Positions 1 to 64,000 of a stretch of DNA of 64,000 nt are shown here, piece by piece; the first letter of the stretch is position 1; the number at the start of each line of letters is the position of its first letter. The DNA is from Okamejei kenojei (lineage: Eukaryota), in NCBI GenBank assembly GCA_035221665.1, contig JAVHYY010000112.1, positions 310,001 through 374,000 on the forward strand, read 5' to 3'. The translations under genes and the position numbers were made by a program. The notes below the pieces were generated by a model. It saw nothing but the letters and a program-made list of their open reading frames with translations. It searched no databases and had not been told where the DNA came from.

Positions 1-390
1 AATGGTTTTCCTATCCAGGTCCAAATCAGCAGAGAACCTGGGCGGGAAATCTGGAGACAGATCTTGCCCGTCCCTGTTGAATCTTTTCAGTAAATATCGA
101 GGATCTTCTCCCGGTCGTTGGACGTACCAGAATAGCGTGAAACCTGATGTGTAGGTTGAGGTGTAATTGCAGCTGAGCGTTATTGTTTGCCCGTCCTGCC
201 CAGTTAATTCAGATGGATGCTGTGACACGGAATCTTCGCCAGCAGTCCCTGAAACGCAGATTATTCGAAATGAAGTGAAATGACCAGAGCGGACTTCTAT
301 TTTATTTTACGCTGACAATTCAAACAGAGACTCACCAGGAAGGGCAATCATTATCAGCAGAAAGGAACACGAGGAACAAGAGGAACACAT
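1..390 (-). CDS. TCR alpha/delta-type V gene segment, 3' end outside the window (leader exon 390-336, V exon 248-1)
   Basis: Leader MCSSCSSCSFLLIMIALP ends at a phase-1 GTGAG donor. An 87-bp intron ends in tttcAG. The V exon reads GTAGEDSVSQHPSELTGQDGQTITLSCNYTSTYTSGFTLFWYVQRPGEDPRYLLKRF...RFSADLDLDRKTI, with LSCNY, WYxQ and RFS motifs. Absent from the ORF track. Confidence 0.9.
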
Positions 391-1278
391 GATGTCTGCT
401 TTACAGTTAGAATACAAATCGTAGGTTACTTCTTGGAAATGTTACCTTTGCTTTCTTGCAATGCAGAATAAACTCAAAACCGAGGGAGAAGAGGGCGGTG
501 TTCGGGCAGGGATAGGCTGGGTATTAACCGCCGTCATACGGGGACCAATGAGAATGAATATTGTGAAATGATTGGATGGCTGAATCAACGTCAGTTCATT
601 CCTTGTCTCACTGAGTATATTTGAGAAAATAAATAACGAATGAGCAAGGAGGGCAGAGGCCGCCAAGGATTACGTAAGCGCATACTATTTCGTTTACAGG
701 TGTGTGTGGTAATCATAACGAAATATACCTTAACACTAGAAGCGCAAGCGATTTTATCGAACATGGCATTTTGTCTGTACGTGAAGGTGGTCTTTTTTTA
801 TTCTGAGCGTGGCAGGCAGAATTTTCATTCCTTTAGACTAATTGCTCGGATGAAAGGTTGTTCCAAGGAAGAATGTTCCGCAGATGTGTTTTATAAGCGG
901 CACAGCAGGAACGCGTACCTTAGTCAGGCAGGCAAAAAACCTGAAACAGTTTGAACGGTCGAATCGGGCAATGTGTTCCTCTATTAGGAAATACTTGAAA
1001 AGGTGAATCTTTCGCAGATGTAATGCAAAATGTCAATATTTTGGGTATGATGTGACTCAGTAATTCCATGCGCAGAAAACGGCAAGAAAATGGTTGCAAT
1101 TTATTATAAATTGAGTTCAGAGCTTTCAGAGCGAGGTGGGAGTTGCATTTTCCGTCCACACCGGGCGGCGTGACGGCGTAGAATTAAAGCGTGCCTTAAT
1201 GATCGACGTACCGAGCTCGAGCGACTTACCAGCCTTATCCAAGAGCTCTTCCGTTCGTTGAGGGGCTCCAGAATAAAA

Positions 1279-1292
1279 GCGCCCTCTATTGA
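1279..1292 (-). promoter_or_regulatory. candidate CTCF-binding motif
   Basis: Minus strand TCAATAGAGGGCGC resembles the CTCF core; about 0.9 kb upstream of the V leader at 390. Confidence 0.35.
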
Positions 1293-2529
1293 GTTCTCAC
1301 TGTAACTCCCAGCGTGGACTTTGCGTCTGGGATCCAAGTCAAGTTGAGTTTACTGTTGAACGCAAAATTACCGCAAGGTACAGTTACCATGAAATTCTTG
1401 CTTGCAAGCATCCGCTCAGCCACGTAGACGCTGACAACGCATCAAGCTTTAATTATACATACATTTTACACAAATAATGTACAAGACCGTGAAATTGAAA
1501 TGATCATGAAAAACAAGGCAGCAGTGCAAAACATAATTCGAAAAATAGTTATGGGACAGGTGGTCAGCGTGTTTCATGCATGGGGTACGATTAGGGATCA
1601 GGGCGTAGGTGGAATTACCTGATCTTTGCAGTAAATAATCTGTCTCTCAGCGTAGTGGGGTTGGGACTTCTAACGTCCGTATATCCAACCCGTCGGTGTC
1701 GAATGGGTCCCTTATTGTACTGAAATGTTACGAGATCCATAGCACTGAAATATTCAGTGGATTCAGCGTTGAGGCATTGAGGTCTCCAATTTTCGGTAAC
1801 CCCCCCCCCCCCACACTTTTCTCCCTCTCTTCCCCGTCCCAACCTGGTACGTATCAATTTCGCACAATATTCCGCCATCTTCTCCCTTTCCCCTCACCCC
1901 CTTCTACCTATATCCCCTCCTCTGATTTCACATTTATCTCCTCTTCTCTTCTTACCTTGCACTCTAGCGTCTCCTTTATATCTCTAGTTTGTGTCCACTC
2001 GTCTGCTAATCAAATTCCTTCTCACCTGCATCCACCTATCACTTGCCGTCCCCCTCTCTTCTCTATCTTCCCCTCCACTAATGTTCCGACCTGAAATGTG
2101 CCCTCACCATGTGATGGTGCCTGAGGTGCTGAATAACTCCAGCACTTCCTGTTTTTCTCCAGATTCCAGCATCTGCAGTCATTACTTGCGTAATTGGCAA
2201 ACTGAGGCAAACAACTATTACATGGCCTCTTAAATCCCTTCAGAAACAATCAATTATGCCTGCCTGGACCAATTATCGTACAACAACAATGCTGGCAGGG
2301 GCATTTTGATTCCTTGAAAATAAAAATAAGAGAATGTACCGAGAAATAGCAATTTCGTATGGCATGTAATAAGATAATTTGTTTCCCATATAGAGTAAAA
2401 ATTCTAACAGCAAGGACAACCATTAATTTGAGTCGGCTTGAATGAAGTGCCAATGCATGTTAATATGTTCGTTCATCCCAATAACTGTTGTAATATAATA
2501 GAAACATAAATTATGTCTCCGACCGGAAA

Positions 2530-3329
2530 AATTTATCGATTAATTTAAAAGGGGATTTTAGAGCTCTCCGAACCTAGTCTGCGTCCCCACATAGAACCAC
2601 GTGTTAGTGCAGGAGCTTAGAATCTCCAGCAGTTATCCGCTTCTTTGCAGGATAAACCTTGGGTCGTTGGCATTGGTGCCGTTCGGATAAATATTGTGGG
2701 CAATTGCACGAAAATAAAATTTACAACGAACGTCAACCACTGTAGGATGAAACTTCCTGAGATCGTCATGAGTAAAATAACGGATGTTCTCCAGTATTCT
2801 ATCTCGAGGTCGTTCTGTTTACGATCAGCAGCATCACGAGGGGAACGCATTGATTCAGCATCCAGTGTAACCATTCATACACTATCCGTGTCATTAAAGT
2901 GTAATTGGCTTATTTAAAGCCGCAGAAACAAGGCATGTTATCAATGAGCTTCATGGGCTCGTATTCAAAGTAACAGTGAATAGTGTTCAAACAGCATACG
3001 TTTCCTATGACGATGGGTGACGTCTTCTATGTGGAATATCTACTATTCAGCTCTGGCAGCAAATGACAATTAACCGATTTAAGGTGATTTCAACTGTTAA
3101 CCATGCATAAGCATCTTTGGAAAGCCAGCTTAAGGTTATAAACGATACTGCAGGATGGAGTGGTAGACAAAACACTATAGGAAATACATCGTCCGAAGCC
3201 GCCTTAATATCACAGCGGTGTTCATGACCAAAACAAAATCCGCCACCGACACCTAGACCAGGTAAAACGTGACACAATTCTCAAGGCTGCGCCTTCCTTT
3301 AGAGAGAATCGCAATTGTCACCTGGTTAG
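2530..3329 (-). pseudogene. GPR139-like GPCR pseudogene (exon 2)
   Basis: Acceptor cctacAG is followed by ANQVTIAILSKGRRSL, then LSWLSKDAYAWLTVEITLNRLIVICCQ, KQNDLEIEYWRTSVILLMTISGSFILQWLT and LEILSSCTNTWFYVGTQT. In-frame stops and frameshifts; homologous to the intact copies at 45156 and 58847. Confidence 0.9.
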
Positions 3330-3417
3330 CTGTAGGGGAGAAGAGAATTGATAGTTAGTACGCTCTCCAAAGCCGACAATACCAAAGCATTGAGAGCCTG
3401 CAATTACATTTTTACAT

Positions 3418-3590
3418 TTAAATACTGAGGGAAACGGAGGTTGTGGACTGCTCGAACATGGGGAACATTTTGCACGTATCTAGGATGTCCAATCTCGGAG
3501 GAAATGTATATGTTTCTATAAGATCCTTTCTCATCCTAAATTCCAGTGCATACAAGCCCAGTCGACCCATTCTTTCCTCATATGTCAGGC
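3418..3590 (-). mobile_element. CR1 LINE 3' fragment
   Basis: GLTYEERMGRLGLYALEFR...DLIETY matches the CR1 ORF2 C-terminus seen at 30132-31148. Confidence 0.8.
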
Positions 3591-3824
3591 CCTGCAGCTT
3601 TGGTCTGTCTCTCCATCGCTTGATGCTAATCGGGTTATCGCGCATATTTCATTAAGGTTTGAAACATTCATCCTGTGCACTCGTGGCTCGCGGAATTAAA
3701 CTAGGGCACACTATATTTTACCGCCAATGAATCAGTGCCTGTTAAATAAGAACGTGGAAACTAACGACCAGGAAGACAAATAAGGACGTCAGTAAGTCAG
3801 ACCAGACATGTTGTGCATGCAAAT

Positions 3825-3926
3825 AAACAGCTCGGAATTTGCTAAGCTGCAAATTCCGAGCTGTTTTTGCAAATTCAATAGCAAAATTTAGCTTATTAAC
3901 AATAGCTATTGAATTTGCAAAAACAG
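3825..3926. repeat. two overlapping perfect inverted repeats (18 bp and 22 bp arms)
   Basis: AAACAGCTCGGAATTTGC (3825-3842) pairs with 3849-3866; CTGTTTTTGCAAATTCAATAGC (3861-3882) pairs with 3905-3926. Confidence 0.9.
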
Positions 3927-4427
3927 AATATAAAATGTTGGGAATGCTTGAAAGTGAAGTTAATATTGCTGGAGAGAGAAACACTGTGTTGCGGATCAGA
4001 AGCCTCAATAAAGGAGGGAACATTAATTACAAAATCTATTACAGTGTTTTCTGGTAGCTGATAAGGTCTAGGCAACAGCAAGGGTTGTATTTCTTTTCCG
4101 CGTAGCTTCATTGAGGATTGCTGGCGATTGACGCGGAAGTGAGCTCACACAGCTTGATATGAGACCAGACTAAACCTGAGATTGAACCAGATAATTGTCC
4201 ATTTAATTCCATTAGGAATTATTGACCGTCATGGTTTATACAGGTACATCTTCAGAGTCGCCTTCCTTTGCGTTGATGTTCTCCTCTCTCACATTACTGT
4301 TCGCAAAGACGTTCTGCATTGTGTGAGTCCGTGGCTCTTTCCACGCATGCGTTCGCCTGACACAAATGCAATAGGTTGCTTGGGGGAAAGTACCCAGTCG
4401 CATTCGCGTAGTACGCGGTGAAGAGCC

Positions 4428-5603
4428 ATGGTGATAATAATACTGTTGCTGTTACTGTCGATGCACTGTGAGTATTGCTATCTATATTCCAATAGCGCGC
4501 CTGATAGCTAACATTCCGACTCAGCGACGAAGGAATGGGAATACGTTTCAAAATCGGGATGGCGTGTGGCTTGGAGGGCAACATCCAGCTGGTGGTATTC
4601 GAAAGTATTTTGTTGCCATTGTCCTTTCAGTTCTGACAGGTGGTGGATTTTCAAGATGATGTTTGAGTAGTCAAACAGAATTGCCGGAGATAGACAGCAT
4701 TCCGCCTTTACCAACGCTCTCAGTTGCCATATATTTTAACCTGCCTTCCCACTCAGTTACTGACCTGTCTGTCCTGAGCCTCCTCTACTGTGAGAATGTG
4801 GCCTCAAACTAATTCGAATAGCAGCACCTCCTTTATTCGCTTGGGCAGCTTACCTCCCTGTGGTATGAATATTGATGTATATTATTTCAAGTAACCGTTG
4901 CATTCTCTCTCTTTCCGCCCCTCCCCCATTCTAGTCGTCTTGCTAGCTTCATTATTTGTATCACCTTTATTATGACCTCGACCACAGCTAACAATGGATC
5001 ATTGTGGGCTCTACCATTCGAATGCATCCTTCGGACCATTGAACACTTGTGATTTTTTGTCACGAATTCAGCAATATATATATAGAAATGCAACATTTAC
5101 CCGACTTACAAGAAACACATTCATATATCCGGAGGGAAAATATCGGTGAAGGCATGAAGTAGAATTTTTTCTAATTGTTTCATTAACTTTGCGGTTCTTC
5201 GGGACATGTGTTCTATGACTGCTTGTCGACCGTTGTAGATTAACATTTGTTTTTGTGAACTTAAGTTAATTCGTTAGCTTTCTACCTCTGTTCATAATAC
5301 TGTTTCCTCAGCAGGTGCCCTTGCGGGCGAGGTGCTTCAGTCTCCCGCCTCGCTTACGGTCAATCCAGGAGATGCGGCGCAGTTCAATTGTGTTTTCAAT
5401 GCCTCGGTGGTATCCGCCTTCTACTGGTTTACAGAGAGTCTGGACGGGCGGCTGGAGCACGTCCTGACCATGAAACTCAGCGATAGAAATGTAGTAGGGC
5501 GACACGAGATCATGCTGAGTTCTGCTGAAAATCGAGGCTATTTGGCTCTAAGGAGGACGGAAGTACGGGATACAGCGCTGCACTACTGTGCGATCCAGGT
5601 GTT
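4428..5603 (+). CDS. divergent antigen-receptor V gene segment (leader exon 4428-4467, V exon 5315-5603)
   Basis: Leader MVIIILLLLLSMH ends at a phase-1 GTGAGT donor and joins after ctcagcAG, giving C-ALA-GEVLQSPASLTVNPGDAAQFNC...YWF...DTALHYCAIQV. Both Ig cysteines and the Trp are present, and a consensus RSS follows. Confidence 0.85.
4700..5040 (+). mobile_element. Penelope-like element fragment in the V leader intron
   Basis: Decayed match to the GIY-YIG 3' end at 19040-19217 (gacctgtctgtcctg...cagcacctc...ttcgcttgggcagcttac...ggtatgaatattg). Confidence 0.7.
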
Positions 5604-5642
5604 CACAGTGATGGCAATGAATGGGGTCGCTGTACAAAAACC
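5604..5642 (+). other. 23-bp-spacer recombination signal sequence (perfect consensus)
   Basis: CACAGTG, 23 nt, ACAAAAACC. Confidence 0.97.
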
Positions 5643-6529
5643 TCGTCTCTGGAACATTTCATCCTGCACACCATATTTCGTTATCCTACCGCAATCAGTC
5701 TAAAGGCGAGTCCCTTCGCCAATCCTTTCCCTCTAGAGCTGAGGCCTGGCGGATGATTGAGAAGAAGCAGAATTACCTAAATAGTATCATTAAACTTGAG
5801 TGTAACCGCTGGAAACCCACGCGTTGTGGCGTCAGATCCTTCTTCAGACTGAGCCCCCTCAGCCTGAAGAAGAGTCTGGACCCGAAACGTCACCTATTGC
5901 TTTTCTCCGGAGACGATGCCTGACCCGCTGCGTTTTTTCCAGCATTGTGTGCCTATTTTCGAAATAAGTTGCGCAACTTCTTCAGAAAAACATACATGGA
6001 AACTGCGCAGCGCTGCATTTTAAACCAGGAATAAGTTGCCCTTTGAAAGGACAGGGATGAGATTTAGTGGGCGTTATAGACGAGCAAGGGGAAAGCATAT
6101 TCAATAACCGGTCGCAGTTAAACATACAAGGGAGTAGAGAAGGGGATAGACGACGGAATCCTCGGTTAATTTGTACAAATTTGATTGTTCTGTTCAGGGT
6201 TTCCAGCAAATATCTGAAACCTCATATTTTGTGATTTCGCTGCGACTGGTGATCGCTGCCAGGTAAACTCCACTGACACAGCTGGTAGCAGGTGCCTTCA
6301 GCTTAGCCAATGAACATAGCTGGTGGTAAATATGCGGTTTTTGATAAAATTCAGCACAGAATCTCGGTACACGTGACAATAATCAACAAATACCAATACA
6401 AATAGCATCAGGTAGACACAAAATGCCGGAGTATTTGTGTGAATGGAATGGAGTGGAGAATGGAATTTGCCCCTCTCACGTTAAATCCAGTATAAACCTC
6501 ATACCGGCATCCGGATTTTTTGTGGGCTA

Positions 6530-6552
6530 TTTCCGCTGACGTCATTGTGGTT
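6530..6552 (+). promoter_or_regulatory. candidate T-cell regulatory module (ETS/NFAT-like, CRE, RUNX)
   Basis: TTTCCGC, palindromic TGACGTCA (6537-6544) and TGTGGTT (6546-6552) are contiguous. Confidence 0.4.
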
Positions 6553-6658
6553 TCAGCTCGGGTTCTTCTCACTCAGAGAAAATGTTTCCGAGCCAGTGCC
6601 TGTGGCCAGTTGCAAACTGCCGGCAGCGCGTAACATCTGTGCCCCAGTAGCCTGCGGC

Positions 6659-6994
6659 AGTTATTGTACGAGGATTCCGTGCGTTCACGTCCCTGCCAGA
6701 CTCTGCACCGTAATACATCGCCGTTTCAGGCAACAGCTGCGTAATGGTCAATTGATACTCCGTCACCGATTGTTGGAGCACATCAGAAAATCTGCCTTTA
6801 GCGAAATTCGTCGCATATTCAGAGGCGTTACTATTGTATCTCCCCAAATTAAGTTTGGCCCACCCGGCTCTCTACTGGCGATAACAAACTGTATAACATG
6901 GGGAAATTGTGTGTAGGTACAAGATAAGGTGACGTTCTGCCATCCGTCGCTGCGATTGTTTCCCGCTGCATCAAGGTATCGGCAGAGCTCAGAC
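6659..6994 (-). pseudogene. TCR V pseudogene with degenerate 23-RSS
   Basis: Acceptor ctccAG, then GLSSADTLMQ, (frameshift) NVTLSCTY, (frameshift) YRQ*, then FAKGRFSDVL...YQLTITQLLPETAMYYGA with the second Cys changed to Gly. Followed by GGCAGGG, 23 nt, ACAATAACT. Confidence 0.85.
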
Positions 6995-8662
6995 CTGGAG
7001 TAAGGCTAAAGAAAAGTCGTGAAATTGGAAAGCTAGAAACATATAAACATAGAAAATACGTGATGGATGAGGCCATTCGGCCCTTCGAACCAGCACCGCT
7101 ATTCATTGTGATCATGTCTGATTGGTTGATCGCTGATCAAATTTATCTCAACGGTTCAGAATAAACATAATAGGCAAGATTGAACGCATTGGCGTTTACA
7201 GAACAAAAAACAGAATTCGAAACAAAAGAAAGGACAGCGACAAACGTATCTGCAACTGTTGTAATCTTGAGCAAATACCAAAGTGATGGATGCACAGAGC
7301 GTTGCAGGCAGCATCTGTGGAGGGAAATGAAAGACGACGTTTCGGGTCAGGACCCTTTTTCAGACTGCTTCCAAAAGGACGGTGTATGCTCGTTTCCCCA
7401 CACCCTCCCATGCCTTACACTATCAGGTTGACTGCCGTTCCTTCCTTCAACCAAGCGCATTCTTGGTATGAGTGATCGACTAATTAGCTATGTGTGATCC
7501 ACTTCACTTACTCCATCTAAGAATTCACATATTCTTCGCACACGCGATGAAATTGTATTTGCGGAACTTCACACCGGTCCATCAACGACGATGAGCCGCA
7601 GTACTGCCCAACTGATGCAAATATCCACGCTCTCGAAAATCGTCCGTCTCGCTTAGAGGGATTAAAGCTTTTCCGGGTAAACATTCCATAGTGATTATAA
7701 TTGCCCCGCGCTTCGCACGCTCTCTCAGTTCCGATTCGCAGTGCGCCAGAATCTTAGTAAAATTCTAACTAGTTTAACACATTAGCCTTCCTACTCATTA
7801 TCATTGTCAGCCACGGTGCGGCGTGCGCAAGTAGTCGCAGTTTACCCTTCGTAAGAGCCGGATATTTGGGTTTCCAGCGACGACCCGGCAACTGTCAGAG
7901 CGATTGGGTAAGTCTGATGAGCTGGCATAACACCACTTCCCGTAAAATAACAATCGGAAGGCGCGAGTAATTCTGGCTGGAGCGTGAGTGACCAACCGAG
8001 CTGCCTCAGATGTCCGTGCATGCTGATTTCAGAATATTCAGAAATTAAGATCGGTGGTGAATGGCAATCTTAAGAAAAATATGTAGAAAGTTTATTTTTC
8101 AGATAGTAGGATCTCCAGCAAAAGGAAGGGAACCAGGATCGCCAGTTGACCACCTTTAGGAATAATTGCTCTCTTTCTCCGTTCTCATAAAGTGTCTGGC
8201 GACTGCGAAGCTGACGGTGTTTCTCATCGCCATTGCCGGCTGAACTGCTGAGTTATTTTTCCACTATTAGTCCCTTTTTGTCGCGGAGCTCCAGCATGTT
8301 GGTGTCGTTTGATTTGTATTTAATATGACAAGGGAGCTCAACACATGGGACTCCTACACCCATCTCGATACGCATTCCCACCGTCTGTAGAACTTTCTGT
8401 GGCCACGAGCAGGCCATTTGTCGCTATATGAAATTTGGACTGTGGTAGTCGCAGTTCTTGAAGCCTTCTTAAACGTATGTTATCACGGCAGGGTATAGAG
8501 CCAGGTATTATAATGTGCCCTTCGGTAGCACGCATTTCTCACAGTCGTATAATTCGGACTCCCAATCGCTGAAGGAGAGACATTCGCAGAATCATACAGC
8601 AAGAAAACAACCCCTTGTGCCTATTCAGTCGTGAAAACAGTCCAATACATGGTTCCAATTTA

Positions 8663-11600
8663 TTATTATTTTTTTTGTAAAATATTTTTATTAGAAGTAA
8701 ATACATAATAAGAAGAAATAATATAAAATCAAAAAGAAGAAACATATTATTCGTCACATACATTCTTAATATTTTTAAAGTTTACAGTCATTCTTATTTA
8801 TACTTCTATACTTTTTATTATTTTATAACAGAAAGAAGATGGTAAAGAGAAAAAATAAAAATAAATAAAATAGAAGTAGAAAATCGATAAAATGAGTGGA
8901 GTATTAAGCAGGCTCTTCTTCATTGGAGATATATTCGTGGTCTATTGTATATAATTCTTCATCTATTCCTTCATTCAGGCTTCAGTCAGGCCCTCGAACC
9001 GGACCACCTTGACCCTTTAAGTATTCAATAAATGGAGACCACATTCCTCTGAATTGATCTAGCCTGTCCAAAAGGACAAGTCTTAATCTTTCCAGATGAA
9101 GTGTCTCCAACATTTCTGTAATCCACATTTTGATAGTGGGGGATGTAGGGCCTTTCCAAAATCTTAGTATTAGTTTTTTGCCAATTATTAAACTATAACC
9201 AATAAAAGTTATTTGCTGTGTTGTAAGTAGTTGATCCGTTTCTAATATTCCTAATATGATTAATTTTGAGTCTGGAGTCAAATTTGCATTAACTACATTC
9301 GAGATTATCTTAAAAATTTCTATACAAAAATTAGTAATTTTTGTACATTTTGTGAATGAATGCGTTAAATTAGCTTCTAAATGCTGACATTTATCACATA
9401 TAGCAGAAACATTTGAAAACATTCTGTTTAATTTGGATTTTGAGAAGTGTAATCTATGTAAAACTTTAACTTGTATCAAGGAGTGTCTGGCATTTAATGG
9501 TGTATATGTTGTAAATTTTCATTCCATACTTCTACACTAATGTTTGACCTAATTCATTTTCATATGCTTGCCTATATTTTTCCAGCTTTGGTAAATCATT
9601 TTCCAGTAAAATATTATAAATATATGATATTAGTTTTTCTGTATTCGGATATTTATTTAGGCATTCATGTAAAATTTCTGTCTTTCTATTTCTAAAATCC
9701 CGTGTGTTTGATTTAACATAGTCTCTGATTTGTAAATATCTAAAGTACTCGTTTGAGTGTAATCCGTAATTTTGTTGTAATCCTGAAATGAAAGGAATAA
9801 ACTTTCCCTATAGAGATCACCCATCTTATTTATTCCATAGTTCTTCCATTAAAAAAAAAACTTTATCCATCAATGAAGTTTTAAAAGTAATGTTGTTTAC
9901 AATGGGAAGAGCCAGTGGTATACTTTCTAATGTTAATGTTTTCTTTAATTGTTTGCAAATACGTATGCCACTTTCTATTATTGGATTTCCTCTATACATT
10001 TTCTTATGTATTTTAGTATTTGCAAATAAAATCGAGCTAATTTCGAAAGGTGAACAATCTGCCTTTTCCATTTTTAACCAGTTTGGTTGTTTATCTACTT
10101 CTTCCAACCAAAAATTCATATTTTTAATATTAACTGCCCAGAAATAAAACATAAAATTAGGCAATGCAAAACCTCCATTCATTTTTGATTTACATAGATG
10201 TTTTTATTTATTCTATGGCTCTTATAATCCCAAATAAAATTGGTAACTATCGAGTCCACTTTCTTAAAAACATTTTTAGGAAGGTATATCGGGATCAGTT
10301 GAAACAGGTATAATAATTGCGGAAGAAAAATCATTTTAATCGCATTAATTCTACCTAGCATTGAAATAGGTAATGTTTTCCAATATAGGATATTCTTAAG
10401 TAGTTGATTCAATAGGGGTGGGAAATTAGATTTAAATAAAGAATCATATCTTTTTTGTTACATGAATTCCAAGATATTTGATTTTCTCATTTGCTATCTT
10501 AAAAGGATATCGTTGTAATATATGTGAGTTATTTCCCATTATTGGCATCAGTTCACTTTTAGTCCAATTAATTCTACATCCTAAAACAATCCACATTGAG
10601 TTATTAAATCTAATAAGTTAGGAACACTAATTTCCGGCTTTGTAATATAAAGTAATACATCATCTGCGTATAAAGAGATTTTATTTTCATATTTTTTAGT
10701 TTCATACCCGTATATTTCCGGATGTAATCTCACGCGTTGTGCTAATGGTTCTATTGCAAGTGCAAACAATAGTGGGGATAAAGGACAACCTTGTCTACAG
10801 CCTCGGAATAAATTAAATTTAGTTGTTAACATTTGATTTATTAAAATTCTAGCTGTTGGCTTGGTATATAGTAGCTGAACCCATGTTATAAACTTCTCAC
10901 CCAACTGAAAAGTTTCCATAACCGAAAATAAATAAGACCATTCAATATGATCAAAAGCTTTCTCTGCGTCCAATGAAATAATTGATAAATCCTTGTTAAT
11001 GTTTCTTTTTGAATATATAATATTGAATAATCTTCTCAGGTTGTTTGAGGAGTATCGTTTTGGTATAAATCCTGTTTGATCTGACTGAATTACTTTATTA
11101 ATCACAGCATTTAGTCTTTGTGCTAGTATTTTAGTTAATATTTTTTGATGAGTATTTAAAAGAGCTATAGCTCTCTACGACACTGGATCATCCAGATTTT
11201 TATCTGGTTTAGGTATGAGCGTTATAATAGATTCATTTAATGTTTCTGGTAACTTGTGTTGTGCATAAATGTGTTCATAAAGTGTCTTTAAACGTGGAGC
11301 TATCATATCATAGAATGTTTTATAAAATTCTGATCCAATACCGTCCGGTCCTGGAGTTTTACCATTTTTTAATGACCTAATAGCTTCTTCGATTTCTTTA
11401 GTAGTTATTTCAGCGTTTAATAATTCTCTATTTTCTGAATCCAGTCCTTTTAGATTACAATTTTTTAGGAATGTTTCTACTCCTGTCCGATTTTCTGTCG
11501 GTTTGGCTGAATATAAATTTTTATAATATTGCAAATATCTCTCATTTATATCTTCAGTTTGTACTAGTGATTCTCCTTTGTCTGATTTAATCCAATGGAT

Positions 11601-14600
11601 TAATTTTTCTCCCTCCAATTTTCGTAATTGACGAGCCAATCATTTTTGTGGTTTAACTCCGAATACAAATTGTATTTGTTTAGTATATTGGTATAGTTTT
11701 AAAACTTGGTCTGACTGTATTTTATTTAATTTATATTTCAATGCAAAGATTTTATTATGTTTTATCATGGTTGGGTTAACATCGTTCTCTGTGTCTAATT
11801 GTTTGATCTCCCTTTCCAATGCCTGTTGTTCCCTCCGATCCTCTTTATTATAAAATGCTTGAGAGGATATCATAAATCCACGAACATATACTTTAAAAGA
11901 TCCCCATAATAGAGGCGAAGATATTTCTGGCGTATCATTTATTTCAAAGCAAATCTTGATCTGTTTTGTGATGTATTATTGAGTTATTTTGTCTTTTAAA
12001 ATGTGTGGGTTAAATCTCCATTGTCCCTGATTTTCCGTTTTACCAGTTATTTTCATCATAAAAGTTAAAGGTGCATGATCTGAAATTATAATATTATGAT
12101 ATTTTGAATTATATGTGAGTGGGATAAGTTTTCAATCTACCAAAAAATAATCTATTCTTGAATGTTTTATGCACAGGTGAGTAAAATGAGTATGCTCGTC
12201 CAGCTGGGTTTTGCATTCTCCAAACATCTTGAATATTACTAGTATTTGTATATGCATTTATTAAATCACTGGAATGCGATTTAAGTTTCCGTTGTTTTGA
12301 TGATCTGTCCAAATAAGGATCTAGTGTACAATTTAAATCTCCTCAAATTATTAGGTTGTGTTGTGATAACTCCGGGATAGTATAACTTTTTTTTAACAAA
12401 ACAGCGGGCTGTCAAAATTTGGGCCGTATACATTGACAAAAATCATTTTTTGTGTATAATTCTCCTATTACAATAATATATCTACCATCACTATCAGTTA
12501 TTGTTGAAGTATGTTTAAATGAAGTGCCTTTACGAATTAATATTGCTACACCTCTAGATTTGTGTGTGAAAGAAGAATGATACACTTTGTCAATCCAATT
12601 AGCCTTTAATCTATGTTCTGCCTCTTTTTTTAGATGTGTCTCTTGGATGAATACCACATCTGCTTTAAGTGCTTTTAAATGTGCTAATACTTTACCTCTC
12701 TTAATTGGTTCGTTAATACCTTTAACATTCCAGCTACAAAACGTTATTCCTCCATTCCCCATATTCGTTTGTAAGTCTTGCATCTTTTATCTAAAGGGAT
12801 ATATAATAGGGCGAATGGTTCAGCTCGACATACCCGACTTTACACCCGAACTCCGAATAGATGAATTTCCAGACCCTTGAGTATCTCTCACGTATATATC
12901 TCCTTTGCATTAATTTATAACTCCATTCAAATATAAAATAATAATAACAATAAATAATATTAAAAAGGGATAGATTAAGAGATTAATAGACTTCCGTAGT
13001 CAATGTTACAAACTTATCCATCCCCATGATTCATTAAACTTGTTATTCCATAAAAATATTTAACCGGGAGTATTAAACTCTGATGTGTACAAAATCCATC
13101 AGTCAAGTATATACTAATATCTATACTTAATACTAATTAAAAGCAATAATAATAAGAAAATATAAAAAATAAAGTAATCAGAAAAAATAAGAAAAAGGGA
13201 AGAAAAATATAGAAAAAATAAATAAAAATAAATAAGAAGTACCAGGGGGGATAAATAAAGTCAAAGTTTATATTTTGTGTATTTATATTTACTATTTACT
13301 TAATTCTAAATCGGCAATAATTCATTGTTAATCATTAATTAGTAGTTATTAGTTTTAATTAATAATGATAATACCACAGTATTAATTTTGGTGTGTATTA
13401 GTTATTAATATTAGTAGTGTTACTATTCTAATTATTAGTATCCATAGGAAAGTCTCCAATCCGTATCTCCCCGAATCTCTCATCCGCATCTTTCTCCATC
13501 TTCTTTAGATGAAACAAGTCCATAGTCCATTCCAATCTTGAAAGTACAATTTAATTGTTGGTATAGTTCATCTTTGAAGATTTCATTCAGTCTACCTCTC
13601 GCTCCTTAATCCCTTGGGCAAAGCCCATTGCATCTGCTGGACTTTTGAAATAATGTTCTTCCTGGTTGTAGGTAATTCTCAGGGTGGCTGGGTACGTCAG
13701 ACTGTACTTCATATTCTTCACTTCCCTCAAAATTATTTTGGTCTCCTTGAACGCATTTCGTTTCTTGGAGACCTCTGCTGGATAGTCTCGGTAAATGCTG
13801 ATCGAATCTTCTTCATATGTAAGATTTCTACTTTTTACAATTTTGTTCATCATTTCCTCCAGAACGTGATCATACTGGACTTTTACTATCATTTGTCTTG
13901 GAGGAGCGTCTTGCTTTGTATGTCGCATTACTCTGTGTGCTCGGGCTAATAAAGGCTTTTGTTCTAGAGATAAAACCTTTTTCAATAAGTTTGCAGTAAA
14001 CTCTCGGGTATCTTGATTCTTTTCTCACCCTTCTCGAATACCCACGATCCTTAGGTTCTGTCTTCTCTGGCGTCCTTCCAACTTGGTACACTGATCAGTT
14101 ATTTTGCCCAGTAAGTCAGATAAACGCTGATTTTCTTTGAAGAGTGTTTTCGTAGTCTGAGTACTTGTTCGGCTAGTTCTTCAAGGTTTTTTTATGGCTG
14201 TCGACTGTTCCCTGATTTCTTCCACCACGGGTTCCATTTCTGTTTCCACCTTATTTTCGATTTTTTCATTCATCTCTTCCACTATATTTGCAGATTGATC
14301 CGTCAATATTTCTGCAATTTCCTTTCGCAGCTTGTCAGATAATTCCATGGCCGAGATATTGATTTCAGACTTTAACTCCTTCATCTCCTCCTTGTTTTTT
14401 TTTCTATTTCTTCCTTAAAATTCATTTTTGACAATTCAGTCTTTAATTCCAACTTTATTTGTTTCTTTAACTCTGCCATTTCTTGCACAAAAAAAACTTT
14501 GAGTTCTTCAATTTCCGATTTGTTCTTCGGTTTTTTCGACACATCTTCTAGGGATAGTGACCTACCTGAGGCCCAGGCTTCTGCCGGGCCTTGTTCTTGT

Positions 14601-14815
14601 TCTGCCGTTTTCCTTGTATACCGGAGTTTTGTTTTATTCACAGTTGGACTGCGCTGTGTTGACATTACGAGTCGTGCGCCTGATGACGTCACTCACGGCA
14701 GCCGGTGCAGAAACAGCAGGCAGCAGGTAGGTCTTTTCTCCCAGGTTTTTCCTCGTTTTTTCACGGAGGTGGCTGGCATTGCTTTCTAGTCCTCCATAGC
14801 GTCACCGGAAGTCCC
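8663..14815 (-). mobile_element. full-length decayed L1-clade LINE (ORF1 and ORF2 with EN and RT)
   Basis: ORF1 pieces at 14692-13587 (coiled coil; PRQMIVK...ISIYRDYP...YPATLRI). Endonuclease SWNVKG...IQETHL; RT LDAEKAFD, GCRQGCPLSP, LYADD. The 5' end is GGGACTTCCGG, there is an A-rich tail, and a 16-bp TSD ACATGGTTCCAATTTA sits at 8647-8662 and 14816-14831. Many stops and frameshifts. Confidence 0.96.
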
Positions 14816-14870
14816 ACATGGTTCCAATTTAATCCTTTGATTGAAGGCGGTTAAACGCCGTCTGAATTAA

Positions 14871-15345
14871 TAGAATCATAGAATCATAGAAAATAGGTGC
14901 AGGAGTAGGCCATTTGGCCCTTCGAGCCTGCACCGCCATTCTATATGATCATGGCTGATCATCCAACTGAGGATCCTGTACCTGCCCTCTCTCCATACCC
15001 CCTGATCCCTTTAGCCACAAAGGCCACATCTAACTCCCTCTTATATATAGCCAATTAACCGGCCTCAACTACCTTCTGTGGCAGAGATTCCACAGATTCA
15101 CCACTCTCTGTGTGAAAAGTAATTTTCTCATCTCGGTCCTAAAATACTTCCCCCTTATCCTTAAACTGTGATCCCTTATTCTGGAGTTCCCCAACATTGG
15201 GAACAATCTTCCTGCATCTAGCCTGCCCAACCCCTTAAGAATGTTGTAAGTCTCTATAAGATCCCCCCTCAATCTCCTAAATACCAGCGAGTTGTAGCCG
15301 AGTCTATCCAGTATTCCAGCGAGTACAAGCCGAGTCTATCCAGTT
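14871..15345 (-). mobile_element. CR1 LINE 3' fragment
   Basis: RGDLIETYNILKGL...FTQRVVNLWN, with a (TTCTATGA)n tail. Confidence 0.9.
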
Positions 15346-15999
15346 GTAACTAGACCCTCAGTATTGGATCTACACACTCACTATAAGCGATCATGTGCTG
15401 TCTAGTAACGACAGCTGCCTTCTCCTGCTTCCATTCGCAAACGAAAGCATGAACACAATGATGTCATCCGGTTTTTGTGTCCGGATGTGAATTTCAGGTG
15501 CACTGCTTCGTAGACACTACAGACCTAGAGCCTTAGCTTGAGAACCTTTAGAAACAACAATAACTTTATAGAAGCAACGACACGCGAAAAGAGATGTCAA
15601 AGCAGGTGCAAGAGTCATTCCGAGAAACGCGTGCTTTTCTTTAGAAGCCGTCTTGAATGTTTACTACGCGTTTATTTTTGTAGGTCAATGACTTTCAGAT
15701 CAGATGCCGCAATTTCCTTCTGTCATAACAGTCCTTGGGAAACCTGGGTAAATAAATGTCTTATGCCACGACTGGATTTAACTTCATTCACGACGTAGGA
15801 GAGAATTTCAGGATATGAAACGCGTCAGAAGGTAGTCAAAGGCTGGGGATGTCAAATGAATGGCGAGGTAGATATTTTCCCGTCCAATTAGCGGGCGAGA
15901 TGCTTGGTAGTGTAGAGCCAACGAAATGTACCTGCGCGTCCGAACAGACCACGCAACTTCATCCTGTCCACAGCTGTAACCGCCTGTGAAATCATGTGG

Positions 16000-16038
16000 T
16001 GTTTTTGTACAGGCTCAGCACCGCAACGAGACGCTGTG
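16000..16038 (-). other. 23-RSS
   Basis: CACAGCG, 23 nt, ACAAAAACA. Confidence 0.93.
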
Positions 16039-16345
16039 GGGCTCAGGGCGCAGTAATACACTGCCGAGTCCTCCAGTTGTGCTTCAGACACAGTCAATAG
16101 GACGATCCGCCCCGAATCATCAAGAGAGGTTGAAAAGTGTTGACCCGGTGAATGTTTCTGGCTTGAGCTGTACTTGCTTATCCAGAGCATAAATTCCATG
16201 GGTCCACCGAAATATTGACGGTACCAGTACAGATACGGAACTTGTGTGCTCGTAGCTGTGTAGTTACAGCGCAGCACAACGACACCACCTTCGCTTACTG
16301 CGATTGCAGCCGATGTCTGTGAAATGGAATCCCCCCGACAATACC
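16039..16345 (-). CDS. TCR alpha/delta V exon (open frame; leader unresolved)
   Basis: After ttgcAG: GYCRGDSISQTSAAIAVSEGGVVVLRCNYTATSTQVPYLYWYRQYFGGPMEFML...VSEAQLEDSAVYYCALSP, with classic TRAV motifs. Confidence 0.92.
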
Positions 16346-17368
16346 CTGCAAGAAGCCGGAACGACATTAAATGAGACAATTTCGCTGTGCCGCCCGTACA
16401 CTGAATAATATCCTCATTCTGAAATTCCTACGTTCAAAATATATCTAAGGAATACAACAGCCGAGTATGGTCCCACATCAATGGACAACAAGGTCCCATA
16501 TCAGCTGATTCCAGGTTGGAAACATCCACCAGACAATACCTCCTGATCCTCTCGTAATGTGAATGAAAGAGTCCATGGGGACGGTAGTTTCACCCCTCAT
16601 CTGACTGAGGGCGNNNNNNNNNNNNNNNNNNNNNNNNNNNNNNNNNNNNNNNNNNNNNNNNNNNNNNNNNNNNNNNNNNNNNNNNNNNNNNNNNNNNNNN
16701 NNNNNNNNNNNNNNNNNNNNNNNNNNNNNNNNNNNNNNNNNNNNNNNNNNNNNNNNNAGGCCGATTTAATAAAATATCAACTGCGGATGCGAAGTGCAGA
16801 CGCGTGTAACGCGTGAACTTACCGATTAAGGAAGCGGCTGATAGGCAAATAGAACACAAATTAAATGTGAACATGCTTGCAGAGAGTTGTTGGCGGATTT
16901 GAACCGCCAGGGATGTCTATCGTATTTGTTTTATTACGGATTTGCGAGGAAAGAGTAACCTTCGGACCCTGATTGGGTAAATCCGGACATAGGCGGTAAG
17001 TGACACCCAATCGTCTCTGCGGAGAATTGTTCACGATTCCACCACTCAGATAGCAGCTGTGTCTGTTTCACGTTGACTCGAGGCATGTTTCCGAGCTGCG
17101 AAAGCAATAGATTCAGCCCCGGAGCAATTGGCGACTGTTTCGCGAACAATTATTTGGAACCGAGACTGCCGCCAGCTTAAAACAGTTTCCAAAGGAGATT
17201 AAAACCCACATGCTCTTTGCAACATGGATTTAGTTGAAGTCCTCTCAGTCCTAAATTTAAATAATCGGGTGCATCTTTGCTGTGTGGATCTGGACTGCTA
17301 CCCAGTCTTAAACATTAATTGTCGACAAAGAGGCATTGAATTGAATGTAACTGCCCTGGGCAGGTAAG

Positions 17369-17386
17369 TGGCCACTAGAGGGCAGC
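17369..17386 (+). promoter_or_regulatory. strong CTCF-binding motif
   Basis: TGGCCACTAGAGGGCAGC fits the CTCF consensus; about 1 kb upstream of the V exon at 16345. Confidence 0.65.
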
Positions 17387-17791
17387 AACTGCCGCGGCCA
17401 AGCGAATCTTTGCCATTTTAAATTGGCCGCGCTGGAGGTCCAAAACTTACTCGCCTGATGAGTTGACTATATTCACCACCTACGTATCTGATTGTCCAAT
17501 TTTCAGAAGTCGTTTTTTTTTGTGACGTGGTATCGTCTCGATTCCCGGTGTGAGAATAGCCTTAGGTTCACGCCGTTTATGGAGTTAGTCTTGGACTAAC
17601 CACCTATCGGTCAGGGTACCCAACTTCAATTTCAACGTCGCCGTTACGTGGACGGTCGGCACAGCTTTATTCAGTCAGCCCCATCACTGCACTGTTCGTA
17701 ACATTTACAGGCAAGCATCTGCCCAGTTACTGAGCTCTTACTGAAAGCATAGCCACGCCTATGTGTCTCGCGGTAATGCTATTCGAACAGA

Positions 17792-17851
17792 GGCGCAGTG
17801 GCCAAGTGGCAAGGCGTCGGTCTCGTAAACCGAAGATCGCGGGTTCAAATC
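17792..17851 (+). pseudogene. tRNA-Thr(CGT) pseudogene, 3'-truncated
   Basis: GGCGCAGTGGCCAAGTGGCAAGGCGTCGGTCTCGTAAACCGAAGATCGCGGGTTCAAATC; the 3' acceptor strand is missing. Confidence 0.85.
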
Positions 17852-18187
17852 GCAGGTTTGTTTGACAATATTCTTCAAGCGACGCGACTGCATTTATTAT
17901 CAGTGTACGATTGCCCATTGACCTGGATTCAGAATTTCAGAGCTTGTTTCAGGTTTGATTGCCCTTTTGGGGATAGCATAACTTTACTGCGATTCCGGAG
18001 ATAGACCTGGATGAACACCTCTCGGTGCCTTTCATCTCCTTCGATTTCGGCCTCGCCATCTCCACCTAGGCGATTTAATCTGTATCGCTGTACAACTCGA
18101 TCCAGATCAGAAGCTTTGATGTGTTTTACTTCTCGTTATCCAGCTCCACCCATGTCTAAATTATCCAGACATCACCAATAAAACACC

Positions 18188-18257
18188 GGCACGGTGGCTG
18201 TGGCAAGGCTTCGGTCTCGTAAACCGAAGATCGCGGGTTCAAATCCCCTCCGTGCCT
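18188..18257 (+). tRNA. tRNA-Thr(CGT), probably a pseudogene (shortened D-arm)
   Basis: GGCACGG...CCGTGCCT acceptor stem, TCGGT-CTCGTAA-ACCGA anticodon arm and GGTTCAAATCC T-arm; the D-arm/A-box is about 2 nt short. Confidence 0.8.
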
Positions 18258-18378
18258 GCAGTCGGTGACGTGCCTTTAATATTACACGTTGAGCCGCCTG
18301 ATCCCTTTTCCAGATAGAATGACTGGTGCAGAGGGTCTTTCGTCGCCGGTCATCACTGCACGCTTGCGCAAGTCATTG

Positions 18379-19410
18379 ACTCCAATGGATATCTGGACTA
18401 CACTTCTAACTACCCTGCTTCCTGTAAGACTCCACCCCCTATTCCAAACTCCTCCGTCTACGCCGCATCTGCACCCAGGATGAGATGTTCCACACCAGGG
18501 CATCGGAAATGTCCTCATTCTTCAGGGAACGGGGGTTCCCCTCTTCTAGCATATACGAGGCTCTCATCAGGGTCTCTTCTATAGCCCGTGACTCTGCTCT
18601 CACTCCCCATTCGCTTATGCTTCCACCGTACCAGCCACCACATATAACAAATAATCCTCCGACATTTTCGTCACCTCGAACGTGATTCCACCACTTGCCA
18701 CATCTTCCCATCTCCTTCCCTGTCTGCTTTCCGCAGAGACCGCTCCCTCCGTAACTCCCTCGTCAATTCGTCCCTTCCCACCCAAACCACCCCCTCTCCG
18801 GGCACTTTCTCTTGCAACCGCAAGAAATGCAACACTAGTCGCTTTACCTCCCACGTTGACTCCATTCAAGGACCCAAGCAGTCCTTCCAGGTGCGGCAGA
18901 GGTTCACCTGCACCCCCTTCAACCTCATCTATTGCATCCGCTGCTCTAGATGTCAGCTGCTCTACATCGGTGAGACCAAGCGTAGGCTTGGCGATCGCTT
19001 CGCCGAACACCTCCGTTCGGTTCGCAATAACCAACCTGATCTCCCGGTGGCTCAGCACTTCAACTCCCCCTCCCATTCCGAATCCGACCTTTCTGTCCTG
19101 GAACTCGTCCATGGCCAGTGTGAGGACCACCGTAAATTGGAGCAGCAGCACCGCATATTTCGCTTGGGCTGTTTACACCCCAGCGGTATGAACATTGTCT
19201 TCTCTACTTTCAGGTAGTCCTTTCTTTATCTTCCCCTTCTCAACTATGCCATCAGCCCTCTGGCTCCACCTCTTCCTTTCTTCCTCCCACCCGCCCCCCC
19301 CCCCAACCCTCACATCAGTCTGAAGAAGGGTTTCGACCCGAAACATTGCCTGTTTCCTTCGCTCCATAGATGCTGCCTCACCCTCTGAGTTTCTCCAGTA
19401 TTTTTGTCGA
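18379..19410 (+). mobile_element. Penelope-like retroelement 3' part with GIY-YIG endonuclease
   Basis: NLIYCIRCSRCQLLYIGETKRRLGDRFAEH...PVAQHFN...GMN at 18891-19217; hammerhead-like core at 19320-19344. Confidence 0.92.
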
Positions 19411-20055
19411 CCTGCGCAAGTCGATCGTTTGCTAGACCTTGTATAGACTCGCGGTATAAAGCAGGAATGACTTTGATGAGATTCAGTGGAGTAGTATCGA
19501 AGACGAAACGTGTGAACCTAGGTAGGGTATGGATTCGAGCTGAACTACGCCAGTGTATCGCGTGAGGTCGGCACGTATATATTTTTGCATCAGCACAGTA
19601 ATTGTAATAATTCAGACTGAAGAATGATCTCGACCCGAAACGTCACCCATTCCGTCTCTCCATTGATGCTGCCTCACCCGCTGAGTTGCTCCAGCATTTT
19701 GTGTCTAGAGCCGACCGCAGGTTGAACTGGGTTATTGATCGTTAGGAGGAATAGAGATACGTGAGAGCAGTAAACGAAACATACTTTCTTGACTCTGGGG
19801 ATGTGTCCAGACCTCAAACCTGTCTGTATATTTTCGCAGATTCTGCCTGATACGCTGCGTTTTAGAAGCAGTTGTAGTTTGTCCATTGTGGGCAGGGAAG
19901 ACAAAGTATGGCGTAGACTAAGACTAGCAATGTTCAAACACAAATTGTTTGAGGAACACAGGAATACCAAATGCAGCTAAACGACAAATTGTAATTTAAA
20001 GTAAAAACAGGTCACGAGTAAAATAAACTGCAGATAGATTTGAGAGCCGTAAAGA

Positions 20056-20160
20056 GATCTCCCTCTCTCTGTCTCTCTCGCCCCCCTCTCTCCCCCCTCT
20101 CTCTCCCTCCCTCTCTCTCCCTCCCTCTCACTCTGCCTCTCGCTATCTATCTCCCTCTCT
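20056..20160. repeat. (CT)n-rich simple repeat
   Basis: Visible pyrimidine dinucleotide tract. Confidence 0.9.
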
Positions 20161-20169
20161 TGTGCTGCT

Positions 20170-21490
20170 TAATAATAACGAGTGGCTTCGTGTAATACAA
20201 TGGCCGACGGTGAAATGTAGGCAGGATGGGACTGAATGTTAAAGGATCCAGTGTAGTGCAAATGATGACAGGTAACAAGGACAGTAGACAATAAACAATA
20301 GGTGCAGGAGTAGGCCATTCGGCCCTTCGAGCCAGCACCGGCATTTACTCTGATCATCATGGCAGATCATCCACAACCAGTACCCCGTTCCAGCCTTCTC
20401 CCAATATCTATTGACGCCGCTATCTTTAAGAGCTCTATTTAACTCTCTCTTGAAAGCATCCAGAAATTTGGGCTCCACTGCCTTCTGAGGCAGAGAATTC
20501 GACAGATTCACAACTGTCTGGGGGAAAAAATCCTCGTCTCCGTTTATATTGCCTACGCCTTATTCTCACACTGCGGCGCCTGCTTCTGGATTTCTCCAAC
20601 ATCGGGAACATGTTTCCTGCCTCGAACATGAATGATCCCTTAATAATCGTACATCTTTCAATAAGATCCCTTCCCAACCTCGTCTCGGAAAAGATGCCAA
20701 TACCCCTTTTGAAATAAGGAGTAGCGTCTGGTCCATGAGGGCAGGGTTAATTTAAAACAGCGACTGGTTCCCGTGCAGCAAAGGCGATGAAAATGTAAAC
20801 AGAGGCGAGGCCTGGATTAACGGGGAGACGTTTTATTGAAACAGTGACCAGAAAGCACAGCGTTACAGACACTGCGGCACCGACATTAGGCAGATGACGC
20901 TAGGCAGATGACGCTGGAAATATAGAGCAGAGCAGGTGGCCACAGGTAAAAATACAAACAGGGTTCAAGCTTCAGGTCAAAGATCCTCATGAGAGCAATG
21001 ACAACCCAGCGTTAAATGAAACAGGCCGAGTGATTGGACAGAAGAGACTGCATAAGATGCAAAGGAAACGGTGGTAAAATTTGCATCAGTGACCAGTGTA
21101 ATACCGTTGAGGCTGTGGCGAAGTGGGTTTATGCAATATGCCCAGTGACTGAGTTTGATGTATTCTGATGTTAGGTTCAACGAAGGGCGGTATCACCAAT
21201 GAAAGGGTAGAAGCGGCGGGTGCACCTGGAATACGTAATGAAATGAACAATTTGTAATGGGAAATACATTAATTTAACTTTAAGCTTCACATCATATCGT
21301 ATGAACGTCGAGTTAATACAAAATTGCCTAACAGCTGCTGAACAAACGAACCATCGCCTTCCACCCAAAAATAATTGGTGATCACCAAATATGCATCATT
21401 ATCCACAGGTCTCCCTGATCATTCATCCATCTATTATTATTTATCTATTTCCTGGCAGTCCACACGAGCACAGCAGCAATCACAGGCAAG
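20170..21490. repeat. local duplication, copy A (GPCR 3' flank), interrupted by a CR1 fragment
   Basis: Colinear with 26985-27850; shared strings include cttcgtgtaatacaatggccg, gaagcggcgggt and ccacccaaaaataattggtgatc. Confidence 0.85.
20285..20680 (-). mobile_element. CR1 LINE 3' fragment
   Basis: NSLPQKAVE...FKRELNRALK...KAGTGY plus the CR1 3' UTR. Confidence 0.85.
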
Positions 21491-21908
21491 AAGACGCAGG
21501 GAACACACAACAGCACTCGGCAATTCTGCTTGGCAGAGAAATAACATGCAAACAAATCAAGACATTTAATGCAAAGCTTAATTGGAATTCGCCCATGGAT
21601 GTGCAAGGGTTGGACCGTGGTGTGCCGTTCATGAGCGACGCGTTTTGAATAGGACGAGTGAGACAGCTCAACGATGGAAGAATATTATTTAGAAGCTCTT
21701 TCCGTAAATATATTATCTAACCCGTTGTTGTACCGCTGGTCTCTTGTGCTCAAACACCCTGAGAACGCGCACAGAGCCATATTGAAGATAAGAGATTGTG
21801 AATCACACCGCTCTGCCCTCGTCCCGACACACGTTTTAATTTGAAAATATCTTTATGATTTGCACTTATTATCATGGGAATCAAATGCTGTATTCTCACA
21901 TGTACTCA

Positions 21909-22817
21909 CTATTTGATCCATTTCCTAAATGTCTTCAAGGAGGATTGAATCGCATTGTTCAACTGCTTTCTAAATTTGGTCTGCGGCCCAGCATAAATAC
22001 ACGAGTTGGTGCAGGAACTGAGAAGGTCCAGCATGTATCCGCTTTCCTGTAGAATAAACCTGGGGTCATTGGAAATGGAGCCGCTGGCATTGTTATTAGT
22101 GGTAAATTGCACAAATAGAAATTGACAAAATACGCCAACCGCAACAGGAGAAAACTGCCCGAGATTGCCATGAATTATATGATGGACTTTCTCCTGCTCC
22201 CCATCTCCGGGTCCCTCTGTTTGGGACCATTGCTCTGGGCCCGGAGCCTCCTACGAACTCCACTGGCTGACATAATGTATCTGACCGTCAGAATATTGAG
22301 CATGAAAATCGAAACGAACGGGAACAAGCGATTTATAATGCGGTCAAACCAGTCAGAAACGCTCCATACAATCGAAGGATAATATATATATATTTAATGG
22401 TGCAGTACCAGGGTACATCATCAAGGATGTAGGCATGCTCGTATACAAAGTAAGTTGGGACGTTTTACAAACAACACAGCACACATATTATACACACAAC
22501 GCTATTCGCGTTTCTTTCACGTCAATAGCTAAGCTTCAGTCTCTGGCAACGAATGGCGATGAAGCGATCGAATGTGAATGCGACCGTCAACCAAACGGGC
22601 GTGTCCTTGGGCGCCAAGCTCAGGACAATAACGAAACTGCAACCCGGAATGATGGAGAGGAAGCTGACAGGAAAATATAACGCTCCAAGTCGGCTTAATA
22701 TCACAGCGTTGACAATGATAAGGAAATCCGCCACTGCCAGGAACACCAGGTAGCGAGTGATGCATTTGGAGAGACCACATACTCCGAGGGACAGGATGAC
22801 TATCGTTACTAAGTTCA
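21909..22817 (-). pseudogene. GPR139-like GPCR pseudogene (exon 2)
   Basis: After cttacAG: NLVTIVILSLGVCGLSKCITRYLVFLAVADFL...VWLTVAFTFDRFIAIRCQRLKLSY*, then AISGSFLLLRLAY and QESGYMLDLLSSCTNSCIYAG. Stops and frameshifts; no exon 1 found. Confidence 0.93.
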
Positions 22818-23089
22818 CTGTAAGAGAGAGATAGTGGATCAGTAGGAATCAGGCTGCCCTCTACCTCATAAGCGTATTGAGGAAAGGGGAACATTTATTT
22901 TCCCAATTAATATTTATGCTATTGGAATCCCGGAATGGATATCAACTTGTGCTTATAGTTGATTATGCCGGCTGAACTCGCGAATGTTAATCAAAGGTCT
23001 TGATTGCCCGCTTCAATGATCCAGACTGGTAAAGGTCCCCTCGAATACCCACCCACGGGGAACATCGTTCTCCCTTTCACTCGAGTTCT

Positions 23090-23300
23090 GTTATCACCCT
23101 CGCAAGGGGCAATTTACAGAGGGGGATTAACGTGCATCCCCCAAGGCTTTGGATGTGGGCGGACACGGAGCACCTGGAAGAAATCGACACGGTCACGTGG
23201 AGAACGTGCAAATTCTACACGAACAGCATCCGAGGTCAGCGTCGCACCTGAGTTGATGGCGCTCTGAGGCACCCGCACTACCATCAGCTTCATGGTGGCG
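23090..23300 (-). mobile_element. HE1-like tRNA-derived SINE
   Basis: Reverse-complement match to the SINE at 50712 (tttgcacgttctcc...gtgacc). Confidence 0.7.
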
Positions 23301-23699
23301 CCCCCCCCCCCTTGAATTTGTACCTTCACGAATTCTATGAGAAAAAAAGGATCGATGAACACTGTCAATTGATAACACGCATTCATAAACCAGGGTGGTA
23401 TTGGACTGCACGTAATATGCGGAATTTAGTCAAGGTAGATGATGGGAAACTGAATTCCATGCGCTATCAGGGTTGCAAATAGAACCTTAGAAACACGGGC
23501 AAGTGAAGTTCAGAGCCAACTAAGAACATAAGCAGACAAGATTATAAAATACAATGAACGATATTGTGGAAAGGAATTTACAGCAGATTAAAAGATCAAT
23601 TGCCGTGACCTCTATACAGTTATTTAGAGTGTGCCGCGGCCAGCGAATCCTTAAAAGCACCAATCAATATAGCTGCATCAATTTTTATATACCTGCAGA

Positions 23700-24330
23700 A
23701 AGGAGCATTGGTTATTGTGCATTCAGAACATCCTCCCGACATTCAAGGGCTCTGGTGAGTCAACATCTTTCGTATTGTGTACAGTTTTGGCTCCTAATTT
23801 GAGGAAGGACCTCCTTGTGATTGAGGCAGTGCAGCGTGGGTACACAAGATTATTCCCTGGGATGGCGGGACTGTCATATGAGGAAAGGTTGAAAAGCGGA
23901 GGCTTGTATTCACTGGAGTTTAGAAAATGAGGGGAATCTTATAGAAACATATACAATTATAAAAGGACTTGACAAACTAGATGCAGTAAAAATGTTCCCA
24001 ATGATGGGCGAGTCCAGAACAAGGGGCCACAGTCTTAGAATAAAGGAGAGGTTATTTAGGACTGAGGTGCGAAAAATATTTTTCACCCAGAGAGTTGTGA
24101 ATTCATGGAATTCCCAGCCACGGAGGGCAGTGGGGGCCAGTTCACTGGATTGAGTTAAGAGAGAGTTAGATAGAGCTCTACGGGCTAGTGGAGTCAAGTT
24201 ATATGGGGAGAAAGGAGGCACGGGATATTGATATGGGACGATCAGTCATGATCACAATGAATGGCGGTGCTGGCTCGAAGGGCCGAATAGCCTCCTCCTG
24301 CACCTATTTTCTATGTTTCTATTTTCTATG
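23700..24330 (+). mobile_element. CR1 LINE 3' fragment
   Basis: HLSYCVQFW, GMAGLSYEERL and a tttctatg tail. Confidence 0.9.
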
Positions 24331-25059
24331 TGACGCGACATCCTTCAGCCGAACAAGGGGTAGTTGTCCTTCGTCAGATCCTCAAAAAGATCGCTAAAAT
24401 CACCGACCTCAAAAATATAGCTAAAATCACGAGAGTTCCACAGAAGCTGGGCCACTCTCTCATTCCTCTGCTATCGTCGGGAAGAAGTTATAGAAACATG
24501 AACATTCTGATAATCAAGTTCAAAAGCAGCGTTTACGCTGCAACCATTGATTGCTTGATTTTCATCTGTATGTTATTGCGTGGACCCGCATGTTAAATTA
24601 CAGGAAGCACGAATTGCATTGTTCCATTCATAATGCATACGACATTTATCCACTTTGGCTCTCTTGGGAATACGGATGTATGCAAGGTTATGCAATAGAG
24701 GTGTGACTGAGGGCTATCATTTCAAAATCTCTATGTTGATGGGGACAATGACTTGTCTCTCGCTACTCCACTTGGAAATTCGGTGTTGACTTCGGTTTTT
24801 AACAATCAACAGTGATGGCGGTGTGGAACTAGCACAATACAAGACAATTCAACCCAACGATACCCAATTAATAAAGGGCAACAGCATGATAATGTTTATT
24901 TTAGATAGAGGTAGAGGGATACCGCATGGAACATGCCCAATTGTCCACCGAGTCCGTAGTTGTTGAAACAACACCTACACAAATGTAGTCCAATTTGATG
25001 CACTGCCCATTTTTATCAATTAATCCCGCATTCTACCATTCACCTATACACTTGAGGTT

Positions 25060-25245
25060 TATACAGCTGGAAATTAACCTGCTGACTCGCACATCCTTCT
25101 TTGGGGGGATGGTGATAGGGGGGCCGGCATGTGCTCACAGGGAGAACATGCAAAAGGTACACGGAACAATACCGGAGGTCTGGATTGAGCCCGTGTCTCT
25201 GGCGCGCTGAGGCAGCGGCGGTATAGCATACGCCACCGTGCCACA
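25060..25245 (-). mobile_element. HE1-like SINE
   Basis: tRNA-like head ggcacggtggcg on the minus strand, with the SINE body. Confidence 0.7.
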
Positions 25246-25519
25246 CTTCTGCGCACAGTTGACTAAAGTCAGCTGGTCGAATTATCAGTGGAATAGATAA
25301 GCAGCGTGAGCACAGTGAGGTATAAATTGAGTCAATAGAAGCATAGCAACATAGAAAATAGGTGCAGGAGTAGTCCATTCGGCCCTTAGATCCTGCACCG
25401 CCATTCAATATGATCATGGCTGATCAATCAACTCAGTATCCTGTGCCTGCCTTCTGTCCATACCCCCTGATTGCTTTAGCCACAAGAGCCACATCTAAGT
25501 CCCTCTTATATATAGACTC

Positions 25520-25850
25520 TATAAAAATAGAGGAGAGGTCGGTTTGTGTGATGGTCTGTGCGGCATCCACAATACTATGCAATTTCTTGCGGTCTTGAAA
25601 ACAGCTCTATCGAAGGCCGCAAGAAATTGCAGCGATTTTGGACGCAGCCCAGACCATCACACAAACCAACCTGCCTTCTATTGACTCAATTTATACATCA
25701 AGCTGCATCGGTTGGCGCAGTAGCATAATCAAGGGCAAGTCGCACGCTGGCCACCCACTCTTCTCCCCCTCCCATCAGGCAACATTTATAAAAGTGTGAA
25801 CACGCACATCTCCAGATGCAAGGACAGTTTCTTCACAGCGATTGTCAGGC
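25520..25850 (+). mobile_element. Rex1-like LINE 3' fragment with an inverted 5' copy
   Basis: gcccagaccatcacacaaacc...ctcttctccccctcccatcagg...aaggacagtttcttc; 25530-25595 is an inverted copy of 25617-25680. Confidence 0.6.
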
Positions 25851-26570
25851 AAGTGGAGATTTTACATGTAATTCCTTCGTCCAAATCGTTAAAAGATATA
25901 GTAAATAATTGGGGTTCCAGCACTGAGCCTTGCAACACCCCAGTAATCACTGCCTGTCATTCTGAAAATAATCCCGTTAATTCCTACTCTTTGCTTCCTG
26001 TCTGCCAAGCAGTTCTCTATTCATGCCAATACTTTATCCCCAATACCAGGTGCTCCAATTTTGCAGATTAATCTCTTGTGTGGGACCTTGTCAAAGGCTT
26101 GGTGAAAGTGCAGATGCACCACATCCACTGTCTCTCCCTTATACATTCTACTTGTTACATCCTCAAAATAATCCAGAAGATTCGCCAAGCATGATTTCCC
26201 TTTCATATAGCCATGCTGACTTTGACCCATCATGTCACTGCTTTCCAAATGAGATGCTATTACATATTACGCATCGACACAAGCATCTTCCCCACTACCA
26301 ATGTCAGGCTAACTGGTCTATAATTCCCTGTTTATTAAAAAGTGGGGTTACATTAACTGTCTTCCAGTCCACGGTAACTGATCCAGAGTCCATAGAACAT
26401 TGGAAAATTCTCACTAATGCATCCACGAATGCCAGGGCCACCTCCTTGAGTACTCTGAGATGCAGAACATTAGGACCTTGGGATTTATGTGCATTCTGTC
26501 CCAACAGTTTACCTAACACCATTCCTGATTAATGTGGATTTCCTTCAGTTCCTCCCTCCTCGGTTAACTA
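25850..26570 (-). mobile_element. CR1 RT fragment
   Basis: QSQHGYMKGKSCLANL...FHQAFDKVPH. Confidence 0.85.
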
Positions 26571-26984
26571 GATCCTCGGTTAATTCCAGGATGGCGGAAC
26601 GGTCATATGCTGAGAGAATGGAACGGCTGGGCTTATATACTGTGGAATTTAGAAGGATGAGTGAAGATCTTATTGAAACATATAAGAATTATTAAGGGTT
26701 TGGACGCGCTAGAGGCAGGAAACATATTCCCCATATTACACTGAGTAATATGAAGACCGACTGTTCCATTTGTTTGTGAGGATTATTTTAATTTGTAACA
26801 AGACCACCCAGCGTCATAGGGCGGGTGAAAATGGAACTGAAGCATTGCCCCGTTGATGGAGCACACCGTAAAATGACAGCGACTGAGTCCACTGTGTTAT
26901 AGTGGCCGGTGTAGAGCGAACTGAGGTTGGGCAGAGTTTAAAGGCAACATGAATTGCAACTGGATCTATTGTCCTTGTGCTACT

Positions 26985-28050
26985 TAATAATAAAGATTCG
27001 CTTCGTGTAATACAATGGCCGTCGGTGAAATGTAGGCAGGATAGCACGGAATGCCAAAGAAGCCAATGTGGTGCCATTAGTGACAGGTAATGAGGACGAA
27101 TGTTGTGAAGGATGTCACGGCCCCATTTGTAATAGGGAGTAGCGTTTGGTTCATGAGGACAGGGTTCATTTAAAACAGTGACTGTCGCCCGTGCAGCAAT
27201 GGTAAGGAAAATGCAAAATGGATGTGGGGCGTGGATCACGTTTTATTTAAACAGTGTTACAGATACTGCGGCTGCGATATTAGGCAGAGGGTCTGGAAAT
27301 ATTCAGCAAATCAGGAGTCCTCAGTTAAAATAGCAACATGATTAATGCTTCAGGTAAAAGATCCTTCATCGGAGCAATGACAACTTAGTGCTATTAGAAA
27401 CAGAACAAAGGGAAGGTGACTGGAATAGATGTAAAGTGGAATGAGGTAAAACTTGCATCAGTGGCCTATGAAATACCGTTGTGGCTGTGGCGAAGTTGGG
27501 TCGCGCTATAAGCCCAGTGACTGGATTTGGTATTCTGGTGTTTGATTTAAATATGGGAGGATTTTTAAAACTAATAATAAGATGTTTGTTAATCGCAATA
27601 TCGCCGATGATAGGGGAGAAGCGGCGGGTACCATTGGAATACGTAATCAGACGGGTCATTTTGTAGTGGGAAATAATTTAACTTAAATCTTCACGGCATG
27701 CGATATGAACGGCGAGATAATAATAACCGCTGAACAGACGAAACATCGCCTCCACCCAAAAATAATTGGTGATCTCCAAATATACATACAGTGACACAGG
27801 TCTCTCTGATTATCTTTCTATTTCCTGGCTGAGCACCTGACAGCAATCACAGAAAGGAGAAATATGTATTTTCCCCAATTCATCTTTATACGATTGAAAT
27901 TGCTTGATGGACATCAGTGTGCGATTTGAAATGGTTATGCCAAATGGACTCGCGAACATAAACAAGGGTTTTGATTACTCGCTTGAAAGATGCTACGTGG
28001 CAGAAGGCCCCTCCAATGACTCACGTAGTCCACGCCGGGCATCGTTCAAC
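26985..28050. repeat. local duplication, copy B (GPCR flanks joined, receptor exon absent)
   Basis: 26985-27850 matches 20170-21490, and 27853-28050 matches 22883-23070. Confidence 0.75.
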
Positions 28051-29197
28051 CGTTCAGACTCGTTATGATATGTCATTTTAGAACCAACTCTCTAAACATT
28101 GGGATCAATTCACAAATAAGAATTAACGTGCATCCAGCTCGGCTGTGGGATCGAAGTGACCAATGTAATATGACTGGCCGACTAATCGTGCAACGTGAAA
28201 TTTGACTGACCACGACGTTAGTTTAAAATTGTGGAGGCTTCCTTTAAAATAAGATGGCCCTTTGTGACATACCAACAAGATGTCAGGTAAAGGTTGAAGG
28301 ACATGTGTACTATGACCGATGATTGGGAAACGACTGACAGGGACCACTGGATTATGAACTCAGGCTGGACGTTGCATAATGGGGAATGGTGTAATTTAAA
28401 GAAGAAATTAAATGAATAAAGGTTTCGACCCGAAACGTTGCATATTTCCTTCGTTCCATGGATGCTGCCTCAACCGCTGAGTTTCTCCAACATTTTTGTC
28501 TACCTTTGGTGCAATTTAAATGCAGGTTTCACGTGGTGTTGTCGGCGAATTCAAATTGGGAATGGTCGGTGTTTCACTGGGAGCGGACCACATGACATAA
28601 GCTTGGCCTTACTTGCGACTTTTAACAGTGTTTGTCCCTGATCTATTGCCGAACGTGATGGCAGGTTAAACTAAACACTTCCGCCCGCACGTGTCCAAAT
28701 CCCTGCATGTTCAGCTGCCTATCTAAAAGGCTCTTAAATGCCACTATTGTATCAGCCCCAACTGTGATCAGCCATGATCACAATGAATGGCGGTGCTGGC
28801 GCAAAGGGCCAAATAGCGTCTTTCAGCACCTATTTTCTATGTTTCTATGTTTCTATGTGAGTTCCGGGGCCGCACCACTCCGTGTAAAAAAAAATTCCAC
28901 CGACTCACTTTTAACCGGAATGTTCAGCAAGTGTAATGCAAACATTTTATTTTTGGCATTGCAGCAGCCAGTGATATATGAATCGTGCATTGTGCAATTA
29001 CAGCGTCATTTTCATTAATGTGAACTTATTGTAGACATGCAATGGCTGTGATATAGGCAGAGATCGAGCCTGGTGCTACGGCTGCTGCTGCAATATCAGA
29101 AGAGATGTGCAGCGTGCAGGATACAGTTTGGTTTGAAGTAGTGGTCTGAAGTAGCGCTCGTTTCAAGTGCCTTCAATATGATCAATTCATTGAAGCA

Positions 29198-29444
29198 AGA
29201 ATGCTGCAGAAACTCAGCGGGTGAGGCAGCATATATGGAGCGAAGGAATAGGCGACGTTTCGGGTCGAGACCCTTCTTCAGAAAGGTCTTCTTCAGAAGA
29301 AGGGTTTATTCTTCTGAAGAAGGGTCTCGACCCGAAACGTCACCTATTCCTTCGCTCCATAGAAGCTGCCTCACCCGGTGAGTTTCTCCAGCATTTTTGT
29401 CTTCCTTCGATTTTTCCTGCATCTGCAGTTCTTTCTTAAACAAG
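29198..29444. mobile_element. short palindromic Penelope-derived element with two opposed hammerhead cores
   Basis: Inverted arms of about 80 bp (about 29200-29283 and 29312-29395), each containing CTGAAGAAGGGTCTCGACCCGAAACGTC. Flanked by an 11-bp direct repeat TCATTGAAGCA at 29187-29197 and 29445-29455. Confidence 0.8.
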
Positions 29445-29616
29445 TCATTGAAGCATGTAAGTATGTGAGCTAATTTGTTTTTCCCCGCGAAATGTAGCTA
29501 ACAAATTTAATGGTTTGAGCTATTTTTAGATTAAATGGTGTGATCTAATATAAATAGATGTACTGCAGTACTAATTTCACAATCGGCATTTTACGACGAC
29601 ATCGTTCTAACAGATT

Positions 29617-32600
29617 ATGCACGCGCCTGGAAATGGACCTGTCTTCGCTATTTATTATTCTGCCCTTGCTGCTTTCGGCGTTCCAGGTGATGAGTGAAAA
29701 TAGACTAAACGTGGACAATTAACGTGTGACCGTTCGTTGCTGAGTATTTTAATTGTTCGATATATTTCTCATGATTTCTTTTCAGCCAGCTACCGAGTAT
29801 TACGACCACTTTTCAAAAAGGGAGGGAGAGAGAAAACGGGGCATTACAGACCAGTTAGTCTAACATCGGTAGTGGGGAAACTGCTAGAGTCAGTTATTAA
29901 AGATGGGATAGAAGCGCATTTAGAAAGTGGAAGTGAAATTTAGAGTCAGCATGGATTTACGAAAGGTAAACCATGTCTGACGAATCTTATTTAATTTTTT
30001 GAGGATGTAACTAGTAGAGTGGATAAGAGAGAAGCAGCGGATGTGTTAAATCTGGACTTTCAGAAGGCTTTCGACAAAGTCCCAAACAATAGATTAGTAT
30101 ACAAACTTTACATGATATTGGCGGTTCAGTATTGATGTGGATAGAGAACTGGCTGGCAGACAGGAAGCAAAGAGCAGGAGTGAACGGGTCCTTTTCAGGA
30201 TGGCAGGCAGAGACTAGTGGGGTGCCGCAAGGCTCAGTGCTGGGACCCCAGCTATTGACAATATATATTAATGATTTGGACGAGGGAATTAAATGCAACA
30301 TCGCGAAGTTTGCGGATGACACGAAGCTGGGGGGCAGTGTTAGCTGTGAGGAGGATGCTAGGAGGCTGCAAGATGACTGGGATAGACTGGGTGAGTGGGC
30401 AAATGCATGGCAGATGCAGTATAATGTGGATAAATGTGAGGTCATCCTGTTTGGTGGCAAAAACAGGAAAGTAGACTATTATTTGAGTGGTGACCGATTA
30501 GGAAAAGGGGAGATGCAACGAGACCTGGGTGACATGGTACACCAGTCATTGAAAGTAGGCATGCAGGTGCAGCAGGCTGTGAAGAAAGCGAATGGTATGT
30601 TGGCATTCATAGCAAAAGGATTTGAGTACAAGAGCAGAGCGGTTCTACTGCAGTTGTACAGGGTCTTGGTGAGGCCACACCTGAAGTATTGCGTACAGTT
30701 TTGGTCTCCTAATCTGAGGAAAGACATTCTTGCCATAGAGGGAGTACAGAGAAGGTTCACCAGAATGATTCCTGGGATGGCAGGACTTCCATATGAAGAA
30801 AGACTGGATAGACTCGGCTTGTACTCGCTGGAATTTAGCAGATTGAGGGGGGATCTCATAGAGACTTACAAAATTCTTAAGCGGTTGGACAGGCTAGATG
30901 CAGGAAGATTGTTCCCGATGTTGGGGAAGTCCAGGACAAGGGGTCACAGTTTTAGGATAAGGGGGAAGTCTTTTAGGACCGAGATGAGAAAATCGTTTTT
31001 CACACAGAGAGTGGTGAATCTGTGGAATTCTCTGCCACAGAAGGTAGCTGAGGCTAGATCGTTGGCCATATTTAAGAAGGAGTTGGATGTGGCCCTTGTG
31101 GCTGAAGGGATCAGGGGGTATGGAGAGAAGGCAGGTACAGGATACTGAGTTGGATGATCAGCCATGATCATATTGAATGGCGGTGCAGGCTCGAAGGGCC
31201 GAATGGCCTGCTCCTGCACCTAGTTTCTATGTTTCTATGTTTCTAAAGTGTAATCCTTGGATTTTACCATTTTAGGTCACGATGTTAACTTCATTATATA
31301 TTACTTGACCAGTTTCTGAAGGTGGAGCGGCTGATTTGAATATATTCTCTGATGCACACAGAGTTTGGTGCAAGGCAGGCACTTTTAATTCAACGTCTCG
31401 TTACATTCAAATGTTTATACTTAAATTACTTTTATCCTGTATGTTTTCTTTTGAGATACAAGGTGCTGTAAATACTGGAATCTTGCAGCAAAACATAAAG
31501 TGCCGGAGTGATTTAGCTACTCAGCAGCATCTGTGAAGGCAATGAATAGGCGACGTATCGGATCAGGTTCTGAACCCTTGTTCAGGCTTCTGCATCGACC
31601 AAGAGAATGTTTCCACTAAGCTGCCTGGGGTGGCGTTAGGGTTGCGATAAGCAGAACAAGGGCACAGATGACACATGGGTGAGGGATCCACCCGCGACAG
31701 CATGGGGAGCTACGTTCGCCGAATAAGGGACGTTCTGGATAATCTAGAGTGAAATGCCTCGGCGTGGAAGCAGATGCGGCGGTACTCGAGAGCAAGGGAT
31801 AAGAGGAACTTCTATTCTTGCAAGATAGGAGGAAGGTCTGAAGATGGTTCCCGACCCAAAATGTCGCCGATTTCTTCTCCCTTACTCACCAAAGATGCCG
31901 CCTGACCCGCTGTGTTACTCCAGCACTTTTTGTTTTCCAGTGTATTTTCATTATTTTGTACTTTGATTAAAATATGATATATATTACAGATATTGTGACT
32001 CTGTAATCTAAACCATAAATGCGGCATCGAATTTATACATTTTTTAGCCATAGCAGATTGGATTTCTAGTTTGCGAAGCTCTCCGACTTGTTTCTTATCG
32101 CAACTTTTTTTGAATTGTAGTTCTTATTGTAATCAATAAATTATCACCATATGGATATTTTCAGGCGTTTTTATTGTCGCCAGCCCAGTATGTATCTCAT
32201 GCGTAGCGACGTGATTACACGAACTGAACTCTGAAATCGGTGCATTAATGCAGAAAGTCATGATCTTTATTTCGGCCCTGAATGCTTTCCGTATACCAAA
32301 TGGTTTCGTAGTAATGGTATTTTTGTTAACTCGCTTCAGTAACGAGATATTAACCCCCCCCCCCCCCCCCCCCCCGTGAAAACTACCGCTGGCAAAGGAT
32401 GTCGTGTTTATAATTGGGTTGAGAGGCTGCAATTTTCCACTCAAAAACTGTCTGGAATGGTAAAGTATGATAACATAGATCTGTTGTGAACGGGTGGTCG
32501 ATGGTTGACGTAGTTGGTGGGATGAACGGCCACTTTCCACGATGTAGCTCTGATATAAACTGAACGACGTAACATGAGATGGAAAATATCTTGAAACATT

Positions 32601-34093
32601 TGTTAACGTTCATGTTTGCGAAACCTCTTGGGCCACTGCCATGCCCTTCTTCGAAGGAGTCGTTACGATGACGCTTCGGATGGAGCGGACCCTTCGTCCG
32701 TTTCGAAGGATTCGTTACGATGAAGCTCTGTCAGATTTCTCCGTGACCCTCCATGGCTGGTGGTAGTTTTTTTTTTACAATAAAACCATCTATCTTCATT
32801 ATGTGTTTTCATGTAAACTGGTTACATTCCATGGACTGTTTGCTGATGTATTAAATGATCCATTTGTTATGCGATAATGGGTCTCATATCACACGCATGA
32901 AAATAATTAGTTGATTATACGCGCGAAATTGGAATTATTTTTATCGCTTTTGTGTGGAGCTCAAGTCAATGGGCAATTTTAAGGCGGAAGTGGACACATT
33001 CCGGAAGAGTATGTGTGTCAAGGGTTATGAGGAGAAGGCAGGTGAATGAGGTTGAAAAGTAAAGATATATCAGCCACTATTCAATGGTCGAATAGACTGG
33101 ATCTGCCAGCAAAGTTAGAATGCGTTGCATTTTCTAGTGGCGAAGCTAATTATTAATAACCCGGTCTCTCCCTCTGTCCTGCAGCGAATTTCATGACGAT
33201 TGTGATTCTATCCAAAGGAAGATGCGGCCTCTCCAAATGTATCACTCGCTACCTGGTGTCCATGGCGGTGATGGACTTCCTGGTCATCATCACCGCCGTG
33301 ATCTTAAGCCGGCTTCGGGCTATTTATTTCCCGACCACAGTCCTGTCTACCATTCCGACCTGCAAGGTCCTTATTGTCCTGAGCTGGATTTCAAAAGACA
33401 CTTCCGTCTGGTTGACGGTTGCTTTCACCTTCGATCGGTTCGTCGCCATTTGCTGTCAGAAACTGAAACTAATATATTGCACCGAGAAAATCGCGGCGGG
33501 TGTTATTGCAACGGTCTGTGCGTTAGGCTGTTTGAAGAATGTCCCATTTTATTTTATATATGACCCAGTCTATATAATTGATAATGTACCCTGGTTTTGC
33601 ACCATAAAAGATTCGTACTATTCTTCAATTGCATGGATAGTGTATGATTGTCTACACCGCGTCTTGAACCCATGCCTCCCGTTCCTACTAATTCTGTTGC
33701 TCAATGCTCTCACGGTCAGACATATTCTAGCTGTCAGTGCAGCCCGCAAGAGGCTCCGGGCCCAGACCAAAGATGGGAAAACAGAGTGACCCGGAAATGG
33801 AGAGTCGGCGGAAGTCTATCATTTTACTCATGGCGATCTCGGGCAGTTTTTTGCTGTTGCGATTGACATATGTCGCAAACTTTCTCTTTGTACAAATTAC
33901 AAGCAGCGGTTATGCAACCCGTTCCAATTCCAATGACCCCAAGTTTATTCTCCAAGAAAGTGGATACATGCTGGAGATACTCAGTTCTTGCACCAACTCG
34001 TGTATTTATGGGGGGACACAGACTAAATTTAGAGAGCAGTTGCAGGAAGTGGTTAAGTATCCTTTCTATCTAATTCGTAAGCGGTTAAAATAG
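29617..34093 (+). pseudogene. GPR139-like GPCR with a single 1-bp frameshift (exon 1 29617-29686, exon 2 33185-34093)
   Basis: Exon 1 MHAPGNGPVFAIYYSALAAFGVP ends at a GT donor. Exon 2 reads ANFMTIVILSKGRCGLSKC...FTFDRFVAICC...AQTKDG, then one extra base near 33778-33781, then KQSDPEMESRRKS...NSCIY...RLK*. Confidence 0.9.
29800..31245 (+). mobile_element. 5'-truncated CR1 LINE (RT) in the GPCR intron
   Basis: YRPVSLTS, GVPQGSVLGP, KFADDTKL and a (TTTCTATG)n tail. Confidence 0.95.
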
Positions 34094-34329
34094 ACTGAAA
34101 ACATTTATTTCTACAACAACAGTGAGGATTGTCAGTGTAACGGAGCTTGAGAGTTATATTATATTTTTCGTCCTTACTGTTGATGTGAGCTGATCATGTA
34201 TGCTATGTACCCCGCCTTAGCGGCCGCACCAATGGAATGGCAAATGCAAGTTTAAATCTCAAGGTCTAAACATCCGAAATAAAAGTATATTAAATTCCAT
34301 GTATATTTTCTGTTCATGCTGTTATGAGG

Positions 34330-34790
34330 GTATTCATGCAAAGTTAAAGTAATCTTCTCTCTCTCCGTGTGATCCATATCCCTACTTTCCTTGCATATCC
34401 ACGTGTCAATCTACAAACATCTTGTACGTCACTATCCGATTTGTCTGGAACACCCCCTTGGCAGCGCGTTCCAGGCACCCACCGTCCTCCGTGTTAAAAA
34501 ACCCCATCTCCGATAAACATTGCCCCTCTCATCCTCAAGCTGTGCTGTATGGCCGTTAACATTTCGCCCGGGGAATAAGGTTTTGACTGTCAGCCCTATC
34601 TACACCTCTCACACTATCAGGTCTCCCCTGAGTCACCGACGTTCAAGGGATATCAATCCAAATAGGTCCAACCAACTCTTGGAGCTAATACGCTCTAGTC
34701 CATTCTGACAAACCTCATCTGTACCCACTCTAAAGCCTCCCTCTCTTTCCTGAAATGGGGCGGCCTGAACTGCACGCAATACCCCAACAT
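34330..34790 (-). mobile_element. old CR1-type LINE fragment
   Basis: Reverse complement of CVQF and NALP-type 3' ORF2 sequence. Confidence 0.55.
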
Positions 34791-35329
34791 AGACGCAACA
34801 AACGGGAGTAACTCTGCGGGACCGGCAGGAACTCTGGCGAGAAGGAATGGGTGAAGTTTCGAGACACTTCTTCAGACATGACTTGCAATGTTGTTATATT
34901 CAATGCCCAGACCGTTGAAGGAATTCATGCTCTGCTTGTAAGTCATAAATTGACCTGCTGGTTATATCAGATTTTCTGTTTGATTTTGTTATTTTCTGAA
35001 CATGTGGTTATTCGCTTTATATCGCGAAAAATGATTGCGCAGAGTGCGTGAGACAATATGTATTTTGCGAGACATTACTCCACGTAATATGCACTCTGTC
35101 AACATCTGCTGCTGCAGAAAGTGAGATAGACCCGTCCGCATTTACCTCAGCATTCAAACCTGATAAATGCCCTTCAAATCATAATTAAATTACTTCCAAC
35201 TTACACTGGAAGTGTAAAACATAAAACATGTCGGGACTAGCCGACAGGACTAGGCGTGGGACGGAAGACATGTAACCACTCTTATGACATAATATTGTAA
35301 GTGATAAAATGGGTCATTTTAATAATAGT

Positions 35330-35810
35330 GGCAATATCTGAACTGCTCCGCCTGGGTCGGCAGAACTTGCGGCTGGACTCTGGGTCGACGGAACCCGCGC
35401 CTGGGGCCTGGGTCGGCGCCACGGAGGCATCAGGAGGGACCCGGTGGCGACTGTCGAGAGGTAGGTGCGACGGTCGATGAGGGTGCCGACCGATGCACGT
35501 GGACGGACCATGTGGGAATGAGGACGATGCTGCTTGGGGGATGGCAAAGGAGGACCCGGCGTGGAGGGACCACCGTGAAGCAGGGGGGAAGAACAATGGA
35601 GGACCCGGCGTGTGGGTGGGGGGTTTGGGAGGAGAATAAAGGACGACCTGGCGCGGAATGCTTTGTAACTTTGTCGGCGACTTTTTATGTGGCGACTATT
35701 GCATACCTTGGGTATGCAGGAAAGGATTTTCACCGTTTCGTCACGTGACAATAAATGATTGATCGATTGATTCATTGATTGATCGATTGATTGATTGATT
35801 GACTGAATCA
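35330..35810 (+). mobile_element. GC-rich non-autonomous retroelement 3' part with (GATT)n tail
   Basis: GC-rich body ending cacgtgacaataaa plus a tetranucleotide tail. Confidence 0.55.
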
Positions 35811-38269
35811 TTCAAATAAAAGAAAAAAAAATGTAAATAGCATGTTCTACGATCCCAGGAGAAACGTCGGAGAGCTTTGTTGAATATCTATCCGCGCAGC
35901 GTTTGGAACACATTACAAACATCCGGAAAATTCAGGCTGCATTTAAACTAATTTGATGTGTAGAAAAGAACTGCTGGTTTAAATCGAAGATAGAAACAAA
36001 ATGCTGGAGTAACTCAGCAGCATCTCTGGAGAAAAAAAAATGTTTTGAGAATATTACCAGTGGCGTACAGGGGGAAGAGCAGCTTGAATCTTTCCAAATC
36101 GAAAGAGAGTAAAATAGTAAGATTAAACGAGAACTTACCAGTTATTTTATGAGGAGTAACGATGAGGGATTACGTGAAGAAGGCCCGCCTGGCGCTGGAA
36201 CGGCATACTTCAAAGCAGCGGCATGAAAAACACAGAACACAAAATAGCCGTAGTAAGGCTCATCATAGACTTAGAACTACCAGATGATCATTTATTTTAT
36301 GAGGGTGGAGAGTGGAGGGCACGTAATCCCTCATCGTTACTCCTCATAAAATAACGATCAAACTTCGAACTGGTAAGTTCTCGTTTAATCTTACTATTTT
36401 ACTTCGGAGTCACGTGAGTGACTACGTGAAGAGTTTGAAGCTTTCTGTGTTTTTCGTGTCGTAGAATTTATTCCATACGGCAGTACGGCTCATTTAACAC
36501 AATAATGAGCGAATAACACATTTTCCCCAAACATTGCCTCAAGTTATGTGATAAATTATTTCACATTATAATAAATGAAAGTAATGCCCATTCCATTGAA
36601 AGGCAAGTTTATCACAAATACCAATTGATATATATATTTTGATGGCATGACAAAGCAACAATCATAGAGAACCGAACATTGCGTGTCCAAATCTGACACC
36701 ATGACTGGTTCCTTTTTACTTCAACAGTAATCTACAGCCTCCTGCGGCCTTGCATCTTTGCTCGAGTGGCTCATCCCGTGCCATTCCTGTGAATGTATTT
36801 ACCTCATTAACAGAGTGATTTTCCACCTTTCTGTGTCTAGTTCCTACTGAATGTATCCAATTTCTAACCATCTAGAAATACATTCCTCTATGACCATCAG
36901 TTTGTACTGAACCCAGTGTGGTTTTTGTGTGTAATAAGCAGTCTCATTGCCACAGGGACTCTTACCTACTGNNNNNNNNNNNNNNNNNNNNNNNNNNNNN
37001 NNNNNNNNNNNNNNNNNNNNNNNNNNNNNNNNNNNNNNNNNNNNNNNNNNNNNNNNNNNNNNNNNNNNNNNNNNNNNNNNNNNNNNNNNNNNNNNNNNNN
37101 NNNNNNNNNNNNNNNNNNNNNNNNNNNNNNNNNNNNNNNNNNNGCTTATAGGTTTACCTTGGTTTCAGCTCTTCTTGTTGTGCTTTGTTTGGTAGATTCA
37201 TAAACATATATGATAATGCAATCTGTATCCACATGCAATTATAACGTAACATTTGCAATGTTTGCACTCTTATATTGATACTAAAGTCATCAGCATTATT
37301 ATTTTCAATATTTAAGTTTTTTGAATCATGGAGTTAGAGTCCATTTCTTAAGGCAATTCAAGATTATTTATCTCCTGCCTTTATATTTTTNNNNNNNNNN
37401 NNNNNNNNNNNNNNNNNNNNNNNNNNNNNNNNNNNNNNNNNNNNNNNNNNNNNNNNNNNNNNNNNNNNNNNNNNNNNNNNNNNNNNNNNNNNNNNNNNNN
37501 NNNNNNNNNNNNNNNNNNNNNNNNNNNNNNNNNNNNNNNNNTGGATATTATGAATGCATCTGATAACTTCTTGGTTAATATATTGTCCGTTAATAAGACG
37601 GTAACACTCTGAGCCCTATTATTGGCTCTATCAATTAGATACTTAGAAAATGCAATCCACAAGGAATTCACATATATCTAATATAATAAAATAACTTTAC
37701 TGTATATACAGACCTCCAATTTCATATAACAAAATATTGTTTTTTAGACTTATTTCCGCAAATTGCAGGTATAACACTTCTTTATACATAATTATTTTAT
37801 TGATATGTTGTTATATTAGTTAACATTCATAGACTTCTTTGACCATGAGCTACTGTAATGGTCTGGTCAACCTGCAGATAGTGAAATTCATATTTTCATG
37901 TCATGGATGTTTTTGTACAACAATAAATTACTGCAGGGTTTCTCAAACCTGGAGATCCCAGTGGGTGCAGCAGCATCCAAAGAGCGAAAGGAGACAAGCA
38001 ACGACCTAGGTCGAGAACCCTTTTTTGACTTCAATAAATTGCTGCCATTATGAATCATCACTAGCAGTTCAAATTACACAATATTTATGAAACCATAAAG
38101 GACCCGTATTAGGCCACCAAAATGCCTCTGGCAGTGTCCCGCTACATTTTCATCAGACACTGCCCTATTAACAAAAATGAGGAACACAAAAAGAAATCTT
38201 TTCCTCATGTAATTGGGAGAAAAGCATCCACCTTCGCTGTTCTTGGTTTATCCACAAGAAATATTCCAA

Positions 38270-38585
38270 AGATCGGTGATTTAATCTGTATGTAATCAGA
38301 TTAATCGTAAGTAATCCATATTAACGACAATATGTTTTCCTCCCATATTTGTTGTATTCCGATACCATTGTCTCTTCTTTAGAGATAAACAGGTGGACTA
38401 AAATTTAAAACATGCCACATCTGTTTACTCAGATAATCCCATGATTGTAATTTGACTTATCTTGTGACCCACAAGAAACATTTGAAAGGTCAGTGATTTA
38501 ATCTGAATACAACCAGATTAATCGTAAGTAATCCAAATAATGACAATATGTTTTTCTCCCAAATTTGTTGTCTCCGATACCATTG
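38270..38585. repeat. about 95-bp direct duplication inside the DIRS element
   Basis: gtgatttaatctg...cagattaatcgtaagtaatcca...ccgataccattgt at about 38276 and 38493. Confidence 0.85.
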
Positions 38586-39854
38586 TTAACATATGCCACA
38601 GCCGTGGTATTGTTCATCTTGATACGACATGGACAATTCCATAATAAAACAATCGATCTTTAATCCATAACTCCTTATACTTCAACAATTAATACGAATG
38701 ATTGGAAAATTTCTTAGGACAAACCATTTATGTTCACCTGGTATTATTGTCTGCAGTCCGAACAAGAGACATATCAATTATTGTTATAAGAATAGATAAT
38801 ATTCTTATCTTTACCCAAACATTCACAGAAGCTGTACATCATCTGTAACACTTGCTTCAGTTTGCAACAGCTGTTAATCTTATAGTTGAAGCAGCTTGTG
38901 AACCTTTTTTACATTACTTTAATAATGATAACGTATCATTTGATATTTTGCATAAGCCTCTTCACAAGGCATACATCTTCTTATAAGCTTCTGTATTCCT
39001 TCTTTTGGAACTTTATTAATTTTTTACCTAACCTAATAGAGGGACAAAGTATGTCAACAACAATTAGACATATTTGTATCATGGAACAATTTTCCCTCTC
39101 TTATGGTGCTTGAATGACTTCTAAATTCAGAATAGTAATTTATGCGTATTTTATTAATGCCAAAGCATATGCTTTATGTAATGGGTCAGGTTATGCTTTA
39201 TGGGTCAGGTCCATACCTTCCACCAGGTTTGCAATTGCAGCACTAATTTGCAGCTGCTGTTATCTCTTCCAATTTAAATGTAATCGAGATAACCCATGAC
39301 CATGACCTCATTAGTGCAAGTGCTGATCTTTTATCAGTATAATTGTTCCTTTAGTGTTCGGTTTAACAGCCTTGAACTGATTTGATTGTTTGGACAATGT
39401 TTTAACTTGCACAGCTTGACCCACTTTAATTATTTTCAAGCACCCCTGTAATATTGATTAACACTTTGTTAATCACAACAGTTTTTCCATGTTCTAGATG
39501 TTTCCATTTTCTTACACTGTGAAAGTGTATATATATAATGATGTTTTGTATGGTTTATACCATAAAATCTTTACACTGAGGTAATTTAATAATATACATG
39601 TACGTCCTTCTTATTAAAATTACTTTTGAGTGCAAACCTGAAATCAACTTTTAAAGTTTTCTTATACAGGTGAACCAATCCTTCCTTGTTTATATTAAAT
39701 TAACAATCATAATACACCTGTAATCCCCCAGAATTGGAGATTTCATGAACTTATTTTGTAACCAGATGTTTGCACCTCTTCAACGTACTTCAAGCCTTCT
39801 TTTCCCAATTATATAGGTTTGGATAAGGCTATGTTTGGATTAAACCACTTCTGC

Positions 39855-40055
39855 CTTTGTTTTGATCCATTATCAAATCTTTCATTGGATCATAGTTTTA
39901 TTTCTCCGCAAGTTAAAAGATCTTTGGTTTTGTTTTGATCCATTATCAAATCTTTCATTGGATCATAGTTTTTTCCCCGCAAGTTAAAAGATCTTTGTCT
40001 TTGTTTTGATCCATTATCAAATCTTTTATTGGATCATAGTTTTTCTCCCGAAAGA
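39855..40055. repeat. about 72-bp tandem repeat, three copies
   Basis: ttttgatccattatcaaatcttt(c/t)attggatcatagtttt occurs three times. Confidence 0.9.
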
Positions 40056-41194
40056 TCAGTAGTCTGTTCTTTTGTAATTAATATCTTTGATTTATCATAA
40101 GGCAGGTTTATTCCATAATAATCAGGAGTTTAATATATCCCGATTTGTATTGATCTGCGAACCTATAGTGCAGATTTGGTAAATTATATATATTTCTTCC
40201 CATTAAGCTCCACAACTGATGGCAATTTATTTTATTTTGAAAGTATTACTTATTTGCACCATTTTGAAATACTTTGAAATTGTATTTCTTATATCTCATA
40301 TTATTTGAGACATGGATATTATAAACGGATTTACCGTTGATATTTTAATAAAACATAAACGTTTTATCGATTCTTGAAGTTGGTGAGATACCATATAATT
40401 AATGTTGGCAGCTAGGTTTTCTTCCATAGCCTCACCACTTCCTTTAGATATAGCAAAATCTTTTGCTATCTCAGGCACATCTGGCCTCTCTTATTTATTT
40501 GTGGTGTGCATTCATAATTCACATCACCACTTGCAGGGTCTGTCTTTTGCAGCCCTGATCCACTTGGAATTATAACCAAAGAGACTTCCTCCACCCTAAT
40601 CCAGGGTCCAGAGTTTCAATTCTCAATTTGGCACATAGCCATATTTTGTATATTCAAGCCCCTCAGGGTCTTTTTTGGGGAACTGTTTGGGTACTGTGAC
40701 CCTTGTCTCTTTTTATATTTTTGGAGTACTTTCTCCATATCACGAAATTTATTAACTTTTTAAATTACAGCCTTTCAGACTTTTAAAATTTCCTGCCAAA
40801 AGATTGTGGAGCATTATTACCTTTCTACCGTATTTTTAACGGTACCATTATCGGAACCGGCCCCGTAATTAATCTCTCCTCCCGATCGCTGGGTATTCTC
40901 CTGGGACGTTCTTTTCAAAACTCCGTTGTTTTTAACAGAGTATTTCTGTTCAATTTAAACTTTTTACTTTGTTTTCAAAACTTTTAAAATCCTGGGTCAA
41001 TCCCCCAGGCACGGAGTTTTGCAGACATCCTAAAAAATTTTTTCAACTGCACTTACCTACCGGTTCCGTACCTACCGCTGTCGAGGAGCTGTCTGTGCAG
41101 CTCCTGCTTCTGCCGTCAGCGTCGACGTAATGCCGTTCCAGCGCCAGGCGGGCCTTCTTCACGTAGTCACTCACGTGACTCCGAAGTAAAATAG

Positions 41195-41620
41195 ATTTGC
41201 GACGATGTTGCAAGGACTGGAGAGCATGAGCTTTTGGCAGAGATTGGGCAGGCTGCGACTTTATACCATGCAGTGCGGGCGGCTGAGTGTTGATCCAAAA
41301 TCACGAGGGCAAGGGACAGGGTGAATGGACAAAGCTTCATCGTGTCGGGGAATCAAAAATTAGGAGGGAAAGCTTTAAGGTGAGATTTCGTAGGAACTTG
41401 TGCGGCATTGTTGCACCCAGATTGTGATGGGCCTATGGACCGAGCAGCCAGGGGAGGTCGTGGAGGCATCTACTACAACAACATTTCAAACGGATTTGGG
41501 CAATAAGATGCACAGGAAAGGATATGGGGGAAAACAGGCAAATGCGACTATCTTACAAGGGGTAAATTTGTCAACGTGCTAAATGGGCCGAAGGGCTCAT
41601 ATCGGGTGGTGTGGCTCTGA
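41195..41620 (+). mobile_element. old CR1-type 3' fragment
   Basis: gatgttgcaaggactgg...gggccgaaggg resembles the CR1 3' end. Confidence 0.6.
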
Positions 41621-44600
41621 TGCTATATCGTTCATTTGCGAATTCAAATGTTTTAACTATGCTACTCGCGGAATATTATTGTACAAGAGTAAACACAATA
41701 TAATGGCAGTCTTTACGACATTCTCAAAGTCCAACTTCGATAGCCATTACTCCTGGGCAATGGTTCAGAGGTATACTTTGCGCACTCACGACACACTTAA
41801 GGAAGTAAAACCGAATCTTCTAAACGTTGTTTCTTCATTAATTAGTATTTTATTGAAGTAGTACATAGCGAATTAATAATCCGTCACTTTCCGTTCTTAA
41901 TCGCTGTTCCATTCATGTCACGTAAATCGTATGACATTCCTTCCTATAAATGTTTGTTGTGTCGTGATCATGTCATGTGTGTGTGGTAAAAAAACTGTTT
42001 TCTCACCATCCGACCGACACCCAACTGACTCCTAATCCACGAGTATGCGCCAGTCTCTTCAGGAAATAGACACACCCCTTCTACATATCAAATCCCACCT
42101 TCAAAAGTACAGACAGATCAAAACTAAAATATGAAAAATGTTAGACATCGCTATAATATACTGACTTAATGGCTCCTGCAATGTATTTATGTGCAGACGG
42201 GAAAAGAAGAGGACGGTTAAGACTATTTTCCTGAGTGATGGCGAATGACTATCTGTATGAATGTTACAACATTTTCAGATCATAAAAATCAAGCCTGTAA
42301 TTCATCCCATAAGCTAAAAAATAATTTTAATTTGATACCCAATCCACTTTCATGGCCATTTTCACACTCGGAAATTAGCATCTTGCGCTCCATTACTTTT
42401 CCATGAACTGAACACAGAAGCTGTGATCGAGGACAGTCAATTGGCATAAAAGCCAATTACTTGGTTAAAAATTAAGAGCTGAATGAAATTTTCTGTTATT
42501 ATAGATTAAAGCATTCTAAAACAAATATGATACATCTTACTTGGATGGCTAGAAAGTATATAATTATTTAATTACCTAATTACGGAGCTAAATTACAAAA
42601 ATAACCGTTGTGAAGGAAATAATAATAAACACCCAAACAGCCTTGAAAATTCAAAAGTGTGATAATCTCAAGATCAGACTATAATATCATTGTAACGTTA
42701 AAACAAATATTAAATACCCAACAAAAACATATTCATCAGTGGCATAAATTAAATTAAATTAATGTAAATTCAATTACTAGGTCCAAACATATATCCCATT
42801 TTTAAGAAAAGGCTCAAAATATTTGTTTTAATAGCCACAGTATCGAAGTAACAAACTGATCCCATTTACACAATACGTCACAATACAACATCATTTTAAA
42901 ATCTCACTTTGTCATGAATTGATATGCCAAATGGAAGGAATTTAATGTTTAATTCCCACAAATATTACTCTCACTCACTGCAGCATACAAGGGCCGTTTT
43001 GCACAGACATTTGTTCAACATCCAGAAACATCCACGCTCAAGATAATCAAAATAATTATTTTTGCATAATCTTGTCATAAGAACATCTAAATGATCTATA
43101 TGTTGTGTTATTGTCTATCCACGATCAATATTTTCATACTAAACATCTCACTAATAGTTTATTGTAGACGTTTTCAGATATTTAGTATGAAAATATTGAT
43201 CATGGATGGACAATAATACCAAATATAAATGTTTTAGATGTTCGTGTAGCATGATTTTGCAAAGAAAAATAACGAATTTGAGTATCTTGAGAGTGGCTGT
43301 TTCTTGATTATGATCGATCGGTATGTGGCCGCAAAATGTATGATTTCAGCCCCATATCGGCAAGCAAGACACGGCCGATATAATATCGGGGCCGAAATTA
43401 CATTTTTCGCATCTTCAGATTTAAATGAAACCACACCAAAAAGCAAGAAAATATGTTAATAAACGACATTCCTTTTGTTTTGTCCTGCACTTGCGATCCG
43501 TGATGTTGAGGACGTTGAAGGCGTTAGAATTCGCGTTTAACTTGAATCGACCAGCAACTTAAAAAAAAAAACGGGACCGATATCGTAAATCGATTTTTCT
43601 TCATCAGCTTGAAGTCTGAGCAAATTCCTCTGCGACAACCAATACAAACCCTCATTTTAATCCCGCCCATCCCTCAAAGAGCCTCCGGAATCGCACGCAC
43701 AGGCAGCAGGAAAATCTGGAGCGCCACTGATGGTAGGGTTTTGTATCAACGCTACTATCTGTATACCGTGGGTTGCTTTGTATCATGCTGGTTTACATTA
43801 AAGACAGACACAAAATGTGGGTGTGCACCATCTGAAGAGAAAATTAAGACATGGCGTTTCGGGTCTGAACGCTTCTTGAGACTGGAAGTATGAGTAGGCG
43901 GAGTGGAAATAAATTGGTCGAGAAAAGGACAGTAAAATGTCAAGGCCGACAACACATGAACTCAGGAAGGGTGGAGTCCATAATGGCGCATTGTTGGCTG
44001 GGGAAGGTGTGATAAAAGGATGCGAACTGTTGCATTGTATCGTGTTGGAAATGCATAGACCCTGCTGTCCAGAGGCAAAATATATTCAATGCCACCGTTA
44101 ATTGGGTAACCGTGTGTAAGTCTCGGAAATAAATTCATTGTCTTATTACCCATTTCGCCTCGAGGTTATGTAGGTTTTTAAAGTCCTTCCGGCCAAATCA
44201 GTGTCCAGTCCTTTTTGCCATGCATACAGGGGTTGACGGGCTGGGGAGGTTAGCGCACGCACATTGATACCGCTACGTGTAGAAGGGTTCGAGTCTCGGC
44301 CGCGTTTATCATTAAGTTTCAGTCTGAGTTCAGTTTATTTTTGGATATACGATTCTATCAACGTCCTGACAGTGTACTGTATTTAAAAATATTTTCGGTA
44401 TTAACACCATAAACTTGTCAACATTTTAGAAGGGCGACGTGATGAAAATTAGTTACATTGATTTTCATTATTTCACAACATCGTTAGACATTTTAAAAAG
44501 AGGCAGTTAACGTTTTAGTTTCGACGAGCATAAATCTGCATAACCCAGTCACGCTGATGAAGAGGATATGGGATGTTTCCAGCCCGTTCTACAAACCAAT

Positions 44601-45155
44601 TTATCAATGCCTTGCACTTAATGCTGGGTTCTTGCCTTACGCATGTCTTTGCGGTGGCGCGCAGAACCATGTCCAGCGCTGGCCCCATGCTGTTCTTCGG
44701 ATCCATATCAGCATAGTCTGGACCAATGAACCTCGCCAACGGGGAAACCTCCTGCCTTGCTACGTTTATCTTAACACGCGACGCAACCGTGAGCAATTCG
44801 TCGGAATTTTAGTTTCACTCAGTGTCAGGGAACCAGTCAATTCAGGGAACTTAATTATGGACAGCAGATGGTTTCTTACGAATAATACTCAAATAACACA
44901 CAGAGAAATCTGAAATATAGGACGATTTTATTGCGGAACTTTGTATTGTCAGAGTCTAACGCTTATTTCGTACCCGGTATTATTGCCACAAGGCTATATC
45001 ATCCACAGGTTGTCTGCAGATAGCACACATTAACCTAAAGCGGACTATCATATATGAATGAGCAGCCTGCATACGGTTACAAGGAAGTAAACGTTTTTTT
45101 TTTTATTTTCACAATTACCATGAGATGCAGGGGCAGGCATTGGTGGTCTTGCCCC

Positions 45156-47375
45156 TTACTTGATTTTGTTAATCAGCTTGAAGGGGTATGTGACCGCATT
45201 TTTCAACTGCTCCCTGAATTTGGTCTGCGTCCCCGCGTAAATACACGAGTTGGTGCAGGAACTGAGAAGCTCCAGCATATATCCGCTTTCTTGTAGAATA
45301 AACCTCGGGTCAGTGGAATTGGAACTGTTGGCATAGTTATTGCTTGAAAACTGCACAAACAGAAAGTTAACAACAAACGTCAGGCGCAGCAACATGAAAC
45401 TACCCGAGATGGCGAAGAGTAAAATGATGGACTTCTTTCTGCTCTCCATCTCTGGGTCCCTCTGATTGTCTCCATTGCTCTGGGCCCGGAGCCTCTTGCG
45501 GGCTCCACTGGCCGCCAGGATATGTCTGACTGTCAGCGCGTTTAGTAGCAAAATCAGAAGTAAAGGGAGACATGGGTTTAATATACGATGCAGCCAGTCA
45601 TAAACTCGCCAGGAAGTTGAAGTGTAATATATTTCTTTAATGCTGCAATACCAGGGAACCTTATCGATAACATACACGGGCTCATAAACAAAGTAAAGCG
45701 GTATGTTTTTGAAGCAGACAAGCGCGCAGACTACTCCAATAACTGCAGCCGCCGTTTTCTCCGTACAATAACCGTGTTTCAGTCGCTGGCAGCAAATGAC
45801 GATGAACCGATCGAAGGTGAACGCGACAGTTAACCAGACGGACGTGTCTTTGCAAGCCCAGCTGACTGCAATGACGACACTGCAGGCCGGATTTGTCGCC
45901 AATAAACTAAGCGGGAAATAAATAGGCCGGAGCCGGCTCAATATTACGGCTACGACAATGACCAGGAGATCCCACAGCGCCATGAACACCAGGTAGCGTG
46001 TGATGCATTTGGAAAGGCCGCATCTTCCCTGGGAGAGAATCACGATCGTCACCATATTGGCTGTGAAACAAACAGAAATACGATGGAGTTATTCATCATT
46101 ATTCCGGCCGCGTCGCCAGTTTATAGGAACGTAGAAACGAAATTCAGTCCTGGTGGAAGTCATTATGGTTGAAAATATTACTCGCGAGGCTTTTTGATCC
46201 CCCCATCTCTTTTTCAGCTTACTCTTCCCCTACAATCGGATGAAATAAGAGTCCTGACACGAAACTTTCGCCTTTCCACATATTTCAGAGTCGTTGCCTG
46301 ACCCGTTTATCAGTTAAAATGAGCACACCGAATGGAAACGTTGCCACATAGCTTATCTTAGTATTCTTTGGTTTTAAATGTTTATGGTTTAGAACGGAAG
46401 AAATGCAAAAAAAAAAACATGTAATTAATATTAAATTGGGAACATGCACACATTCGAAAGCAAACAGTGGAACCTGACCAATGACACACATGAATGAAAT
46501 TATCTGCTGATAATAGACCTGCCTAATCGTTGCCTAAATTCGCTATGACCTTTCGAGGCACAATATAAAAACGTAGGCAAACTTCATTCATACAATGTCT
46601 ACTCCGATAGTAAAACAGGGTTCTGGTACAAAATTGAACCAGGCCGAGGAGAGTGGAGGTGGCATTCCGGCGCGTTCACCAAGATCTCGCAAACAGTACC
46701 GAACATTGAAGCGTTCTCCATTGCCATCCTGACACCTTTCTCTTTGCACTTTCTCTGCTTTCAACTGATTATTTTAAAAATGTGAAGAAGGTCCTCGACC
46801 GGAAACGTCACATATTCCGTTTCTCCAGAGATGTTGGCTGACCGGCTTACTTACTCCAGCATTTTGTGCCAATCTTTGGTTTCAACCAGCATCTGCAGTT
46901 CCTCCCCACAGACATTCCGAAGTCTGATGCAGAAAATTTGGTAAAGCACGAAGACTGCATACGATTCCATTCAAATCAGTGCATTTTGCAATGCCTGCCT
47001 TTGTTACCAACAGAACAAATCGAACGAATGTTAATCTGAAAACTGAATTGTATAATTGATTGCCTTCTCCGTATTGAGTTACTAGATTCTACCAAATAAA
47101 ATGTCAAAGCGAGCAAATATTGGGGAATCTATGCGTTTATTACAAAGTAAGGCAGGTGAAAGGAAAATTAACTTCCAAATTAACAAAGCGTTTCGCTGTA
47201 CGTGACAATAAATAAACTGATCTAACCGATCTAACGAGGGACCTGTAACTAGACGTAACACGGTTTAACTTAGGTTTCCGCCATTCGTTTACTGGGAAGA
47301 TTTACCTGGCAAGCCAAACGCCGCAAGAGTACTGTAATAAACGGCAAAGACTGGTCCATTTCCAGGCGCGTGCAT
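45156..47375 (-). CDS. intact two-exon GPR139/GPR142-like class A GPCR, 324 aa (exon 1 47375-47306, exon 2 46060-45156)
   Basis: Exon 1 MHAPGNGPVFAVYYSTLAAFGLP ends at GTAAAT; after cacAG comes ANMVTIVILSQGRCGLSKC. Seven hydrophobic segments, with ALWD (TM2), FTFDRF (TM3) and SSCTNSCIY (TM7). Confidence 0.95.
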
Positions 47376-48679
47376 TTTCTTTGGAAAGGCGTGCTGATAA
47401 CCAATAACTACTGAAATGCTTACGTTGTACTTCTATATATACCCGGCTCGAATCTCAACGGCTGTAAGTAACTTGCATCATCAGAATTGTTAATTAACAT
47501 TTTCTGAATAAACAAATTAAGTCGTTTCACGCACGTGTGACTTCATCCAGCAGTGTGATTAAAAACGTGACACGGCTCTCATTTGTGAGGGAAATCTCGT
47601 TTTGGATAAGGTAGAAATATTGTCCCTTGGGAGATAAGAGATTAAGGTTCTTGTCTCTTAACTAATTGCTGAATAGAACACTGTCGAAGGAGATTGACTA
47701 AATATATTTCATGAAGAGCAAAACTGAAGAAATTGAGATTGAATTGGAAACCGGGGTATATGAAATTTTGGCAAAGGGACAGAATAGTTGTTCTCCGGAT
47801 ATACGGAGATCCATGCAGAAATGACTGGTGTTCTTAGAATAAATCAATGTCAGACTTCGAGGACGGAAACACAATTTATAGACTTCCAGAAAACATGGCG
47901 GATGTGTGGTTTTGCCAAGAATAGTCGTAGACCAAATAAAATGATTGACAACGTGTTGGAGTGGTTCGGCAGAAAGTGGCTTAAAAGGGATGCTCAGGGA
48001 TTGGTTATCTTGAATTATGTTATCTGGAAAGAAAACATTCATAAATAACCCAGAGAGCGGCGCCGCAGAAAGCATCTTATCGGGGTGCATCGCAGACTGT
48101 TTTGGAGCAGCTTCAAACAAACAGACCATCACTTAAATCAGCCTCTCTTGCATTGACACCATCTACACTTCGCCGGCAAGGACCAAGGACACAATCAAGG
48201 ACCAATCTCACCCAGGTCATTTCCCTTTCTCCCCACGTTGATCACGCACGAAGTACAGCAGCTTAAAAACGCATTCTTCCAGATTGAGGGACAGATTCAT
48301 CCCAGATGTTAATAGGCAACTGAACAATTCTGTCAGCTGGACTACCTTTCTGACCTCCCATCTGCTTAGTAGGCGTCCACTGCACTATCTTTGATCGGAA
48401 TTTATCGGGGCATGTTGCATAGGCTGGAACAATATCCTTGGAGTGCAGCAGAACGAGGAGTGATAATTTCGAGGTGTAACAAATTATGATACGAAAAGAA
48501 CGGGTAGATGCATAGAGTATCTTGCTCAGATTAGGTGAATCGAGGAACATAGGACATATATATTAACGATCGATTGATTGGAAGATACAGCAAGGAAACA
48601 CGCACTTCGGCCCACCGAGTCCATGCCCATCACCGAACGCAAGTTCACACTCGTCCCATGCTCTTCTACTTTAGTGTCC

Positions 48680-48830
48680 ACTCCAGCACATATAGAGCGA
48701 TTTACAGATGCCAATTTACCTACAAACCCGTACGTCTTTGGGATGTGGGAAGAAATCGGAGAACCCGAAGGAAACCACGTGGTTACGGGTAGAATGTGCA
48801 AACGCCAAACGGCCAGCGCCTGATATCAGG
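48680..48830 (-). mobile_element. HE1-like SINE fragment
   Basis: gccaatttacctacaaacccgtacgtctttgggatgtggga, a SINE body. Confidence 0.65.
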
Positions 48831-49060
48831 CAATATGTTACTGCCTGATATCATGCATTCTGTGGTGCTGGGAGACAGCAAATCATATTCCTTATCTCCA
48901 GAGATGCTGCCTGTCCCGCTGAGCTATTCCAGCATTTTATGCCTACCTTCGATTTAAAATAGTATCTGACCTTGTTTTTCCTACACAGTTCAATACATAT
49001 GTCATTATTACGAGTCATAGGCCCACGCAGCTCAGTAGGGTGGCCCTTCTCCAATCCGTT

Positions 49061-49097
49061 TCATGTTGTGACCGCCCCGCCCACATCGCGTTTGGTT
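49061..49097 (+). promoter_or_regulatory. V promoter block conserved with the paralog (TGAC plus GC box)
   Basis: tcatgttgtgaccgccccgccc...tttggtt versus tcatcttatgactgccccgccc...tttggtt at 55941-55979. Confidence 0.5.
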
Positions 49098-49209
49098 AAT
49101 TCGCATTGGCAGCATTGCTTGCATTCATCTTTGCGAGCCAACTGCAGCCGGTCGCTGGTTGGGTTAGCTGGTTATACAATTAGCATATTTGATCAGACAG
49201 TGTGGTTCG

Positions 49210-49713
49210 ATGACTGTTTACTTACATAATCGTGCCATTATGTGTGAACACCGCCTCCCGATCTTCGTTATCATGTCACTTCTCAGTAAGGATTCTCACC
49301 CAGTAAAAATCCTTTCTTCTCACGAATGTTGTCACTTGATTTCTGCCGATAAAGACAATGCTGATGCCGCTTCAATCATATGATTCTGACAATTGCTATT
49401 TTCTCTTAGACTGGAGCCATCAATATACGGTGGAACAGGCCGAAGCAGAAACCACATTTGCGGAGGGAAAATATGTAACACTCAAGTGCCTATTGAAAAC
49501 CAGCGATACACTCCCATATGTTTACTGGTACAAACAGCGACTTGAACATTCTCCGCAGTACCTGATTCAGGTTATAGGAAATAACGTAAACAGGGCGAAA
49601 GGCATCACAGATCGATACTCTGCTACATTCAATAAAACGGCAACGATGGGCGAGTTCGTGATACGTGGCGGCGTGTTCTCCGACTCCGCCCTGTACATCT
49701 GTGCCATGCTATA
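49210..49713 (+). CDS. TCR alpha/delta-type V gene segment (leader 49210-49285, V exon 49410-49713)
   Basis: Leader MTVYLHNRAIMCEHRLPIFVIMSLL ends at GTAAGG; after cttAG comes NWSHQYTVEQAEAETTFAEGKYVTLKC...VYWYKQ...DSALYICAML. Confidence 0.93.
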
Positions 49714-49752
49714 CACACTGGTGCAAAAGTGCAGCGGGTTCGAACAAAAATA
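49714..49752 (+). other. 23-RSS
   Basis: CACACTG, 23 nt, ACAAAAATA. Confidence 0.9.
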
Positions 49753-49783
49753 AGTGCAGCGGGTTCGGTGTTCGTCATAATCG

Positions 49784-49800
49784 ATCGGCAGAGGGCGCTC
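49784..49800 (+). promoter_or_regulatory. candidate CTCF motif just 3' of the RSS
   Basis: ATCGGCAGAGGGCGCTC; a degenerate counterpart cgccagcgagcgctc lies at 56631-56645. Confidence 0.5.
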
Positions 49801-50149
49801 TTAGTCATAAACCAGAAAGGCTGTCTCAATAAAGATACTTTTAGACTTCTAGATACTTTTAGAACTTTAGATTTTAGACCTTAGAGACACTACGCGGAAA
49901 TTAGCCCTTAAGACCACCGATTACCCGCGCACCAACTATCATCCCACACAGTAGCACTATTCTACGCACCAGGGACAATTACAACTACTGGGACTTAACA
50001 ATGGCGCTACTTATACGACTGCTTTACACTTGGACTGTATTTGAGATGGTTATCTGATATGTATCTAAGTGTTTATGCATAATGATACGTGTATTGATCT
50101 GCATATGGAAATGAATTTCACTGTACCTCGGTACATGTAATAAATAAAT

Positions 50150-50355
50150 ACCATACCATACCAATTTACAATGTTCAGCGAAGCCAATTAACCTACAACC
50201 ATGTACGTTGTTTGTGTGGGAGGTAAGCAGAGCGCCCGGTGAAAACACACGCAATCACATGGATGTATTAGATGCCCCTTAAAGTACCCGTGGTTAGGAT
50301 CGAACGCGGGACTCTGGAGCCCCAAGGCAGCAACTCTACCGCTGCGCTATTGTGT
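50150..50355 (-). mobile_element. HE1-like SINE
   Basis: Head tagcgcagcggtagagttgctgcc...gttcgatcc on the minus strand. Confidence 0.7.
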
Positions 50356-50711
50356 TGCCCCCTTATTCCGCTGGAGGTAAAGTGCAACAGAAAATCGGGA
50401 AAGTTGGGTTGTTTTCGGATGTGAATAAGTTCGAACAGTTTAGTCCGTTGACCAACACCGAGATATTCAGATTTTGCAAAAAATCACCGTCTGCTAATTC
50501 CATTCGCATCGACCTGGCATCGCTTGGTCATGTTTATTAAACTTCTTTACTCCCAAGCACGGAATCCAGTATTTTAAAAACCCGTCTGCCTGAAGGACTG
50601 AAAGGAAGTACGGCAGTGAAGAAGCAATATTTTAGAAGGATAATGTACAGTCTGCTCCACGAATACATTTGGAAGATAGGATCAATTGTGACCACACAAG
50701 AACAACGATTG

Positions 50712-50990
50712 AAAGTCGTTTGATGAGTGCGTGGGCAGCACGGTGGCGCAGCGGTTGCATTGCTGCTGTACGCCTGGGTTCGATCCTGGCTCTGTACACT
50801 GTTGCACGAAGTGTGTACGTTCTCCGTGACCTGCTTGAGTTTTCTCTGGCAGCTCTAGTTTCCTCCCACACTCTAAAGATGTGCAAATTTTAAGGTTAAT
50901 TGGCTTGGTATAATTGTAAAATTGTCCCCTGATCGCTGGATCGCTGGTGGACGCGGACTCGATGGATCAAAGAGCCTGTATCTCTAAACT
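50712..50990 (+). mobile_element. HE1-like tRNA-derived SINE
   Basis: gggcagcacggtggcgcagcgg (A box)...gggttcgatcc (B box), plus the SINE body. Confidence 0.75.
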
Positions 50991-51169
50991 AATCTGTCTC
51001 TNNNNNNNNNNNNNNNNNNNNNNNNNNNNNNNNNNNNNNNNNNNNNNNNNNNNNNNNNNNNNNNNNNNNNNNNNNNNNNNNNNNNNNNNNNNNNNNNNNN
51101 NNNNNNNNNNNNNNNNNNNNNNNNNNNNNNNNNNNNNNNNNNNNNNNNNNNNNACTACAATAAACCAAT

Positions 51170-51230
51170 CAAAACTAAACTAAACTAAACTAAACTAAAC
51201 TAAACCAAACGAAACTAAACTAAACTAAAC
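51170..51230. repeat. (TAAAC)n microsatellite
   Basis: Visible pentamer array next to an N-gap. Confidence 0.9.
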
Positions 51231-51249
51231 ATGGTTCTCCCTCTATAAT

Positions 51250-54200
51250 ACATAGACACATAGAAATTAGGTGCAGGATTACGCCGTTCGGCCTTTCGAG
51301 CCTGCACCGCCATTCAATATAATCATGGCTGATCATCCAACTCAGTATCCCGTACCTGCTTTCTCTCCATACCCCCTGATCCCCTTAACCACCAGGGCCA
51401 CATCTAACTCCCTCTCAAATATAGCCAATGAACTGGCCTCAACTACCCTATGTGCCAGAGAGTTCCAGAGACTCACCACTCTCTGGGTGAAAAAAGTATT
51501 TCTCATCTCGGTCTTAAAGGATTTCCCCCTGATCCTTAGACTGTGACTGGTCCTGGACTTCCCCAACATCGGGAACGATCTTCCTGCATCTAGCCTGTCC
51601 AACCCCTTAAGAATTTTGTAAGTTTCTATAAGATCCCCTTTGAATCTCCTATATTCTAGAGAGTATAAACCGAGTCTATCCAGTCTTTCTTCATAAGTCA
51701 GCCCTGACATCCCAGGAATCAGGCTGGTGAACCTTCTCTGCACTCCTTCTATGGCAATAATGACCTTCCTCAGATTTGGAGACCAGATCTGTGCACAATA
51801 CTCCAGGTGTGGTCTCACCACGGCCCTATACTACTGAAGTGAAACCTCCCTGCTCCTATACTCAAATCCTTTTGCTATGAAAGCTAATATTCGCTTTCTT
51901 CACTGCCTGCTGCACCTGCATGCTTACTTTCAATGACTGGTGTACCATGACACCCAGGTCTCGCTTCATCTCCCCTTTTCCTAATCGGCCACCATTTAGA
52001 TAATAGTCTGCTTTCCTGTTTTTGCCACCAAAGTGGCTAACCTCACATTTATCCACATTATACTGCATCTGCCAAACATTTGCCCAGCCTATCCAAGTCA
52101 CCTTGCAGTCTCCTAGCATCCTCCTCACAGCTAAAACTGCCCCCAGCTTAGTTTCATCCGCAAACCTGGAGATATTGCCTTCAATTCCCTCATCCGGATC
52201 ATTAATTTATATTGTAAATAGCTGGGGTCCCGCACTGAGCCTTGCGGTACCCCACTAGTCACTACCTGGCATTGTGAAAAGGACCGTTTACTCCTACTCT
52301 TTGCATCCTGTTTGCAACCAGTTCTCTATCCACATCAATGCTGAACCCCCAATGCCGTATGCTTTAAGATTGTATACTAATATCTTATGTGGGACCTTGT
52401 CGAAAGCCTTCTGGAAATCCAGATAAACCACATCCATTGGTTCTCCCCTATCCACGCTGCTCGTTACATCCTGGAAAAATTCCACAAAATTTGTCAGACA
52501 TGATTTACCTTTCGTAAATCCATGTTGACTTTGTCCAATGATTTCACCACTTTCCAAATGTGCTGCTATCCCATCTTTAATAACTGACTCTAGCAGTTTC
52601 CCCACTACCGATGTAAGACTAACTGGTCTGTAATTCCCAGTTTTCTCTCTCCCTCCCTTCTTAAAAGAGTGGTTACGTTTGCTACCCGCCAATCCTCAGG
52701 AACTACTCCAGAATCTAAAGAGTTTTGAAAGATTATCACTAATGCATCCACTATTTCAGGAGCTACTTCCTAAAGTACTCTGGGATGCAGCCTATCTGGC
52801 ACTGGGGATTTATCGGCCATTAATCCATTCAATTTACCCAGCACCACTTCCGGACTAACCTGGATTTCACTCAATTCCTCCTTTGATCCGCGGTCCCCTG
52901 CTATTTCCGGCAGATTATTTATGTCTTCCTGAGTGAAGACGGAACCAAAGTAGTTATTCAATTGGTCCGCCATGTCCTTGTTCCCCATGATCAACTCACT
53001 TGTTTCTGACTGCAAGGGACACTACATTTGTTTAACTAATCTCTTTCTCTACACATATCTACAAAAACCCTTTCAGTCAGTTTTTATGTTCCCTGCCAGT
53101 TTTTTTTTCACAATCTATTTTTCCTTTCCTAATTAAGCCCTTTGTCCTCCTCTGCTGGTCTCTGAATTTCTCCCAGTCCACTGGTATGCTGCTTTTTCTG
53201 GCTACTTTGTACGCATCATCCTTTTCTTTGATAGTATCCCTGATTTCCCTTGTTATCCACGGATGTACTACCTTCCCTGATTTATTATTTTGCCAAACTG
53301 GGATGAACAATTCTTGTAGTTCATCCATGCAGTCTTTAAATGTCTTCCATTGCATATCCACAGTCAACCCTTTTAGAATTAATTGCCAGTCAATCTTGGC
53401 CAATTCACCTCTCATACCCTCAAAGTTACCTTTCATTAAGTTCAGAACCATTGTTTCTGAATTAACAAAGTCATTCTGCATCCTAATGAAGAATTGGACC
53501 ATATTATGGTCACTCTTGCCCAGGGAGCACGTACAACAAGGCTGCTAACTAGCCCTTCCTCATTACTCAATACCCAGTCTAAAATAGCCTGCTCTCTCGT
53601 TGGTTCCTCTACATGTTGATTTAGATAACTATCCCGCATATATTCCAAACACTCCTCTTCCTCAGCACCCCTGTCAATTTGATTCACCCAATCTATATAT
53701 AGATTGAAGTCACCCATTATAACTGTTTTGCCTTTGTCGCACGAATTTCTAATTTCCTGTTTGATACCATCCCCAACTTCACTACTACCGTTAGGTGGCC
53801 TGTACACAGCACCCACCAGAGTTTTCTGCCCCTTAGTGTTTCCCAGCTCTACCCATACCGATTCCACATCCTCCAAGCTAATGTTCACCATTCCATTGCG
53901 TTAATCTCCTCTCTAACCAGCAACGCTACCCCACCTCCCTTTCCTTTCTCTCTATCCCTCCTGAATATTGAATATCCTTTGATGTTCAGCTCGCAGCCTT
54001 GGTCACCCTGGAGCCATGTCTCCGTGATCCCAACTCTATCATAATCATTAATAGCTATATGCACGTTCAACTCATCCACCTTATTACGAATACTCCTTGC
54101 ATTGAGACACAAAGCCATCAGGCTGGTTTTACAACGCTCTTACCCCTTGCACAATTATGTTGAAAAGTGGCGCCTTTTTGATATTTGCCCTGGTTTTGTC

Positions 54201-55640
54201 TGCCTGCCACTTTTGCTTTTCACCTTGCTCCTTATTGCTTCTACCCTCATTTTACACCCACCTGCCTCTCTGCTCTTGTACCCATACCCCTGCCACATTA
54301 GTTTAGATCCTCCCCGACAGCACTAGCAAACAATCCCCCAAGGACATTGGTTCCATTCCAGCCCAGGTGCAGACTGTCCTGTTTGTCCAGGTCCCACCTG
54401 CCCCAGGACTGGTTCCAGTGCCCTAAAAATTTGAATCCCCCCCTTGCACCATATTTCATGCCACGTATTCGTCCGCAATATCCTCCTATTTCTACTCTGA
54501 CTGGCCCGTGGTGCTGTTAGTTATGCAGAGATTATTACCTTTATGGTCCTACTTTTAATTTTATCTCCTAGCTCCCTAAATTCACCTTGTTGGACCTCAT
54601 CCCTTTTTTTTACCTATATCGTTGGTGCTAATATGCACCACTACAACTGGCTGTACACCCTCGCCCTCCAGAATGTCCTGCAGCCGCTCAGTAACATCCC
54701 TGACCCTTGCACCAGGGAGGCAACATACCATCCTGGAGTCTCGTTTGCGGCCGCAGAAACGATTATCTATTCTCCCGACAATTAAATCCCCTATTACAAT
54801 TGCCCTTCCCCCTTTTTTCCCGCCTCATGTGCTGCAGAGCCACCCATGCCGGGTTGCAGATCAGACTGCAACCCGGCATGGAGCCATGAACTTGGCTGCT
54901 GTTGCATTCCCCTGTTGCCATCTCCCTCAACATTATCCAAAATGGTATACCTGTTTAGGAGGGAGATGACCGCAGGGGACCCCTGCACTACCTGCCTACT
55001 GCTTTGCTGGCTATTGGCCACCCGATCCCTTTCTGTCCTCTTAGCTTTCACCGGTGGTGTGACCAACTCATTGTACGTGCTATCCGCGACATTCTCCGCA
55101 TTGTGAATGGTCCAGTATGAATCGAGCCGCAGTTCCAATCGTTCAATGCGGTCTGCAAGGAGCTGCAGCTGGACACACTTCCTGCAAATATAGTCACCAG
55201 GGACACCGACCATATCCCCGATCTCCCACATGTTACAGGCTGAACAAACCACGGGGCCAATCTCCACTGACATATCTTACTCCCGGATTACTCTGTATTA
55301 AATATATTTTTTAAAACACACAAAACTTTATCCTTAAACTTAACTAATAAATACTGAATCCTTAATTCCCAGAATCCTTAACTCCCAGAATCCTTAAACC
55401 TGAAGGCAGAAATGTAAAAATGTAAACCCCGGGTTGCACCCATTCAGCTGCTTCCTCTGGTCCTCTTCAACCAATCAGAGGCTTCCACCAGATTCTTGCA
55501 GATTTCTGTCTCACAGCGAAAAGCAAGCCCCGCGCTAGATTTATACTCACAGCGCAGGTAACTCCACCCTCTCGCACCGACGGCTCCCCGGGCCTCTGTG
55601 AAAAGCAAGCCCCGCGCTAGATAGATACTCACAGCGCAGG
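51250..55640 (-). mobile_element. near full-length decayed CR1 LINE
   Basis: ORF1 zinc finger CSAC...CRKC (55273-54794); endonuclease LNARSIRNK...GITETWL, VYRPP and MGDFN; RT YRPVSLTS and YLDFQKAFDKV; 3' UTR. A roughly 40-bp direct repeat lies in the 5' UTR (55519 and 55601). Confidence 0.95.
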
Positions 55641-55845
55641 CACAGCGCCCGAACTGACTCTGTCTGCTAGCACATTCGAGAGCATCAGTATGAGATCATG
55701 ATCACGGAAAATTCACTGTTTGTGGATTTCTGCAACGAAACGAATTTCAGATACCTCATCTCAGAAATCCCCATTGAAACTTTATACATCAGGTAATTTC
55801 CTCAGCTGTGCGCGGGTGAAACGCAAAGTTAGAATTATAAGGAAT

Positions 55846-55861
55846 GCTCGCCCTCTGTTGG
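55846..55861 (-). promoter_or_regulatory. candidate CTCF motif upstream of the V promoter
   Basis: Minus strand CCAACAGAGGGCGAG, about 190 bp upstream of the leader ATG. Confidence 0.5.
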
Positions 55862-56051
55862 TCCGTTATCGGAATGTCGCTTCACTCATCTCCGCCCTGC
55901 AACCGCAAGTTCCGCCTTCTCACGCAGTGTGCGATCAGTGTCATCTTATGACTGCCCCGCCCTTCTCTCGCTTTTGGTTCTGTCGCTCTGTGAACATGTC
56001 GTTCCTTTGTCTTTGGTAGACAGCTGGAGTCGGTCGCTCGGAGTGTTTAAA

Positions 56052-56565
56052 ATGATGAACAGTTACAGATTTGTATCTATTATTGTCGGACACTTCCTTC
56101 CGCTGTTCATTATCTTGACACTTCTCAGTAAGATATTTCTTGCACGTAAAAAATCTATCTTCCAATGAATGTTGTAACCCAATTGTTGATAGTGGAAGGT
56201 TAATGCCTATGCTGCTTCACGCAATGATATTAATTGGGCCATGTTCAATATTTTCTCTTAGATTCGAGCCATCAAAATACAGTGGAACAATCCGAAGCAG
56301 AAATTACGATTGAAGAGGGAAAGAATGTCACACTAACCTGTACTCTGAAAACCAGTGATACAACGCCGTATGTTTTCTGGTATAATCAGCGGCCAGCTCA
56401 CTCTCCACAGTACCTGCTTCAGGTTCTGGGAAATAAGATATTCAGGAACACGGACGTGACCGATCGCTTCTCTGCTAACTTTTATAAAACTGCGAAGATG
56501 ACTGAGTTCATAATACGCGACACCGTGATGTCTGATTCCGCCAAGTACATCTGCGCCATGAGTCG
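56052..56565 (+). CDS. TCR alpha/delta-type V gene segment, paralog of 49210 (leader 56052-56127, V exon 56262-56565)
   Basis: Leader MMNSYRFVSIIVGHFLPLFIILTLL ends at GTAAGA; V reads NSSHQNTVEQSEAEITIEEGKNVTLTC...VFWYNQ...DRFSA...DSAKYICAMS. Confidence 0.94.
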
Positions 56566-56604
56566 CACACTGTTGCAGAAATGCAGCAGGCTCGAACAAA
56601 AACC
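56566..56604 (+). other. 23-RSS
   Basis: CACACTG, 23 nt, ACAAAAACC. Confidence 0.94.
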
Positions 56605-56917
56605 CACCCTCTGTGATCGCCATGAGCGTTCGCCAGCGAGCGCTCTTAGACAAAACGGAGACATTTTGGAGAACTAGGAATGAAAGGCTGCTTGTTCGCT
56701 TGGAATAAAGTGTGACAAAGAATAGGGAGAATGGGATTGCTTTCAACATGTGAATTTGTGCGAACGCTGTTGTGCCCAATGTTCAAGATATTGATATTTC
56801 GATGTGGAAGTATACCAACTGACTAGAAAATATGTTTGCATTGACATTGGTTCAGTTGTTGATCTATGTAACGATTTTTACAGTCTTCCACGGACTCTTG
56901 TATATTTCGAAACCCGT

Positions 56918-57800
56918 CTTGGAACTTGGAACTTGGAACTTGGAAAACTTTATTGTCATTCAAACCTTGCCGTCTGAACGAAATTTCGTTGCCTGCAGTC
57001 ATACATATAGTACATAACAAAAACACACAATAAAAACATATTTAACATCCACCACAGTGAGTTCACCAGAAACCTCCTCACTGTGATGGAAGGCAAAAAT
57101 CTTGTCTTTGTCTCTTCCCTCCTTCCTCTTCCTCTTCCTCTGCGCTGAGGCGACCCGGGCCTCCGATGTTGTGACCGCACCGGGTGATGTAAATAAGTCC
57201 CGCGGGTGAGCCGTGCTCCGCGAGCGGCCCGGTTCAACTCCGCGGCCCGGGGCGGTCGAAGCTGCCGAAGTTGCCGCCCTCCAGTCCAGCGGACGCAGCT
57301 GTTCCCACGGCTGCTCCGGAAAGACAGGTCACCATCGTGTGACCTGCGAGCTCCCGACGATGTCGTCCACTCGGCCGGCGGCTGGCGGCCGGGCCTCCGA
57401 AGTCGCTGCAGCCGCCACCGCCACCTGAAAGCCGCCACAGCTCGGAGTCGGGCCGCCGGAACGCCGGAATGCCGGAACGCCGGAACCCGCCGCTGTCCCG
57501 AAGTCGGCCAGCCCCGCGCTGGTAAGTCCTGGCTGGCTCTACCTCCGGGTCGGTCGCAGTTAAAGTTGGAGGCCGCCAGTTCCTCGATAGGCCTCAGCGC
57601 AGACGGAGACGGAGACGGGGGATACGACAAGAAAAGTCGCGTTCCCCCAAAAGGAAGAGACTAAGAACGTTTCTCCCACCCCTCCCACACACATACACTA
57701 CATAATAACTCAAACTTACGCTAAAAACAAGACAAGAAACCAAGAAATAAAAAGAAAAACAGACGGACTGCAGGCGAGCCGCTGCTGCCAGGGCAGCGCC
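56918..57800 (-). mobile_element. GC-rich non-autonomous retroelement with (CCAAGTT)n tail
   Basis: CpG-rich body ending gaatgacaataaa plus a 7-mer tandem tail. Confidence 0.6.
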
Positions 57801-58846
57801 CCCACTCCCTCGTCTGCATGAATCGTGGAAGTAAGTACGTCAGTAAGCAGGGACATCGTGAGAGGTATATTGTATTTTGATCAACGCATTGTACCAGGAA
57901 TAGCGTTGAAGGATAAGACCAATCGCGAACTGACGACGGCAGCGAACGCAATTCACCAGAGTTCTATCTCAATTACACGGGTGACGCCTTCAAGACAATC
58001 CATAAGAGAACATGATCAACGGGAATGCTGCGCACCGCACCGGATGAAAAGTATCATCAATAAGGATGGGGAAACAGCTATTTAATATTTATTTATTTTG
58101 TATTATGGCGGTGGGTTATTTGTATTTTTGTGTGTACTTTTGAAAATGGTTATTAAAATTATTTTTGTCAATAAATAAAGAGACCACGATCGCGGGAAAA
58201 GTACGGTTTTGTCGATTTTTATGCCGAAACTGCAAATTTAGATGCATTCTCTCACAAATTGAGGAGGAAGCATTGAGGTGGATGCGATTTGGCCAATGAC
58301 AGCATTTGGGCAATGACTTCTGCGCTCACGTAATGATTCNNNNNNNNNNNNNNNNNNNNNNNNNNNNNNNNNNNNNNNNNNNNNNNNNNNNNNNNNNNNN
58401 NNNNNNNNNNNNNNNNNNNNNNNNNNNNNNNNNNNNNNNNNNNNNNNNNNNNNNNNNNNNNNNNNNNNNNNNNNNNNNNNNNNNNNNNNNNNNNNNNNNN
58501 NNNNNNNNNNNNNNNNNNNNNNNNNNNNNNNNNNNNTTGAAATGAATCAGAAACTCGTTGCTTCAAAGCCAAATAAAGGTGTCGATTAAATGCTCCTCTG
58601 ACCAACCACGCTCATATTTGTGGAAATTATGAACAGAGAAAGTCTAGTTGACGGAATTTTATTTCGCAACTTCCTTCCCCTAAGATATTATCTGTTTCCC
58701 CAAAGTTGCAACAGTTACTTCCAACAACATGATAATAATATTACAAACAATGACGCGCGATTGACCCGATCATCTTTAATTCTAATGTGGACTGAAAACA
58801 TCCTTTCCTTTATGAACCCTTCGCAAAATTGTATTTGTCTTGACTA

Positions 58847-60636
58847 TTATTTGAACCGTTGTCTAATTATGTTGAAAGGGTATTGAATAGTTGTCTTCAG
58901 CTGCTGTCTGAATTTAGTCTGAGTCCCCGCATAGATAAATGTGTTGGTGCAGGAACTGAGAAATTGCAACATATATCCGCCTTCTTGAAAGATGAACTTC
59001 GGGTCATTGGAATTAGAGGCGCTGACATAGGTATTCACTGTGATTTGCACAAATAGAAAATTTGCAACGTCCGTCGCCCAGAGCAGAATAAAACAGCCCG
59101 AGATGGCGAAGAGCAAAATTATGGACTTTCTCCTGCTCTGCATCTCTGGGTCACTCTGTTTCTCTCCGTTGTTCTTGACCCGAAGTCTACCACGGGCTCT
59201 GCTGGCAGCCAGGATGTATCTGACCGTCAGAACATTGAGTATCAAAATCAGGAGAAAAGGAACGCATGGGTTTAACATCCGGTGCGACCATTCATACACT
59301 CTCCAAGCGACGGAAGTATAAAATATGTCTTTTATGCTGCAGAACCAGGGCACTGTGTCGATAATGTACATCGGTTCAAATTCAAAATAAAACGGGACGT
59401 TTCTCAAACAGGCGAGGAAGCACACGGTTCCTATAACAACGGCCGCAGTTTTCTCGGTGCAATACCTCAGTTTCAGTTGTTGGCAGCAAATCGCTACAAA
59501 CCGATCGAAGGTGAAAGCGACCGTTAACCATACCGAAGCATCTTTAGAAGCGGAGCTGAGCGCAATGATCAGACTGCAACCCGGCGTGGTGGACAAGATA
59601 CTAACTGGGAAATAAATCGCCCGAAGACGGCTGAAAATCACAGCAGTGATGATGACCAGGAAATCCGTCACCGCCATGAATACCAGGTACCGAGTGATGC
59701 ATTTCGAGAGGCCACATTTTCCCTGGGACAGAATCGCAATCGTCAGGACGTTAGCTGAAAGGAAAAGAGTGGGATTATGTAAATAATATTTATCGGTGCC
59801 CGCTCCATAACTGTTTTTTGGGAGCTGACGTGCACTCCCATATTGTTGCTACGAATACAGAGCGTGAAGCGGTTATTGATTTGCTGGTTATCTGTTTCTG
59901 ATATCAAATGGCCACGCGAAACCGAGCTCTACGGTCGATCGCGTGCACTACGATGGACATGTTTTTCTAATTGTGTTTTGGACTGCATGGTTTTCCGCAG
60001 TCTTTTGCATTTCACTGCCTGGTATAATTTACGTGTTATGTATATTTGTGCGTTCTGCCTGTTATGCGGTGGCAAGCATGATTTTAATTATTCTACCAAT
60101 CTCGTCACACTTATGCAAACAGCGAACAAATTGACTTGACTTGTTTATCTTCATACACGACAAGGTTAATTTATAAGTGCATTTACTTACAAATTAACAT
60201 TGACAGGACAATTTTAAGCAAGGCAGTTAAGACATATTGGAACAGGAATGTGCAGTTTCATGAAATAAAGTTAAATCGACAATAAATTATATTTGCAACA
60301 AAACTAAGACATAAGGGTGTCTTCGAAACAACTGTGAAAAGAGGTTATGCCATAAAACAAATTATTGTAATAAACTAAAGACTAGATTTCATAAGTAACA
60401 TCCGTACAAAAGCTGCCTCATGTAAAATTCGCAGTTTTAAGAGCAACGATAAGGAACAAATTATGGAAAATTGTGGTGCAGAACCGAAGGCTAAGGCGGC
60501 CATAGCGTCACATATCAGATCATCATGGACACGGTTACGTATTTATCACCTCTTGTCAAGCTTTACCTGGCACACCGAAAACTGCAAGGATTGTATAATA
60601 AGTGGCGATGATTGGTCCGTTTCCAGGCGCGTGCAT
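58847..60636 (-). CDS. intact two-exon GPR139/GPR142-like class A GPCR, 325 aa (exon 1 60636-60567, exon 2 59754-58847)
   Basis: Exon 1 MHAPGNGPIIATYYTILAVFGVP ends at GTAAAG; after tttcAG comes ANVLTIAILSQGKCGLSKCITRYLVFMAVTD...FTFDRF...FILLWAT...SSCTNTFIY. Confidence 0.95.
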
Positions 60637-61159
60637 GTTCCTTGATTTCGATTGCGGAGCTGCATCAGCTAAATTAAACACGGGCACACGGATATTTATA
60701 TCTCATATCATCCTCTGTGGAGCAATTAGATTGCATCATCGTCAAACCTTCTTTTGTTATTCCGTTTGAAGACCAAACAATCAGTTTTACGAAGTTCTTC
60801 TTAGCGAGTCCACATCACAAGATTAGAAATGGTACAGCCAGGGCTGAACACACTTCTCGGCATCTGTATACTATGGCGTCTGTCTTGCGCTTCTTGTGCT
60901 TCTTGTGCGTGGTGGTGGACAGATTGGTGGAAACAGGGGCGCGACGTGAACGCCCTTTCCTTGACTCCATTTTTACGATTAATTAATGCAATTGTATACA
61001 CCTAATTCTACGAGCATTCTAGTCCCAGGTTGAATGGACGTCGCTGCTTAGATGCAATGTTAATAAAATGTAAGGTATATAAGGTATAAATAGTCATAAA
61101 GGCGAACAACGCGTAAACGGGGCCGTCGACCCAACGCGTCAATTCCGATCAAGTCACAG

Positions 61160-63490
61160 TCATGTCATAGAGTGATACAGCGTGGAAACAGGCCCTTCGT
61201 CACAGCTTGTCCATACCGGCCAACAATGCCCCATCTAAACTGGTCCCACATGCCACAGCTTTGTCCATATCCCTTCAAACCTGTCCTATCCATGTACCTG
61301 TCCAACTATTTCTTAAACGATGGGGTAGTCCCAACCTCAACTATCTCGTCTGGCAGCTTGTTCGATACACCCACCACCCTCTGTGTGAAAAAGTTACCCC
61401 TAGGATTGCTATTTAATCTTTTCCCCTTCACCTTGGTCCTATTTCCGCTGTTCCCCGATTCCCCCAGTCTGGACAGGATACTCTGTACATCTACCCGATC
61501 TATTCTTGTCATGATTTCGTATACCTCAATAAGATTATCCTCACCCTCCTGCTCTCCATGGAATAGGGACCTAGCCTACTCAACCTCTCCTTATAGCTCG
61601 CACCCTTTTGTCTTGGCAACATCCTTGTAAATCTTTTCTGAACCGTTTCAAGCTTGACAATATCTTTGCTGTAACATGGTGCCCAGAACTGAACACAATA
61701 TTCTAAATGCGGTTTCACCAACGTCTCATACAACTGCAACATGACCTCCCAACCTCCATACTCAATACTCTGACTGATGTAGGCTAAAGTGCCACCATTC
61801 TTCTTGACCAACTTATCTACATGCCAATTGACGTTCAAGGAACCATGTACTTGTCCTCCTTGATCCCACTGCTCTACCACACTACCCAGAGGCCTGCCAT
61901 TTGCTGTGTAGGTCCTGTCCCTGTTCGTCGTCCCAAAATGCAACATTTCACACTTCTCTGTATTACATTCCATCAACCTTTCCTCCGCCCACCTGGCCAA
62001 TCGATCCAGATGCTGCTGCAATATTTCACAACCATGTTCACTATCTGCAAAACCACTCACTTTTGTATCATTGGCAAACTTGCTAATATTTCCCTCTATG
62101 TTCTCATCCAAATCATTGATGTAGATGACAAACAGTAAAGGGCCCAGCACCGAACCCTGAGGCACACCATTAATCACAGTCTTCCAGTCCGAGAAGCTAT
62201 CTTCCACCATCGCCCTCTGCTTCTTTCCATGGAGCTAATTTATTGTCCATTCAGCTAGCTCTTCTTAGATCTATCCTTTCAGAGCAGCCTACTATGTGGA
62301 CCCTTGTCCAATGCTTTACTGAAATTCATATACACAACATCGACAGCACTACCGTCGTCAATCTTTTTGGTCACGTCTTCAAAACATCAATCAGATGTGT
62401 GAGACACAACCTCCCACGTACAAACCACCATGTTAAATATCCCTACTCAGCCCTTACCCATCCAATGCCTATATAACATATCGATCAGAATGCTATCTCG
62501 TAACTTTCCAACTACAGATGTTCAGCTCACCAGCCTATTGTTCGCAGCATTTCCCCTTCAACCCTTCTTGAAAAGAGCCACAACATCTGCCACCTCCTGT
62601 CTTCCGGCACCTCTACAGTATTTAAGGATGACTCGTCAATTTCAACCAGGGCTCCCGAAATGTCCTCCCTGGTTTCCTGCAATTTCCACGGATATATCTG
62701 ATCAGGCGCTGGAGATTGGGCTCCCTTCATACACGACAGTACGTTCAGTACTGCTTCGACGGTAACACTGAATGCTCTCAAGACACGTCCATTGACTGCC
62801 CCCAAATTCCTCGGCCTATTATATTTCTCGTCGGTAAATACAGAGGGGAAATACTCATTGAGGACTTTGTCGATCTCATGTGGCTCCACACAGCGATCAT
62901 CGCTTTGATTTTATGAGAGGTCCCACTCTCTCTCTAGTTAACATTTTCCCCCGTATGTGTTTATACAATATTTTGGTATTGTCCTTAATGCTTCTCACCA
63001 GAGCTATCTCCTGTTCCATTTCTGACCTTCTGATCTCCTTTTTTCAGTTTATTCCTTAGTTCCCGAAAGTCCTCCAAGGGCCCACATCATCCCTGCTGTC
63101 TATACCTGTGCCATGCATCCTTCTTGTTCTTGACCAACGCCTAAATTTCCCTCGTCAGCAAAGCCTCCTTACGTTTGCCTGATGTGCCCTTCACTCTAAC
63201 GGGGACGTATATATCATAAACTTTCGTCTGCACACCTTTAAAAACATCCCGCTTGGCCGATGTTCCATTCCCCCAAATAACATGCTCCAGTCAACTCCAA
63301 GTATGCTTTGTTCAAGTTTTGTTAAAGGTTGTAGTTGCTCTAGTTCGCCCAGCAACCCTTGTGAGCTGGTTCCATGAACCAATAGCCCGCTGTTTGCAAA
63401 GGTTGCCCTCCGATGCATTTTATAACATTCCCTTTCCACCATTATCTCTCACCTCTTGTCTTCGGCACTCTACTCTTGTACAAATTATAT
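61160..63490 (-). mobile_element. 5'-truncated CR1 LINE (second subfamily)
   Basis: GVPQGSVLGP, KFANDTKV, HLEYCVQFW and FFTQRVV. Confidence 0.92.
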
Positions 63491-63649
63491 GATCGTCCAC
63501 ATTAACTGAGTTTGAAAATGGCCATCTATTCAAAAGGGTTTAGCAATCGGGTAGCAAAGGTGACAGCCCAAGGAGGTTGTTCGTAAATATATTTAATTAT
63601 TTTCGCCATAGCTCTGGTTAAATAAAAACATACAATCTTCATTATGAAT

Positions 63650-64000
63650 GATGAATGAATGAATACGTTTATTGGCCAAGTATCCATTCAAGGAATTTGC
63701 CTTGGTGCTCCGCCCGCAAGTAATAAATCCATATAGTGAGAGTTAGGAATGACACATAAATATTAAACATTAATAATAAAACAATATCGATTATACATGT
63801 TAATTAAATAATATACCAGAGCAAAATGATTATTCAGTAGAGCTATTACTCGTAGAAAAAAGCTGTTTTTATGTGTTGCTGTGCCAGCTTTGACATTCCG
63901 GAGTCGCCTTCCAGAGAGAAGTGAATCGTAGAGGTTGTGGCCAGGATGAGAGGGGTCAGAGATGACCTTATCCGCTTGTTTCCGTGCCCTTGCCGTGTAG
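63650..64000 (-). mobile_element. Rex1-like LINE 3' end, cut at the window edge
   Basis: Minus strand SDPSHPGHNLYDSLLSGRRLRNVKAGTATHKNSFF, with an (ATTC)n tail. Confidence 0.6.

What the first reader, a model, noticed from the sequence alone, without database searches (positions are those of the whole stretch)
1..60636. TCR V-segment array interleaved with an expanding cluster of orphan GPR139-like GPCR genes
Seen: six V segments alternate with five GPCR loci (order V, psiGPCR, V, psiV, V, psiGPCR, frameshifted GPCR, GPCR, V, V, GPCR), and both families show birth-and-death turnover. Known: mammalian TRA/TRD loci adjoin olfactory-receptor genes. Inference: a different 7TM family fills that role here. 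V(D)J rearrangement would delete or invert intervening receptor genes, so T-cell clones could differ in GPCR content or expression, or the genes may be chemosensory passengers co-duplicated with the V genes.
Basis: partly seen in the sequence, partly recalled or inferred. Interest (0 to 1): 0.85.

Follow-up and report, generated by a model that had tools for sequence, protein, structure and literature searches.

The report
Orphan receptor genes among skate TCR V segments
In this skate genome, T-cell-receptor V gene segments and old copies of an orphan GPR139-like receptor family really are interleaved, but they look like long-standing neighbours, much as olfactory-receptor and trypsinogen genes sit in mammalian TCR loci, and nothing shows they work together.

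Summary
The window holds six V segments: four complete, each followed by a 23-bp-spacer RSS, one cut by the window edge, and one pseudogene. It also holds five GPR139-like class A GPCR loci: two intact two-exon genes, one with a single +1 frameshift, and two decayed copies. No assembly gap touches a coding exon, and V-GPCR adjacency occurs inside gap-free blocks.

The V segments are TCR alpha/delta-like. The GPCRs belong to a very large elasmobranch family that automated annotation calls "probable GPR139", but the A. radiata orthologue of copy D is only about 28% identical to human GPR139.

"Expanding" is not supported. The paralogues differ by dS about 1.0-1.2 with dN/dS 0.15-0.18, and four copies each have a separate orthologue in another skate or sample. 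This is an old array under purifying selection, with pseudogene losses.

The idea that T-cell clones differ functionally in GPCR content has no evidence.

My best reading is passive co-residence, a new example of foreign gene families nested in TCR loci. This scan found the same pattern on other DNA of this genome, and two other follow-ups read it the same way.

The parts
1..390 (-). V gene cut by the window edge. Leader exon 390-336 (MCSSCSSCSFLLIMIALP, donor GTGAGT). The V exon probably starts at 248 and runs off the window start.
   Evidence: (V-set)
2510..3354 (-). GPCR copy A: a decayed pseudogene with several frameshifts and stops. No exon 1 was found.
   Evidence: long branch
4428..5642 (+). 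V5k, a divergent V gene. Leader 4428-4467, 847-nt GT-AG intron, V exon 5315-5603, perfect RSS CACAGTG-23-ACAAAAACC at 5604-5642.
6650..6950 (-). V pseudogene: frameshifted, second Cys replaced (YYGAE), no recognisable RSS. Bounds are approximate; the profile match is 6701-6939.
16000..16331 (-). V16k. V exon about 16039-16331. RSS 16000-16038 (CACAGCG-23-ACAAAAACA). No leader was found between the exon and the gap at 16614-16757.
21912..22830 (-). GPCR copy B: a pseudogene with in-frame stops, a 2-nt insertion and a 1-nt deletion. No exon 1 was found.
29617..34093 (+). GPCR copy C. Exon 1 29617-29686 (donor GTGATG), exon 2 33185-34093. A single +1 insertion near 33778 lies in the third intracellular loop. 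A reverse-transcriptase fragment (30132-31148) sits in the intron.
45156..47375 (-). GPCR copy D, intact. Exon 1 47306-47375, 1245-nt GT-AG intron, exon 2 45156-46060.
49240..49752 (+). V49k. Leader 49240-49285 (an alternative ATG lies at 49210), 124-nt intron, V exon 49410-49713. RSS 49714-49752 (CACACTG-23-ACAAAAATA).
56052..56604 (+). V56k. Leader 56052-56127, 134-nt intron, V exon 56262-56565. RSS 56566-56604 (CACACTG-23-ACAAAAACC).
58847..60636 (-). GPCR copy E, intact. Exon 1 60567-60636 (donor GTAAAG), exon 2 58847-59754. The gap at 58340-58536 lies about 300 nt beyond the stop codon.

Best explanation
This is part of a TCR alpha/delta-type V-segment array of a skate (family Rajidae or close to it). 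An old tandem array of a GPR139-related orphan class A GPCR subfamily is physically intermixed with it. Both families were spread by ancient local duplication and inversion, and copies have since been lost to pseudogenes. The surviving GPCR genes (D, E, and until recently C) are kept by purifying selection for a function of their own. That function is unknown and most plausibly neural or chemosensory. They are passengers with respect to V(D)J recombination: a rearranged allele in a T cell would lose or invert some of them, with no expected consequence. Trypsinogen genes in TRB and olfactory-receptor genes at the 5' end of mammalian TRA/TRD behave the same way. Shown here: the anatomy, the interleaving, the age of the copies and the selection on them. 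Inferred: the alpha/delta assignment, use of these V segments, and the lack of functional coupling.
For: Anatomy and order. Four 23-spacer RSSs against 0.01 expected. Leader, GT-AG intron and V exon are in frame for V5k, V49k, V56k and the edge V. V56k matches TRAV/TRDV chains best in the PDB. The nearest named relatives of V16k are 'T-cell receptor alpha/delta variable' proteins of a bony fish. V16k, V49k and V56k end in TG at positions 8-9 after the Cys codon, the V-alpha signature described in PMC10322711. GPCR genes C, D and E have GT-AG two-exon models. dN/dS is 0.15-0.18 at dS 1.0-1.2. B, C, D and E each pair 100/100 with an orthologue from another skate or sample, inside a skate-plus-sawfish clade. 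Self-similarity is limited to exons and repeats, so there is no young duplication. Known parallels: OR10G3 as the TRA/TRD 5' borne and trypsinogen genes inside TRB (PMC8945572). Contigs from a second DNA sample of the same species, and from a related species, cover all of 44.8-50.0 kb, which holds GPCR D and V49k.
Against: No expression data of any kind could be obtained, so expression in lymphocytes is not excluded. The near 1:1 interleaving is much denser than in the mammalian parallels. By unchecked scan notes it continues for about 300 kb on this piece. That density could hint at retention for a reason. No J was found in the window (C exons were not systematically searched for), so the locus assignment rests on V similarity alone.
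Confidence: 0.7

Rival explanations
1. Functional coupling in lymphocytes. The GPCR genes are expressed in the T lineage, and V(D)J deletion or inversion gives clones different GPCR content or expression.
For: V segments lie on both strands within one gap-free block, so both deletion and inversion of intervening genes would occur if these V segments are used. Interleaving is dense.
Against: There is no expression evidence. Other members of the family sit on at least four different large contigs, presumably chromosomes, in a horn shark (contig lengths), so the family as a whole is not tied to one locus. Three of five copies here are disabled. Known embedded families (trypsinogens, ORs) have no lymphocyte role.
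Confidence: 0.07
2. A chemosensory family with conserved linkage. The elasmobranch GPR139-like expansion is an undescribed chemoreceptor family. Its position in the TCR alpha/delta V region is an ancient conserved synteny comparable to OR-TRA adjacency, possibly sharing chromatin-level regulation of one-gene choice.
For: The family is very large: 1762 hits at E<=0.001, and the top 120 are all elasmobranch. It shows tandem arrays, pseudogenes and lineage-specific clades and weak Srx/Srw chemoreceptor-like Pfam and Atlas signals. From general knowledge, not tested here, cartilaginous fishes have very few OR genes.
Against: The top 50 genes of the catshark 'brain and olfactory epithelium' library included no GPCR (PMC11979771). 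The genes have two coding exons, unlike most OR/TAAR genes. Linkage in other species could not be tested.
Confidence: 0.12
3. A stranded or decaying V array. These V segments are relics no longer linked to J-C and no longer used, so two dying arrays merely lie side by side.
For: There is no J in the window. One of six V segments is a pseudogene and the V16k leader is unresolved. Another follow-up on this piece described broken V segments.
Against: Four V genes here keep leader, intron, open V exon and a good 23-RSS. The V49k and V56k RSS spacers stay similar despite 71% overall identity.
Confidence: 0.08
4. Assembly artefact. Contigs of two separate clusters were scaffolded together.
For: Five gaps lie in the window. 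Order and orientation across them are unverified.
Against: V and GPCR loci alternate inside gap-free blocks 1-16613 and 37542-51001. Contigs of an independent sample cover 44.8-50.0 kb without a break in depth, though none spans from the GPCR to the V.
Confidence: 0.03

Closest known systems
Olfactory-receptor genes at or among the 5' TRAV genes of mammalian TRA/TRD (OR10G3 is the IMGT 5' borne; PMC8945572)
   Same: A 7TM multigene family unrelated to immunity lies next to or among TCR alpha/delta V segments, and both families evolve by birth and death.
   Different: The GPCR family is different (GPR139-related, not OR). The interleaving is far denser (5 GPCR loci to 6 V in 61 kb). The genes have two coding exons. 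Homology of the two arrangements is not shown.
Trypsinogen (PRSS) genes inside the TRB locus (PMC8945572)
   Same: A foreign tandem gene family is nested between TCR gene segments and is removed on rearranged alleles without known consequence.
   Different: Trypsinogens form blocks at the ends of the V region rather than alternating with V segments, and their non-lymphoid expression is known.
Human GPR139 (PDB 7VUG and related entries)
   Same: It is the only solved structure matched at E<=1e-5. It is a class A 7TM receptor, and the sequence similarity begins in TM1.
   Different: Identity is only about 28% over TM1-TM5. The family has DRF instead of DRY, mostly lacks Pro6.50 and Pro7.50, and some members have Arg instead of Trp6.48. 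It has many copies in elasmobranchs rather than a single conserved gene.
Orphan clade 'GPR210A/B' placed next to GPR139/GPR142 in coelacanth, gar and some fishes (PMC6504862)
   Same: It is a non-mammalian orphan lineage beside GPR139/142, so it is a candidate bony-fish counterpart.
   Different: The relationship was not tested here, and that paper analysed no cartilaginous fish.

Membership tests
TCR alpha/delta V gene segment | V-set Ig domain with Cys23, Trp41 and Cys104 | tested here: met
   Pfam V-set at E 3e-14 to 7e-7; the motif scan finds C...W...YxC in four exons.
TCR alpha/delta V gene segment | Split leader: L-part1 exon, short intron, V exon in phase 1 | tested here: met
   In-frame GT-AG models for V5k, V49k, V56k and the edge V. 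V16k is inconclusive because a gap lies upstream.
TCR alpha/delta V gene segment | Heptamer, 23-bp spacer and nonamer directly 3' of the V exon | tested here: met
   Four found, 0.01 expected; one is a perfect consensus.
TCR alpha/delta V gene segment | Closer to TRAV/TRDV than to other V classes | tested here: inconclusive
   V56k: its best single-domain PDB hits are TRAV/TRDV. V16k: its nearest named proteins are 'TCR alpha/delta variable', but its PDB hits are mixed. V5k scores better against Ig V domains.
TCR alpha/delta V gene segment | Linked to TRAJ/TRDJ and TRAC/TRDC, and found rearranged in transcripts | not testable with these tools
   No J in the window. Scan notes place C exons on other pieces. 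No RNA runs were usable.
GPR139 orthologue | High identity and one-to-one orthology with vertebrate GPR139 | tested here: not met
   About 28% identity over TM1-TM5, E 5e-13. There are dozens of paralogues per species. The name is an automated best-hit label.
GPR139 orthologue | Class A 7TM receptor (PF00001) | tested here: met
   7tm_1 at E 1e-13 to 1e-17 for D and E.
GPR139 orthologue | Canonical class A microswitches: DRY, CWxP, NPxxY | tested here: not met
   Among 125 family members the motif is DRF in 101. Position 6.50 is Thr in 82 and Pro in only 9. Position 7.50 is Thr or Ser in 99 and Pro in 26.
Foreign gene family nested in an antigen-receptor locus | Non-Ig genes located between RSS-bearing V segments | tested here: met
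   this holds within gap-free blocks.
Foreign gene family nested in an antigen-receptor locus | No role or expression in lymphocytes | not testable with these tools
   No RNA holders were found. The runs laid on the stretch behave like DNA.
Vertebrate chemosensory GPCR family (OR/TAAR-like) | Large lineage-specific tandem arrays with many pseudogenes | tested here: met
   three of five copies here are disabled.
Vertebrate chemosensory GPCR family (OR/TAAR-like) | Expression in sensory neurons | not testable with these tools
   No RNA data. A catshark study listed no GPCR among its top olfactory-library genes.

The most novel reading that the evidence does not exclude
A GPR139-related receptor family is greatly expanded in elasmobranchs and has altered TM6/TM7 switches. 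The reading is that it is conserved inside the TCR alpha/delta V array across skates, rays and sharks because the two are regulated together. Either it is a chemoreceptor family using V-array-type chromatin for one-gene choice, or its members are T-lineage receptors whose complement is changed clone by clone by V(D)J recombination.
Probability: 0.08. Interest if true: 0.8.

Novelty: new member of a known kind. Interest (0 to 1): 0.4.

Why it matters
The finding adds a third example, and the densest so far, of an unrelated multigene family woven into a TCR locus, in the oldest living lineage with rearranging receptors. Annotators of elasmobranch TCR loci should expect these genes. The region also offers a natural test of whether genes trapped in a recombining array are tolerated passengers. 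Separately, the GPCR family itself is large, has derived microswitches, and did not turn up in the held literature. Cartilaginous fishes have few classical odorant receptors, so the family deserves an expression survey.

Tried and rejected
- **The look-up of encoding contigs was closed.** The neighbours of the orthologues in other species could therefore not be read, and cross-species synteny is untested.
- **Homologue searches with V56k and V16k** returned 1 and 6 hits, none elasmobranch with contig information.
- **Gnomon models longer than the GPCR** were scanned for fused V-set domains. None had one.
- **Sequencing runs.** No RNA holder was found. The 'RNA?' runs of the species covered only repeats and behave like DNA, so nothing can be said about expression.
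- **Rfam** found only two tRNA-like hits.
- **A tblastn V fragment at 52906-52980** (E 0.056) was not recovered by the V profile and is dropped as noise.
- **My own error.** After I read the V49k leader as lost (ATG to ACG). That was wrong. The true leader is the conserved block further upstream ending CTCA|GTAAG, and it is intact in both V49k and V56k.
- **Literature.** Searches for GPR139 together with shark, elasmobranch or TCR locus found nothing relevant. The supplement of PMC12227049 is not held.
- **Spliced models.** The joined exon 1 + exon 2 GPCR model was not sent to any search. Exon 2 was searched by reference, and the A. radiata orthologue P0001 served as the full-length proxy. Joined L+V and pseudogene read-throughs (X at breaks) were made only inside scripts, to check frames and build the tree.
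- **C-domain exons** were not searched for systematically.
Full report
**What is there**

The window comes from a skate-like elasmobranch. The intact receptor ORF at 45156-46055(-) is 95% identical to a protein of Amblyraja radiata annotated "probable G-protein coupled receptor 139". All 120 best hits are elasmobranch proteins with that automated name.

tblastn with this ORF and with four homologues finds five receptor loci:
- A at 2510-3354(-)
- B at 21912-22830(-)
- C at 29617-34093(+)
- D at 45156-47375(-)
- E at 58847-60636(-)

A profile built from V domains, run on the six-frame translation, finds six V loci:
- one cut by the window start (1-390, -)
- V5k (+)
- a pseudo-V at 6701-6939 (-)
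- V16k (-)
- V49k (+)
- V56k (+)

The eleven elements form six runs. That is what random mixing gives (about 6.5) and not what two abutting clusters give (2).

**Gaps**

Five N runs are present. None lies in a coding exon.
- The run at 16614-16757 lies just upstream of V16k and may hide its leader.
- The run at 58340-58536 lies about 300 nt beyond the stop codon of E.

V and GPCR loci alternate inside the gap-free blocks 1-16613 and 37542-51001, so the interleaving does not depend on scaffold joins. Order and orientation between blocks do depend on them. I did not fill or look up any gap.

**V segments**

Each of the four complete V exons is followed directly by a heptamer, a 23-bp spacer and a nonamer. 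The pattern CACANNG-N23-ACAAAAA occurs four times, against 0.01 expected by chance, always at a V exon end. The V5k signal is a perfect consensus.

Leader exons with GT-AG introns in the right phase exist for V5k (4428-4467, 847-nt intron), V49k, V56k and the edge V. For V16k no convincing leader lies between the exon and the gap. The pseudo-V is frameshifted, has lost the second cysteine and has no RSS.

All are V-set domains. Evidence on their class:
- V56k matches TRAV and TRDV chains best among solved structures.
- The nearest named relatives of V16k are "T-cell receptor alpha/delta variable" proteins of Scleropages.
- V16k, V49k and V56k carry TG at positions 8-9 after the Cys codon. PMC10322711 reports this as the V-alpha signature in cartilaginous and ray-finned fishes.
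- V5k is divergent and scores better against Ig V domains. PMC12227049 reports V exons intermediate between TCR and Ig in elasmobranch TCR alpha/delta regions, which fits.

V segments lie on both strands within one gap-free block, so both deletional and inversional joining would be needed. No J-like segment is in the window.

**GPCR genes**

The genes have two coding exons. A 70-nt first exon encodes MHAPGNGP... and the start of TM1. A roughly 905-nt second exon encodes the rest, with GT-AG borders, in C, D and E.
- D and E are open throughout.
- C has one +1 insertion in the third intracellular loop. Its 94%-identical orthologue P0017 reads through that site, so C is either a very recent pseudogene or an assembly error.
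- B has stops and indels.
- A is heavily decayed.

The joined exon 1 + exon 2 model was not sent to any search tool. Exon 2 was searched by reference, and the A. radiata orthologue P0001 served as the full-length proxy.

**Relation to GPR139**

Human GPR139 is the only solved structure matched at E<=1e-5. The match is E 5e-13 at about 28% identity over TM1-TM5. So this is a GPR139-related orphan family and not GPR139 itself.

Across 125 members:
- the DRY motif is mostly DRF
- Pro6.50 and Pro7.50 are mostly replaced
- position 6.48 is W, Y or R

**Age and selection**

Among C, D and E, dN/dS is 0.15-0.18 with dS 1.0-1.2. DNA self-comparison finds similarity only in the GPCR exons (67-76%), in the V49k/V56k gene pair (71%) and in repeats. 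There is no longer unit that holds both a V and a GPCR.

In a careful tree:
- B, C, D and E each pair at 100/100 with a different orthologue: B and E with Leucoraja, D with Amblyraja, and C with a contig from another sample.
- All five window copies fall in a skate-plus-sawfish clade (97/91) in which sawfish genes are interspersed.
- That clade lies inside a 25-sequence clade (100/100) that holds only a few shark genes.

The paralogues therefore predate the skate-sawfish split. The cluster is old and conserved and has lost copies. It is not expanding. Co-duplication with V segments can be neither shown nor excluded at this age.

The wider family is much larger.

**Reads**

Contigs from an independent DNA sample of the same species, and from a related species (about 5-12% divergent), cover all 30 bins of 44.8-50.0 kb. 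That stretch holds GPCR D, the spacer and V49k. No contig spans from gene to gene. No RNA run holds the stretch, and the "RNA?" runs of the species look like DNA. Expression is therefore unknown.

**Literature**

Searches for GPR139 together with shark, elasmobranch or TCR locus found nothing relevant. The recent description of the elasmobranch TCR alpha/delta-IgH complex does not mention GPCR genes.

Known parallels exist (PMC8945572):
- OR10G3 is the IMGT 5' borne of TRA/TRD in most mammals listed.
- Trypsinogen genes lie inside TRB.

An orphan clade beside GPR139/142 in coelacanth, gar and fishes ("GPR210A/B", PMC6504862) may be the bony-fish counterpart. I did not test this.

**Interpretation**

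The best reading (0.7) is passive co-residence: an old GPCR array trapped in, or grown together with, a duplication-prone V array. The GPCR genes are maintained for their own function and are irrelevant to T cells.

A chemosensory role with conserved linkage is possible (0.12). A stranded V array (0.08) and an assembly artefact (0.03) are less likely.

**Same pattern elsewhere in this genome**

The scan noted the same pattern on other DNA of this genome, including three stretches 32, 125 and 184 kb further along this piece. Two other follow-ups reached the same passive reading. These are not independent evidence.

**Not done**

C-domain exons were not searched for systematically.

Noticed in passing
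window 45156-46060 and 58847-59754; 125 family members: TM6 position 6.48 and a TM7 position co-vary. R or K goes with E or D in 13 of 14 sequences, and W or Y goes with Q in 107 of 110. Window copies: B is R/D, C and D are R/E, E is W/Q, A is W/E. Shared ancestry was not controlled for.
   Followed up: partly
125 family members (alignment): The family has derived class A microswitches: DRF instead of DRY in 101 of 125, Thr at 6.50 in 82 (Pro in 9), and Thr or Ser at 7.50 in 99 (Pro in 26). Asn7.49 and Tyr7.53 are invariant.
   Followed up: partly
window 4428-5642: V5k is a very divergent V (no WYRQ motif, ends CAIQV) with a perfect 23-RSS and an unusually long 847-nt leader intron. Among solved structures it scores better against Ig V domains than against TCR V domains.
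   Followed up: partly
window 46714-47061 and 48454-48975: These are extremely high-copy repeats; summed contig depth is 10^5 to 10^6 against about 50 for the flanks. One lies in the intron of GPCR D and one between D and V49k. Loose ends of reads beside them share a GGGTCTCGACCCGAAACGTCACC-like consensus that recalls a hammerhead core. Rfam gave no hit at the gathering threshold.
   Followed up: partly
window 17799-17853 and 18188-18257: Two tRNA-like matches (30 and 48 bits) lie 330 nt apart on the + strand, just beyond the gap next to V16k. They are probably SINE heads or tRNA relics.
   Followed up: no
window 8982-11639(-), 30132-31148(+), 51342-51821(-), 61509-62210(-): Fragments of non-LTR retrotransposon reverse transcriptase. 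One sits in the 3.5-kb intron of GPCR C. The 8-14 kb region is AT-rich (30-34% GC).
   Followed up: partly
window 49714-49752 and 56566-56604: The RSS spacers of V49k and V56k remain similar to each other, although the two genes are only 71% identical overall. A Logan-derived ORF (P0121, 79% identical to V56k) reads through a similar RSS in another sample.
   Followed up: no
window 33770-33790: The only lesion in GPCR C is a single extra base in the third intracellular loop, and it is not in a homopolymer. The 94%-identical orthologue P0017 is open there. This is either a very recent loss or a sequencing error.
   Followed up: partly

Follow-up and report, generated by a model that had tools for sequence, protein, structure and literature searches.

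What kind of V gene combines strongly altered framework motifs with a complete leader, intact splice sites and a faultless RSS? The question is raised by a gene in a window of 64,000 nucleotides from Okamejei kenojei (the whole stretch of DNA analysed, C176:310001-374000), on a contig of which 724 of 726 kb were surveyed. A first-pass annotation had described the gene as intact, with leader, splice sites and reading frame preserved across an 847-bp intron and followed by a consensus 23-RSS, and as carrying WFTE, RHE and HYC motifs and a Trp-to-Cys distance of 54 residues; all of these features were found as described (Table 1). Here we argue that it is probably a conventional TRAV/TRDV gene of an old, fast-changing, short-domain family, intact and single-copy, that would be joined by RAG to J-alpha or D-delta.

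Anatomy and locus of the V gene

The spliced frame is open over 109 codons, and its clean splice and frame rule out an assembly or frame artefact as the source of the gene. A second AG at 5310-5311, 3 nt upstream and likewise in frame, forms a tandem acceptor. The RSS has no mismatch to the heptamer-23-nonamer consensus and is the sole mismatch-free one of five RSS-like hits in the window; across the alpha/delta contigs, a mismatch-free 23-spacer RSS accompanies 3 of 97 RSS-bearing V hits, this gene among them, with some genes counted twice in that total owing to overlapping loci. The V exon passes the Pfam V-set model narrowly (28.3 bits, cut-off 26). The dissimilarity earlier noticed between this gene and the five other V segments of the window also holds, with 20-26% identity to the four intact ones, the fifth being a frameshifted remnant.

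Table 1. The V gene and other elements of the window (window positions)
Feature	Position	Strand	Description
Leader exon	4428..4467	+	40 nt, ATG at 4428, hydrophobic signal peptide, phase-1 split
Intron	4468..5314	+	847 bp, GT donor at 4468, AG end, common-repeat fragments inside
V exon	5315..5603	+	Cys-Trp-Cys core and Arg/Asp salt-bridge pair retained
RSS heptamer	5604..5610	+	consensus; offset 18 (nucleotides counted from the Cys codon)
RSS spacer	5611..5633	+	23 nt
RSS nonamer	5634..5642	+	consensus
V remnant	about 6570-6950	-	frameshifted, second Cys absent; on C988 too, also broken
V genes ending YIC	49340-49752, 56234-56604	+	two related intact genes with CACACTG heptamers; a subfamily on a long branch within the main CACACTG group
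Rhodopsin-family GPCR exon copies	21909-22894, 33150-34093, 45156-46088, 58847-59848		among the V genes, some broken; Pfam 7tm_1 in three tested; family abundant around C15 V genes too
LINE/CR1-type retroelement fragments	8982-14789, 30011-31219, 51271-55276, 61100-62916		Pfam RVT_1 in two tested

The surrounding contig is a mixed-orientation TRAV/TRDV array, in which pseudogenes are common among the neighbouring V genes and which contains cassettes of NAR V, D, J and supporting V near 507-510 kb and 663-676 kb. Such an organisation has been described for elasmobranch TCR alpha/delta loci in the sections available of two reports (PMC12227049, PMC6795676), and the cassettes thus mark C176 as belonging to this locus. 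Candidate joining partners lie on C241, a separate and, like C176, unplaced contig of the assembly, where a survey of 200 of 526 kb identified 60 J-alpha and 3 J-delta segments, D segments, a C-delta-like exon and two IgH-like V genes, with 12-RSS partners. Three read runs of the same species, probably DNA, covered only the intron repeats of the V gene and also missed a C-delta control exon, and are uninformative.

Two further arrangements were observed on C241. At C241:297100-305900 (+ strand), an IgH-like V precedes a separate J and then a second C-delta-like exon, a unit that faces away from the main D-J-C-delta region and may represent a small second delta-type cassette. Between the two IgH-like V genes, at C241:288700-289250, lies a short-type V remnant split by a repeat insertion; this truncated remnant (C241:288.7 kb) was considered as a paralog of the V gene and rejected, as it was not among the top tblastn hits.

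Under the 12/23 rule, RAG would cut the 23-RSS of the V gene and join it to a J-alpha or D-delta segment through that segment's 12-RSS, either by deletion or by inversion, given the mixed orientations of the array and the separate contig that carries D, J and C. The leader would be spliced on and then cleaved, and the domain would fold as a V-alpha-like sandwich and pair with V-beta (or V-gamma), the joined product being predicted to be an ordinary two-domain chain.

Unusual residues, copy number and a probable ortholog

Position 102 (IMGT numbering), the site of the tyrosine-corner Tyr, is His in this gene; of 87 distinct V sequences of the locus 85 have Tyr, as do 43 of 44 references, and the other locus sequence without it is apparently the NARTCR V at C176:663 kb. 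In FR2, WFTE replaces Gln with Glu, and WY.Q occurs in 75 of 82 locus V sequences. The Trp-Cys span had been characterised as longer than in NAR-type domains, which stands (47 in one NARTCR V of the same genome), but 54 is short for the locus, where 86 of 89 measured V entries span 57-61 residues (five more entries lack a measurable Trp and hence a span). Only this gene and one V on contig C15 (53, counted twice) fall between 47 and 57-61. Amniote TRAV references have a Trp-Cys span of 54-55 and the same Cys-Trp spacing (11-12) as the V gene.

The position of the heptamer is similarly distinctive. An offset of 18 from the Cys codon is found in this gene alone among the 97 alpha/delta hits, 76 of which have an offset of 15, and it recurs in two of the four TRG V genes of the same genome. 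The T8G9 microhomology, a TG motif characteristic of V-alpha ends in fish and present in 61 of the 76 position-15 genes, is absent here. Position 15 with the TG motif is regarded as the primordial V-alpha pattern in the portion available of PMC10322711, which gives figures of 86.8% and 2% of expressed shark V-alpha for an RSS at 15 and at 18, respectively. Since 18 is in phase with 15, the offset is compatible with direct V-J joining and would contribute one extra germline codon to CDR3, and joints made without the TG microhomology are expected to be less stereotyped.

Protein and DNA searches found the V gene to be single-copy genome-wide, with the next matches 31-36% identical and the nearest of the 87 distinct V sequences on the alpha/delta contigs at 36%. 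Nurse-shark V families have been defined at 75% amino-acid identity, as given in the accessible part of PMC5931798. The gene lies below this threshold against every V sampled (best 36%), and by that rule of sequence identity it forms a separate family within this genome. Another lone short V was observed on chromosome-scale contig C15 (C15:57461900-57462260, L126), with a Trp-Cys span of 53, an EGRF motif like that of mammalian TRAV, an RSS with an imperfect nonamer and a nearest neighbour at 36%; it adjoins one other V, and no J was found in the 200 kb around it. Kinship of L126 with the V gene was rejected as an established fact, the two being 27% identical and not sisters in free trees, with an AU test that does not reject the grouping.

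A colinear second version of the array is present on contig C988 (C988:270001-360000 versus C176:270000-400000), about 90% identical; the 20,628 columns compared contain 9.9% mismatches and 0.7% frameshifting indels. It either arose by segmental duplication or is a haplotype that has diverged strongly, and in the second case the V gene would be a presence/absence polymorphism. Different V genes are broken in each version, amounting to reciprocal gene losses. On C988 the leader of the V gene is retained (91% identical) and the V exon and RSS are lost. In a simulation of neutral drift since the split of the two arrays, which presumes that the ancestral RSS was perfect and that the two copies drifted equally, the reading frame and splice sites survive in 14% of cases, falling to 10% when core residues are added and to about 4% with a perfect RSS as well; these odds are suggestive of selection on the V gene.

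A search of 1.84 billion representatives returned 137 hits, among which one protein of 144 aa, P0013, stands out (42% identity, E 1.5e-13) and is the only one to exceed 40% over the full domain. It is encoded on a 1265-bp contig as a read-through of a V exon and has the Trp-to-F-strand length of the V gene. Its tail aligns with the translated RSS of the V gene, from which we infer that it carries the same RSS at an identical offset; two metagenome scans did not recover the underlying DNA. Compared with the V genes in the DNA surveyed, P0013 scores 82 bits to the V gene and 41 to the next V, and 39 identical columns, including many odd residues common to both, link the pair. These similarities make P0013 a probable ortholog. 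P0013 retains Tyr102, but its second Cys is replaced by Tyr, a loss by which P0013 may itself be broken. The identity of the pair is 40%, as against 57% and 62% in two further pairs, also probable orthologs, that involve shark records. Word-indexed protein searches over 67-2000 aa yielded no further ortholog and no named protein above background.

Placement among V domains and competing explanations

Phylogenies were built from 47 V rows of this genome, drawn from its alpha/delta, beta, gamma, IgH and IgL loci, together with the query pair and 44 outside rows; the outside references were all drawn from hits to the query and are biased to look-alikes. From this genome, the references included TCR beta V genes on C35, C576 and C67 and the TCR gamma locus at C4:80.58-80.66 Mb, which has four intact V genes, one broken one and a C exon. 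Elsewhere in the genome, at C8:21.7-23.1 Mb (L092-L094, L120, L125), we observed a cluster of paired non-rearranging single-exon VJ genes, to which the shark records P0016 and P0076 are related. Six long or non-rearranging rows were removed for an 85-row tree (LG+G4) and 45 of 91 for a 46-row tree, bootstraps being not fully settled in either, and a mixture-model tree was run in a quick version.

The V gene and P0013 group together at 97-100 support in all three trees, on a long branch for the V gene (0.6-0.8). The pair is sister to three squamate TRAV-type rows in the 85-row tree (96/89) and in the quick mixture-model tree (84), and is unplaced in the 46-row tree. None of nine alternative groupings was rejected by AU tests (p-AU 0.12-0.53), so that of the phylogeny that the first-pass annotation had proposed, the distinct pair emerges clearly but the deep placement does not. 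The log-likelihood relative to the free tree is best for squamate short TRAV (+1.6), followed by the C15 short V (-2.1), NARTCR V (-3.5), two shark TRAV groups (-4.4 and -14.1), supporting V-delta (-4.9), IgH-like V (-6.6), TRG (-8.2) and TRB (-19.5). Mean pairwise scores of the V gene and of P0013 are likewise both highest to amniote short TRAV, the best single-domain PDB sequence matches of the V gene are TCR alpha chains, and TRAV clusters appear among its Atlas features at 0.93-0.94, and at 0.96 for P0013. A fold model built from a nine-row alignment rich in TRAV reached a pLDDT of 95.8 and is matched best by TCR V domains, at Z 15.0 and rmsd 1.1-1.2 across 91-92 residues, with a VNAR at Z 12.3 and rmsd 1.5 over 84 residues; a model based on a TRAV-rich alignment makes this match partly circular. 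The single-sequence model (pLDDT 56) was too poor for a fold search. Taken on sequence, the V gene is a lineage of its own, and its kinship with short amniote TRAV groups is weakly supported. The earlier proposal of a new V lineage is therefore upheld insofar as the gene nests in no sampled family of this genome (87 sequences) and has a probable ortholog, but not in its implied affinity with unconventional V types.

That affinity would make the gene a member of an unconventional V class that derives from IgH, NAR, TCR-gamma or TCR-beta and sits within the alpha/delta array, which we judge to be very unlikely. AU tests fail to reject grouping it with TAILV-like genes (0.33), NARTCR V (0.43), TRG (0.36) or TRB (0.12), and its RSS offset, unique among the alpha/delta hits, is matched in half of the TRG V genes. 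Table S1 of PMC12227049 lists, by label and without sequence, a great white shark 'TCRbV' gene that lies among V genes of TCR alpha/delta and, like the V gene, stands head-to-head with a minus-strand V. Against this class, the corresponding groupings lie about 5 to 21 log units below that with short TRAV, and mean pairwise scores peak at amniote short TRAV. Length and anatomy also set the gene apart from those of the NARTCR and TAILV-like types. Unlike the NARTCR cassettes, it carries a leader and an RSS of its own and lacks a D-J partner, and its length, best database hits and predicted fold are those of an ordinary TCR-alpha V.

A conventional gene could still be failing. Relaxed constraint or early decay, with a domain that folds or pairs poorly and is rarely or never used, would account for a His at the tyrosine corner, seen in only 2 of 87 locus V sequences, as well as for the lost FR2 Gln, the long branch, the missing second Cys of P0013, the deletion of the exon from the C988 array and the many neighbouring pseudogenes. 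The perfect RSS, intact splice sites and core, with a neutral survival of about 4%, argue in the opposite direction, as do the columns identical in P0013; the odd residues common to the two indicate that most of the divergence would be an old character of the family and not recent decay. We consider decay unlikely overall: from its sequence the gene is likely still usable, and possibly decaying at the change of Tyr102 to His. Somewhat less doubtful, and compatible with a conventional short-domain TRAV/TRDV gene, is the possibility that its ortholog has already been catalogued as a V family in another shark, either a nurse-shark alpha family or a single-member bamboo-shark TRAV, which would remove only the word 'undescribed'. 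In three functional C. punctatum TRAV genes the exon is short: coordinate arithmetic on the entries of supplementary file 15 of PMC10322711 gives 272 nt up to the Cys, compared with 275 nt in the V gene and 293-296 nt in typical C. punctatum TRAV; several single-member C. punctatum ORF genes in that source have an RSS at 18 with an exon length that is not derivable, and its 2% of expressed shark V-alpha with this offset also fits. Opposed to this, no sized C. punctatum entry in the available part of PMC10322711 joins a short exon with an RSS at 18, no named protein of 67-2000 aa rises above background, and P0013 is the sole full-domain match above 40% among the 137 hits. The offset of 18 was itself rejected as a mark of orthology in the bamboo shark, most offset-18 genes there having long exons in the same source. 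No published description of the family was found in the literature searched; it is distinct from the families sampled in this genome and at most a candidate undescribed family, the shark V tables consulted listing genes without sequences.

Implications and relation to known V types

Most of what is known about TCR alpha/delta V repertoires in elasmobranchs comes from cDNA of one or two sharks, and a V as divergent as this one would escape surveys based on primers or similarity. Were it expressed, the gene would extend the oldest TCR repertoire by a distinct family and offer a handle on the age of the mammalian short V-alpha design; if decaying, it would be an instance of routine birth-and-death evolution. 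A more speculative reading, which we regard as improbable, is that it is a cartilaginous-fish member of the short TRAV lineage, kept single-copy, that could mark a dedicated and possibly semi-invariant T-cell subset. The short TRAV lineage, dominant in amniote alpha repertoires, would then be older than the split between sharks and bony fish. Invariant T-cell receptors in mammals are found at single-copy V genes, and the gene's own CDR3 geometry, with an RSS at 18 and no TG microhomology, forms part of the dedicated-subset reading; the 40% identity to its sole probable ortholog argues against strong conservation.

Among known V types, the supporting V of a TCR-delta cassette lacks its own leader and lies downstream of NAR V-D-J, and the V gene was rejected as such a supporting V-delta on the grounds of its own leader exon and an identity of 27%. 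NARTCR V genes occupy the same array and are also shortened, but they bear the NAR-type deletion of the C'/C'' region, to which the 47-aa span measured in this genome corresponds, and lie in a V-D-J-supporting V cassette (PMC12227049, PMC6795676); the present gene, with 54 aa, no adjoining D, J or supporting V and 27% identity, was rejected as one of them. TAILV and IgH-like V genes, which lie near C-delta in the alpha/delta region, resemble it in carrying a leader and an RSS of their own. The two on C241, labelled TAILV from position and tree, have a span of 57 aa and group with IgM/IgW V (95-98 bootstrap), but are 29-31% identical to the V gene and do not group with it in three free trees. 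With the elasmobranch TRAV/TRDV genes of the array it has in common the locus, the split leader, the 23-RSS and the Cys23-Trp41-Cys104 core, and differs in an identity of at most 36%, a Trp-Cys span 3-7 residues shorter and its single-copy state. Short amniote TRAV genes (human TRAV12/21/24/27-type; squamate P0009, P0073 and P0093) have the same spacing, split leader and 23-RSS, and their Trp-Cys span of 54-55, which reflects a short CDR2/C'' region, matches that of the V gene, a length that may by itself converge; the identity is 24-32%, and the V gene differs from them in its His102 and in the absence of the FR2 Gln.
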